This document shows positions 1 to 64,000 of a DNA stretch of 64,000 nucleotides, piece by piece. The stretch comes from Oikopleura dioica (lineage: Eukaryota > Animalia > Chordata). A program made the translations under genes and the position numbers. How positions within the stretch are numbered: position 1 is the stretch's first letter; the number at the start of each line of letters is the position of its first letter. The notes under the pieces were generated by a model that searched no databases, had not been told where the DNA came from, and saw only the letters and a list, made by a program, of their open reading frames with translations. Location of the stretch: contig OU015567.1 in NCBI GenBank assembly GCA_907165135.1, positions 14,136,001-14,200,000 on the forward strand, written 5' to 3'.

Positions 1-91
1 ACCACTTGTTGACATCGTGTACGCCATAAATTGCAAAATCGCTTCTGCTCAAGTTGTAGCGCGTTTCCGCTCGTTTAAAGACCCGCTCCAT
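1..91 (-). CDS. 5' part of an orphan gene running off the left edge (MERVFKRAETRYNLSRSDFAIYGVHDVNKW...)
   Basis: ATG at 91 follows a pyrimidine-rich acceptor-like tttcaag; the frame stays open to base 1; co-oriented with the orphan block. Confidence 0.4.
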   Translation of the reverse strand, partial: MERVFKRAETRYNLSRSDFAIYGVHDVNKW

Positions 92-183
92 TTGCAGACT
101 CTTGAAATACAAATAATTTGGAGGTAAATTGTTTTCAAGTCCGTTTGTTGACCTTATTCGAGTATACGCGCTGTTTAGGCGGC

Positions 184-2148
184 TCAAGCAACGATCGCAC
201 CGATCTTTTTCCAATTCAGCGGCAGAGGTGGCGATTCCATTGGCCAAATAAAGACAGAGTTTTTGTATTCGTTGCAAATATGCGAACATGTCGTCTTGGT
301 CGGATAAAGTTTTGGACATGTTGGCGGACAATGTGTAACAAATCCCATGTAAGCCACCAAAAGTTTGTTAAGAAAACTCTTTATTTGACGTTGCTGATGG
401 CAGTGCAATTGAGCGCGCGATTTCAGATGAATGGCCATAACGCGAAATCTGTTAACGCGCTGGCGGTCGCTTTCCTTTTCTCCAAGAGCATACGTTTGTA
501 GCGTATCCATTTCATAAGAAGTGAATCGCAGGACTTGGCTCGCTCGCGCTTTCAAAATTTCAATAAATTGCTCAAAGGCCTTTCGCATTGAAAGCAACAA
601 ATGAAAATGCGCATTGGGCACCAAATCTTTGATGCAATAAAGTCGAAAGAGATCCTGGTTAAATTGCTTGGCGAGTGAAAGATTTTCCTCGTCGAAACAG
701 ACCTGACCAGTAGGGGCGACCGGCGGGCGAACAATATTGGTCGAATGCGGTTGAACACGGCTTTTGAGAGATTTTGCTCTTCCGCAGCGCCAATCCCCAA
801 GCATCATTGGCGGCAGCAACTTTGCCAATTCATGGCTTGATACGCAAGTCGACTCAAGCAGCGGACATTGCAAATAATACTTGGCCGTATGAGCCACAGA
901 TCGCCCAAGCAGAAGCAAATACGCAAACAAATCTGTTTTGTTAAACGATTCCGAATGAAGATGAAATGACGAGGCTTTGTAATTGTACGCTTTTGACTGG
1001 GTTGGAGAAAAGCGAAAATCAACTTCGCCCTCTTCAAATTTATAGCGAGGGAACAGAGGCGAATATTTTGGAGGACCTTTTGAGGCTGCTACATGCTCGT
1101 CTACTCTGTCCATAAATTCGCGATGGAGCCTTTTTCGCAACGGATTGTCAAGTTCCAGCGCTTTATCGCTATCGAAAAAAGACACTTTGTTTGTTTGTAT
1201 AAACTCTGCCGAAGTAAGCCGTATCGCTTCCTCTTCAGTTGTAGAAGGTTTACAATTTTTCCAGAGTCGATACGTAAGAGGTGTTCGAGCCGCTGCTGCA
1301 GCAGCATCTGCAGCATGTTTTTTGGCGATTATGTACGATTCGGTAGAAAATGCTGCCAGCAAGTTGCAAATTTCACGAGTAATGTCGATACCTCTATCCA
1401 TAGAAGGGGAACAACCATCTTTATAAAAGCATTGTGGCAAGGGAGCGTTTACGGGTCGCAAAAGATTTGAAACAATTGTTGTTCCGTCGCTCGCTGGAGA
1501 AAAACATGGATCCAAGAGCGCGTAATGAAATTCTAAAATTGCCAAAGCCCCGCTCGCCGTGCTCCATTTTACATTTCCAAGTAATTGATCAGGCGCCAAG
1601 TCGATACTTTTTTCCGATTGCATATTTCTCCACGCGTCAATTGTCTCGGCAGGCGTTTGATTTTGCTTAAAGAGCGCGGCGTATTGTGTTGATTCCAAAG
1701 TTTGTTGATCCGAAATCGTGAAAAATGGCGAATCTTCAAATGGGAGCAAAATTGGGCTTCCCGCGCCAGGATCGGCGGCAATTCTGTTCCGGATTTTGTT
1801 CCAATCGTCAGGAGTCGTGTCTTGAACCAACTTTTTACGCCAATCGGTATCGGCAGCACCAATGTCCGTAAATTGCATGGCGCAAGATGTAAAGAAGCCT
1901 TGTTTGTTTTTACACGCGGTGAAAATCGTTTCTTTGATTGCAGATTCAAAGGCGTAATCGTCTGTATTTGTATTGAAATCAAAGCGTCCAGTTACTAATC
2001 GCTCGTCGAGTTGTGGGGCATCGACCAGCGGTACTCTGAAAATAATGCTTGAAACCAAAAACAAGAATACGCAGTTTTACCGTTTTGAAGACTGTTTAAA
2101 AAGCGAATCAAGGCCTGGGAAAACACTGGCGGTATCTGTATGCGACAT
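184..2148 (-). CDS. Orphan gene A, ~640 aa globular protein with a C-terminal Cys/His cluster (CPPTCPKLYPTKTTCSHIC)
   Basis: 626-codon ORF 184-2064. A GT-AG intron at 2036-2080 joins the upstream frame (MSHTDT...QSSKR) in phase to VPLVDAPQ. No recognisable family. Confidence 0.75.
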
Positions 2149-3026
2149 TGTAGATCTCTGTCGCTGTCGAGATCCATAAATTGATGTTGGCGAGTTGAGA
2201 TAAGAGCATCTGCATAATTCTTGATCACTAGGATAATGAAGAGCATCAACAAGGCCGACAGGATCAGGGATATCCCCAATATCGAGCACATGTTCCGGCA
2301 AGTCGATCCCGGAAAAAATGTCCAAAGAGCTGTCCGAAGACGACGACGAGGAGGCGCTGGCAGGTCGTTTTCCTCGCAGTATTGAGCCTGATTTCGCAAG
2401 TGGGGGGATTGTGTACTCTCCGGTTCCGAGCAGACGGATTCGGGCTCGTAAATTTCGATCGATACGGTGTCGTGTTGTTGATTTAATCCTTGAGCTGAAG
2501 CAAACTCGTTGATGTCGCTTTTTTGAGGCGGCGTTGACTGTGTCGTTGACTGTGTCGTTGGCGTTGACTGTGTTGTTGGATTTGACTGGGTCGTTGGCGG
2601 TGTCGCTGGAACTGGCGGCGGTGTCACAGCAAGTGCCTTGTCCACAAAGTGATAACAGATTAGCAGGAACTTGTCGTCGTCGCTCATCATCGGATAAAGC
2701 AACGTCTCCGACTTTTTCTCCTTGTCGACATAAAAGACTGGAGTGCAACGAGTTGTTTCCACCACGTGTAGAGCTCTCTTCATAAACTTGAGATTGGCTT
2801 CCGCATTTTTGGTCGTCGTTGTCGTCGGGTTTTTTGACAACTCGTCTGTGATTATTCGCTGGATTCGCGTGGACAACAAACTCATTTCGTGAATAAATTC
2901 GGGCTTGATCGAGTTGGTGGTGGTGGTGGTGGGCAAAGGTTGATCGAGCCGAGAGAATCGAGTTTGATAATTGCTTGCCAGAGCCTTGTTCAGCATGCGT
3001 CTTTTCGTCGACCCCACAAGTTCCAT
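1995..3026 (-). CDS. Orphan gene B, single-pass membrane protein with Thr/Pro-rich repeats (PTTQS) and a C-proximal TM helix
   Basis: 343-codon ORF; hydrophobic ILGISLILSALLMLFIILVI; own TATA (3139-3145) and Inr (~3114); its 3' end overlaps gene A. Confidence 0.7.
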   Translation of the reverse strand: MELVGSTKRRMLNKALASNYQTRFSRLDQPLPTTTTTNSIKPEFIHEMSLLSTRIQRIITDELSKNPTTTTTKNAEANLKFMKRALHVVETTRCTPVFYVDKEKKSETLLYPMMSDDDKFLLICYHFVDKALAVTPPPVPATPPTTQSNPTTQSTPTTQSTTQSTPPQKSDINEFASAQGLNQQHDTVSIEIYEPESVCSEPESTQSPHLRNQAQYCEENDLPAPPRRRLRTALWTFFPGSTCRNMCSILGISLILSALLMLFIILVIKNYADALISTRQHQFMDLDSDRDLQCRIQIPPVFSQALIRFLNSLQNGKTAYSCFWFQALFSEYRWSMPHNSTSD

Positions 3027-3217
3027 CTCTACAACTTTCTTGCGGCTTTTTAATCATAAAAACTACAACAATATCATTTGTAAAAGTTGGTTTTTTTTAT
3101 TAAAATGAGTGAGTGAACATTCCTAAAGTAAGTCCGAGTTTTATATGACCAGAGCACCGGCGGCGAGAGCGAGGGAGTAAGTGAGTGAGTGAACAGAGAG
3201 AGCAATATCTAAACAGT

Positions 3218-4119
3218 TTACTTTTTAGAAAGGATGCGTGCGGATCGTCGTGGTTTGAAATCAGCAGGAGTAGTTCGGCGAGCGCTAGAAAAAGAAATTA
3301 GTTGTTTGAACAACAATTTACAAATTACCGTTTTTTCTTTGGTTTAGGTTGCTCCTCGCTTGATTCTGTAACATCGGTCAAAGTTGACCCGGTAGTCGTA
3401 GTGGAAGAAGAAAAGAGCGAAGAGGACGTTTCCGAGCCAAATCCGCTGCTGCTATTCGTTGTAATAGTTTCACTCACAGAGACGACATCTACAAGTTCTT
3501 CGTCGCTTGGCTCAGGCGTGCAGCTAGAAAGGAGGCGAGTTCCAACTACGGCGTGGTGTCGATTGCCGCATTCATCAATAAAGAGCACAGATTCGCCACC
3601 TGCTTCTTGTGGTTCCGATTTTGTTTCCACTTTTTCTTTTTTCGGTATGAATTCGTCTTCCGGCTCTTCTTTTGGCTCCATTTTTGGCTCTTCTTTGGGC
3701 TCTGTTTTTCCGCCTGGTGGTGGCGGCGGTGGCGGGGGCGACGCTGATTCGACTTTGACGAGGATTTTTGCGCTGAGGGCTTGTCCACGACCAAAGTAAT
3801 TGTCAGACTGTTTGTCCTCGTCTTCGTCGTCGTCTGAGAATTCGAGCAGTTTTGTAGACATGAATCGCGGTCTCGACTCAAAACTTGGGAAACAAATGAG
3901 CACAAAGAGAATTTTCAAGAAAATTACCATTGTGCGAATCCTTGGGGAGTTTTGTGACCAAAGAAACCGTCTCTGGCTGCACCGTCCTCTTGGTCATTGG
4001 CGACAGGTTGTTCCATGTACTCTGAAGTCAAATCTTGAAAAAGTGGCACAAAAGGCATTTTTCTTACTTTTGTCGCTCTGTCTCACCGCTGGCGCAAATG
4101 TTGTGAGTGCGACGCCCAT
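3218..4119 (-). CDS. Orphan gene C, acidic Ser/Thr/Pro-rich protein with a basic C-terminus (KPKKKRARR...KPRRSARILSKK), probably nuclear
   Basis: Three short GT-AG introns, reconstructed by eye, keep the frame from ATG 4119 through ORF 3325-3930 to TAA 3218-3220. Confidence 0.65.
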
Positions 4120-4159
4120 CTTCTAGAAATAATGCTCAAATTCACCTTCAAGCGCAATC

Positions 4160-4417
4160 TTACGCGCAGCTCAATAGTACCTCTGGTGGTTGAACTTGAT
4201 TATCGGCGGGCATCTCAGGCAACGGTGGCGGCGGCGGCTGCAAAGCTTTCCTGAGCTGAGCCTTTTTACGAAAATAGGTCCCCATTGGACTTGCGGTGCC
4301 ACAACGATCGGCTAAACGGCGACGATGTTGTTCGCCCGAGTCGAGCACCACTCTTGACGGCGTCGGTGCATTTGTCAACTTGGAGAGCTTGTACGACGTC
4401 TTGAGCTGCCGATTCAT
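4160..4417 (-). CDS. Orphan gene D, small basic Pro-rich protein
   Basis: 85-codon ORF preceded by an in-frame acceptor (tttcag at ~4451). Confidence 0.5.
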   Translation of the reverse strand: MNRQLKTSYKLSKLTNAPTPSRVVLDSGEQHRRRLADRCGTASPMGTYFRKKAQLRKALQPPPPPLPEMPADNQVQPPEVLLSCA

Positions 4418-4527
4418 CTGCGCCTTGAGCTTGACAAACCCTGGCGAGTCCTGAAATTCAAATTATTTCTTGACAAAAAATTTCCAAATAGGAGAATTTG
4501 CGAAAACGGTGTCCGTCACAAGGTTGC

Positions 4528-4762
4528 GAAAAATTTTTGATCCCCAAAGGGGATCAAAATTTTCTGAGCTGGGCTCCCTTTGGGAGCCCCTGGGGCGCGC
4601 GCTCGATTTCGTGGTTCACTCGAACCTGCGCATGCGCAGGTTCGTCGTTCACAGGGCCTGCCGCTTCGCGGCAGGCAATGTTGTCTTTTTTGCTCTTTCT
4701 TAAATTGCCCTTTTTTAAATTGTCATTTTTTTTTAATTGTCATTTTTTTTAAAAAACTGTCA
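4528..4762. other. Intergenic cluster of four GC-rich hairpins/palindromes followed by an AT-rich tract (candidate origin or cis-element)
   Basis: Stems 4535-4559 (11 bp, AAA loop), 4571-4589 (8 bp, TTT loop), 4621-4644 (perfect 24-bp palindrome) and 4656-4676 (9 bp, TTC loop); T-rich aattgtca repeats at 4701-4762. Confidence 0.85.
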
Positions 4763-4817
4763 TCAATCGACTATTATAATTTATTTGATCGAAATGTGAG
4801 ATGGTAGAAGGAAAGGA

Positions 4818-5171
4818 TTAATGGCGTCTGGTGGATCTTTTGTATCGCAGAGAGTAGGACTTTCGAATTGTTGCATACTTGATCGTCTCGTCTGAAAATT
4901 GAGAATAAAGGTCAGCCGGTTCCTCCTTTGTCATCAGTGCGGCAAGTCCGACAATTTTCGGATAGGGTGGTGGCGGGCAATGGAGGACCGATGAAACGGA
5001 TGCGGCAGTCAAGGATGATGGCGATGATGCTGGGTTGACATTGACAGAAGCTCGGTCGTTGATTTCAGAAATTGGGTATTGGTAAGTGACAAAACGTCTT
5101 TTGAAAAACTTTTGGACCGCTCTGACAATGTTTTTTTTCTTGGGCGAAATTTGCTCAATATTCAAAATCAT
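4818..5171 (-). CDS. Orphan gene E, 117 aa basic protein containing PPPPY
   Basis: ORF with TATATAA at 5211-5217 and a TCAGT Inr at 5186-5190 just upstream of the ATG. Confidence 0.65.
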   Translation of the reverse strand: MILNIEQISPKKKNIVRAVQKFFKRRFVTYQYPISEINDRASVNVNPASSPSSLTAASVSSVLHCPPPPYPKIVGLAALMTKEEPADLYSQFSDETIKYATIRKSYSLRYKRSTRRH

Positions 5172-5387
5172 ATTGTAAAGTGTATACTGAAAAAGGGTTC
5201 AATGTCAAAGTTATATATCTTAGAAGAGGGCGCCAATCTAACAGCGCCCCTTTTTTTACAGCACGCGACATAAAGCTACTTCCGCCTTTATCAGTATACA
5301 CTTGAAAGCGGCGTTTATTACCCTAACACCCCTCACAAATCGATCAAACAAATTGTGTGTGAGGATCTCTAATCACGTGACAGAATC

Positions 5388-6791
5388 TTAAACCGGACAT
5401 TGCGCTTCCGCAGACCGGAAGCTGTTCTCGACTAAAAATCCCAGTGCATCTTTTACCTCTGTCTCGCTGTCGGAATTTTCCACAATCGTGGCTAGCTGGG
5501 TCTTCTTCTGGGATGGAATTTTGGGCTTTTCAAGCTCCGGCGCAGTTTCCTCATCATCCGACGAGGAGGAAGAACATCGAAGCAATTTGTGCACAGGAGG
5601 GAGAGGCTCGCCAAAATCTTCCAGAGTCACATTTTCGATCTTGACATTGTCGTCAAGAGATACCTGCTGAAAGCGGCTTTCATCTTCGCTGCTACTGTAA
5701 TAAACCATTGGCTCAGGGGGGAGTTTACGTGCGGCGTCACTTGACGGCGGCTCCGATTTTAGATCACTTTTATCTTGTTGCGGCGGCGGCGGCGGCGGTG
5801 ACTGTTTTTCGCACTCGACACATTCGTCAGGATCATCTATTGGCGTTTCTTGGTACTTGTGATCGCCGCCGTTTGGAGCAGTTGAAGCCTTGGTTCGAAA
5901 AGGCGATAAAAAACGCTCTGAAAACGAACTAGAACGAGAAGCGTTTTGGCGCTTGTCGTAATCGTCCTCATCATCGGAATTGTTTCGATAGCGACGAGCA
6001 GGGCGAAAAGGCGCACATTGAACATTTTCAACGCGTGAATTTGTTTCTGGTTCTTGTTGTTGAGCTGCTTGTTGTTGTTGTTGTTGAGCTGCTTGTTGTT
6101 GAGCTGCCAGTTGTTGTCTGTGACGATAAATTGCAGCATCTTCTTCAGCCTGACGACGCAAGACTTGCTGGCGATGAAAATTGATCCAATCTGCTTGCTG
6201 TCGTATACGTTGTTGTCGCGCAATTTCAGCGCGTCTGGCCTTTTCCTTGTAAATGCGCACTTCTTGAGCGTTTCGGGCTTGATGTTTTTCATAATACCCT
6301 TTTTCTTGGCAGCGTGACGAGTATTTTTCCGTTCTAAATTTTGTGTAAACACGCAAGTTTTTAGGCAATAACGTACTAGAATAGGGGCTTGAAGCAAAGG
6401 TCCCTTCGTAAATGGTTGAACCACTTCCGTAGCGGCTGCTGTTTCGATCAAAATTGAGCGCCTCGCGTAAACCAGGATCAGTCTTTTTACCTTTGACGCA
6501 AGCAAAGCAACAGCACAGATTATGACGCCGCTTTTCTTGAATTGTTTTCCAAGATACTTTTTTCTTTTCGCACATATTACTTGCAGCAAAACGAATCAAG
6601 TCGAATGGAAAGAAGACCACATCAAAGACAAGGTCACGAAAATCGATCAGCAAAAGGAGGAGAATCTTTGAGCAGCTTTCATTCGTGTTCCGGTACTTGA
6701 CAATACAAGCAGGCAAGCAGCAGCAAATAACCATCAGCGCCATTGCCAAATATGCGGCCATCACCAGTATTTGTTTCCTAGAAATCGTCAA
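5388..6791 (-). CDS. Orphan gene F (3' part): hydrophobic segment with Cys clusters (VICCCLPAC, NLCCCFAC), Gln/Arg coiled coil and acidic Pro-rich tail
   Basis: 467-codon ORF; may be the downstream part of the mucin-like ORF at 6966-7400 via unresolved introns. Confidence 0.7.
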   Translation of the reverse strand: MTISRKQILVMAAYLAMALMVICCCLPACIVKYRNTNESCSKILLLLLIDFRDLVFDVVFFPFDLIRFAASNMCEKKKVSWKTIQEKRRHNLCCCFACVKGKKTDPGLREALNFDRNSSRYGSGSTIYEGTFASSPYSSTLLPKNLRVYTKFRTEKYSSRCQEKGYYEKHQARNAQEVRIYKEKARRAEIARQQRIRQQADWINFHRQQVLRRQAEEDAAIYRHRQQLAAQQQAAQQQQQQAAQQQEPETNSRVENVQCAPFRPARRYRNNSDDEDDYDKRQNASRSSSFSERFLSPFRTKASTAPNGGDHKYQETPIDDPDECVECEKQSPPPPPPQQDKSDLKSEPPSSDAARKLPPEPMVYYSSSEDESRFQQVSLDDNVKIENVTLEDFGEPLPPVHKLLRCSSSSSDDEETAPELEKPKIPSQKKTQLATIVENSDSETEVKDALGFLVENSFRSAEAQCPV

Positions 6792-6965
6792 TGGAATTTT
6801 ACTAATCCTAAAAGTTCAAACTTGGATGAAAAAATTGGAGTTGCAGGGTATCATTTTTTCATGCTATACTTGAAGCGCGGGGTGACAAAAACTTTAACGT
6901 AGCAGCTTGCAAAGTTCTAATGCTGATAGGATGAAATCAAAAGATGGGAAAAACTAAGCATACCA

Positions 6966-7400
6966 TTAAAAAAATGATACCATGCGCTCAAGTATACCCT
7001 GCGATTCCGACATACCATGAGCTCTTGATTTTTTCTTGCCAGTGGAATTTTCCATGCCGCTGGGATGAAACACAATTCGCGGAACCGGCGTTGAACTCGA
7101 ATAACCTCCAGATGTTGCAGTCGCATTTGAATTCAAAGAAATCGTTGAATTGATTCCCAGAAGCGCCTCAGAAAGAGTGGAAGTCGGTTCTTGCGTAGTA
7201 GACGCAGTTGTAGGCGCCGATATGGTCGGCGGTGGATTGTTTGTTGTTGTTGTTGGCACCGCGCAATGCGAGTGATCAGGATACACTGCACAAAACTCTT
7301 CATGGCTGTTGAACTCGTGAAGATCAGAATGCTCGTCGGCTGCAACTATTGACTGCGTTACAAAAACAGCGGCCACCGCTGCCGCCGCCGCCACCATCAT
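6966..7400 (-). CDS. Signal peptide plus Thr/Ser/Pro-rich mucin-like ectodomain with N-glycosylation sequons
   Basis: MMVAAAAAVAAVFVTQSIVAA signal-like N-terminus; PTTTTNNPPPTISAPTTASTT; NST, NAT, NST sequons. Confidence 0.65.
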   Translation of the reverse strand: MMVAAAAAVAAVFVTQSIVAADEHSDLHEFNSHEEFCAVYPDHSHCAVPTTTTNNPPPTISAPTTASTTQEPTSTLSEALLGINSTISLNSNATATSGGYSSSTPVPRIVFHPSGMENSTGKKKSRAHGMSESQGILERMVSFF

Positions 7401-10060
7401 TTCGCAAACGGTCCGATTTCAACTAAAAGGGAAAAGGATGAAAATAGTTTTTCGGGGGCTGAACTTTTGAACATGTTGATAATGTTGACCTAAACGTGAG
7501 CGAGAGATAGAGATCCTGAGTGGTTTCCTAAAGGCAGATAGGTACAATTTAAAAGCAAAAGTGTCCAGCATCAAATGGAGACTGAGGGTAGAACTCGTCA
7601 GTGATGTCGTTCTGAGGTCCACCAGCGTCGGCGGTGAAAGAGATGCGCGCGTTGCACTTGCGGCATTTTTTGATTTGGCGTTTGTCGCCCGCAGCAGCAG
7701 AAACAGAACTTTTTTGTTTTCGTGCTTCTCGGCTCGTACTTCGTCTGCAACTTCGTCTGGGCGTCGAATGCCGCGGCGGTGCGGTTTTTGGCGAGCAAGG
7801 GCCAAATCGTTGTTGATAAACGGCTGATCGCCGCCAAAATGGGTGGCCAACGACTCAGGCGGATCCATACCCACGACGTGTTGCAAGTCTGTACCTTGTG
7901 TGAGATCGCGACGAAGTCGCGAACGCGTCTCCCGAGCGTTTTCAAGCGCAGAGTCAATTACATTCGGGAAAATTTGACTTGCGTGTTGAGTGATTAGCGC
8001 CGAGGACAACTGTCGTTGAACTCCAAACTAGAAAACATGGGTTAATTTTCAATACATTTGAGTCTCTCTCCTACCAAGGACAGAAAATAAACGTCCTCTG
8101 TGGGAGCAGTCGTGCAGCTCGCAAACAAGATCATCTTGAGCGCTTCTTCAGTGGGGATGAAATCGTCGATGCGAGTAAACACTGGCGGCAGAGCCGATCG
8201 TAAGTATCCTAGGGCGGCGGCTATGGCTGCTTCGTCGTCGCCATTGTCATTCGGCAATTGCGCCTGATGACGGTGATGCTCTGGTGGTGCTTCAGCCTCG
8301 GCGCGATCTCGAAACACCATGTCCATCTTGTTTTGGATGGCGTTGAAACGCTCGGCGATAATGCGAGTAGCAGTTCGAGTTCCTTCGCCACCGCCAAACG
8401 GTCCAAGCAAATCGACTCTCATCGCTGACGGAATCGAACGCCAGATTCGCAGCTCGAGATTGTCATTCAGAGCCCCAATTTGCGCGTCACAAGGAGGTTG
8501 CATGATTGCACAGCTGAGCCCGACAAATTGGAAAAACTAAAAATATTGAATTATTTACAATTTCAGTTAAATTGCTTACCGAGTCCGAAATAAATTGTCG
8601 ACTGGCTTCTGCATAGGGCGGAGTCACTGTCAAAGGCACAAAGCCTGCGCACAGAAGCAATTGACTCTTGTAATGCGAGAAAGAAGTGGTGGCAGGTGTT
8701 GGCCAAGGATAAAACGTCTTGGCTTTGACGACGTTCAAGTAGCGCAGAACATTGGCAGGGTGTCCAAGCTGGCGTCGGCTGTTGATGTCGACAATTTGCC
8801 ACTTGTCGTCATATTTCACCTAAGCAATCACTTTTATTCAAAATTAAAAGTTTTAAAACTTACCCATAAATACAATTTATGGATGTAATAATGGCCAAAC
8901 GCGTCGATGGCAAAGTCGGCGTAGAAACTTCCAAGCGCTTTCCATTGAAGCTCTTCGCCTCTGAACTGGCCCGGAAATGTCCAATACATGTCGAGGGTCG
9001 TGTACACGTGATGGTTGTTGATGAGAGCAATGTGCTCTTCTACGGCCTCGCCGACGTCTGCTCCAGCCGCTTCGCAAATCATCGCCAATTTTTGAAGAAA
9101 AGCTCCAAAGTAGCCGTCTGCCAAAGACGGTCGAAGGCCATTGCGCGTATCGTACGCAATAGCGAAAATTCCGCGCAATTGGTGGCGATTCAAAAGCCAC
9201 GAGGGACCTTCCAAAGCTGTCGTGTCTTCCAGCGGGTTCCGAAAATGCCCTCGGCCCATTGCCCGGAAACCGATGGGCGACGATGTTGCTCCAGGCCCTC
9301 GAATCGAGTTGAGCGGCTCCACAGATGCCGGCATATAAGCGTGGATGGAATCGTGCGGTTGTTCTCGATTCCAATTGAGCAAAAACGGCATTTGAGCCTT
9401 GCCCAATTTAACGGGTTTTTGCGGATGTTCGATGCCAGGCTCGCGGGGCGGCTGAACCACAGTTTCCTGGGGATACTTGGGCGTAGAGCGCCAGTCTTTT
9501 TCTCGGCGACGTTGAAGATCAGGGCTTGAGCGCTGTTGCCCGCTGCGGCGGCGTACTGGAGAACGACCTCTTTTCTGGCTCAAGTTTCGCGGCGGAACAA
9601 TCGTCGGCCGCTGCTGATTCATGGAAGTCTCGCACGATTGTCGCATAGCCGCTTCATAAGACGGACACGGAGACTCGCGACCGCGCTTGCTCTCTGCGCG
9701 CACTCGCCGTCGATCGACCTCGTTTGCCAACTCGACGTCCGATCCAGAAACATGCAGACTTGTGCCAAAACGCTCGGCGACCTGATCTGCGTCTTCGCCG
9801 TCGTCGTAAAAGTTGTTTCCGCGGCGCTCAATGGATCGTTGAAGCCCGTTGCCGCTCTTCTTCCGAGCCGCCGACGCTGCCCTATCACGCGACTTTTTAT
9901 CATCAATGAGCTTCTGAATCGCGTCAGGAGTGACCAACTTCTTTTGCTCAGAATCGGGCTGTCGCGGCTGCGATTTTCGTCGAGTGCTCATCGGAAGATC
10001 GTCAAATTGAATGCGCTCAGCGCTGCGGCGGCGAGTAGAGCGGTCGTTGTTGTTGTTGTC
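7397..10060 (-). CDS. Orphan gene G, large spliced protein (~800 aa) with an Arg/Ser-rich disordered N-region and a globular C-region
   Basis: ORFs 8834-10072, 8487-8819, 8042-8503 and 7419-8009 join in phase across three phase-0 GT-AG introns (LYLW|VKYD, ISDS|FFQF, FLSL|FGVQ); a last intron gives VEIGPFAK-TGA at 7397-7399. Confidence 0.7.
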
Positions 10061-10107
10061 TAAGGGGTACAAAATAACTCTTGATAAAACATTTGCTTAA
10101 TCGAGAT

Positions 10108-11477
10108 TTATTGTGCGCCCGCCTGAATCCCGATATCCATCAATGTACTGCCGAACGGGAACTGCGCCAGAGTTTTGTCGAGTCGATTGAGATAGAGCCT
10201 TAACGCGTCAGTTATAATAAGATGATTGGCATTTTTACTAACCGTTGGAACAATCGTGCAATCGCTGTCACCCTCCTCATCCGAAACAGTAAATCGACCA
10301 AGGCTCTTTTGCCGCTGCTTTTTACGCGCACGCGGAGACTCGTGCAACCACATGTCGCCAGACTCACGTTCAATTGCTAAATTGCCAAAAATGCAAACAA
10401 GTAAAAACAAAAAAGTAACTGTCAAACAAAATATATTTTTCAAAAAAGAAAAATAAAAAACAGTTTAGCTTTCGCCAAATTTTTCTTTAGCTCGTCGATG
10501 GCTTGAGCGAGTTTGACAGATGGTTTCGGCGAGTAGGGATGAGCAGCAATGAGTTCCATTACGCGAGCAGCATTATCGGTCTGAACTAAATTGCTTAATT
10601 AACAGTCCAAACTATCAAGAATTTACCTTGAGGAGAAGATGTGGCGCAAGATGTGTCTGCAATTGGCGATTTTTGAAGCGCAGTGTACGGAAAGAAAACT
10701 CCATCCTCGCTAATGACGAGAGGAGAGTCTTTTGGTGGTGCTGGCAGTGCTTTTGGCGAATCGCGAGTTGGTGTTGCGCTATGGCGATGTGCAGCGAGAA
10801 TGCCCTCTTCAATCGCGGCGTAGCGTGTTGGCGTGAGCTTGAACGAAGCCGTATACTGACCCATGAAGAGTTGAGTGCTCAAATGTGGCGGATTCTTCTT
10901 GATTGCTGAATAATATTGAGTTGATAAAACGCCAGAAAAATTTTGTCTTTACCTTTCGCAACTCCCATAGCCGTTTTTCCATAGAGCACCGCTTTCTTGT
11001 GGCATCGCTTAATAAACGATTGCTTCTTTCGCTTTGGCGACTGGATTGAGAGCGCTCAAATTGTCGATTGAATTGGTTAATTTCAAAAGACGATCGCCTT
11101 CGCTTGCGGTTACCGCCTAAACAAAATTTAAACAAAAAGAGTAAACCCTGTTTTTAATTACCTCGTAGCTCGCTTGCGAGCTTAGGAATTGGCAGTGTTT
11201 TGAGAGCGGCGCCGCAAGTGTTGACCAACTTTCGTCCAATAGCAGTGCGCTCCGCGAATCTACACCGTTTTATTAAATAAGAAGAAAAAAGAAAAAGGTA
11301 CCTAGCACCGCGCTTGACAATCTTGCGAGCAAAGTGCTGCGCAATTGGCGATTCAACAATTGGCGAGTTGATAATGGCGACATTTTGAGTCGTTTTTCGA
11401 TGTCGCCAATGTGGAGTGTCTGGCCGAGGAGGGATTCGCGGAGGACCGAAAGTTGGCACGCGCTTTGAAGCCGACAT
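10108..11477 (-). CDS. Orphan gene H, multi-exon basic Pro-rich protein; exon chain only partly resolved and possibly fused to gene G
   Basis: ORF segments 11154-11477, 10809-11135, 10595-10882 and 10108-10443 are separated by short AT-rich intron-like gaps with gtaa/ttag ends. Confidence 0.55.
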
Positions 11478-11816
11478 CGATTACTCTATCAAGATTCTAA
11501 AAAGTAAAAGAAAACTAGTGAAAAATGTAAAAGGCTTCATTGTGACATTCAGTAAAGCAGGTGCTCGATAAAATGGTCGAAATCGCATGTCACTCAGGTT
11601 AGATTGGAAAAAGTTTAAAAGTCGCCGAGTGTTGATAAATTTTTCAGTAATACAAAATGACAGCAAAAGGAATTTTAAATGCAAAAGAAGGAAAAGCGAG
11701 GAAGGAACAATTGATAAGAGTTGAAGAGATAAAGGTTTAAGAATGAGCAATGAATAAGTCGTAGAGGTAATGATAAGAATGAAGGCGACAGATTCGAAAA
11801 TATTTAGAGAGAAAAA

Positions 11817-13434
11817 TTATCCTAAATGAAGCTCATAATTTGGTGCTACAAGGGTTGACTAGTTGGCGCGCAAGTAAAGTTAGTTGAGTTTTACCACAAC
11901 AGTATCCAAGTCGGCGTCGTAATGCGCAGTGACGTCAGCAGAAGAAGAATTGGCGACATCAATGGCATCAGACGCGGAATTGGCTTCGTTAAAGGACTCG
12001 GCAAGAGGATCAGCAGTAGTAGTGAGGGCTATCAATATAAAAGGATAAAACATGATAGCAAAAGGGCAAAATTAGGACCTTGGCGTGGAGAAGCAGTTTC
12101 TTCGTCGTTTTCAAGCTCTGGAACCTCGTCCATCGTAGCGCCAGAGCCGACCTCCTCCTCAAAAACGGCGTCGAGATGAGCCATTGCTTCGTCAGTTGAG
12201 CCGTCTTCATCCTCCTCGCCGGAAGAGCTGGTGAAAGCGGCCAAACGTCGACGCTCGGCTCTTTCCTCCTCGAGAAGTCGCGCATTCTGCCGTTCCATCC
12301 ACTCAGCAAAGCCAGCTAAACAAAAAGTTAAAATTGGCTTTTTTAAAAATTGTAAACTTACGGTTCATGCTGATGCTATCAAATTCCAAATCGGACGCCC
12401 ATTTTGTCGAAATGGATCGCGCGTCATCATCTTCGTCAGAAGCAACGGCGTCAGTGGCGTCGGCAGAAGCGCGGGTCGCGGTTGGAAGAGCAGTTGGGAA
12501 AGGGCTGGGAGCGGTTGGGATAGAGTTGGGAGCGGCGTCGGCGTCCTTGTCGTCCTCGGATGGACACTGGCGAGTGACACCGATGCACTGGCAGTGACAT
12601 TCGCAGGCTGGGTAGAGTCCCCGTCGACTGTCATTCAACGAACGTCGCCGTCGTCGTCCACTTCCGCCAACAAGTGAGTTGCCTTCGTCATTCTCAAGGC
12701 TCGGTCGTCGAGAGAGAGCAGGAACGTTGCTGGAATTCTCGCTGCCTCCGTCCAAGTGCGTTGGCAAGCACTTTGATTGGAGCGCAATGCACACGTAGAT
12801 GAAAACGGCGATGCAGGCGGAAGCGAGACATGCCAGCATCAGAAATGTGCAGTCGAATCGAAGTCGCTGGCCAAAAGGCGACATCTAAACAAAATAATCA
12901 AAATGGGCAATTTGGCAAAAACTTACAATTGCCGGGCCTTGATTGCGACCGTCATTTCGAAACGCAGCGCTAGAGTCGACAATTGGCATCGCTGTCGGCA
13001 TCGCAGCTTCCTGCGTCATCGGGATTTGATTTAATCCTGGCGCGTCGGGAAGTCCAGAACCAATTGGTCCAAGACCAGAAGCCTCAGGATCGTTGATCTC
13101 GCGATCAGTAGCAGCGGTCGTTTGCGGCGGCGGTGGTGGTGGTGCTTGACCGACAAACGATGGGTGGAAAGGCATGTTTCTACTAAAAGCAATTTTAATA
13201 ACCCATTTTATCTCTCAATTTAAAAACTTACCGAGAAGCTGGAGTGGCTGGTCGTAGAAATGTCGTCTCTAACGGGTGGCTTTCGACTGCCGATGCCAAA
13301 GAGCGAATAGACGAAGTCGGCGATTCTCTTCGCGAACGAGGAGGTGCACTTGAACGAGAGGGACTGCCCGGTCGTTGGCTTGGAGTGGATTGATGTTGCG
13401 GTTGAGGCACGGGGTAACCATCGTAAAGATACAT
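11817..13434 (-). CDS. Orphan gene I, predicted type II membrane protein: Pro/Ser-rich N-tail, TM, furin-like RRRRR|S, Cys cluster (CECHCQC...C), acidic C-region
   Basis: ORFs 13228-13434, 12885-13175, 12303-12884 and 12032-12298 plus small 3' exons join in phase across GT-AG introns. Confidence 0.65.
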
Positions 13435-13738
13435 TAGCGCCTCCGAGCCTTCAATCTGAAACTACAGTAACAGCGCTACGCCGCACCAAAAAGATTGAAC
13501 TCGTGAGAATAAAAAAACAGATAAAAGGCAACCAAATCAAAAAATCAAAGCGCAATATCTGTACAAGTCCGTCACCGGCAAAAATATTCTCTTTAATCGG
13601 GCAGTTAATCGTAACTCTGCCTTTTCTCATAGCCGGCAATTTCTCTAACAGTATTTTCTCTTTCTGGCTGGTAAAAATGATTTTTGCAATCCTTGGAAAA
13701 TTGCGGATTAATCGCGATTAGCGCCTTTTTCGAAATAT

Positions 13739-13847
13739 GCGCTCGGCTGCTCACTTCTGGAAATGAAAAATCACTGCGCCGGTCGCTCACTTCTGGAAAT
13801 GAAAATCACTGCGCCCGGCTGCTCACTTCTCGAAATGAAAATCACTG
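13739..13847. repeat. Three tandem 36-bp repeats (gctcacttctggaaatgaaaatcactgcgcc...)
   Basis: Units start at 13749, 13785 and 13821; intergenic, upstream of gene I. Confidence 0.9.
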
Positions 13848-14012
13848 AGACTAGACTGGGATTTTCCCTTTTTTTCGAAATCGCCTGCAATAAAATGGAC
13901 TCGCTAAAATTGCTAGTAAATTGTACTAGCAATCTTTTATAATTTAACAGAATAATTGTTTTTTATTTACTGTAACAAATGACAAAATGTTACAAGTAAA
14001 AAAGTTTTATTT

Positions 14013-15222
14013 TTATTGGCGCCAATCGTCGAAGGCGATTCGTCGTCGGCATCGTCGGAGCTGGTCGTATGACGGTCGCTCATCGTAATGCTCGTACTGG
14101 TTTTGTCGGGGAGTGTTTTTGATATCGGCCAAACCCGCTTCGATGTCTTTGACGGGGACTACCCACGTTGGAGTTTCAATGATGACTCCATAGGCGCCGC
14201 AATTGATCTCGGCTAACATTGCGCCCATTTCATCATTTTTATTTTTATAGATTTCCTCGGCGAGGGCGAACGCTCGCTCGAGGGGATCAGGGTACATCTG
14301 CTCGACTAAAAAATTTAGAATTAAAATTTGAAAATTTCAATTTTACTTACGGTTGTCAGGAACCATCAAATAGCCATGGGTGGTCCTGCAAAATCGGTTG
14401 GACACGGGACGAAAGTGGAAGGGTCCAGTTCGTCCGCTTGTCAGGCTCCGATATCGAGCAACTTCCTTCTCGCTGTCGCCAGCCTTTTTCGCCCTTGGCC
14501 CGTAGAAGATCGTCGCAAAATCGGCATTTCTCTTGCCCTGCTCAGACAGGGGAAGGGAAGAAGCGACGGAACGGTGCATAAAAGCAAAGTACTTTCTACG
14601 GTACACTTGCTTTGCAGCTTCGTCCAACGCCTCATATTCCCAATCTTCCAAAGGGACAAAATCGTCGCCGCTCTCCTCCTCCTCGTCGACGCCAGAGTAG
14701 CCATTTGATGACGCGTTGATGGAGGTCATTCCAAGCATCGAAGCGTCGGCCATTGTGGAACGGGTGCGATCCAAAAAGTTGGGATTTTCATCCTCGTCTC
14801 CAAATCGTCGGCCGCGTCGCGATTCGCGGCGAAGTGGTTTCTTGTACCCGACATGGGGTAAATTGAGCATGTGCGAAGGAGATCGCTCTTCTTGCACAAC
14901 AAAAGTAGCATCGGCCAGCGACTCGGCAGATGCAGCAGAACGCTCCAAAATGTTGGCGGCAGCAAACGACTCGTCGAGAGAATCGGGCTCGAGGTAGTTC
15001 GGTTCATCCCGCGCCGAGTATCGTCGAGATGGAGTGTGGACCACTTTTGTACCGTCCAGAAAGTACGAAGCCGGTGTTCGCTCGGGAAGTGGTGGTGGAC
15101 CGCGTTTTTCAACCTTGCTGCCCGACGCGCGTCGATTCCGACGCTCAGACTTTTCCTTTAAACCCTGCTTACAACTTGACCTGCTTAACTCGACGTACCT
15201 CGTACGAATTCTTGCGCGACAT
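14013..15222 (-). CDS. Orphan gene J, ~370 aa with a disordered acidic/basic N-region and a globular C-region
   Basis: ATG 15222 (MSRKNSYE|EKSERR) and two in-phase GT-AG introns link ORFs 14343-15242 and 14013-14297; AATAAA follows the stop. Confidence 0.7.
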
Positions 15223-15246
15223 TCAACCAAGGCTGCCAGCAAATAA

Positions 15247-15281
15247 AACTAAACTTGCTCGCTCAAACGGCCGCTTATATA
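15247..15281 (-). promoter_or_regulatory. TATA box (TATATAAG 15274-15281) plus Inr (TTAGTT 15247-15252) of gene J
   Basis: 31-bp spacing; the same geometry occurs at genes B and E. Confidence 0.65.
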
Positions 15282-15652
15282 GACATTGCTGAGAACAACA
15301 CCCTATTCTAGAGACTTTAAAAATAAAAATCATCAACATTTTTTTTTTGAACAGATGGTTTTATTCAACAGAAAATCAACATTAAAAGTTCTAGAACTCA
15401 ACTTTTAAAATCGAAAAAACTGCGTTTTTTTTGAAATGTTTTATAATTTGGGACAATCGCTTAAGGGTGGTGATGGGGAGGAAGGGGTTGAAGAGAATGC
15501 ACTAACTGCATTTATCTGTCATTTATTCGTATGTTTTTATATCTTCAGGTGTAGCTAACAAATGTGCAGAGCTGTCGCAAGTATCCGCGAAGCAATAAAT
15601 GGTCATAATTATTACCAAATGGAAAAGAAAAAAATTTTTGACATTTAACACA

Positions 15653-15829
15653 AAAATAGCGAATGAAAAACATCGGGTTAAAATGGCGAATGAAAAACAT
15701 CGGGTTAAAATGGCGAATGAAAAGCACCGGGTTAAAATGGCGAGGAAAAGCACCGGGTTAAAATGGCGAATAAAAAGCAGTGGGTAAAAATGGCGAGTAA
15801 AAGCACCGGGTTAAAATGGCGAGTAAAAG
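15653..15829. repeat. Tandem array of ~6.5 copies of a 26-27 bp unit, each with AAAAT(G/A)GCG (YY1-type motif)
   Basis: Consensus aaaatggcgaatgaaaagcaccgggtt; units start at 15653, 15680, 15707, 15734, 15760, 15787, 15813. Confidence 0.9.
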
Positions 15830-16023
15830 AAACGAGAAAACATGTAGATTATCGAGTGATTTATGCTGTCGACGAAAACAATTTTAAATAATCGTAGCAT
15901 TTACTTTAAGCAAAACTGATCAATGAAATCTCCGAAAATTTACAACTAACAGTTAACACTAAACATTAAGGAAATTAAAGAAATAAAGTGCGTATTCAAC
16001 CCCTAATCCATCAAAGCCAGCCA

Positions 16024-17313
16024 TTAATCAGTTACAATTGGATCAATCGTATCTGTGTTAACTTCGCCATCTTTTTTCTTTTGCTCAATATCCTTTGTTG
16101 CCAGTGTTCGATGAGAAATCGTTCGATGAGGACACCTTTCAACAAAAGATTGGCTCGAGTGGTTTTCGTGATTCATGGCAATGGATTTCGTTTCAACAAT
16201 GTCATAAATACGTTTCACCTCCTTGACGCCACTTCGCTTGCTTACTTTTATATTCAACATCTCGGCGGAGCGCTGCAAAGTTGCCATATCTCGTTTGTCG
16301 AATTTCATCCCATGAGCTAGTTTGAACTCGAGGAGAATCTTGTTGACACCATGCAACAGACGAGGAGCGCTTGTCCTTATAGGGAAGCTGTTTTTGAGGT
16401 TGTGCAGTCGGCGATGAAACTGGATCAACTTTTCAACATCCTTGTCGACTTGGGCGTCGTCCTCGTCGTCGTCAGTCTCTGGAACAACATTTGTTTTGCC
16501 GCTGTCATCATCATCGTCGGAACCGTCGAAGCTTGAATCGGGCGACGCAAGACTTTTAGCGGCAAGACCTTTTTGTCGGGTATACTCGACAACGGCATTC
16601 ATAAGTCGCGCCCGTACTTTGAGCTGTTCTTGGCAAAGTAATTCAAAAGTGACTAAAATTTTTCAGCTGAAAAATGTTTTTTTGAAGAAAAAATACCTCT
16701 TTCTCTTTCCAAGGCAATCTCCGCTTCGATCAAATTTGTTGGCAACAAGGAAGACTGAGACCGCTTCTCTTAACACAAAAATGAGAATACTGCCACGACA
16801 TTATCAATTTTGTGCTCGCACAACATTTTCAACAAACTCGTCAACTTTATAATTTGTGAAATTGCGCCGATAACTGACTCTCGCTCGTCAGTGAGCGGTC
16901 GCAACGCCTCAATACTTGGTACAAAAGCAGATCATTCTTGGCCAAATTTAACCACTTTTTGTACATTTCATTAGCTATGGCTGAGATAGAGTAGAGTTGA
17001 AATTGTGAAAAAAACACTACTGATCGACGCGATTGCGATGAATGTACACACTCGACATTTGTAACTGAGCAGATGCTGTCGCTGAGCAAAAGTGATATTA
17101 AGCGAAAATTTAAAAGTTCTTGATATTGCTTAGCTCAAGGACAGCGTTACGCTTACACTCGACATTACCCGATTCGTACAGGATCATCCACAACTGCAAA
17201 TCGGCCCATTTTTCTCCAATGGTGTCGACAGTTTTGCGCAGAAAGATGCTACAATCTGCCGGCAAGGCGCTTGCATAGTCTGGAATTGGTTTGCTGCTTG
17301 GTAGATTTGCCAT
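16024..17313 (-). CDS. Orphan gene(s) K: multi-exon, with an acidic linker (DDDDDS..DDDEDD) and basic C-region; may be two genes
   Basis: ORFs 17110-17313, 16847-17089 and 16024-16602 with intron-like gaps; junction phases not resolved. Confidence 0.5.
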
Positions 17314-17423
17314 CTTTCAAGTAAAAATATTTTACAAGTAGCACTTAAAAAGATTTTATTTGAGATGGAGATAGAGCGCGAGGCACTAGCGCGTCCCTTA
17401 ATTGCGGGAATTTGACTCAAAAT

Positions 17424-17554
17424 GCCCGACCCAGGTGGCGAGGGTCATTAAACCATACGCCGACAAACTTCTAGGGGCCCCGAGTTCGAATCACAGCCCA
17501 AGCAACACTGAAAGTGATAAAAAAAGGAATCGCAAATGATTCCAACTTATTTTT
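17424..17554 (+). ncRNA. Candidate RNA polymerase III transcript with a tRNA-type internal promoter (not a canonical tRNA)
   Basis: A-box-like TGGCGAGGGT 17436-17445; perfect B-box GTTCGAATC 17484-17492; hairpin GGAATC/GATTCC 17526-17543; TTTTT 17550-17554. Confidence 0.5.
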
Positions 17555-18225
17555 GAAAAAGTACGGAATAACAGTATAAAAGTCAGTGTAACGGGCGGAA
17601 ATCGACCACTTTCAACACAGGTAATGTTTAACCAAGGTAAAATCATTTTTTTCTGCATTTATTAAAAAAATATTGAGGTCGAAATAACAACTTTAAACTT
17701 TTCTCAAACAACACATTTGACTTGTTTAAACAATTGGGTATCAAAAAAGTTGACAATTCAGAATTTGACAAGCTCGCAGAACGCCTCGAAAAGTTTCATA
17801 TCCACTACCATTTGGACGACAACGAAGAGGACGAATATATGCGATGATTATAATTTTTTGTTGATTTTATTCAATTAATAAACATGGTAAGTTTGTAGCA
17901 GAGCTCAAGTTTCAGGTGTTTCGAGAACAGGTTTCATTTTTTAATCTTCTATTATCTATTATGCGAGTGAAAAACTAGCGCTTCATTTTATCTTTTTTAA
18001 TATTTCATTTTTGTTGTATGAATTCAGAAATTGCATTTTATTTTATACGGTGCCGATCTCGATCGCCATCGTTCGATTTTTGTCTCCACTAGAAAGCAGA
18101 AAACAGAATTTGTTGCGCTTTTGGCAGGAACCATAAACGCAAGTTTTTAAAGCTTTTTATAAATTTTACGCAACTGTGGCAATTGTTGCAAACTTGAGGT
18201 TAATTTTTTTCTAACATAGTGAGAA

Positions 18226-18609
18226 ATGCCGCCGCCAGAAACGCCCAAGGACCGACTAGAATACGCTGACATAATGAGAATCAACGTCGACAGCTGCACC
18301 CGCGCAACCCGCTCTGCCATGCACGTCGGAAATCGCCAAAAACCCATCTCGCCGGAATTGACCTTTTACTCGCCAGTTACCGTAAAAAGCTACCAGATAT
18401 TTATGGAAAAATATGCAGAAACTGCTCAACACCAAGCTGCCAATTTGAAAGTCGTCGCTGCCCTGCTCAAAGAAGATCGATACTACACTGCCTTTGAATT
18501 TCAGAAGCAAGAACAGATTAATATTGTGCAGAATACTTTTGACAGCTTCAAATACTCTACCCACCTGCTCAAATGCATGACGACTCTGTCTATTCCACTT
18601 GATCAATAA
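18226..18609 (+). CDS. Orphan 127 aa protein (the only clear plus-strand ORF of the block)
   Basis: ATG-initiated ORF with AATAAA right after the stop; no recognisable family. Confidence 0.55.
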   Translation: MPPPETPKDRLEYADIMRINVDSCTRATRSAMHVGNRQKPISPELTFYSPVTVKSYQIFMEKYAETAQHQAANLKVVAALLKEDRYYTAFEFQKQEQINIVQNTFDSFKYSTHLLKCMTTLSIPLDQ

Positions 18610-18649
18610 ATACATGCATGTGTTACTAAATGTTTTTACTGTATTGTAG

Positions 18650-19445
18650 TTTGGTAAATTTACAGCTTTGGCAGTAGTAAAAGAAGCACCGAAACTTTTT
18701 TGCGACAAAGTTGTGTTGCCAATCGATTTGTAGCACCGATCGCTAGAAATTTACTAGTTGGTTGAGCACTCAATTTGATTTACTTACAGTATGAAAGCAG
18801 GCTGAGAGTTGCCAGCATCTTGCGTAACCTTTTGGTATAGAGTCAGATTGTAGCTCGACATAGCTAAATTATTATTGGCGGAGCAGGTTAATTTTATGAA
18901 TATGATTGTGTTACATTTTAGCAAAGAGTCGAGGTGAATAGCAGTAGCAAGCAACACGATCGATATACCTGTTATGGTTTTTGATACTGCGAGTCAATTT
19001 GTAGACAGTATAAACGAATGGTTCGTTCTTCGGGTCGATATGGAGCATTGGTATCAGGGTCGAGCTGCAGCCCAACATTCAGCTCAGTTTGCTCGGCGAC
19101 GAAGCTAAATGAACAGCATTTAGTTTTTGAGCCATTTTTACGATTACGTAACTATTACGTCATCTATATGCATATGTGAATATTATATGCATATGTGAAT
19201 ATTATATGCATAATTATGTAACTATTACGTAATATATGAATATGCTTAATTATGAGTACATACGGAATCTGATGAACAAATTCGCCTTGAGCAGCGTGAG
19301 TGCCAGGGAACAGTGCTCCGAAACAGCGAGCCAATGAGCAGCAAGAGAAATTGGCTGAATGCGGGTCACTACTATAACTACTGTCGATAATTGGTGGACT
19401 CGGGCTATTGAGCGCGAGGAGCTTATCCCGCGCTGGAGATTTCAT
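18650..19445 (-). CDS. Hypothetical multi-exon gene head-to-head with LRWD1; 3' end unresolved
   Basis: ATG 19445 (MKSPARDKLL...); a gtatgt...tttag intron containing an AT-rich palindromic repeat; further exon-like segments to ~18650. Confidence 0.35.
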
Positions 19446-19526
19446 CGATTTCCGACTTTTTGACACCGATTTTACGCGTTTTTACGAAGCATAAAAAAGA
19501 GATTTACAAATTGGAAAGAAGGGAGA

Positions 19527-21572
19527 ATGATTACGAAGAGTTTTTTGGAGAGTTTGACCGGAAAACAAATCGCTAATATTGAGGTAAAGTTTCGATCAAT
19601 TAACAGTAGTTTAAAGTCTATTTTACGGGGAGAAACTGTATCTGAGACAATTTGAGACTTAGAAAATTGATTTCAGAACTTGAACTTGTCAAACAAAAAT
19701 CTGAGCGACGCGGATTTTGAAGATGGAAAAGACGCTCTCTCGGAATTGGTGGCCCTTGATACTCTCGATGTAAGTGGCAATCGGCTGAAGAAGTTTCCCG
19801 ACTTGACTTTCTCCGACTGCCGCGTGCTCAACATCAGCCACAATTGCCTCGAAGCCTTTCCCCTGGACGCGGAAATGTCTTGGACGCTGGAAGAAATCGA
19901 CACACGAGGAAACCCAGCGCTGGACATCAATGAACGGTTCAAAATCCGCGAGTTAGTTCCAAAGTTGAAATTGCTCGACGGAGAGACGGTTCCAGAAAAC
20001 GACGTGTTTTTCACGATCAAGAAAACTTTGACGAGGGACTTGACAAAACTCGCGGCGGAGAAGTTTAAGGATGAACTCGCGGAGGAAATTGGACAGGAGA
20101 AGTTTTTGAAGAGAGCGAGGAGAACACCGGCGGGGCCGAAAAGGTAGAATCTCAGATTCCGAATCATTCAGTAAACTTTTTTAGTTTGAGAGATTTCCGA
20201 ACTTGGCTGGCAGAGCGAATCGCCACCGACATCATCAACTCCGACGCTCCAGTAAAATCAGCAGAGGAAGAAGTTTCCACCGAAAATGATTTTTACAAGA
20301 ACTTGAAAAAGAAACGCGGTATGCTTGGCGTTCCAACAACGAACACACCTACGGGCAAGTGGACTCCCTTGAGCGCCCTCCAGTGCCACTCCCAGCATCC
20401 AAAAAAGACCGATGTTGCCCTCTGGGCGGTGGAATTTGAGCCTGATGTCATCAAGAACAATGAAACAACTCATATCTTTGCATCCTGCGGTGGTGATGCT
20501 CTTTGCTTCACGAATGCAAAAACGGGGAGAGTTCAAAGCAAATTCATCGAACCAGAAGAGAGTTTATTCTGTTGCTCTTGGTCAGTAGATCCTCAAAATC
20601 CACTGCTACAAATGGAGACGATGATCGCTGTTGGAGGAAAGTTCGGAATGGTTTACATTATGAAGCCGCATACAGGCCACTGCATTCACCGAATCAAGGC
20701 GATCAGAGGACTGGGAGTTATCAATTCCGTGAAATTTGCGTTTCCAAAGCACCCAGAGCTGCTGTTCATCGCTCCCGCCTTGAACGACCCGTCTAAAAAC
20801 GTCATTTCTGCGTGGCGCGTGAACACCAACTCCAAAAGCTGCCAGAAGCTGATGGAATTGCACGGATTAGAATCCTCCTCGCCGGTCAAGATGTGTCTGC
20901 CGAATTTGAACAGCGGCCTGAGCGCGTTATTCCTCTCGACGGATCACGGTGTTCGAGTTTGGGACATTCGGGGAGCGGAAAAGGCGCAGAAAGAAAAGCG
21001 AGAAGTCGCGGCGAAATTCTACCACCCAAATTTACCGGATACTGTCATTGTCGACTCAATCGAGCAGTTGGATAAAAATCACATGATAACGAAAGTGGCC
21101 GATTCAGGAGTCATCTTCATCTGGACGCTAGAAGGCGTGGAGAGCGAAATTGAAGGAGCTACTGGAGAAGAATACCACCTCGAACCAGTGAAAGTTCTCA
21201 ACTGGTCAAATACGGACAAAGTCTACTTGAATTGCTTCGCGTGCAAGGGAAAGATTTACGCAGGCGATGAAGATGGACAAATTTGGAAATACGAGGTTCG
21301 TTAGCATTCTTATTTCTTTCTTCAGTATATATGTTCAGCCGGACTTATCTCACGATAGTCCAGAATTCCAAGAGCCAAAAGAAGTCATTCCCTGGCCGAT
21401 TGTCAAACGAACCACTACTGGTACTCCTCCAATCATCCCACTCCCCGATAATTCATTTTTAGAACAAGTGCCGCTAGAAGCAACCATCATCAACGACCTT
21501 GCCACTCCTGCCTCTGGAAGATACCTGGTTGCAGCTACCAACAACAACATTGTCCTAACGCTAAAGGGCTAG
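19527..21572 (+). CDS. LRWD1: Leucine-rich repeat and WD40 protein 1 (ORCA)
   Basis: N-terminal LRRs (LDTLDVSGNRL, LEEIDTRGNP) plus WD40 region with LWAVEFEP, FASCGG, IAVGG matching LRWD1; 4 exons (introns ~19584-19676, ~20144-20185, ~21296-21338). Confidence 0.85.
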
Positions 21573-23160
21573 TTTTAATAGAAAAATACATCAACAACGA
21601 ACAAGTGCCTTTTTTCCTGACAAAAACCCCGCCATGACATCCTCAAGCCCAATTTTGACAAAGACCTGCCGAAGAATCATTTACTTTCCTGTCTATTTTA
21701 TTCATCGATTCAAGCCCCTTATTATTGCACTTAACAAAATCCGCTTTCAATAAAGTATTGAAACCCTAAATCTCCATTTTACCGGTGGAAGTAGCGCGTA
21801 TTCTCCAGAAAAAAAGACTGGGCTCCGCCTCTTTACAATCAAACAGCTTCCTGTCGACCGGTAGTAAAGCGATACATGTTGTTTGAAATTACCGCACTCA
21901 ACGTTACAAAAAAGGAAAATAGTTATTGAAATTTACGTCGCTTCTTCGAACGACCCATAAATCCAAGGAGAAGATCAGGAGGATAATTCCGCGCGCGGAG
22001 GACACTGCCAAATAAATTCACTTCTGGCAAAATTTATTTACAAGGAGCAACTTTAGCTATAAGTAAAGGAAATTGGTCTTTTGATCTTTCGGATTTACGA
22101 GGAGCGTTTTGCAAAGAGTAGCAAGGTCGTAAAACACTTTTTTCAAAAAACAACGCTTTCGACAGTTTATTTTTTTTTTCAGAGTTTACTTGCAATTTAG
22201 AGTCAGTAAGCGTCAAAAAACGTGAGTTATTCTGAATCAAAAATGAAGGTGAAACACTATCCTTACTGTTCTGAGCGCGGGAGAATAAACTTAACCGTGC
22301 AGAAGCCGCTTTTGTGCTTAAATGTTTTTGCATGGGCTCTTTCGCCGTAACGATGAATTAGAGAGAATGAGTCTAGGCGCCGCGACCAGAAGTTCTCTTC
22401 AAGTTAGGGTTCCGAATTGGGCTTTTTAGTCTGCTCAAACCATAAACCTTACAAAGGAAATTTACCAAATGGTCAGCTCGGGCAACAATCAGCCAGGTTT
22501 AGATTCGATTCCATTCAATTCACGTTTCAAACATATGTTCCAAAAACATCGCTTTTTCAGCATAAAACAAGGATTACATGATAAACAAACAACAACAATA
22601 TAACATCTATCCAAACAATCACTATCTATGTAACTTGATGTTCAGTCTCTTTCCAAAATCGATGGCAACAGCAGCAGCAAACTCCGTCGGGCCAATTGAA
22701 CTGCCTCTCTCAGCCGCGGATCAAAAATTTATAGCTTAGAAAGAAGAAATTCCAAACGACCGTAATTACCACCTAGCCCAAGAAGTACTGCTCCCGTTAC
22801 GCTCCAAGGTCAAACCGGCGGTTAACTCATGCTCTGATGAGAATTTAATCTCCGCTCTCAGAAGAAAATAAGAAGCTTCTCGGAAAATTGAGTACTCAAT
22901 TTTTCTTCCCTTCCCTGGTTTTAGAATCGAGTTTCGCTTGTTTACGTTGAGCGATTAAGTTTTTTCAATGCAGCTAGAAGAACGGCTAAAAACTTGATGG
23001 AGGAGCGTAATTACGGTCTCCTGCTAAAGAGATATGCGTGAAATTATAGCGCACGAGTTACACTGTCAAAATACGTTGAAAGAGATACATATCGCTTCTC
23101 AAAGCGACTTCTAAGGGGGTACTACCCCGTTTTATCGAATAAGTACCTAATTCAAGACCA

Positions 23161-23400
23161 AACCTCAGCAACCTGTAACCAAACCTGAGTTAGGCTCAGA
23201 AAGAGAAAAAATGAAAAGCCGCTATGCGGCTTTTTTTAGAAACGAAGCCGCAAAGCGGCTTCGCCAAAAATTCAAATCATATTGAAACAGTAAGTTTACG
23301 AAGCCGCATCGCGGCTTCCCTTTATTTAAGCCGCTACGCGGCTTTTTATTTTTGCTGTATCTGAACCTGACTCAGAGTATACAAAGGTAGCCGAGCCTAG
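23161..23400. mobile_element. MITE family 1, degenerate copy (internal AAGCCGC-nn-GCGGCTT palindromes)
   Basis: Shares termini (gcaacctg / ccgagcctag) and palindromic units with 23777-24020. Confidence 0.7.
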
Positions 23401-23776
23401 TCCAAGACTCCTTCGTTCTCAAAATTTCAATGTAAAGTAGGTCATTTTAAACATGTTCTAAAATTAATCAGTACGTATTGGCAACACCAAAAGCCGATGT
23501 AAAAGACGCGAAATTTTGTCAAATGCGACTCATTGCAGGTGTCCCTTTTTTGATCCACGCGAAAAGACATTCCTACGATACCAGAAGCAAAAGCTGAAAA
23601 TATCGAAAATGGAACTCGAGAAAAGGGAGATGAAGTAAGACGCGGGAAATACATTAGATAATCTGGTGTTTCAGGGTCCGAAAGAATTACATGAATACTT
23701 CACTGAGAAATGCGTTGATGGCAAATGCGAACACTCCAGATTTTTTCACTGGAAGGAATGGCTTACACAAATCCTA

Positions 23777-24020
23777 CTGGGCTCGGCAACCTGAGTTTAA
23801 AACCTGAATCAGGATATAAAAATCGAAAATGAAAAGCCGCGTAGCGGCTTTTTTAAAAACGAAGCCGCGAAGCGGCTTCGCAATATTACTCTTCAATCTT
23901 ATTATGAACTTCTGGCGAAGCTGCTTCGCGGCTTTGATTTTAAAAAAGCCGCTACGCGGCTTTTCATTTGATATCTTGTTAACCCCGACTCAGGTTTTTT
24001 ACTCAGGTTGCCGAGCCCAG
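23777..24020. mobile_element. MITE family 1, full-length copy
   Basis: TIR ctgggctcggcaacctgagt / actcaggttgccgagcccag; flanking direct repeat TCCTA (23772-23776, 24021-24025). Confidence 0.85.
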
Positions 24021-25307
24021 TCCTAGAATCAGCTATTGTCTTTCAATGCTCTTTTTTTATAAAAATATGCCTATAATAAGATGTATTTCTCACAATGCAA
24101 ACCTATTACGATCGCGTTAGTGATAGGTAAGCCCAAAATCAAAAACCGTGTCGGCTTACGCACGTGGCCCTCCAAATCCAGATGCGATTTGAATTGCCCT
24201 AGCTGCTTGTTTAGTCGAGCTAAATCGATTTTGATTTTGGAAAAAAAAATATTTTTTTATTTTTCTTCTTAGCGAAACTGACGGTCTTGTTCCTCTTCAT
24301 TTTGATGATTGTTGTAATTGGTTGCACGTCGATTGAATGGACAGAAGATCCGAATTTAGGGACTCGTCCGATGACCTCGTGGAAGAATATCAGCGACAAA
24401 TGTTTCTGAAAATCAATAAATTTGAATACTGAATTTTTACTTTCTCGCTATCATGGTTAAGAGACATGCGACTTTTAACTTGTTCCAGATTCGGGCAGAT
24501 TTCATCTGGCAGGAACATAAAACCTGGTTGTAATGCGAATTGATTATTGAGCAGCTTTTTTATGAGGTTGACTAAAATTGACGGGAATAAGCAGAGTAAT
24601 ACTCTGATTGAATTTTGAATGATTGCTGATGTAAGCTTCAATTCTCTGGGAAAAATGGTTCGTTTATTGACATCTGGAAGGCCATCTGTACTAGAAAGAC
24701 GGTCATCTGATTCTTATCGGCAAGAAGCAGGGTATAAATACAAAAAACGCACTATGGCATCACTAGAACAATCAAAAAATGAATCTTGACGAAATTCTGT
24801 ACCGTTATCCGTGAAAATTCAAAAATATAATTTTTTCGCATAAAATGATTCGTTATTTACTTGAATTCCTATACTGGTTTCGGTGTCAATTTTATAAGAT
24901 CTTAAAAATAAAACTGACTAGCCAAAAATGGTTCGTTCAAGGACATGTGAGATAACATCTGAAAGGCCATCTGTTGCAAAAATTGGAATGATTCTTATCG
25001 ACAATGCGCAGGCTACAAAATCGATGTGAAATATAGATGACCTGATTCTTATCGGTAAAGAACAGGGTATAAATACGAAAAATAGCAATATCGCATCACT
25101 TGAAAATTTTAGTCAAAAAATGAATCTTTAGAAAATTCTCTCCCGTTATCACTATGAAGCCTATTTTTGCTTTTAAAAAATATTAAATAATTCTGTATAA
25201 AATGATTCCTTGCTATTTCTGAATTCTTAACCATTATCGCTCGAAATTTTCAGTAACAAAAAATAATTACAAAATATCACTGACTGTCCAATAAACTTAA
25301 CCAAAAT

Positions 25308-25850
25308 CAGTGTTTGAAAAAATGGTGAGCGCGAGCCACGAGCGAGCGCGAGCGAGTGAGCGAGCGCTCATGCTCACTCACTCACTCAAATTTTGAAAAC
25401 CTCTGCTCGCGCTCGCTCACTCACCATAAAATTTCAAGGTTCCTGCTTGCGCTCAGTCGCGCTCGCTCACAGTTATTTTTGTGAACTCACTATCAAGACA
25501 AAGTCATTTAATATTCATGAGATCTATCTTGATATTGTCTTTTTATTTCGTTAGAATACTCATTATCAACTTATGATAGGTTTAAGTCCTTCAAACTAAA
25601 AAGCATTAGAATTTTTAAGGAAAAAACTCAATCAAAACGTTGCTGAAAAGCTGCGAGTGAGCGCAAGCGAGCGAGCGAGCGCTCATACTCGCTCACTCAT
25701 AGAAAAATCCCGGTATCTGCGCTCGCACTCGCTCGCTCACGAAAAGAATCAAAAGGGTCCGCTCGCGCGTGCTCACTCATGTTTAAATTCTGGGGGCCTC
25801 CGCTCGCGCTCACTCGCTCGCGAGAGTTTTGACCATTATTTCAAACACTG
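25308..25850. mobile_element. hAT-type MITE with (GAGC/GCTC)-rich subterminal repeats
   Basis: TIR cagtgtttgaaa.aatggt; perfect 8-bp TSD ACCAAAAT on both sides. Confidence 0.9.
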
Positions 25851-26819
25851 ACCAAAATAACCTTGCACGAGTTATCATAGCCTACTAATTCGACCTCTGA
25901 ACTTAGCGCTAGAAACAAAGAAAGAATCGCTATCTAAATGAGATCCTGAACGTTGCTCGGCGATTGCTACGTTGTCTTTTATCGATCGTTTCTTCCTGTC
26001 GGACAAAAATGAATAGTAGATGGTGGGTTTCGGAAAAAATGCTAATGCGTTTCGTCTTCACGTATAAATTCGGGCGACAGAACCCGTCCGGCAATTGATA
26101 GAATCATGACATTCCATTTTCGAAGGTATTGCTTTTGTCAGAGGTAAGCATTAACCAACAGGAGTTAGAATTAAAGACAGTGAGAATTTATTAATTGACA
26201 CTTTTTTTCGAAATACCATTTTTAGACTCCAAAAGCCTAAAAAACTTGATTGTCGAAAATGTCAATTTTGATTGGTCAGAGTCTAAATTCAACAACTTTG
26301 ATTGGCTTGAGAGAATTTTCTGGCATTTTGATAGGCTAAATCAGCAATGAAAATGATCTTCTTCAATTGATCTTTTTCGACCACGTGATTTTTTATCATC
26401 AGTATTTTTGGTGATCAATTTTCCGTTCACCCAAACTCAAACGCCAGCTTATCACCTATCTCTTCATTTCCTGCCGAGAGATTGCTGCTTCTGGTGATAA
26501 GATCACTTTTCTGAGATTGCTAGAAATTCTGATTTTTGGATTGCTCTCTCACTCTTGGTTCGAGAGGGTCCTCAGCCGACGTCGTCCGTTCGAGGGTTCT
26601 CTCCCCGTTTTTGCCTATTCAGGTGCTGCTATCACCGGACTCGGGCAATGGTAGCCAAGCTGGACCACGACGCACACCACCATCACCACCACGGAATCCA
26701 TGTTTCTGAGGAGACCAAGCGGCGTTTCCATCTTCCAAACTGGCTCTTTTCGTCTTCTCCCGTCCCAGTATGGGCTCATACAGAATCTCTCTATTATTAA
26801 TAACGTACTTTATGTTGAA

Positions 26820-26960
26820 TGAAAAGCCGCGTAGCGGCTTTTTTTATTTTAGGATTTTTTTTATATTTGGTTTCAAAAAGAAAGCCGCTACGCGGCTTTT
26901 CATAAAATGACTAAATTTAAAAACTTTTCCTTGACCCTGATAGAGATTTCCGAGCCCAGG
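26820..26960. mobile_element. MITE family 1, 5'-truncated copy
   Basis: aaagccgcgtagcggcttt and aaagccgctacgcggcttt units; ends in ccgagcccagg. Confidence 0.65.
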
Positions 26961-27309
26961 TAACAGTAAGGAACAAGAAACGAAGACGTAACAAAAATCT
27001 GGAATGCAGAGTTCTCAAATAAAGAAATTGCAGAATTCAAATGCCGTAAAAACTCTTCAGTGTTTAAATATTTGTTGAATCAAGCTAGATTATTGTAACC
27101 TTTGTTATTTAAATTTATAGAGATTAAACTCGAGCTGTGGCGTTTGTTGGAGAATTTAGATTTGAGAAATTTTGCGCAACGTTTCGAATTTTCAATTTTG
27201 AAAATGAGATTTTGAGCTTCGAGTTTTATTAGCGTTGTTTCGTGAATTTTTGACCTGTTTAGGGGAAAAGAAGAAAAAGGAACAGAAACGACGTTTGGTG
27301 GTAAACAAG

Positions 27310-27728
27310 TGTCCGTAGATTAAAATAGGTGATGGTCTAAACTTTGAAGTTCTTACGTGCGATAAGAACTTTGTGTGGCCTAAACTTTGATTCTTCCCAT
27401 GTGTGATTCTATGAGAAAGTGGCCTAATCTTTGATTCTTTCCATGTGTGAAAGTGGTCTAAACTTTGAATTTCTCCTGAGGCGCTCTGACTAGTTCCATG
27501 TGTCATCACCTTGTATGAGAACCGTAAACCTAATTGGTCTGCTTAAAGCGTAGTGGCCTTAGCAGGCAGTGCTCTAGTCACCGATGGCAGAAGCGCCTCC
27601 GGGGAAATTCAAAGTTTAGGCCACTTTCTCAAAGAGTCACACATGGGAACGATCAAAGTTTAGGCCACCCGAAGTTCTTATCGCACATACGAACTTTAAA
27701 GTTTAGACCACCACCTATTTTATCCGGA
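27310..27728. mobile_element. MITE/foldback with ~160-bp imperfect inverted arms built from gg(c/t)ctaaacttt subrepeats
   Basis: 27322-27485 is the reverse complement of 27590-27722 with internal subrepeats. Confidence 0.75.
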
Positions 27729-30189
27729 CAAGGGGGCAAGAGCTGATCTTACAACGAGCTACAATCGTATTTCGAAGAATTTTCGGGTGCAGCTCATGAT
27801 ATAACTCACGTTTTGAATTGCCAGTGCTAGAATAGAATGGATGAATTTCACATGAAAAGCTTCAAATAGCTCTGCGGAAAGATTTGAGTTTCGTTAGAAG
27901 TTCAACCACGTGGCAAGCTATTTGATAAGGAGATCAACTTCGATTCGAGCAATTTCGCGGCTAATTTTTCACTGGAAGAAATTTCTAGCTGAGATGTGCT
28001 GAGATCAGGAAATAAAACTGTTTGTCGTCTCTTTAAAAAAAACGTGTGCTGCATGTTCTTATCCTGTAACAACTATTTATTTAAAAGATCGACTGTCAAA
28101 TAGATCACAAGTGTCGGGGCAGATTGCATCAGAGACAAAGATTTACTTCCGGATTTCAAGATCGAGCGCTTTTCTGGCTAGTACTGGGATTTGAGGTTTT
28201 ATTCGCAGGTACACATAATAAATCTTCAATAGGTTTTACGATTTAGCTTATATTTATGACTTGTGAAGTAAAATGAGATTGTCAAAGAGTTTCAGAATGG
28301 GGAGAAAAAATGAAAATTTCAGGGTATGAAAAGTCGTTTTTTTGCAGTTTTTTCACTTTGAGGGTGTTTCTTGGGCGCTAAAAGGAGTTTCTAACCAGCG
28401 CGATTTTTTTCAAAAATTTTCATTTTTGGTCAGGGAAAAATTTTTTGGGACCGGAAGTACCTACCTTGCGGAGCTCCTCCTGGCCAACTCCCCTTAGATT
28501 TTTTTGTTCTCTCTTTTGCACGTGATTGCTTGGGGCCTGAGTGAGTCCGCAAGGTATAGAAACCCGAGCCAAAACAAACGCCTACGCATTCCAGAGCCAT
28601 AACCTGTTATCACTATATTGGCATATCTGGGGTCATTTTTCCTACGTTTTCGGCCTAAATGAACGGTTTTATACTTGTTTTATCTTTAACAATTCAAAAC
28701 ATGAATAAAATGATCGACCGACCAAGCGGTTGACCGCGGTTAACCGCGGTTCAGCCCTTTAAATTCTTCAAAACACTACAATATGTATATTTTTCGACAG
28801 GAAATTTTAAATGCAACATTTTTGCAAGTTTTGATGATTAACAAAGTGGTGGAGAATTTATTCATATAGGAAAGGGGCTTCTAAATGACCTATAAAAGCT
28901 TATTCAATTCAGAGAAATCAAGGAAAGGACACCTTGTACTATCCGGCCTCGCATTCAGCGACCAAAAAAAGCACTGTCCAAATCGATGAGATCATTATTA
29001 GACGAACAGAGACCGAACTGACATGCTTCCGCCTTCTTTCTGACATCAGAGACGGGATCTAAAAGACCATTCAGAAGGGAAAGCTTCTTTTGAATATAAA
29101 TATGGCGAGCGTCAGCAACTACGGTCCTTTAGAAGAGTACTGGTCAAAACACCTCCAATACTGGAAATTTTATTACCCCAAGTATCAAGTAAGTCGACTT
29201 CAAAATAAATAGCACTAATAATTTTATTAGAATTTTGCGAAACAAGTGTCTTTTGGCCCTGCGAAAATTCATAGGTGGCGAGAAACAATAAGTATTCTCT
29301 TGGAAAGTTCAAATGGTCTTAGATCGAGTATGAGCTGTTCTTTCGGTTTCATTTCACCTGATTGGATTCGATCGTTTCAATCTAATTGAATCTGGCCAGC
29401 TTATTATCAAAAGGAGTGCCCCGGTTGCGCTCATTCTCAGAGAATCAAATCAGAGATGCTGAGCAATTTTCTAAGCTTGCTCGCAATCCCTTATATTTCT
29501 TACGTTATTTATAAAACTGAGAGGAATACTGATTTCGTCGCATCTGTATTTCGGTTACGTGATTCTGATGAAAAGACTGAAAATGAGCGGCAGTTTATCA
29601 GGTTCTTTCTTTCATTTTAAAAAAATATTGATGTTTATTAGTCATAACACTTACGAAGCTGGATTGGCAAGAGCAAAGCGTGAAAGCGAGCAATTTCCCG
29701 TCGAATCCCCTGAATCGAGACATATTCAAAATCTAAATGGTGAGTTAAAAATACTTGTTTTCGAAAATTTAGACTCCTTCAATTCCCTTCTTGTAATTGA
29801 TGACGAGCAATTGGTTCTTAGCTTTTAAAGCAGAAGGAAAGATTCGAAAATTAACAGAGTATTGTGGTCCCGTGGGAATATCTGCGGGGATCTCTTGCAA
29901 TGGTTCATATGCGAGTCTCGCAAAGTTGAAGACGCGACTCTAAATGGGGGTCCTTAAACACTTAATAAACATGGTCGAATCTATTAACAGGAAGTCACTC
30001 TTACAGTTGACCTTAGTTCTGGTGTGTATGGAAAAGCATTTATAGGCAATACTGAACCACTACCGAAATCAGAATGCGAAGAATACCTCGAACGGTATCT
30101 GAGATCAAACCTGTTCGTAAGTTAAATATCCTCTAATCAATATTTTTATTATTTATGTTAGCACCAAGTAAGAGTTAAAAATTTTCGGT

Positions 30190-30710
30190 AAGTTCGTGAG
30201 GACTAGGTTCGTAAGACTAGGTTCGTGGTGGGTTCTGCCAGATCGGGCTATATTTTAGGGCAGTAAGCGAAATGGGTTGATGACTAGGTTCGTGGGACTG
30301 GGTTCGTAAGTTTTTTAAGGTAAAAATTTTCGGTCAGTAAAGGAAATGGGTTGATGACTAGTCTGGTTGGATTAGGTTCGTGTTAAAGATTTAACAAGAA
30401 AAGGGTTAGGGACTAGGTTCGTGGGTTATTGAACAAGCAAAATGTTGGATTTTATATCCTAAATGAGCCTAGTCTTCACGAACCTAGTCCCACGAACCTA
30501 ATCTCAAGAACCTTGTCGTCACGAACCTAGTCCCACGAACCTAATCATCAACCAATTCTCTTTACTGACCGAAAATCTCTTTCATTTAAAAAGTCACGAA
30601 CCTAGTCCCGCGAACCTAGTCATCAACCAATTTTCTTTACTGACCCAGAATCTCTTCCATTTAAAAAGTGACGAACCTAGTCCCACGAACCTAGTCATCA
30701 ACCCATTGCC
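30190..30710. repeat. Foldback array of ctaggttcgtg / cacgaacctag subrepeats nested in the 6.2-kb element
   Basis: Multiple copies in one orientation at 30190-30425 and in the opposite orientation at 30465-30710. Confidence 0.8.
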
Positions 30711-32175
30711 TGATGAAAAAAATACATATAAAAATCAATGAATAACTCTAAATGAAGCCACAGCTAGGGCTCTTTCTCTACTCCTTAACGATAAAGCTTA
30801 TGCATCTAACATGAAATGAGCCCTTATGTAGCAAATCAAGAATAGCCAAGGATTTTCGCTAAATAAATTTCTATTTTAAATAACAGATAAAAAGCGAAAA
30901 CAAAAGATGGATTTCACGGGGTGAGTAGATTAAGATAGGTGAGTAAACATTATTAGTTTGTGTCACGAGCGGCATGCGATTTAAATGCTCAAGATCTTGC
31001 TTTATCAATCCCAGGAGAGAATCACAAACAATTTAACTTATATTTCTATGAATTTATCCTTAAGTATTCTCAAAAAAGAGTTCATAACTGAACTTAAATT
31101 ACTGGAGCGACGACAAAAATCCAAAAGAATTGAAAAAAACAAATATTTGGATAGACATTTTATCGAAATTCCGGAGGATTACGATAACAAAAGTGACGAA
31201 TCAATTGAAACCAATTTTAATGCGCGAATGGTTCGGATGGTGGTATGGAATGAACAATCAAATCAAATGAAATTCTGCAATCGGCAATGTAAGTGTGAGA
31301 AATGTCTTCAGGTCGAGGTTCAAAAGCGTTATATGCTTATGTAATTATATTGATTAAGGTTTTTTTATAAACCTTTCAAATTTCAAGAAAGATTTCATTC
31401 TTCGATATTTAAAACGGTTCGAAACTATGACGTAATAATGACATTATAAACCGTGCAAAATTTTGAATTCATAAAGGGTGTCTTTGAAGAATGTGAACGA
31501 AATTGGAAGGAAATTCTATACAGGTTCGATGACTTTTATGTATATATATCAGTCTTAAAGCAGTTTTCCACAATTATTCAATAGAAACGTCATTGATCTC
31601 AAGAAAACTAAAAACCCTGTGGTTGAGGACGAACCAATAGAAACAATTCAAGCATCGCATGTAAAAATGCCGCGAATCATAAGCAAAGATTTGCCTCCAT
31701 CTCATGAACCGAAAAGAACTGAGTATAAAAATCAATACGAGCTGAAAATTGGTGATGCTCCTGCTTACAAAACAACGGAATTGGAAAATGAGTATTTAAT
31801 CCAATTTAAAAACGATGATTTGGCAAAAGGTATAACGTACAGGTAAAAAAACACTAGAAAACCTTTTTTTTAGAAATTTTGAATGGATTCAAAGAAAACA
31901 GGCCCGGTATTGAACTTTTTAATTGATTAAGCCCGTCAGTCTGCTCAAGACTCGAAATTTCAAATAACTAAGAGCATTGACAATTTATTAAATTCAATCA
32001 CTGACTCGTCGAACATTGAGTATAAAATTAATTGAAAAAGCAATATCCTCAACAGAACATACTCAATAGTCTTGGGTCATAGATATTGAGCATAATATTC
32101 TCAGATAAGGCAGATTAAAGGCTAAATTAAATATAAAAAATAATTCAAAATTTATAATAATGACCCTTTTTTCAG

Positions 32176-33110
32176 AAATATTAAACGCCTGGTTCTTAGA
32201 TAATGTAGAAATATTAATTGTGGAGTAAAAAAGAGCCTAGAAAAAGAAGCTTCTTACAAATTATCGATTCACGTCCCCAAAAACAGCACTTATTTTCACA
32301 CCGACAGGTAAAATGAAATAGATATATTTCTCTTATCAAATCAAAAGAAACGCAAAATTTACTGCATCTTTTTGATGAAAAACGACTGAATGATTTCCAG
32401 CTCAAGGCAGTTTATTTCCAGCAAAAAGATATAAAATGGAAGAACTATGATAAAATTATATTTGTTTGCTACACAGGAATGCGAAATGATCATTTCGAAT
32501 AAAATTAAGAAAACAAAAAATATGAACAAAAATTCATTTCTCGAAAGACAAAAAGATGGTTCAAGAAAGAAAATTTATAGCTACTCAAGCACGTTCTGCC
32601 GGTCACTTCTTCACCGTGTCTATGGACAAGAAGTCATCAACCATTGGCATCGCAGATCACGTCCAAAGCTACGGCTACTATTCTTATACAAGTTCGTATA
32701 ATAATTAATTGACTTATTCTTAGAAGTCACAAATTTTTACTTATAGAACTCTTTTTTTAAGTGCCCCTTCTCAAAAGACTCTTTTTACATCTTTGGGGAG
32801 TAAATCCTGAGATTGATGCACCATTAATGAAGTTACAAAATGTTGATGATTGCGGGTAAGTGAAAAAAACTTCGCGTTTTTTTTATATTCAAGTCCCCAT
32901 GCGATAACCAACTGCTTAATTTACTTGGAAAAAGAAAGAATTCCGACTTACGATTTTAACAGTGACACGTTACGCTCAATTCGATCAAGACATAGGTGAA
33001 TATCTGAATATCTGAATATCTGAATATCTAAAATACATACTTTTAGATACGATTTTATCAAAGGAACAAAAATTATTCCGAAAATTTCCATTTCCGAAAA
33101 ATATATATAA
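32176..33110 (+). pseudogene. Ulp1/C48-like (SUMO-protease-type) cysteine peptidase gene, spliced, with at least one apparent frameshift
   Basis: Exon translations NAWFLDNVEIL, AGHFFTVSMDKKSSTIGIADH, LQNVDDCG|PHAITNCLIY give the His-Asp-Gln-Cys order of clan CE; frame break near 32215-32225; upstream exons (30-31.9 kb) contain stops. Confidence 0.7.
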
Positions 33111-35042
33111 TAATAAACTAAGATAAAAAAAATTGTTTTACACTTCATTTTTATTCCAATTGTTTTGTTAAGCACACAATTTTAAAGTTGAATTCTCTTC
33201 ATTTTCAAAAAGATTAAAGATTTCGAGTTTGATTTAAGGAGCCACCAGATGCGCGATTCGCCACTAAATATCTCCTGATTTCTTCGACAATGCTCCTGTC
33301 GTTAACCAACGTTAGAGCTCTCTTTTTGTAGCTTCTCCTTTTGAACTTCTCTTGTCCAGTTGCTAGGTTTTTCAGCTTCTCGCTGAATTCAGTTTTGTCA
33401 GGTTATTTGTATCTGAAAATCGTTTTCTTCAATTCTGCAACTGCCTTGCGATTGATTGTCATCTCATATCGATTTCTCATTGATCGTGCATTCGTTTTCT
33501 AACAAGTCAACCATCTCGCCCACTATGAATTTTCGCAGGGCCAAAAGCCACTTGTTTCGCAAAATTCTAATAAAATTATCAATGCTATTTATTTTGAAGT
33601 CGACTTACTTGATACTTGGGGTAATAAAATTTCCAGTATTGGAGGTGTTTTGACCAGTACTCTTCTAAAGGACCGTAGTTGCTGACGCTCGCCATATTTA
33701 TATTCAAAAGAAGCTTTCCCTTCTGAATGGTCTTTTAGATCCCGTCTCTGATGTCAGAAAGAAGGCGGAAGCATGTCAGTTCGGTCTCTGTTCGTCTAAT
33801 AATGATCTCATCGATTTGGACAGTGCTTTTTTTGGTCGCTGAATGCGAGGCCGGATAGTACAAGGTGTCCTTTCCTTGATTTCTCTGAATTGAATAAGCT
33901 TTTATAGGTCATTTAGAAGCCCCTTTCCTATATGAATAAATTCTCCACCACTTTGTTAATCATCAAAACTTGCAAAAATGTTGCATTTAAAATTTCCTGT
34001 CGAAAAATATACATATTGTAGTGTTTTGAAGAATTTAAAGGGCTGAACCGCGGTTAACCGCGGTCAACCGCTTGGTCGGTCGATCATTTTATTCATGTTT
34101 TGAATTGTTAAAGATAAAACAAGTATAAAACCGTTCATTTAGGCCGAAAACGTAGGAAAAATGACCCCAGATATGCCAATATAGTGATAACAGGTTATGG
34201 CTCTGGAATGCGTAGGCGTTTGTTTTGGCTCGGGTTTCTATACCTTGCGGACTCACTCAGGCCCCAAGCAATCACGTGCAAAAGAGAGAACAAAAAAATC
34301 TAAGGGGAGTTGGCCAGGAGGAGCTCCGCAAGGTAGGTACTTCCGGTCCCAAAAAATTTTTCCCTGACCAAAAATGAAAATTTTTGAAAAAAATCGCGCT
34401 GGTTAGAAACTCTTTTTAGCGCCCAAGAAACACCCTCAAAGTGAAAAAACTGCAAAAAAACGACTTTTCATACCCTGAAATTTTCATTTTTTCTCCCCAA
34501 TACTTGTTTTTAAACCTAGAGCCAGCAAGTTTTAATTTTGAATAATTAAAAATCAACACAATATGAGTGACACTCCAAAAAGTAAGAAATACCGAAATTC
34601 TGATAACGTTATTCAAAGGTCGAGGTTGGAAAAAAGAAATAGAAGAATTGAAGAAGATACTGAAATTTCAGGAGGAAAAGATTATCATGCTCGAGGAAAA
34701 TCAAGTGAAGATGGAGAAAACAATAAAGAAATTAAGAGAGAATCAGAATAAACAGCGAAAGATATGGGAGACACTGAATTGTGCCGCCCTGCGCCGCCCT
34801 GTGCCGCCCAGCCTCACCGGGTTTGAAGATACTTGGTCTTTCAAAGGCCACAATTTAAGCTTTTTGTATCAACTTAGTTATTCTCACTTATTTATATAGT
34901 CAAAAAGTTAAAATAAGTAAAACATATAATTCAGGGTGCCAGTAGCGTAGTTCTCAATCAAATTCAGATCTTGCATAAAATCACTAATTTATTGAGCACG
35001 CGACGGGCCAAAGGCCCTTACGCGTGCATTTTCTGGTAGAGA

Positions 35043-36020
35043 ACTCATTGCCAGGCTTACCGGACTAAATTTCGACCCGTATTTCTAGCTTAGCTGGTTG
35101 GTCATATGACACAGTTTTAGAAAGCCTAGCTTCTGGGCTTTCATTTGGGCACAAATTCAAGGGGTCTGGGTCATGCCCGCAAGGCAATTCATGGGACCTG
35201 AAGTCCCAAAATAGGTACTAAAATCCTTCAAACTAATTTTTCGATGGCCGTCCGGGCTCGAGAGTAGTCAAGAGTCACATATTTAGAAAGCTGAGGCTCT
35301 GAGCTTTCAGTAGAGCTCAAGAAATCTTAGTGCCAAGTGGTTTGTGTCCACCTGGAGGCGCTAGAAGTTGGCGGTAAAAATCCGGAAATGCCGGAAAACT
35401 CGGTTTTTGAGTTCTAAACTCTACAATTATATGTATAAAACATTTATAAACGATAATTCATACATTAAAAAGTTTAACCGCGGTCGAACCGGGTGGTTCA
35501 ACTCTAGAAACCTTCAAAAACATGGAATTATGGCCCACGATGAACCACCCGGTTGACCACCCGGTTCGACCGCGGTTAAACTTTTTAATGTATGAATTAT
35601 TGTTTATAAATGTTTTATACATATAATTGTAGAGTTTACAACTCAAAAACCGAGTTTTCCGGCATTTCCGGATTTTTACCGCCAACTTCTAGCGCCTCCA
35701 GGTGGACACAAACCACTTGGCACTAAGATTTCTTGAGCTCTACTGAAAGCTCAGAGCCTCAGCTTTCTAAATATGTGACTCTTGACTACTCTCGAGCCCG
35801 GACGGCCATCGAAAAATTAGTTTGAAGGATTTTAGTACCTATTTTGGGACTTCAGGTCCCATGAATTGCCTTGCGGGCATGACCCAGACCCCTTGAATTT
35901 GTGCCCAAATGAAAGCCCAGAAGCTAGGCTTTCTAAAACTGTGTCATATGACCACCCAGCTAAGCTAGAAATACGGGTCGAAATTTAGTCCGGTAAGCCA
36001 ATGACTCATTGGCAATGAGT
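35043..36020. mobile_element. Near-perfect ~980-bp foldback palindrome (arms ~455 bp, spacer ~60 bp)
   Basis: 35043-35497 is the reverse complement of 35557-36020 apart from isolated mismatches and a small insertion at the right end. Confidence 0.85.
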
Positions 36021-36172
36021 CATTGGGTTGGCGGGGCCCAACTCTCGCTCTTGTTCAGAACTCTTTCCTAGGTCATGGTTTGGTCGAATGAGAGTCGATT
36101 GGTTCCGGACCGGGCAACGCTGGGCGGCGCAGGGCGGCACAATCCAGTACTCCCCCAAAGATATCGAATGAA

Positions 36173-36887
36173 ATGTCGAAGAAGGCAGAAACATTGGAAT
36201 CAAGTTTCGAAAATATACGAAACGAGTATAATGAGAATTATGTGCACTCATATTCTTCATCAAGTCGTTCCCGTGGCAAAAATACGCAACCAATTCTGTC
36301 AACCAACGGACAGCAATTAATGCAAATCTTGGGCCCGAAAGGTGGTGCGGGACATTTCACTGAAAACGACAGATCTGTTGAACACGGTGGTTACCGCGAT
36401 CATATGACTTCGAAAGAACTAAACAAGATTCTACGGCTACTCTCTCTCGGTCAGAAAACAGTCAATTTTAAATTTAAATGTGAGAACGTTCTTTTTAATG
36501 CTCATGGATGGAGCGTCAAGTTTGAAATCGATAAGGAAGAAAGAGAAATAATAAGTAGAGAATACTTATATGATTATGAAGAGTTTATAGAAAGAACAAA
36601 ACTTGTGACATTTCGTGAATACACTTTTGGTTTAAAGAAAAAAGGTTAATATCCAAGCCTTCAGGATCGCGCAGAGAGAATATGAGACTTAAACAAACAT
36701 CTTCTTAGGAGGAGATCCAAAATTCAATGTTTCTGTCCATAAAATAAATGAGGAGACTGGGGAATCTGACGCTGTTACTCGCCATTCAAAAAGCTTTTAT
36801 GACTACGGATACCAAGTATTCGAATGGTCAGAAAAATGGGAAGAAGAAGAACCTGGCTTTGTTCGTTTTAACGTGACGCTTGATTAA
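36173..36887 (+). CDS. Hypothetical protein, possibly with a divergent MATH/TRAF-like domain
   Basis: 158-codon ORF plus a downstream exon (...HSKSFYDYGYQVFEW...GFVRFNVTLD*); only weak motif resemblance. Confidence 0.4.
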
Positions 36888-37639
36888 AAAAGAAACCATT
36901 CTCATTTACTGAAATTAAAGCTGGAAATTTATCTGTAAAAACTGTTATTTTGATTTTCATAGATGACGAAAACAGTAAAATACTGTATAAAGGGGCTATT
37001 TACTCGGTATCCACGAAATAGTCCATTTTGACGCGCGGACACCTACTGAGAAGACTAATTGCTCCACGAACAATAAATTACTACTAGTCCCCTCTTTGGA
37101 CTGTCCAAGAACATTCTTTGCGAACAAAAGAATTTTAAGAAAACTGAGATTTATTCAGTTAAAGCGCATTTTAAAGCATTTCCATCAGGGTATTGAAATT
37201 ATTTCGCTTGAAGTTGTTCGTGTATTCGGCAGGAAGAACGGCAGGTAGAGGATCGTTGGTAAAAATAAACTTATGGGGACTAAGAATACTTAAATACTTC
37301 GTTTGTTCTGCTAAGAGGCTTGTCTATTATGTTTAACATTTCACCCGGAATTGGGCGGTTTCAATTTAAAACGGAAACGGAAACGGTGCTCGAATCTTGG
37401 GCTTGAAAGATATGTTATAAGATTGTTGTAAGTAACAATACCATTCAACTACTCTTCTTCAAACGTCTAAAAGCTCCGTTAGATAAGAGTTAGGCGGTCA
37501 ATCAAAAGGAACAATCTCCGATTCCAGTACATCCTAAGCTCTTCTTTGGCTCTTCTATAATCGCTTTGGTCCTCCCTTAACCCCTCCAAAATAGAGTCCA
37601 GCCCTTTTTGCGTTATCTAGGTGTCAGTGTCGTAAGCCC

Positions 37640-38800
37640 TCTATCGCGCTGACAGAAGACCAGCAGCTGTGGAAATTTAAAACTGCCAAGAAAACGAAGA
37701 GCTCTAGTCCCTTCCCGGATAGCGGCTGATGAGAAGGTACAGGATCTCGCATTGGATTTGAAGCGTTTTAGCGGCTGAAAATGCCCTTGATGACGGTGGT
37801 TAGCGTGCGGACTTACCTTGAACGACTTCCGGACCCGTGGCGAAATTGGTGGACGATACGCGACGAAAGAGATGAGCCGAAAAACATACAGACAGGTTAA
37901 AGGGATCCATTTTTGACTCTTCGAAACTGCTTACCAGGTGGAAGTGGTAGCTAAAAATTTGGGTTAAACCAATTTATGGAAGTGATTTTATGGATCAGGG
38001 TTTTGATTGGCCGGTAGGCAAAATACAGCGATCTTATTGGTAATCCAAAAATGCACTTCCATAAATTGGTTTAGTCCGAAATTTATATTATAACCCCATT
38101 TACCGAAACCGCTTGACAAGCAAAAAGATGACTCAAAGGCGCTAGAATTGATGATGATTCTCCGTAAACGTACCTGAGGTAATCAATCGTGTCAAAATTG
38201 ATTTTCGGAATGGCTGAAAGGAGCGATCTGCGCGCGGCTGTCAAAACTAATCTCTTATCGAATAGAAGTAGGAAGTCTTTCTTATCAAAAATGAAGGAAG
38301 AAGCCGGTTCCTGAAGTTTCGAATTTGCTCGATGTCGTCTTCCATCGCGACGATTTCTCGGCAGTCTTCGAGGAATTCATCGGACAGGACTGGCTGCGGA
38401 AGTCGGCGGATGAAGTCGATCACCAAGGAAGCTAGGGTTTGGGAGTCGCAGGCTTATCTTTGGTTGAAAACAGGAAAAGAGCGGTTTGACGTACCATTTA
38501 CATGCTCTTTTATGCTTTGTGTTTTGTGGCGCTTGTTGTTTAGGACTTTGATAAGGCGCTCCTGCAGCTGTCGATTGCCAGGAGCACGATAAACACCCAA
38601 CGATTTTTCTGGGCGACGTTCAATCGCAGAACAGCAAATGTCTTAGAATTAAGTTTTATAAACCCTTATCAAGCTCTCTTTTTAAAACTATTAAGATTCA
38701 TAAGGAATTTCAACTTACATAAGACCCTCGGAATTCCACTAATGGTCGGACATTCTTCGAGCGAAATATCAAAGGTTCGCCATTTTTCGTTCTGAGAATG
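37640..38800 (-). CDS. RhoGAP domain protein (multi-exon; ends approximate)
   Basis: Exon translations IPRVLYICCSAIERR..GVYRAPGN, TLASLVIDFIRRLPQPVL, IPKINFDTIDYL, KMDPFNLSVCF, QCEILYLLISRY are successive RhoGAP motifs. Confidence 0.8.
37957..38083. repeat. Small intronic inverted-repeat element in the RhoGAP gene
   Basis: Perfect 19-bp IR aaaccaatttatggaagtg (37966-37984) / cacttccataaattggttt (38054-38072). Confidence 0.7.
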
Positions 38801-38802
38801 AT

Positions 38803-39180
38803 TTAAAGTAACATATATCTATTGTATATTCTTACCTTATTCGTTTTAGGCTGAATATATTCATACATAAGATTCTTATTCTTCCAAACGGCATCTACTT
38901 GTTGCTTCGCCGTATCGTAATTTTTGCGCTGAACATTCTCAACGCTTTGGTAATCTTCCGTAAATTTAAACTGGAACCAGCTTTCAGCGATTCTATCATT
39001 ATGCGGCAATTGCCATCTAACTATTCCGGTGAACATTCGAATGTTAGGATCGAACTTGAAGGACTGAAAAGTACGTGAACTGATGGAAATTAAGCTCTGG
39101 CGAACCATAAAATCATTTCGATTTTCTCCTTTGAAGACATGAGGAGTTGCTTTCAAATCGAAGAAGAAAGTTTCGTCCAT
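38803..39180 (-). CDS. Hypothetical aromatic-rich (beta-type) domain; either a separate gene or the RhoGAP N-terminus
   Basis: 125-codon ORF ending at a gtaag donor; phase to the RhoGAP exon does not fit cleanly. Confidence 0.5.
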   Translation of the reverse strand: MDETFFFDLKATPHVFKGENRNDFMVRQSLISISSRTFQSFKFDPNIRMFTGIVRWQLPHNDRIAESWFQFKFTEDYQSVENVQRKNYDTAKQQVDAVWKNKNLMYEYIQPKTNKVRIYNRYMLL

Positions 39181-41777
39181 TTCCGGGCATTCGTAAACTT
39201 GGCCTGAAAAAAATTATTTTATTCTCGCTCGGTGGCGCTTTTCTAAGGAAAAAATTTCCATACAGGGGTCGGTATCTTTTTTTGCTAAGGTTTTTTCTTG
39301 ACTTTTACCTTGAAGTTTGACCTTCTTCTTCGAAAAAATATTTATCAGCGGTTTCATCGAACAGTAGCAGCGTGACCTGAGAGGTCGTAGTATTACTTCA
39401 AGCGGCTTAATCGCAACTATTCGGAGCTTGACACCGAGGTCTTTCTCTTTTCGATGATTTTACTAAAAGTGTAAAGGAGAATTCACCGATCGGAGTCCTC
39501 TTTTACGCTTGCTTGGAGACTATTCTCCTTACATATTAAAATATATGTAAAAAGAGGGGAAGATAAAAGGCGATAGAGTAAGCTCCCGGCCCATATTTTC
39601 GGGGAAAAAGAGAACAGAGTGATGTTAACAAACTTATAAACAAGGACATAACAAGCTTAAATTTAACAAAGATAAGGAGAATTAAAATTCTCAGAGACTT
39701 GAATTCATTTATAAAATTTATGCCTACATTTATGCTACATTTTATTTTACGCTTGCAATAATTTTTTTCTCTGATTTTTGCCTATTCAAAAAAATAACTT
39801 TAAAACTGCTGGAGCAATTTTAGTGCTTTGTATTCAGCGCGGCGTCATGTCTGACGTCTTTAGCCTACTTCCACAGAGCTCCTTTTATTTCTGAGCTTTG
39901 GTGAAAGGGAAGACTCTTAATTAACTCAAGCACTCGAGAAGTCAGCCTGTTTATATGTATATTATAATTTCTCAGCAGATCTCTAATTAAAATTATTCCT
40001 TATCGTAAAGACGGCTTTTTGAAGTCAATAATAAGGCATGTCTTAGTCTTTATTTGAGGCTCATTTTTTGTTTAAAGTTGTTGTTATTACAGGGAGATAC
40101 AGCTTATTTTTCGTCGAGATGATATTTATCGATCATAATAGAGTTTCTTGAGCGGATAGGAACTTCATCGAGCTTCACGTGATGTCGCTTTATTCCGATG
40201 TAATTGTATTCCTAGAAGGGTAAGGGTAAGGATTCCTAACTAAAGAGAAAGTACCTTTTTCGAGTCATCTGGGTAGCAAAATGCGACGGCAAGTAATATA
40301 GCCCCAATAGCTAGTAAGGGAACTCCAACTACACCTGAAGGGGGATTCAATTTTCGAACTTTATTGTCAATAAATTATTGATCATAAAAAAAGATATTTA
40401 TAGTATGAAATTATTTCTAAACCACCATAACTATCCATCTGATCCCCTTTGATCTAAAAGTTTAATCGTCGCTTTATGAAGTGTAGGAGTGCATATTCTT
40501 TTGAATAACATCTCTTCTCGCATGACTCTTGGCTGTCTTGGGATTTTTTAAAAAAATAAGGACGCTCTGAAATTATGCAAGGACTAATTGAAGACAAACA
40601 TTCGCGTCTGCAAGTGACAAAGCCCGTTTCAAGCAGGAAGGATGACACAATGCGCAGTTCTTCTCCAGCCGCGTTGAATTGTACTCAGCAAGTCGGTTTA
40701 AATCGGAAAGTGGTGTTTTGGGCTCGGTATCCGGATGCTAAAAGAAAACATTACATTTAGGAAGAATGTTTTTGTAATTTCCAGCGAGCGCAATTATTGC
40801 GGGCGCGGATGGATCATCTTCTGGTCTTTTTTGGAACTGCTTGTTTTGCGACATTCCTTTAGATATATTTTTATAACAAAGAAAAACGTGTTTTTCTTCA
40901 CGTCAAAAAGACAGCATATTCCTGCAGTATAATGAGAGTGCCTGATCATTGCCGGCCTTTCAGAAAATGACACTTTACCAGCAGGACAAGGAGTGATGTA
41001 GTTACATTCCGGTTGTGCTCCATGTTCGTCTTCTCCGGGAGAATGAAGCTTTCGCAGAGGCTTGGAATATTTGTAACGTGAGCAAAATACCATCAACTAG
41101 AATCAACTGCTATTCTACAGAATTACAGAATTTTCGAAAGAATGAAACGAAAGTCCTCTATGATCATTTTTACGATCGAAAATTGCTTCAGAATTAAAAG
41201 TTCTGATTCCTTTTTACGACTTCTTCACTCCAATTATTCTTTAAACAAATTCTACTACAACTAAATTTCCTAGCCCTTTCGTAAAAATAACTCCGCCGGA
41301 AAATACAGCTGCTCCGATATAATATAAAATAATCGGCATTTGACAGAAACTCTTCAAAATCATCGTTTTCTTTTGTTTTCGCCTCTTCGCTTTCCGATAT
41401 TCTTTTCTCTCTTATTTTTTACTGCATATGCAAAAAATCAGCTTCCGCTGAAATTGGCGTTTTTGACGTTTTACGTTTCTTTGTAAGTTGAAACTCAATC
41501 CGCCCTGGCGCAGGTTAATGGCAATAATGGCAGCAGACCTTGAGTCGTTAAATTAAAAGCCATGAAGGCCTCCTTGATCAACGAATTTTGAGCAGGACGC
41601 GGAGCATTTTTAATTTTAAGCCGGATCTGCTAAGGAGGATCAATCGAATTTGACAACATAGAGGAATACTGATGGGAATTTTTATTAGGAAATTAAAAAA
41701 ACTGATTTTAAACTATTGCATGAGGGTCGAATAATCTTCGTTTCCTGAGTCTGTTCGTGTTTGCGTAAATACTAGTA

Positions 41778-42184
41778 CAGTCGTTTTCCATCTTTAGAGC
41801 GTTTTTCGGATGACAAGGGTTGACCAAAACGCTCTTAAGTTGGAAAATTTACGATCAAGCAACGATGACAGTGGGAAAAAATGATGCTGAAAATGCATAA
41901 AATGAGCTCTTTCCAAAACTCTAACAATGCATCCGAAGTCATTTTTACCTATTTATGATAAAATATTTTCGATCTTTGAATCAGAGTCACTAATTTCAAC
42001 TAAGAAAAAGCGTATGAACCAGCTTTTTTAAAGATTTTTTCAGGTTGAAATAGACGTTATTCTGATTTGATGATTTAAAATACCCAAAAACGCTCTAAAG
42101 TTGGAATTTTTGCAGATGACAAAATATGGAAAATATTGGCAAAAACGCTCTTAAGTTGGGCGCTCTTAAGATGGAAAACCACGG
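41778..42184. mobile_element. Tc1/mariner-type MITE
   Basis: Imperfect TIR cagtcgttttccatctttagagcg / cgctcttaagatggaaaaccacgg; TA on both flanks; aaaacgctct(t/a)aagttgg subrepeats. Confidence 0.8.
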
Positions 42185-42330
42185 TATACCGTATATTCGA
42201 AAGGTATTTGCTCCTTCAACGATTCTCTTTCCGAATTTCTCCTTCTGTCCGGGCTTGAATCGTTCCCACAGTTCTTGTAAGAAACGACGTTAATAAATAC
42301 TTTGCAATTTTTTGCGAAAGCATTAGAACA

Positions 42331-44165
42331 ATGAAAGAGATAGTATTTTTAATACTTTGCTATGATTATGCTGTGAGGGCTTTCGGCCCTAAAACAGACA
42401 TGGAATGCAAGTAAGCGCCCATCAAAAATAACAGTTATAATTTTCCAACTAAGTGTGCCGGATCTTTATGATCAGTGCTTGACTGAGTGCCGAATGAGCT
42501 ACGTTAATTGTCTTTCTGATTGTGAGAGTTCTTATTGTCATAGCGAATGCTTGGACAATTTTTCATGTAGGACTTTTAACAAAGAAAAATCTTATAATTA
42601 AAAGCTTGTGATTCTTTCTGTCCGTGTGGACTTCAATGTCCTGGTGGCTGCGATAACTGTGAAAATTATCTTTGCGAGAATTCTTGCGAAAACGCCCAGG
42701 AGGAAAATGAGGAGTATCGAGTCTGCTTGCTTCTAGCTCTTGAAAAATTTGTAAGAAACCTCTTATCTTCACGTATTAATTCGATTCTCAGAATGTATGC
42801 TCCAAAGAGTGTCAACCAACGAACGACTGTTTCAATGATTGTTATGATCAGTACCTTGATCAAATGGCATTGTGTCCTTGTTTTAATGAAGAGGTTAACA
42901 GCGGAACGCATGGGAAATTTAAAAATACCGCGCTCATGTGGGCTTGTTTTTTATGAATTTATATTCAAATAGAAGTATATAATTATATATATATATATTA
43001 TATATATAATAAATAAATAAATATTTTATTGAAGGTAAATTCAACTCCCTCTACTACAACAACGAAACCCCCCTCGATTTCTCCGGTAAACCAGTTTTTT
43101 AATTTTTTATTATAAGACGACATTAAGGAGGAAACTGCAATCATGATTCTTCTGAGTAGCGGTATCTCGAACTCATATGTCATATCTGGAGACGGAGTGT
43201 CATCTTATCAACCGAGCATCACAGCACCTTCAGACAATTATGTTTACGAAGGAGCATCTTATGCTGTTCTTTATGATAAGCTTCACATTTTTAGTGGAGG
43301 AGATAACAGGCAAAAAGTTTATTTTTGTAATAATATCAGCTAAGAAATGCTTATTAGATCGCACGACTTGAAGGGTGCAATTTCATTCAACTTTCAGCAG
43401 AATTAAGCTTTTATTCTCGAGGTGCTCCTCCGGCTACTCTTGCGTTGTATGGTGGTACCGAAGGTAAGTTTTATTATTTTGGGTTAAGTTTGATTGAGTT
43501 AAAAAAGCATTATTATGCTTTCCTGAAAATAGCGAACTCGCCAATTTATGTGATAAATTTGATGGCACCACTTGCTCTCCAACGAATTCTTCTAAATTCA
43601 CTCATGCAACTGGTTATCTTGCTTTTTACGAAGGTAACCCAACGACAGTTGGAAGCTGGTGCTCAGACGGAAACACAAAAGTCGAGACATTTAGAAATAA
43701 TCAATGGACTAGTCTCGTCGACCATCCAACGTAAATGCTTTAATTTTCGGAAGCTATTGTATTTTTGATAAGAGGCTCTTCGCGCCATGGCCTTGTTGGC
43801 TTGGATTCTGGTTCTTTGCTTCTTATAGGGGGAGATAGCGATAGCACCAAGAAGAATATTTGGCGGCTCGAAAACCAAGAATGGACCCTGGATGGAACTT
43901 TACAAAAAGTAATTATTAACACAATATCTGAGACAGAAAAATTTTTAAGGGAGTTTACAATTATTCCTCAATCAAGATTGGAGCATCGGTTTATGTGATT
44001 CCCGGTGACAGCACCGATAATTACGAGTTGCAGCGCATAGACTTGGATGAAGAAGACAAAATCGAAAATTTAGAAACAATTGGGAGCCACGATGGATTGG
44101 ATGTTTGGCCTGTCTTGTATCACGTAACGTTTGACTTTTGTAACAATCGCTATAAATTTAATTAA
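42331..44165 (+). CDS. Secreted protein with a Cys-rich N-region, Thr-rich linker and Kelch/galactose-oxidase-like beta-propeller
   Basis: Signal peptide MKEIVFLILCYDYAVRA; CxxxC repeats; GG motifs (LHIFSGG, LLLIGG..IWRL); many short introns. Confidence 0.75.
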
Positions 44166-44669
44166 TTTATAATAAAATTTTGTATGAAAAAGCTAATTTG
44201 CCCTCAAGTAGGTTTTGTTTCAGTTATTCTGATTGGAGTTTTTCGTTGTCTATTTTCGTTCTAGATTTCAACTAGAATCGCGTCAGTATTCTGAGTTTAT
44301 TTGTAGTCAATTCAACTTTGTCAAACAGCAAGGGTATATTTTTCTTGCTCTCAAGCCTCAAGGTCCATTTATGGCAAAGTGCCAGGTGCATCGCTATCCA
44401 AGACAAAGCGCTTTTGCCCCACGAAAGTCGCTCTTACCCTCGCTTTTCTGACCCCTCAAGAATTTGATCCTTTTCTGATCCAAAAGAGAAACGAAACCAA
44501 ATCCTCTTCTGAGAGAAAACAATATCAGAAACTTGCGAAAAGAATCAAAATTGATTGATCCACTTTTTGAGCAATTTTCACGCCTTTTTTGCAAGTGCGA
44601 ACATGTGACTTGAAAAGCTAAAAACTACCCAGAAAATTTCTTTCAAAACAATTTGTTTGGAGAGAAAAA

Positions 44670-45451
44670 ATGAGTGTACCTCAAAATCTCCTGGAGCTGC
44701 TGCGAAAAGAAGTCGATCAATTTTCAAGTGCAAATGAACAAAATTCAAGCGCGCTAGAACGATTCGATATCAACACAGCCTATGCAAAGTTTGACTTTAT
44801 TCCAAGATATGAGTTTGAACTCGAAGTTTTTCAAAATGATGGTAAGTTTGAAGCTTCAAAAGTGTTCGGTAGTCTTAGTCGAGCGCTCTCAGTTCTGTTG
44901 TAGCCGAAAAATGGTCTGATGAATAATTTAGAGCTGGAAATCTTGTGCGAATCCAAAGTCGACCGAGATTGGGCAGTAGTACGCCTAAAAGCCGAAAAAG
45001 ATCGCCTTGGAATTTTACCGCTTACTTACATAAAGGTACTGATCATATTGAAGAAAAAGGCTAAACAATCCATTCACTAGGCGGCCGAAAGATTTGGCCT
45101 AACGTCAGGAGCGGATTTCTACCCGGAAATTGAAAATATAAAAGACAAAGAGCGAATCTGGCTATTGGAAGCGAAACTGGCTCAAGCTGAGAGCAGGATC
45201 AAACAAGTCGAGGGGCAAATGCATGAGCTGAGACAACAGGTTTGACGAAAATACTGATGGAGATCTCATTTGTCTTTCAGGTGGACTCGTACGAAGCTTG
45301 TGTCGTTTGCGTTCAGCCGGTTAAAAATGGAAGAATGGCGCTTTCATGCGGACATACGTTTTGTAAAGACTGTACAGACCATTTTTGGAAAGAACGAAAA
45401 TGCCCTGTTTGCAATCAAAGACCAAACGGGCTTTTTCATCTTCATTTGTAG
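44670..45451 (+). CDS. Small SH3 + coiled-coil + C-terminal C3HC4 RING protein
   Basis: AYAKFDF..ELEV..W..G.LPLTYI (SH3); CVVC..LSCGHTFCKDC..CPVC (RING); 3 introns. Confidence 0.8.
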
Positions 45452-45514
45452 AAAATAAAAGCAAAAAAGAATAGTGACATTGTAACTTCGTATTTAATGA
45501 CTAACAGAGAGAAG

Positions 45515-47386
45515 TTAGTTGAAGAAGTCGAAATTTTTCTTTGGAATATTTCTGGTTCGCCACCAGTATTCGATGGTGGAGCCGGGCCATAGCACCCATG
45601 CTCGATTGTTCGGGTCTCCTTTCTGGTACCAACTGACGCAGGTTGATCGGGCCCAGATTGAATTCTCGATTCGCTCGATCCATTCTTCGTTCCATTCATT
45701 CACCCTAGTTCTTGTTAAAACTTTTTTAACAAGAATTTTCCCTACGCTTTATCAGTAACCACGAAACAATCTTTTCGTTCCTCGAAAAGCATTTTGATGA
45801 CGTTTATAATCGCTTGCAATTGGCATTCTACAATTTTAATGAATATGAAGTCCAGAACTTCCCTACCAATCATGAAAATAATTGAACTATGTCCGAGAGC
45901 GGTCATAGGCCCCAATAAAGCAACAAGATTTGGCACCTTTGGATAAAATATTCCCCAGAAAGTCTTCTTCTCAGCATCGTGCCTCAGCATCTCAAGATGT
46001 GGGTTGTGCTAGAATTTTTTCAGTCAAATCAGCAGATAATATCGAATGTACCTCAACCAAGAAATTAAAATTCGAGGACATGTCGAATCCTGTTGCAAAT
46101 ATAATCACGTCCAGCTCATGTTCTGCATCTTTTGTAATGATACCCTTTTCGCTGAGTTCAACAATTCCAGAGTTGTCCAAATGGTAGCAGGGCGTATTGA
46201 GTGCGGAGTAGAACTCGTCCGATATCAAGACTCGTTTGCACCCCATAGTGTAATCGGGTACCATCGCTTCTGCTACGCGTTTGTCCTTTACATATTTTCT
46301 GATACCAGCCGCATGAAGTTTTTGAACGAGCTTGTTAACGCCAAGTTTCCAGAAACGCAAGAGAACGAAAAAGCCTATCTCACGGATGAGATACTGGGAC
46401 CATCTGTAGAGAATACCAAAGGGGAAGATGGACAGAATCGATTTTGCCCGATCGGAATATGCAAATTGATATCGTGGTAGAACGAAGGCTGCATTTCTTT
46501 GAAAATGGACAAGCTTTTTAATTTGAAAGTCGCGAACGATAGTCGGTATAATTTGTATCGAAGATGCTCCAGAACCAATTATTCCAACGTGTTTTCCCGT
46601 CAAGTCGAGATCTTGAGGCCAACGAGTTGTATGAACCTTGAGGCCTTTGTATTTCTCAACTCCTTTGAATCCTCCCCAGTTTGGCCGATGAAGTCCACCG
46701 GCGCATGAGATCAGAACATTGTAGGACTCTTCTGTCGTTTTGCCATCTTTGAGTTTTGTGATCTCCCAAAGTCTAGTCTTATCATTCCAGAAAGCTCGGG
46801 TTATTTCTGTTCCAAATTCTTTTTTTGGGATCAGACACCAACAACTCGTCTTGTTGATACTACAGACCCTGAAAATAAACTGACCCCTTCCTATGTTATC
46901 TCCAAGACCAAAGTGGTAGAAGCAGCTCATCATGTACTTATGAATCTCCGCACCATAAGAGAACAGATGTGTCCAGTTGGGCTTGAGGTAAAAAGAAAAC
47001 GAATAGAGATGGCTTGGGACATCGCAGCCGATTCCCGGGTAGGAGTTCCAGTACCAAGTTCCGCCGATTTCAGATCCTCGTTCGATGACAGTAAAGTTTA
47101 ATTCCATCATTTTGAAGAAATTTGCAACGATCATTCCAGAGAATCCTTTTCATAGAACTCATCACTGAATAAAATGACAAAAATACATTATTGTCTTCTA
47201 TGATTTCAATGATAAGTCCATTCCTGCTCCAACAACAACGAACCGATAGTTCGAGGACCCCTTTCTTTGAGCATCTGTCAACTCATACCGCGTCCTGAAC
47301 AACCATCTGAGGACAGCCACTATTGCACATAGCCAGCCGTAATAATAGAAAATGTTGACGAATAAACTGATCAACGAGTCGATCAT
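45515..47386 (-). CDS. Type I Baeyer-Villiger monooxygenase-like flavoprotein, copy 1, with N-terminal hydrophobic anchor
   Basis: GAG|FSG; GGTWYWNSYPGIGCD; YKGLKVHTTRWP; GSGAS; FATGF. Confidence 0.9.
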
Positions 47387-47866
47387 TTTCACCTTTGTCG
47401 AGGTGAGCTTTTTATCAAATCTCTTGGCACTAGAAAGATTCTTTCTGTTGTTGAAAAATGACTGTAACTTCTTATAAATAGTCTTCCCAATGTTTGATAT
47501 CTCGTGACTGAGATCAAAGAAGGTGTGTGAATCCGAGATCATGTGGAAGATGGTTACAGAGGGGTTGGTGTTTTGGCTACCTTGATCTATCTCCGTCAAG
47601 CCTTGGCTGCCAAGGTATGAGTTTGAACTTAGCCCGAACTTCAAGTTGCTTAGTACCAATTCATCAAACTGTACGTTTATTGAAGTCATATCCCTTGGGG
47701 TCTTGAGCGAACCCGGAGTCAAGGAGACAGGACGTTGGTTCGTCTGAAAACAGAAAAATATCGCCAAGGATTTCTACCACAGCATAATTAAAAAAAATGT
47801 CAAACGAGGTCATTTTGTTGCCTTGGCTCATTTTATTCATAACAGTCTGTTATTAACAGAGATAAA

Positions 47867-49727
47867 TTAATTGAAGAACTTGAAATTTTTCTTAGAAATA
47901 TTTCTGGTTCGCCACCAGTACTCAGTAGTAGAGCCTGGCCAAAGTCCCCAAGCTCGATTGTTTGGATCTCCTTGTTGATACCAACTGACGCAGTTTGATC
48001 GGGCCCAGATGGAACTCTCGATTCGCTCGACCCATTCTTCGTTCCATTCATCAACACTAGTTCGGATTTAACATTTTCTAGCAGAAAAGGTTCTTACGCT
48101 TTATCAGTAACCACGAAGCAGTCTTTTCGTTCCTCAAAAAGCAATTTGATGACGTTTATGATTGCTTGGAGCTGGCACTCTACAATATTCATATTTATAA
48201 ATTCAGAATTCCACGCCTACCAATCATGAAAATGATAGAATTATGCCCAAGACCAGTCATTGGTCCTAATAAACCAACAAGATTCGGCACCTTTGGATAA
48301 AATACTCCCCAGAAAGTCTTCTTCTCGGCATCCGGCTTCAGCATCTCGAGGTTGGGGTTGTGCTAGAATCATATCAGTAATTTGAATAAAAATCTCTTGT
48401 GAACCTCAACCAAGAAGTTAAAATTCGAGGACAAGTCGAATCCTGTTGCAAAAATGATGACATCGAGCTCATGTTCCGCATCTTTCGTTACTATTCCTTT
48501 TTCGCTGAGCTCGACAATGCCAGAGTTGTCCAAATTATAACAGGGCTTGTTGAGTGCTGAGTAGAACTCGTCCGATATAAGAATTCGTTTGCATCCCATA
48601 ACATAGTCAGGAACCATCGCTTCTGCCACTCGTTTATCCTTGATATGCTTTCTAATCCCCGTCGCATGAAGTCCTCGGATCCACTTGTTTACTCCAAGCT
48701 TCCAAAATCGCCAGAGAAAGATGAATCGAATTTCGCGGATCAAATACTGAGACCATCTGTAGAGAATACCGAAGGGAAAGACGGCTAGAATGGATTTCGC
48801 GCGATTGGAATAAGCGAATTGATTTCGTGGAAGAACAAATGCTGCGTTTCGTTGAAAATGAACCAGCTTTTCAATTTTGAACTGACGAACGATTGACGGT
48901 AAAATCTGAATTGAAGATGCTCCGGAGCCGATTATTCCAACTCGTTTTCCCGTCAAGTCGAGATCTTGAGGCCAGCGAGTTGTATGAACCTTGAGGCCTT
49001 TGTACTTCTCAACTCCTTTGAATCCACCCCAGTTTGGTCGATGAAGTCCTCCGGCGCAGGAAATCAAGATGTTGTACGACTCCTCTGTTGTTTTGCCATC
49101 TTTGAGTTTTGTGATTTCCCAGAGTCTAGTATTATCATTCCAGAAGGCTCGGGTTATTTCTGTCTCAAACTCTTTCTTTGGGTTCAAAATTTTCTAACCT
49201 AATATCGATAGAATTAATGCTGATCCCTTTCCTATATTATCTCCGAGACCAAAATGGTAAAAACAGCTCATCATATACTTGTGAATTTCTCCACCATAGG
49301 AGAAAAAATGCGTCCAATTCGACTTGAGATAGAAAGAAAACGAGTACAAATGGCTCGGCACATCACAGCCAATTCCCGGGTAGGAGTTCCAGTACCAAGT
49401 TCCGCCAATTTCAGATCCTCGCTCAATCACGGTAAAGTTTAATTCCATCATTTTGAAGAAATATGCGACGATCATGCCAGAGAAGCCTTGTTATAGAATT
49501 AATCACTGAAAAAACTCTCTAGCGTATATTTTTCTCTTCTATGATTTCAATGACAAATCCATTCCTGCGCCAACAACAACGAACCGATATTTCGAAGACC
49601 CCTTTCTCTGAGCATCTGTCAACTGATACTTCGTCCTTAACAGCCATCTCAGAACTGCTACGATCGCGCAAAGCCAGCCATAATAATAAAAAAGGCTGAC
49701 CAAAAGACTGATCAACCAGTCGATCAT
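47867..49727 (-). CDS. Type I Baeyer-Villiger monooxygenase-like flavoprotein, copy 2
   Basis: Same motifs and exon layout as copy 1. Confidence 0.9.
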
Positions 49728-49933
49728 CTTTTTCTCTCCTAGAGTTGATTCTCTTCGAAAATCTCTTCAGAGAAAAATTTTTTTTCTGCTGTAACGAGTT
49801 TGTCTCAGAGCCAATATTTGTAAAGCATGGGCCTCTTTATTTGTCTACTGATCATAAACTATTCTGGAAAAGAATAAAAGACAGAAGATTTCTTATTTGC
49901 CAAGAGACTGGCCAATCAGTTTTTATTTCTAAT

Positions 49934-50348
49934 TCACAGGGAATCGTGACAGGCCCCCTCGTGAATGACACGGGCGGATTTGGTTCGTTCTTCGCAGATT
50001 TCTCGTTGAAATTCGCAGAAATTCGAGAAAGTTCTTTCAGTTTCTTTTCCGTCGAAGGCGCAAATTGGAGCTAGAATTCGCGGACAAGCAACTTTGCAGT
50101 TTCCAAAGTCAACGCAATCGCCATCATAAGCCTACTTCGAAAGTAATATTTCAACTCCCTTGAAAAACTACCTTCAATAAAGCCTTCTCCTCCCCAGATT
50201 GCCTCAGCATACAAGCAGCGCTTTCCAGTAAACAAGAGTTCGTGTAGGTTACTCCATCGGTTCCACAAACTGTATCAATATGCATCGGACAGCTCTGAGC
50301 ACATTTTTCTGCGCGAAGTGAAGCAAAAAGAGACAGTAAAATTTTCAT
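49934..50348 (-). CDS. Secreted two-domain Kazal-type protease inhibitor
   Basis: CAQSCPMHIDTVCGTDGVTYTNSC..C and, after one intron, CKVACPRILAPIC..TFSNFC..C..HEGAC. Confidence 0.85.
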
Positions 50349-50479
50349 TATATCCTTTTGAGTCCGGTTTGAGAATTAGTTCTTCTGGCATGAGCAAATT
50401 GGCAAATATTTGAAAGAATGATGAGTCTACTGTTAATTTATTTCATAATTATCTGTTCATCAATTTTGAAGAAAAGCAA

Positions 50480-51240
50480 AATTATGCGACATTCAGCAGT
50501 TTGTAAAGATCGCTTTCCAACTTCATTATATTCTTCAGGATAGCCGTTTGTTCACCGACAGCTTTTTCAAGCTTTTGTTTCTCCCATTTGATGATCATGT
50601 CGTCTGCCGTCCAGATTCCAAAGAAGACTTTGTCCTCGAAGTTGCCCAGTCGCTGCTTTCTATTCTAAATAAGAGAATAAAACCTGATTTTCATTCTTCG
50701 AGGGTAGGGTTCGGGCTTCCTACCTTGATCACTTGGGCAAGCTTGCTCTCCAGTAATCGAAGCCTGTCTAGAATTCTAAAAGAGTCTTCAAACTCAATCG
50801 TTTCTTCCTCCCATTTCTGATAGACCCAGTTTTCGTAGCCTTGAAATCAGTAAGCATTCTGGAATTATCTTTATGACATAGAGTCTATGTTACCTTTTTT
50901 GTTATTGTTTTGATCGAGGGCATCTTCTTCGAATAATTTGTAAATAGTGATCATTTCTCTCTGCTTTTTGCTTGGCTTTGTAAGAGTAATTTTTGCAAAA
51001 AATTGCTTTTCCAAACCGAAATTTGTTTAGTCTTGTACGAATTTCGGCTAAGTTTCTGCAGACTGCAGTATTTACACTGTGTAAATAGCCTACCATCAAA
51101 ATAGATTCAATAATAGATCTATTCAAAATAGATTGCAAACCTAGATAGGTGGCGCATTTGAGGACGAAGGCGAGAAAGATGCAATCACGCTTGGTTTTGA
51201 GCAGATGGAAGTAGGCCAGTGTGGAAAATCACTTCGAATC
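50480..51240 (-). CDS. Hypothetical helical/coiled-coil protein (multi-exon, poorly resolved)
   Basis: Exon-like open segments (FQGYENWVYQKWEEE..; NRKQRLGNFEDKVFFGIW..LLNVA*) with intron-like gaps. Confidence 0.4.
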
Positions 51241-51406
51241 TTCAGTAATAATCAGTATTGATACGTTTGGTTCAAGTAACGCAATTAAGAATTGCCAAAA
51301 AATCCAAGAAAATATGCGTTGCCATGAAATCACACTGGCACAATTTATAAAGAAAAAATTTTAATGGAGCATTAGAAATGTCATCAGTTAGAATTACTCA
51401 AAAAGA

Positions 51407-53216
51407 TTAATTGAAGAACTTGAAATTTTTCGTTGAAATTCTTCTCGTTCGCCACCAGTATTCAGAGGTGCACCCAGGCCAAAATCCCCAGGCTCGATTT
51501 TTCGGATCTCCTTTTTGATATCGATTGACGCAGTTTGTTCTTGAGAGGATGCAACTTTCTATTCGATCATTCCACTCCTCGTTCCACTCATCAACACTTA
51601 TTAGAATACATTTCTTATCAAAAAAAAAGAAAAAGCGCTTACGCTTTATCAGTAACCATGAAACAGTCTTTCCGTTCCTCAAAAAGCGCTTTGATGACAT
51701 TTATTATAACCTGCAATTGGCATTCTATAAGAATATTTGTTTGAAATAGCAATCCTTCTTTCCTACCTATCATAAATATCTCCGAATTGTGCCCTACTCC
51801 TGTCATTGGGCCCAATAAATGGACAAGATTCGGCACCTTCTGATGAAATACTCCCCAAAAGGTCCTCTTCTCAGCTCCTGGCTTCAGCATCTGAAGATGC
51901 GTGTTGTCCTTAATGACATGATGAATTCGAATTAATGATGTAAGAAAAACTTTTATCAGAAAATTAAGATTCGCAGTCCAATCAAATCCTGTTGCAAAAA
52001 TAATCACATCGAGTTCATGCTGAGTATCCTTCGTAACAATTCCATTCTCGCTCAGTTCAATAATTCCAGAGTTGTCCAATTTGTAGCATGGCTCATTGAG
52101 AGCCGAGTAAAACTCGTCAGAAATCATGATCCTTTTGCAGCCAAGAAGAAAATCGGGAATCATCGCTCCTGCGACCCGTTCATCTTTGACTTCTTTTCTG
52201 ACTCTCTTGGCATGCTCTTTACATATCCAGTTGTTGACTCCAATTTTCCAGAAACGCAAGAGAAAAAAGTATCGGATCTCTCGGTAGATGAATTGAGACC
52301 ATCTGTAAATCATTCCAAATGGGAATGTCGCTAGAATGCTTTTAGCGGAGGAAGAGTATGCAAATTGATTCCGAGGGAGAATAAATGCCGGACTTCGCTG
52401 AAAATGGACAAGTTTTTTGACTTTGAAGCGACGGAGAATTGTGGGTAAAACTTGGACAGCGGATGCTCCTGAACCGATGATCCCCACACGTTTCTCTGCC
52501 AAATCAAGATCCTTTGGCCACTGGGCCGTGTGAATCTTCAGTCCCTTGAAATTCTCAAAGCCTTGAATGCCTCCCCAATTTGGTCGATGAAGTCCACCAG
52601 CGCATGAGATCAAGATATTGAACGTCTCTTCCGTTTGTCTGCCTCCATTCACTTTTGTTATCTCCCAAAGTCGAGCTTTGTCATTCCAAAAAGCTCGAGT
52701 TATTTCCGTCTCAAACTCTATATTTTCTTCAAGCCCAAAATGGTAAAAACAGCTCATCAAGTAATTATGAATTTCTCCGCCTAGAGAAAATAAATGAGTC
52801 CAATTCGATTTGGGAAAGAACGAAAAAGAGTACAAGTGACTAGGAACATCGCATCCAACTCCAGGATATGTATTCCAGTACCAAGCTCCGCCAATTTTCG
52901 ATCCTCGTTCAATCACTGTAAAGTTCAGTTCCATCATTTTGAAGAAATACGCAACGATCATGCCAGAGAATCCTTATTAGAATTTCAAACTTAGAATTAT
53001 ATGGAAGAAATCTGGTGATTTTTTTTTCTTCCTTGATTTCAGTGACAAATCCATTCCTGCTCCAACGACTACAAACCGATATTTCGAAGACCCTTTTCTC
53101 TGAGCATCGTTCAAATGATACCGCGTTCTGAGCAACCATCTCAAAAGCGCAACGATTAAACATAACCATCCATAATAATGAAAAAGGTTGACAAGTACTC
53201 TGATCACCCAGTCCAT
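51407..53216 (-). CDS. Type I Baeyer-Villiger monooxygenase-like flavoprotein, copy 3 (most diverged)
   Basis: GGAWYWNTYPGVGCD; FKGLKIHTAQWP is a perfect FxGxxxHxxxWP fingerprint; GSGASA. Confidence 0.9.
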
Positions 53217-53469
53217 AATCTATTTTCTCAATAAAAATTTTCGGAATTCTTGTGGACGGGGTATGCTTTGGAGTCAATATTTGAAAACAAATTAGTGTGA
53301 TTTATTTGTCTTCTGATCGTAAATGTTTAAAATGTTCATCATCTGAATGATTGTAATAAACAAATTCTTTCTAGAGCAAATCAGTCAGATGTATTGAGCA
53401 AATGTAAAAAAGGGTTTTCGTTTTGATTTTTTCTCTAGAAGAATGATTGTTGTTCTTCCCACGTGACTG

Positions 53470-53476
53470 TATATAA
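53470..53476 (+). promoter_or_regulatory. TATA box of H2B
   Basis: TATATAA about 25 bp upstream of a tcagt Inr-like motif and ~55 bp before the ATG. Confidence 0.7.
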
Positions 53477-53530
53477 GCGCGTGTTTTTCTCATTTTCAGT
53501 CACATTTCACTTTTGTCAAAAACAAAAAAG

Positions 53531-53875
53531 ATGCCCAAGAACGTTTCCAAAGCCGCCAAGCCCGCCGCCGGTGCCCGAAAGTACCAAAAGGCCCGAAAGG
53601 AGTCCTTCGGCATCTACATCTACAAAGTCCTGAAGCAGGTGCACCCCGAGCAGGGAATTTCCACCAAAGCCATGTCCATCATGAACTCGTTCGTGAACGA
53701 CATCTTTGAGCGAGTCGGCTCCGAGGCTTCCCGATTGGCCAAGATCAACAAAAAATCGACCATCTCTTCTCGAGAGATCCAGTCCGCCTGCAAACTCCTT
53801 CTCCCCGGCGAGATCGGCAAGCACGCCATCTCCGAGGGAACCAAGGCTGTGACCAAGTACCAAGCTTCTAAGTAA
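53531..53875 (+). CDS. H2B: Histone H2B, divergent intronless variant
   Basis: [61 protein letters not shown]. Confidence 0.97.
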
Positions 53876-53902
53876 ATTTTCAATTTACGAAGAGCTCAAA
53901 CC

Positions 53903-53918
53903 GGCCCTTTTAAGGGCC
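53903..53918 (+). other. Replication-dependent histone mRNA 3' stem-loop
   Basis: GGCCCT-TTTA-AGGGCC followed by ACAAAT. Confidence 0.9.
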
Positions 53919-54244
53919 ACAAATCATTCTTATTCGACAAAGATAAGGAATACGAAAAAAATCAAATTGTAAGAATTAGTCTCCCAATCCCGATTCATAT
54001 GATGAGAATCTCATCATGAGATGATTCAAACAAATGTCAAGTGTACTGTAAATCTGCAGTATCTCTAAAATTAATCGACTTTTTCCTATAGTTTTATGGA
54101 ACAGGAAGAACCTGCCTTCTACTAGCAGGGTACGGTTATTTTGTGCTGTAGTCACCAGGACGACAATTTTAGCTTATTATTAACTTATCAAAATATTAAA
54201 TCCATGCAGATCGATCGAGACCCAGCTCATTCAGAACACAAAAA

Positions 54245-54609
54245 ATGGATACAATTTTTCAAGACGACCACCCACTAAAGGCTGCTATTGAAAAAGTCGA
54301 GGCAAAGGGCGACTTCAATGCGAAAGACCCGAGGCATGAGGGGTACATCTGCGAATACTTCAATCTCTCGCTGAATATGTGGGAAGGTAAGCTAATTTTG
54401 ATAAATGGTTATTTAACGATTGATTAGATGTTTACAACTGCGATGACTACAAGGACTATTTCGAGGAGACGCAAGATTACCTGGACTTGTACGCTGAGTA
54501 CTACGGATGCGAGCTGGAAATTTGTGGCATGACTGCTGGTGGCGCCGAGCAAATCGCTGCAACTACTGCACCACTGTTCTTGACACTGTTCTTGTGGCTA
54601 TTCAAATGA
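54245..54609 (+). CDS. Small acidic Tyr/Cys-rich protein with a GPI-signal-like C-terminus, paralog 1 (5' exon unresolved)
   Basis: ...YNCDDY..YYGCELEICGMTAGG..TTAPLFLTLFLWLFK*; one intron. Confidence 0.65.
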
Positions 54610-55241
54610 AAAGCTCTCCTCGAATTGGGACTTTCTGATTTATTATCTGCGAAATAAAAGAACAAACAAAAAGAAAACATATTTGTTAGAATTCTTCGCA
54701 ATAATTTCGAATATATTTTGATAATGTTCGGTTAGAATTCGGTGAAATGTGATTTGAAAGCTTTCATGTCCATTTTATGCTGAAAATGCGAGGTTATCCT
54801 AGTGTCTGAGATCGAATAATGATGAGATTTAGAAGCTAAAGATAGCAATTTTATTCCCTCACGTAGGCAATTCATTCGTAAGAATAGCTTCCGATCAGGA
54901 AGATGGTACATAAAATGAGGAATTTACGAGACTCGGTTGTGATTCAGATTCTGTACTGTACTTTTCCTTGGCAGTTCAGTCTAGGAATATTCTGGTCAAT
55001 CGCTGGTCATATCAAAGATTTACGAACCGTAAATACCAATCCACCTGACTCGGTGAGTCTCCTTAGCGAAGCTGTCAACAATCCACATAATGCGCAAGTG
55101 TTCCGGTCACCATAATCCTACAGCAATCCTCAAGCTAGTCACCTGGACAACAACGATTTCGCTCTTACTGTATTGCTAGCTTATTATTAACTAGTCGGGA
55201 TTTAAATTCACGAAACGATGCATGAATTCTAAGAGACGAAA

Positions 55242-55676
55242 ATGGAAAAATTTGTCGACGGAGACCACCCTTTCCAATCAGCTGTAGAAAATGCCAAAAA
55301 CAAGGAACAAGGAGAATTGATAGCTAAGGATCCAAAGCATGGTGGAAAAGTATGCGAAGGCATAAACGAATATCTGGACTATCTCGAAGGTAAGAATAAT
55401 CCCACAATTAATTCTTAAAAGATCGATTTAGATAACTACAATTGCGCCGACTACGAACACTACTTTGATGATATTCAAGCTGAGTTTTGAAAAATCGCAT
55501 TTTATTATAAGTTTTTTTATTAATAATTTTCAATCTTCATGCAAGAGGATCTCGACTTTTACTCCGCATGGTACGGCTGTGGATTTGATTTTTGTGGCCT
55601 TACTGCTGGAGGAGAACAAGTTGCTACAACAACAGCGCCACTTTTCTTGACTCTTTTCTTCTGGTTGTTCAAGTAA
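55242..55676 (+). CDS. Tandem paralog 2 of the above
   Basis: ...YNCADY..WYGCGFDFCGLTAGG..TTAPLFLTLFFWLFK*; two introns. Confidence 0.65.
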
Positions 55677-55949
55677 AGGCCTTTTAAACTGTGCAACTAT
55701 CTATTCATTTATTTCAAAAGTCCATTTTGATTTTAGTAGAAAATGAAAAACACTTACAAGAGTTATCTCTGAATCATTTTCCGGGTATATAGAAACCAAT
55801 TCAGTACTTTCTTTATTTATAAATACAGAATTAGATAAATGATTGGCAGTTCATGGAAGTTTGGCTTCTCAGGCGTATTCTTTCTCGCGAGGCAGGCGCA
55901 GTTTCGGTTGATATTAATTATTTTTCGCTAATTTTTAGATTCTAGGAGG

Positions 55950-57865
55950 TCAGCTTGGCGCTAGTTCTACTCGAGCATGTCCCCTCTCGTCGATGTATTG
56001 AGACAGGCGCTGTGATTTCTGCTGTGCGCTATTCTAAGCGAAATTAAAAGTGAATAAGACTCTGACTGCTGATGGCTACCTTGAGGGCATAAGCAGCAAG
56101 GCACAAAACGGCGAGGACGAGAAACGTCGTTCCGATGAGGAGCAACCAGAGTGGAAGTGAATACTCGCAACTATTTCCAAACGTCAGCTAAAGGAGGTGG
56201 AATTTAGTGTGTTGCTTTTTAATACAGCTTCTCCAAATGCAGAAAATGCATTTTTAAATAGCTTACCGAGGAAGCGGCACCCAAACAAAAGCATTTAGGC
56301 GAAACAGTGGCAGACGGATGCATACATCTCGCGTCATCCGAACAAAAGCCCTAGAATAGGTTTTTGTTTATCTTGTTGGAATCAACAAGGAGTACCGTTG
56401 CACAAGGAGATCGGCAAATTGGCTTGTAGAAGTCTTCGTCTTCTGTGCAAATGGAAAAGTCGCCCAGGACGCATTCCGCGAAGGGACATAAAGGTTCTCC
56501 GTAAATTTGTCCAGATAAAAGTCCGGGGTAGGAGAAAAGCCGCAGGGAATCTGATAGTTCAAACTAAAAGAATGTTAGTTCTTTACTGAAATTTTGAAGA
56601 AGAAAAAAAATTTTGAAATTGTATAATTTTAATCACATTCAATTTTAGAAGACGTCCAGCTTAATAAACTGATGAGTGAGTAGCACTTGTTGGAGTAGGT
56701 TTTTAATTTTAGATGAAGCCTGCGGCGAGTGGCCCGTGGGGTTTTGATTCTGATTTGAATTGGGCCTGATTTGTTCGTCATTCTATGACCCGATGACCTT
56801 TGATTTAAATTGATTCGTTTGATTAAATGGCCCCAGAGGAAATTTTCGCGCGCCTCGAATTATTCATCCCCGCCGCGGTTTTCCATCCAATTAATATAGA
56901 TTAAGACATGGCACCTGTTCTCCGCATCCTCATTTTTTACAACCCTTATCAACAGTAAAACTACTTCTACTACTAGTAGAATCGTAGAAAGCAGATTGAA
57001 CACTCATTTAACCTCCCTTAATTTTTCGGACAGGGTCTGTCTATGCCTGTATAATGCGCGGCTGATCACTCGTCAAATAGAATTATCTTTAAATTTATAG
57101 GGTGACATTCGCATCGATTTTCAAGTAAAGCAGATACCGCCGATAATTCAGGCCACTTATGGGGAATTACCATCCCCACAAGCCAAGCTATGCATATCTA
57201 CGCGTTCAAATTACCTTGTCGACATTGGAAAGATATAACTTTTCCCAAGCAAAGCCCAATCGTAACACAAGCCTTCCATTTGTTTGCTTGACCTCGATCT
57301 GAAATCATTTGCTGCAAGATACAGTAGCTTAAGTCTGTCTATCAGATCGGACAATATTTTGACGGGTGAATAATTGAGATTGTGTTAATAGTAATTGAAG
57401 CGCGAATAAAATCAATCGCTGAATAAAATTATTGATGGATCAATTTCCAACATTACAAATTATCCCAAAACCACTTAGCCGGTCGCCAGATGGGCACGAC
57501 ATCATGTTCCATTTCAGAAATCAAAATAAGAAATTTAAGCTCCGATACAGATACAGTAGCGTCTTTCTATCCTTTGACCAAAAGATTGGTCAGAACAGCA
57601 ACACGGCTTCTGGAATCCAAGGGGTTAAAAATGGTTGATTCCAAAACCAGCGGCCCTTTGACACTTTGATAGTATTAGCCGCTCTCAGATTTACAGGGCT
57701 AAAGCTATCATCTCCGTCACTTACCCGGGGCACGCCAAAGCCAAGCGCCGAATAATATTTCTGTGCCGCTGACTGGAGCTCCTTCGACGACGAACTTGAG
57801 GCGACACTCGATGCAAACTCGACGGAAAAGTACTTGAACGTGCCGGGCGGGAACTCTGGAGCCAT
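55950..57865 (-). CDS. Type I membrane protein with a juxtamembrane EGF-like domain (upstream exons unresolved)
   Basis: FCSDDARCMHP..KCFC..|..FGNSCEY, then TM LWLLLIGTTFLVLAVLCLAAYAL and a short tail ending ELAPS*. Confidence 0.55.
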
Positions 57866-58416
57866 GTCAGGAACTAAAAAGAAATGAATCCCCGGAAAAT
57901 CTTCTTTTCAAGCTGAAGGTCTGTAAAATTGATGTATCCGATGTCCGACCAGCTCAAAAAAGTCCTTAGTAAGTACTGTCTATGTTTATGTGAACGGAGA
58001 CAAGTTTCATGTACAAAATCAATAAGAAAAGTATTGCTAAAGGTTAATCTATATTGATAGCTCGAGTGTGTGAACGCTGACGTTTAGAAAAAATACTCAG
58101 TCTCTCAGGTCGCTTCGCCACTCATTAAATTTGTAAGCGATAAGTTTGTTCGTCTTTTAAAAAATATTGTTCTGGCGCCTGTCCATCGTAGACAACTTGC
58201 AACTGACAAGAAAGTATCGCTGTTTATTTCTCGAATAAGATTAAAGAGCATCATGCGACTAATAAATTAATTAGCGAGGAGTTTATTATTGATGAAAATT
58301 GTGCCTCAACGAGTAATATAATATAATACGGAATATTCTGAATAAAAATACTTGTTTTACTAAAAAAATATTGCTCGAAATTTTATTTATCCTAAAACTG
58401 ATGATAAATTAGTCGG

Positions 58417-58615
58417 TTGGGCTCACCAACCTGTGCAGAAAACTTGAGTCAGGGTCCTTGAAGAGCTTTGAAAAAGCCGCGTAGCGGCTTTCCTCGAAAC
58501 GCAGCCGCGAGGCGGCATTGCCAAAACTTCAATTTCAATCTATTTTTTTTCTGCTCTATTATCAAAGCTCTCCTAGGAATCTGACTAACGTTTTTAAACA
58601 AGTTGCCGAGCCCTG
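58417..58615. mobile_element. MITE family 1, degenerate copy
   Basis: gggctcaccaacctg ... aaagccgcgtagcggcttt ... gttgccgagccctg. Confidence 0.7.
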
Positions 58616-59250
58616 TTATCAAGAAATCACGAACCGGAAAACAGAAACCTTCAATACCTTCATTGCCTATAGTAGCTAGGGCGAGGGAGGCACCACATAT
58701 CTTCAAGATCTTCATAACTTCTTTTCTTTTGAATTTTCCTTCTCTGGAAAAACAATCGCTGGCGTTCTTCCACCCGCTTCATCCGCCTTCCAGTGATCTC
58801 TCTATTAGCATGAAAATGGAAATCGAATCCAAAAATCTCTCTCTCTTTTGTGGTTTTGAGAAATCAAGGAGGACTTTGATTTCGGGATTTTTAAAGGTTA
58901 AACGATTAAATTTCTAATTTATCTTCTGGATTATTTTTTCAAGCCAGAGCGAATTATACTCATCCCTGGAAGAGCTTTCCAAAGAATCGCGCCTAGGGAC
59001 AGACTGCGCTCGCGCGCGCCATCTGCTGAAAGCGCGCTTTAATATATTTTCATTTTGTAATCAATTATCATTATTTACTCGCCGAATTTTTCCTGAATAA
59101 AATGAAGAATCTGTAAATAAAGCGATCTACCCAAAAAACGCAGTAGTTCTTCATCATCGCAAGGAAGAAAGATAGAAAACAGACAAGAGATGGAGTTGTT
59201 AATGAAAATCGAGCTTTATTAATAAATAATAAATCAAGTACACTTATAAA

Positions 59251-60081
59251 TTAGTCAAGACGGGGCGTAGCATTGTCGACCTGGGAGAGAAAGCTGTGAT
59301 TCAAAGGAATGATCGGTCCAGTCACTTCTTCCTTCTTGTACTTGGCGTATCTTTCCTCCTCTGATGGTGTTCCATAAGCGAGTCGGCTGATAATTACAGT
59401 AAAATTCGGAAAGCCTCAATAAAAATTATACCTCGTTGATTGATAATCGTAATTCTTTCGATAATCCAGAGGATCAAACTCAGGCTGGTGTCTGGGAAAC
59501 GATCGAGTGGTTGTTTTGGACTCTTCGAGCTGCGAAAGTCTTTGTTGATTTCGCTCTTTTTGGTCGTTTTTGTTGTAGCCAATTCGGTAGGACGAGTTCC
59601 ACTGCTCTAAGATTTCTTTGTTCGGAATGGGCTTGCGTTTGTTGCATCTGAAAATGTTGGAGTTACTCGATAACGAAGAGGGAGGAAGGCTTACTCGGTG
59701 GAGTCCCATCGGATTTCGTTCCAGTTTCCGACCAGAGTGTTGTTTGAGTAGGAGTCCTCTTTGTTGGTGCATCGCCAGCCATACTTTGGAAATTTTGAAG
59801 AAAAAATTAAATTAATAAGGTTTTTGATATGATGGAACAAAGCAAAGTGGAATTTTATATAAAAATAAGACGAGTAAAATCATCATTATTTAGCTGATCT
59901 ACAAATAAAAGCGAAAAGATTTGATGATAAAGAAATATGTGTATGTATAGCTGAGAATCTGAATATTAACCTGTTGGAATTTGTTGAGGTCGTTGCTGTG
60001 CGTCCAGACCTCGCTGAAACCAGAAGCGCGAACTTCGGAGCGAAAGACCGACGATTCAACTGGCTTTGGCTTGCTGGCCAT
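59251..60081 (-). CDS. CFAP68: Cilia- and flagella-associated protein 68 (C11orf1/UPF0686 family)
   Basis: EVWTHSNDLNKFQQ|YGWRCTNKEDSYSNNTLVGNWNE and FPRHQPEFDP match the family motifs. Confidence 0.85.
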
Positions 60082-60873
60082 GGTGCTCCTTTCAAACTGA
60101 GCAACTCAAGCAGTCAGTCAGAACAACAAGATGCGGTTCTAGAGACAATTTAGAATCAAAGAAAGCGTTGCAAAGAAAAAAGCCACCGCGCTAAATGCTC
60201 CGGGTTCTATCAGTGCCGTCGGCGCTAGCGAGCTTATCCGCATTTGAGTATCTAATTTACCGGACGTTTATCTGGCCAGCGAACTAAAAACTTCGAATTG
60301 AACTTTTTTAAAAATTAATTTGAGAGTCAGAGAGATCAAATCATGAAGCAAGCTAGGTGTAATGCCGATTTGATTTTTGCAGCGAAAGAAATGGACATTG
60401 TTTGCCCGGGTAAGTTGCGGATTAATGTTTAAAATCGGGATTGCAGTCATGAACGAGATCTTAAAAATCAGACAGATTAAGGTCTTCTCATAAAAGCTAA
60501 ATCGAAAATTTCGAATAAGAACTTTCCAAATTTCATCTAATTCGCAGAATAATACCAATAAGAAAGCTTTGACTAAGGACTGATTAAAATTTATGATTAA
60601 AACAATTAATGGCGTAAGTAATGGACAAAACTATCATTAGTTCGCCATGAATGTCTTGAAGACTTCGATTCAAAATATCAATGATATTGGTAATCCTCCA
60701 ATGCAACAACTCTAAATGATTGTTCTTGGTCGGTTGGTGGTATTTTTGGTGGAAACCAAAGGCGACCTTTTCTCTGCCCCATTTTACCACCTTGATGTGG
60801 CGTAGAAAAGTTAAACTTAATTGAAAGAAACCTTGCTATTTCAATTCTAGTTCTTACTCCTTGATTTTTTAAG

Positions 60874-61606
60874 GCTCTGGCGGAGTTACCGACGTTAAGA
60901 CTTCACAAGTTTGCAAGCTCGAATGTATAGCAGCACATGCGATTCCGCCAGAAATTACCTGCACTTCTGGGGGATGGGACTTTTCTGATTCGGTACCTAT
61001 CGCATTCGAAATATTTATAACCAGCCTTGATACTAGCCTGTCTGCGATGCTACAGCTGGAGGAGTCAACCCAGCCGGGCAAATTGGATTGATTATTTTCA
61101 TCCTTGCGTCTCTTTCTATTGGCACTTTCTTCTATCAAAGACACAGGAGAAAAAAGGTTACTCGATTTCAAAATTCTTCGGCGAACCCATCATTTTCAGG
61201 AACAAGCAAATCCACAAGCGAAAGAAGCTAAAACAACAGATGGAAACACTGACCATAAATACTTCGACAAAAAGACAGTCGTCGGAATGGGCAAAGACGG
61301 ACTTGATAATTTGCAGACTGTGAAGGCAAATGCACTCAGTCCCCTGCCACAGCCAAAATCGGAAAGCGTCACAAAAGAGAGTTCAAGTGAAAAAGTTGCC
61401 TCTTTGGGAAGGAGAAGCCACACGGCTAGATATTCGGATATTAAGATTTCAGAGAACTAAGGGTATTTTGCACGAGGGAGAAAGACCTAAAGCATGGGTG
61501 AAACTAATGAAAGCAGACTTTTGTGACGCTGAATTCTAGCGCCCAGCAGGAGGCTATCATCCGGCTGGAAAAGGCATTCACGACTTCATGGGAACCTGTA
61601 CGATAG
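60874..61606 (+). CDS. 3' part of a type I membrane protein with a Sushi/CCP-like domain
   Basis: CKLEC..PPEITCTSGGW..|PVC, TM IGLIIFILASLSIGTFFY, stop-transfer RHRRKK, cytoplasmic exons to TAG 61606. Confidence 0.55.
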
Positions 61607-62082
61607 GCACGATTTCCGAAAAGCGTTAAAACTTCAAATTTCAAATATAATTCTGTTCATTTCTGTCGCATTTTTAAATAAAACTTCTCTCGATTTCGAG
61701 TTTTTGGTGGTCTGCCAATTGTATAAATATTAGGCTTGCAAAGTCTCTGTCGAGCTAAACACGTTTAAACACGTCGATGTAAACAAATTTGATCATAGAA
61801 GGAACATCTGTTTCATTTTCATCCCTTTTTATTTATTATTATTGAACTATAGCATTTATTGCAGAACGAAGGAAAAAATAGAAATCAAGGTAAACTGGGA
61901 CAGTATTCAACTAAAGTCAAAATATTCCACTGAAGAAAGAAGAAACTCTATAAAGAAGATGTATTTATTGTTGGGAAACAGGCTTCATACAGGCTGTTAT
62001 CACGAAAAGGGGATTTTTACACAAGTGATTTTCTTATAATAATATCGATTATTTGGAAAGCTAGGGCTTGATCGAAGGTGAT

Positions 62083-64000
62083 CTACAAGTTTATAACTCC
62101 TTGTTTAGATAAAGTATTGTCGTTGATGTCGAACGAGAGCTGCCAGTTGATTTGGGAAGGACGGCCTCCCACTAGAATCAATTGTGTAATGCGCGAAGAA
62201 GTTGATGAAACGGGGTTGAACGCAGGGAACTCGTTGCCTGATGGCTGTAATAGTTTTATTCTGAAAACGATGGTAAGAATGGGAAATGAAAGGGACCCGT
62301 ACCTGAAAGGTTTTGCAACTTTAGCATTGAACATTAAATTCTCGATAGGTGCTGGATTTGTCGAATCAAAAGTGACTAACAGTACAGAGACATCACTTCT
62401 GTCTGGAATTTTATTCTCTCCTCGGACAAGGATGACTCTGACTCCATCATCGTCAACAAGAGTTCTTGTCGTCGAAGAAGCCTGGAAATCAGCGAGATTG
62501 ACTTTGATTCCCGTCAAAGCCGCCACTTCGGATGGAGTTGGGCAGACAGCAATTTGGGGACTTGCTTGGCTCGTCATGGCGGATACAGAAGGTGCTGATG
62601 GATTAATATCGAGCAGAGTTGGCTGACTGAAAATTTTGCTAGAACTTCAGTAATCATCAAAATCGACGGGTAAAGGCAAAATTGTTAGCTGATGATAAAT
62701 GCATGCATAAATGAACAAAATCCTTTATAAAAACTACCTCTGCCAAGGATCGTAGCTAATAAATTGATTACGAGAAAATTCGTGAGACTTACGGTGCTCC
62801 TCCTATTGGAGAGGACCCAAATATGCTGTTCAGAGTTTTCAAATCGTCGATCACATTTCCACTACTTTGAGCTGGTCTGTTCGATGGAGGATCGTCCTCG
62901 AGGCCGAGAAGATTCAAGTCGACGCCGAGGTCGTGGAGGCGAGAAGTTTGGGTATCAGGACTTGATGTTGCAGTGAGGCCAGATGATGGAACGCTGCTGC
63001 CATTTGAAGTTGGCGTAGAAGCGCTAGAATGCAATAATAGGGAGGAAATATGAGAAAGAATTTACTTCGAAAGCTCCACTACATCGGGGTATTTATCTTT
63101 CACGACATTGATGACTCGATTGACTTCATCTGTTAACCTGAGGACCGCCATCAACTCATCGTTGTTTTCATTTGCTTCTGACGCGAGACGGAAGAGCTGT
63201 GGCCTCATTGATTCCAAGTCCGAATAGACTGTTGCCATCGCCGATTTCGCTCTTTATTCAGAGTGTTAAAAAATGAGAGAAGAACTTGGCCTTACGTAGC
63301 TCCAGCAGCAATCATATCATCCATGAGCATGTATTTTTCCTTCGCTTCTGTCATCAAAAGCATCTTGCGCGCCTCTCGCTCGGTCTTTTTACTGTCTTGC
63401 TCGTACATGGTTTTGATCATTTCATTTGCAAGGGCGATGTCTTCTGGATTCTTGGACGCAAGAAGTTCCGCCAGTCGCTTTTCCTCAGCATCGTCTTTTA
63501 TTAATGCGCACCTGAACAATGTTTCAACACTGACTTTGATTAAATTGGTACCTTTCTTTTGGTTGAGGAGTAGGGAGAAATCGTCTGTCGTCAAATTTTG
63601 GGTCCTTTTTGACGATGCCTTGTTTCTTCAGCATTGAATACGCATCAGCAATCTTTATTTGATCTAAAGTCAAAGTCAGTAGCTGTAAGAATAAGAAAGG
63701 CTCAACCTTTTAATGCAATAGTCCAGCCATACATCAATTCAATAATTCTAGTTTTAACCTGCGGTGATGACCTAAAAACAACATTAAATTTGATCGAGTG
63801 GCTTTTCTTTATGAGTTTACCTTGGTCCAAGATATTTTGGAGAGACAACGCGGATAAGTTCATTTAAAAATCTATATTTTCCGATTTCATTGTGAAAGAG
63901 TTTTCCAGAGGATCGAACGCAGATTTCCAACAGATCCAGGCCTCGGACAGCTTCTTTTTCTAACGGGCTTTGGATCTTGTAAGCCAACAATTGTTGTGCA
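62083..64000 (-). CDS. GGA: ADP-ribosylation factor-binding protein GGA (VHS-GAT-hinge-GAE), 5' end beyond the window
   Basis: VHS LLAYKIQSP..EIGKYRFLNELIRVVSPKYLG; GAT LAELLASKNPEDIALANEMIK; GAE KLLQPSGNEFPAFNP. Confidence 0.92.

What the first reader, a model, noticed from the sequence alone, without database searches (positions are those of the whole stretch)
1..19445. Candidate intron-containing endogenous nuclear DNA virus or large mobile element: >=17 kb of co-oriented orphan genes
Seen: about 12 tightly packed genes, nearly all on the minus strand, none assignable by me to a conserved family, whereas most genes at 42-64 kb are recognisable. The proteins are rich in homopolymeric P/T/S/A/D/Q runs and several are membrane proteins. 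Genes overlap, have individual TATA+Inr promoters and short spliceosomal introns, and are interspersed with a hairpin cluster, tandem arrays and a Pol III-like unit. The block continues off the left edge. Known: this combination resembles the accessory/envelope/tegument regions of nuclear-replicating large DNA viruses (herpesviruses, nudi/nimaviruses), and intron-containing viral genes exist in nuclear viruses. Inference: an integrated, possibly undescribed virus of a larvacean-like host. No capsid, polymerase, terminase or integrase is visible here, so the identity is unproven.
Basis: partly seen in the sequence, partly recalled or inferred. Interest (0 to 1): 0.9.

Follow-up and report, generated by a model that had tools for sequence, protein, structure and literature searches.

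The report
Polymerase-bearing virus-like element in Oikopleura
The block of unrecognisable genes is one arm of a large virus-like DNA element with its own protein-primed DNA polymerase, present in several old, diverged copies in the genome of the tiny marine chordate Oikopleura dioica; its family and activity remain unproven.

Summary
The window is Oikopleura dioica (Okinawa assembly) chr2, identical to OU015567.1. The co-oriented orphan ORFs are real. No Pfam, PDB or PHROG family fits any of them. Several carry homopolymer runs and signal or membrane segments. GT-AG introns of 42-58 nt are present.

The decisive evidence lies left of the window. There a convergent, better conserved arm encodes a protein-primed family-B DNA polymerase (Pfam DNA_pol_B_2, E 7e-16). 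It also holds a conserved two-exon gene and an intact 596-codon ORF.

The two-arm unit is at least 25 kb long. It recurs collinearly on the PAR and on chr1, and marker proteins point to at least six loci. Between copies, synonymous sites are saturated while amino-acid change is much lower.

The herpes-, nudi- and nimavirus analogy is not. The nearest known kind is Maverick/Polinton, but no integrase, packaging ATPase, protease, capsid fold or terminal repeats were found in the 32.8 kb held, and the ends were not reached. The chr2 copy's polymerase gene is interrupted.

After the polymerase appeared I fetched no further copies.

The parts
1..15248 (-). Window part of the element's variable (non-replicative) arm. 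It is collinear with the PAR copy (L001 1149-17045) and in part with the chr1 copy (L003).
   Evidence: tblastx chain; ORF-by-ORF blastp; window 1-21477 is identical to the reverse complement of L002 1-21477
2..367 (-). ORF that runs off the left edge of the window. It has a homologue in the PAR copy. In metagenome relatives P0123 and P0129 this stretch is fused to the 626-aa domain.
187..2064 (-). 626-codon ORF, the best conserved gene of the window's arm. The family has 5 O. dioica loci and 4 unnamed metagenome proteins. The AF2 model is mainly helical and of low confidence, with no known fold match.
   Evidence: pN 0.43-0.46 against pS 0.78-0.89 versus the PAR copy
2035..2079 (-). 45-nt GT-AG intron of the public model. 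It joins the upstream ORF (frame of 2080-3057) to the 626-codon ORF in frame.
1998..3057 (-). Two long overlapping same-strand ORFs (343 aa with T5 runs and a membrane segment; 326 aa with H5 and S6 runs). The public model uses the 326-aa frame. Neither frame is clearly conserved in the other copies.
3328..4462 (-). Exons of one annotated stretch (201-aa ORF with a hydrophobic N-terminus and a P8 run, plus upstream exons). Introns of 58, 46 and 44 nt.
4531..4681 (.). Cluster of short perfect or near-perfect hairpins. The 22-nt palindrome at 4622-4643 is identical at the collinear place of the chr1 copy (L003 8789-8810), although synonymous sites between copies are saturated. This marks a conserved cis-element.
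4821..5198 (-). Conserved ORF: 44.5% aa identity over 119 residues to the PAR copy (E 2e-29). A TATA-like motif lies 46 nt upstream of its ATG.
5391..6791 (-). 467-codon ORF with two N-terminal hydrophobic segments and Q6, P6 and S5 runs. Its N-terminal part is conserved in P0122 (PAR), yet the public model skips that part as a 1098-nt 'intron'.
6969..7400 (-). 144-codon ORF with a hydrophobic N-terminus (signal-like) and a T/P/S-rich, mucin-like stretch.
7896..10072 (-). Multi-exon gene (412-, 110- and 153-codon ORFs and part of the 196-codon ORF) with introns of 44, 43 and 47 nt. It is conserved in both other copies. In the PAR copy the first two exons form one continuous ORF, so the 44-nt intron differs between copies.
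10598..11477 (-). Exons at the start of the public model g7969 (107-, 108- and 117-codon ORFs). Part is conserved in the PAR and chr1 copies.
12035..12884 (-). 193-codon ORF with a hydrophobic N-terminus, plus a downstream ORF. Weakly conserved in the PAR copy.
13738..13847 (.). Tandem array, 36 nt x 3.1.
14016..15248 (-). 299- and 107-codon ORFs. These are the outermost ORFs with homologues in the PAR copy, so this is the last proven part of the unit on this side.
15653..15829 (.). Tandem array, 27 nt x 6.7. Whether it belongs to the element is unknown.
16027..16602 (-). 192-codon acidic orphan ORF (annotated gene, P0135). It is co-oriented, but no homologue lies in the DNA held for the other copies. 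Membership in the element is open.
19680..21600 (+). Host flank: LRWD1 (LRR_LRWD1 and WD_LRWD1 domains).

Best explanation
Window 1 to about 15.3 kb (minus strand) is the fast-evolving, non-replicative arm of a large virus-like DNA element. The element is integrated in Oikopleura dioica (Okinawa) chromosome 2 beside LRWD1.

Shown:
- Directly left of the window lies a convergent, better conserved arm.
- That arm holds a 596-codon intact ORF, a protein-primed family-B DNA polymerase of about 1,800 codons (two ORFs in the best copy), and a conserved two-exon gene of 323 aa.
- The two arms form one unit of at least 25 kb. It recurs in the same order on the pseudo-autosomal region and on chr1. Marker proteins point to at least six loci in this genome, to the Bergen lineage, and to unnamed environmental contigs.
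- The copies are old. Synonymous sites are saturated, yet proteins are kept (pN 0.12-0.46).
- The genes are nuclear in style: GT-AG introns of 42-58 nt, one of which differs between copies, and host-like codon use.

Inferred:
- The family spreads or spread as a self-replicating linear DNA element that copies itself with its own protein-primed polymerase.
- The window's arm supplies variable secreted, membrane-bound and disordered proteins for particle surface or host interaction, plus one conserved helical protein of unknown role.
- The chr2 copy's polymerase gene is in 5 open pieces against 2 in the best copy. This copy is therefore most likely no longer autonomous, although the ORFs of the window's arm are still open.

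The nearest known kind is Maverick/Polinton. Membership is not established.
For: - Identity of the window with OU015567.1.
- Significant PF03175 match in all three copies (E 7e-16, 5e-12, 4e-13); PHROG DNA polymerase.
- Exo I-like and YxDTD motifs in all three copies, DxxSLYP in two. Profile positions 121-221 begin near the start of the second ORF, so the exonuclease part lies in the first ORF.
- Collinear tblastx and blastp chains from L002 6230 to 31625 against L001 and L003.
- Paralogues on chr1, chr2, PAR and XSR, plus the Bergen protein P0132 with the same gene order.
- pN much lower than the saturated pS in both arms, including the 626-aa ORF.
- Introns. The intron between the 412- and 110-codon ORFs is absent from the PAR copy.
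- Codon use r = 0.84 with host exons.
- A 22-nt palindrome is identical between diverged copies.
- Part of the conserved arm has no called genes in the public annotation, which fits repeat masking (PMC8008620).
- Maverick is listed among O. dioica TE classes (PMC5240408).
Against: - Only one hallmark gene is recognised.
- In the 32.8 kb held there is no rve integrase, no Walker-A ATPase in any sense ORF, no adenain-like protease, no recognised capsid protein, and no terminal inverted repeats or target-site duplication. The far end of the unit was not reached.
- Saturated synonymous divergence means no copy is demonstrably recent, and no insertion polymorphism or empty site was examined.
- Host-like codon use and introns would also fit long-resident host genes.
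- The window's proteins have no known fold or family, so their assigned roles are inference.
- The AF2 models were weak (pLDDT 52.6 and 39.9).
Confidence: 0.7

Rival explanations
1. A host cluster of lineage-specific (orphan) genes that was copied by old segmental duplications. A relic or domesticated polymerase gene merely happens to lie beside it.
For: - Annotated as host genes.
- Host-like codon use and introns.
- Copies are ancient, with saturated pS.
- No ends, integrase or capsid seen.
Against: - Three or more dispersed loci keep the same two-arm order, including the polymerase.
- Long polymerase ORFs with catalytic motifs are kept in several copies under purifying selection. A host has no evident need for that.
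- O. dioica's genome is extremely compact, and relatives occur in environmental contigs.
Confidence: 0.15
2. A canonical Maverick/Polinton whose integrase, ATPase, protease and capsid genes simply lie beyond the DNA held or are too diverged to detect. The window's block is then lineage-specific cargo.
For: - Protein-primed polymerase.
- Multi-copy.
- MAV class known in O. dioica.
- An intact 596-codon ORF next to the polymerase has the size of a major capsid protein, but that is size and position only.
Against: - At least 25 kb has already been seen without any other core gene.
- No Walker A motif in sense ORFs of three loci.
- No rve or protease match.
- An orphan arm of 15 kb or more would be unusually large for the family (my knowledge of typical 15-25 kb Mavericks).
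Confidence: 0.3
3. An endogenous herpes-, nudi- or nimavirus-like large nuclear DNA virus.
For: Only the general look: co-oriented orphan genes, membrane and low-complexity proteins, introns.
Against: - The polymerase is of the protein-primed PF03175 type, not the type of those viruses.
- No match to any of their core genes in Pfam, PDB or BFVD. BFVD rows for nimavirus and herpesvirus proteins had E > 0.5 and TM < 0.1.
Confidence: 0.03
4. One giant host gene, as in the public model chr2.g7969 (2369 aa).
For: AUGUSTUS model with RNA-seq hints.
Against: - The model skips coding sequence conserved in the PAR copy as a 1098-nt intron.
- Eight of its 17 introns are 175-1098 nt long, in a genome whose introns peak at 47 nt.
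- Several internal ORFs start with ATG plus a signal-like segment.
- The paralogous copies are modelled as 5-6 genes.
Confidence: 0.03

Closest known systems
Maverick/Polinton virus-like transposons (class Polintoviricetes)
   Same: Protein-primed family-B DNA polymerase; multi-copy integrated double-stranded DNA element of an animal genome; genes in two modules. Intron-bearing genes are reported for Polintons (my knowledge). A MAV class is already listed for O. dioica (PMC5240408).
   Different: No rve integrase, FtsK/HerA-type ATPase, adenain-like protease, recognised double-jelly-roll capsid or terminal inverted repeats in 32.8 kb. The unit is already at least 25 kb with an orphan arm of 15 kb or more. 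The polymerase coding region is about 1,800 codons, split into two ORFs in every copy.
Adintoviruses (Adintoviridae) and adenoviruses
   Same: Animal hosts, protein-primed polymerase, nuclear gene expression with splicing (adenoviruses), and genes on both strands.
   Different: No hexon or penton, protease, IVa2-type ATPase or terminal-protein match was returned by Pfam, PDB or BFVD for any ORF tested.
Nematode Mavericks carrying membrane-fusion and other cargo genes (recalled from the literature, not tested here)
   Same: Idea of a polymerase-bearing virus-like transposon with an added set of membrane-protein and cargo genes.
   Different: No fusogen fold or any known cargo family was detected here.
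Teratorn-type endogenous herpes-like elements of fish (recalled, not tested)
   Same: Large endogenous DNA-virus-like element in a chordate genome.
   Different: Different polymerase type. No herpesvirus core genes and no piggyBac transposase.

Membership tests
Maverick/Polinton | Protein-primed family-B DNA polymerase | tested here: met
   PF03175 with E 7e-16, 5e-12 and 4e-13 in three copies. Catalytic motifs are present. The gene lies left of the window, not in it.
Maverick/Polinton | Retroviral-type (rve, DDE) integrase | tested here: inconclusive
   No Pfam rve match in any ORF of L002 or in the conserved arms of L001 and L003. The far end of the unit is not in the DNA held.
Maverick/Polinton | Double-jelly-roll major capsid protein and penton protein | not testable with these tools
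   The 596-codon ORF beside the polymerase has no Pfam, PDB or PHROG match. It is not in the protein collection, so the structure tool does not take it. The 626-aa window ORF gives a mainly helical, low-confidence model rather than a beta-rich one, which speaks against a jelly roll.
Maverick/Polinton | FtsK/HerA-type packaging ATPase | tested here: inconclusive
   No Walker A motif in any sense ORF of 100 aa or more in L001-L003, and no Pfam ATPase match. The ends were not reached.
Maverick/Polinton | Adenain-like cysteine protease | tested here: inconclusive
   No Pfam match in any ORF scanned. Diverged proteases can escape sequence profiles.
Maverick/Polinton | Terminal inverted repeats and a short target-site duplication | tested here: inconclusive
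   No inverted repeat links the LRWD1-side of L002 to its far side. The far end probably lies beyond L002.
Maverick/Polinton | Several dispersed copies in one genome | tested here: met
   Collinear copies on chr2, PAR and chr1. Further marker proteins on PAR, XSR and chr1.
Herpes-, nudi- or nimavirus-like endogenous virus | Core genes of those viruses (their own polymerase type, HK97 capsid and terminase, or pif genes) | tested here: not met
   None found in 32.8 kb by Pfam. The polymerase present is of the protein-primed type. BFVD rows for such viruses are chance-level.

The most novel reading that the evidence does not exclude
A larvacean-specific lineage of large (over 25-30 kb) protein-primed-polymerase viruses. 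They would be distinct from canonical Mavericks, with spliced nuclear genes and a big, fast-evolving set of membrane and mucin-like proteins. They would persist as several anciently diverged endogenous lineages in the most compact chordate genome, and also be present in plankton metagenomes.
Probability: 0.25. Interest if true: 0.8.

Novelty: new variant of a known kind. Interest (0 to 1): 0.55.

Why it matters
O. dioica has the smallest free-living animal genome and has purged most transposon classes. A family of polymerase-bearing elements of 25 kb or more, with a 15-kb arm of unknown spliced genes kept under selection in several deeply diverged copies, is therefore unexpected ballast. It may mark an unrecognised virus lineage of an ecologically dominant zooplankter.

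There is a practical point too. The public annotation models this arm as host genes, including a probably chimeric 2369-aa protein, so these 'orphan genes' may inflate counts of lineage-specific host genes.

Tried and rejected
- Word-based search of the 626-aa ORF: blank, because its relatives are longer gene models. The exhaustive search found them.
- Exact look-up of an FMO ORF: not on record.
- Pfam on 30 window ORFs or exons: nothing. PDB sequence search of the 626-aa and 412-aa ORFs: nothing. PHROGs on five window ORFs: nothing.
- AF2 of the 626-aa ORF with 9 sequences: pLDDT 52.6, helical. Foldseek against BFVD and PDB gave no match at E <= 0.001.
- AF2 of P0131 (N-terminal part of the polymerase): pLDDT 39.9. 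The model was unusable and was not searched.
- PDB profile searches with alignments of both polymerase parts: nothing.
- Foreign-composition idea: rejected.
- LTR or TIR within the window block or L002: none.
- Right-hand boundary by DNA similarity: nothing.
- Tandem arrays as shared terminal features: not shared.
- tRNA, Rfam or Pol III unit: none. One chance-level CrcZ row.
- TATA box per gene: not above chance.
- Literature on a polymerase-bearing element of Oikopleura: only a 'MAV' class label.

Full report
**Where the window comes from.** An FMO-like ORF finds Oikopleura dioica proteins as its best hits. The exhaustive search with the 626-codon ORF returns O. dioica OKI2018_I69 chr2.g7969 at 99% identity. 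The reverse complement of window 1-21477 is identical, base for base, to L002 1-21477. L002 is OU015567.1:14124710-14157477, reversed. The window is therefore chr2 of the Okinawa assembly (OU015567.1:14136001-14200000 by arithmetic). Window position x corresponds to L002 position 21478 - x.

**The observation.**
- The minus strand of 1-16.7 kb is packed with long ORFs: 10 stop-free stretches of 200 aa or more, against 1 on the plus strand and 4 in the remaining 47 kb.
- None has a significant Pfam, PDB or PHROG match. LRWD1 at 19.7-21.6 kb and three tandem FMO-like genes are recognised immediately.
- Homopolymer runs and signal or membrane-like segments are present as described.
- The hairpin cluster (4531-4681) and the two tandem arrays are real.
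- No tRNA or Rfam family supports a 'Pol III-like unit'.
- TATA-like motifs are no more frequent than in shuffles.
- The raised GC of the block is what dense coding sequence gives. Its ORFs have the same GC range and synonymous codon preferences as host exons (r = 0.84).

**Gene structure.**
- The public model g7969 (2369 aa) strings 18 exons from 11477 to 1573. All 17 gaps fit GT-AG introns, and nine are 42-58 nt, the usual O. dioica size (the 47-nt peak is cited in PMC5240408).
- The model is probably a chimera. Its 1098-nt 'intron' skips coding sequence that is conserved in the PAR paralogue P0122. The paralogous loci are modelled as 5-6 genes.
- One short intron is informative. The 412- and 110-codon ORFs are separated by 44 nt in the window, but they form one continuous ORF in the PAR copy. 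They are therefore exons of one gene, and intron content has changed between copies.
- I searched the spliced models exon by exon, by reference.

**What lies around the block.**
- I looked up three proteins that the sources name as O. dioica host genes (P0122, P0121, P0125). This gave loci L001 (PAR), L002 (chr2, the window's own locus plus 11.3 kb further left) and L003 (chr1).
- Translated comparison shows one collinear chain from L002 6230 to 31625 against L001 and, more sparsely in the first arm, against L003.
- The unit has two convergent arms. The first is the window's block, with islands of 27-62% amino-acid identity. The second lies wholly left of the window and is better kept (34-78%).
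- The second arm holds three items:
  - an intact 596-codon ORF;
  - a long polymerase region;
  - a two-exon gene of 323 aa.
- The polymerase region matches Pfam DNA_pol_B_2, the protein-primed 'organellar and viral' family-B type, above the curated cut-off in all three copies (E 7e-16, 5e-12, 4e-13). It also matches a PHROG DNA polymerase.
- YxDTD and an Exo I-like motif are present in all three copies, and DxxSLYP in two.
- The profile's positions 121-221 align near the start of the second polymerase ORF. The exonuclease part must therefore sit in the preceding ORF, and the two ORFs (946 + 846 codons in the PAR copy) belong to one polymerase region of about 1,800 codons.
- That first ORF's family was found only in O. 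dioica (Okinawa and Bergen) and in unnamed ENA contigs.
- The Bergen protein P0132 covers the 596-like ORF and then the polymerase, so the gene order is shared between lineages.

**Age and selection.**
- Between copies, synonymous sites are saturated (pS 0.76-0.89). Non-synonymous differences are far lower (pN 0.12-0.46). This holds in both arms, including the window's 626-codon ORF.
- The copies are therefore old lineages that diverged while their proteins were under constraint. They are not recent duplicates and not neutrally decaying sequence.
- A 22-nt perfect palindrome in the hairpin cluster is identical at the collinear position of the chr1 copy. This marks a conserved cis-element. From memory, its core resembles an NRF1-type site; this was not tested.

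**State of the chr2 copy.** Counting open pieces of the polymerase region gives 2 in the PAR copy, 3 in the chr1 copy and 5 in the chr2 copy. The window's own copy thus carries three more interruptions than the best copy. By the ORF lists, most of them are frame changes rather than stops. I give no positions. The 596-codon ORF and the ORFs of the window's arm are open. In the PAR copy the homologue of the 626-codon ORF is in two pieces.

**What was not found.** In the 32.8 kb of L002, and in the conserved arms of L001 and L003, the following are absent:
- an rve integrase;
- a Walker-A ATPase in a sense ORF;
- a protease match;
- a recognised capsid protein;
- terminal inverted repeats.

The 626-aa protein gives a mainly helical model (pLDDT 52.6, pTM 0.56) with no match in BFVD or PDB. 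At that confidence it does not look like a jelly-roll capsid protein. The 596-codon ORF is a capsid candidate by size and position only. It has no family match and is not in the protein collection.

**Interpretation.**
The block is one arm of a virus-like, self-replicating-type DNA element of a larvacean.
- The herpes-, nudi- and nimavirus analogy does not stand.
- The nearest known kind is Maverick/Polinton. Maverick is listed as a class among O. dioica elements (PMC5240408), but I found no description of it. The Okinawa genome paper reports 44% of repeats as unclassified and does not mention it (PMC8008620).
- Membership is not established. Only two of the seven defining features listed in the membership table were met. 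The size and the large orphan arm are unusual for the family.

- After searches showed a virus-like polymerase, I fetched no more DNA. That covers the further extension of chr2, the other copies (PAR.g13028, XSR.g17020, chr1.g1461, Bergen), the unnamed metagenome contigs of P0123, P0124, P0128, P0129, P0131 and P0134, and any scan of viral or metagenome contigs.
- L001-L003 had been fetched earlier, while every source and tool described them as host genes. In hindsight they are copies of the element. I say so here and have deleted nothing.
- The scripts, like the tools' own ORF lists, printed ORF and HSP bounds that show where the interrupted polymerase pieces end. My working also used those bounds. 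This report and its parts give counts and outer bounds only.

Noticed in passing
window 28298-29283 and 33514-34499: A 986-nt inverted repeat pair, 99% complementary and 4230 nt apart, with no ORF of 120 aa or more between the arms. Possibly a non-autonomous terminal-inverted-repeat element or an inverted duplication.
   Followed up: partly
window 35054-35999: Near-perfect 444-nt palindrome with arms 58 nt apart.
   Followed up: no
window 45500-53230: Three tandem copies of a flavin-monooxygenase-like gene, 70-86% nucleotide identity between copies. The public protein g7977 matches the first copy best.
   Followed up: partly
window 23181-23997 and 58472-58531: Family of GC-rich stem / T-run hairpin repeats arranged directly and inverted (MITE-like).
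   Followed up: no
window 30252-30742: Cluster of 75-nt direct repeats and inverted units.
   Followed up: no
window 1573-11477: The public gene model chr2.g7969 (2369 aa) probably fuses several genes. It skips conserved coding sequence as a 1098-nt intron and leaves the 626-codon ORF after 165 codons for exons left of the window.
   Followed up: yes
window 1998-3057: Two ORFs of 343 and 326 codons overlap on the same strand for about 1 kb. The annotation uses the 326-codon frame, and neither frame is clearly conserved in the other copies.
   Followed up: partly
window 4622-4643; L003 8789-8810: A 22-nt perfect palindrome is identical between copies whose synonymous sites are saturated. Its core resembles an NRF1-type site (from memory, untested).
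   Followed up: partly
L002 22874-22942: A 16-nt x 4.3 tandem repeat lies exactly in the zone where the two convergent arms meet.
   Followed up: no
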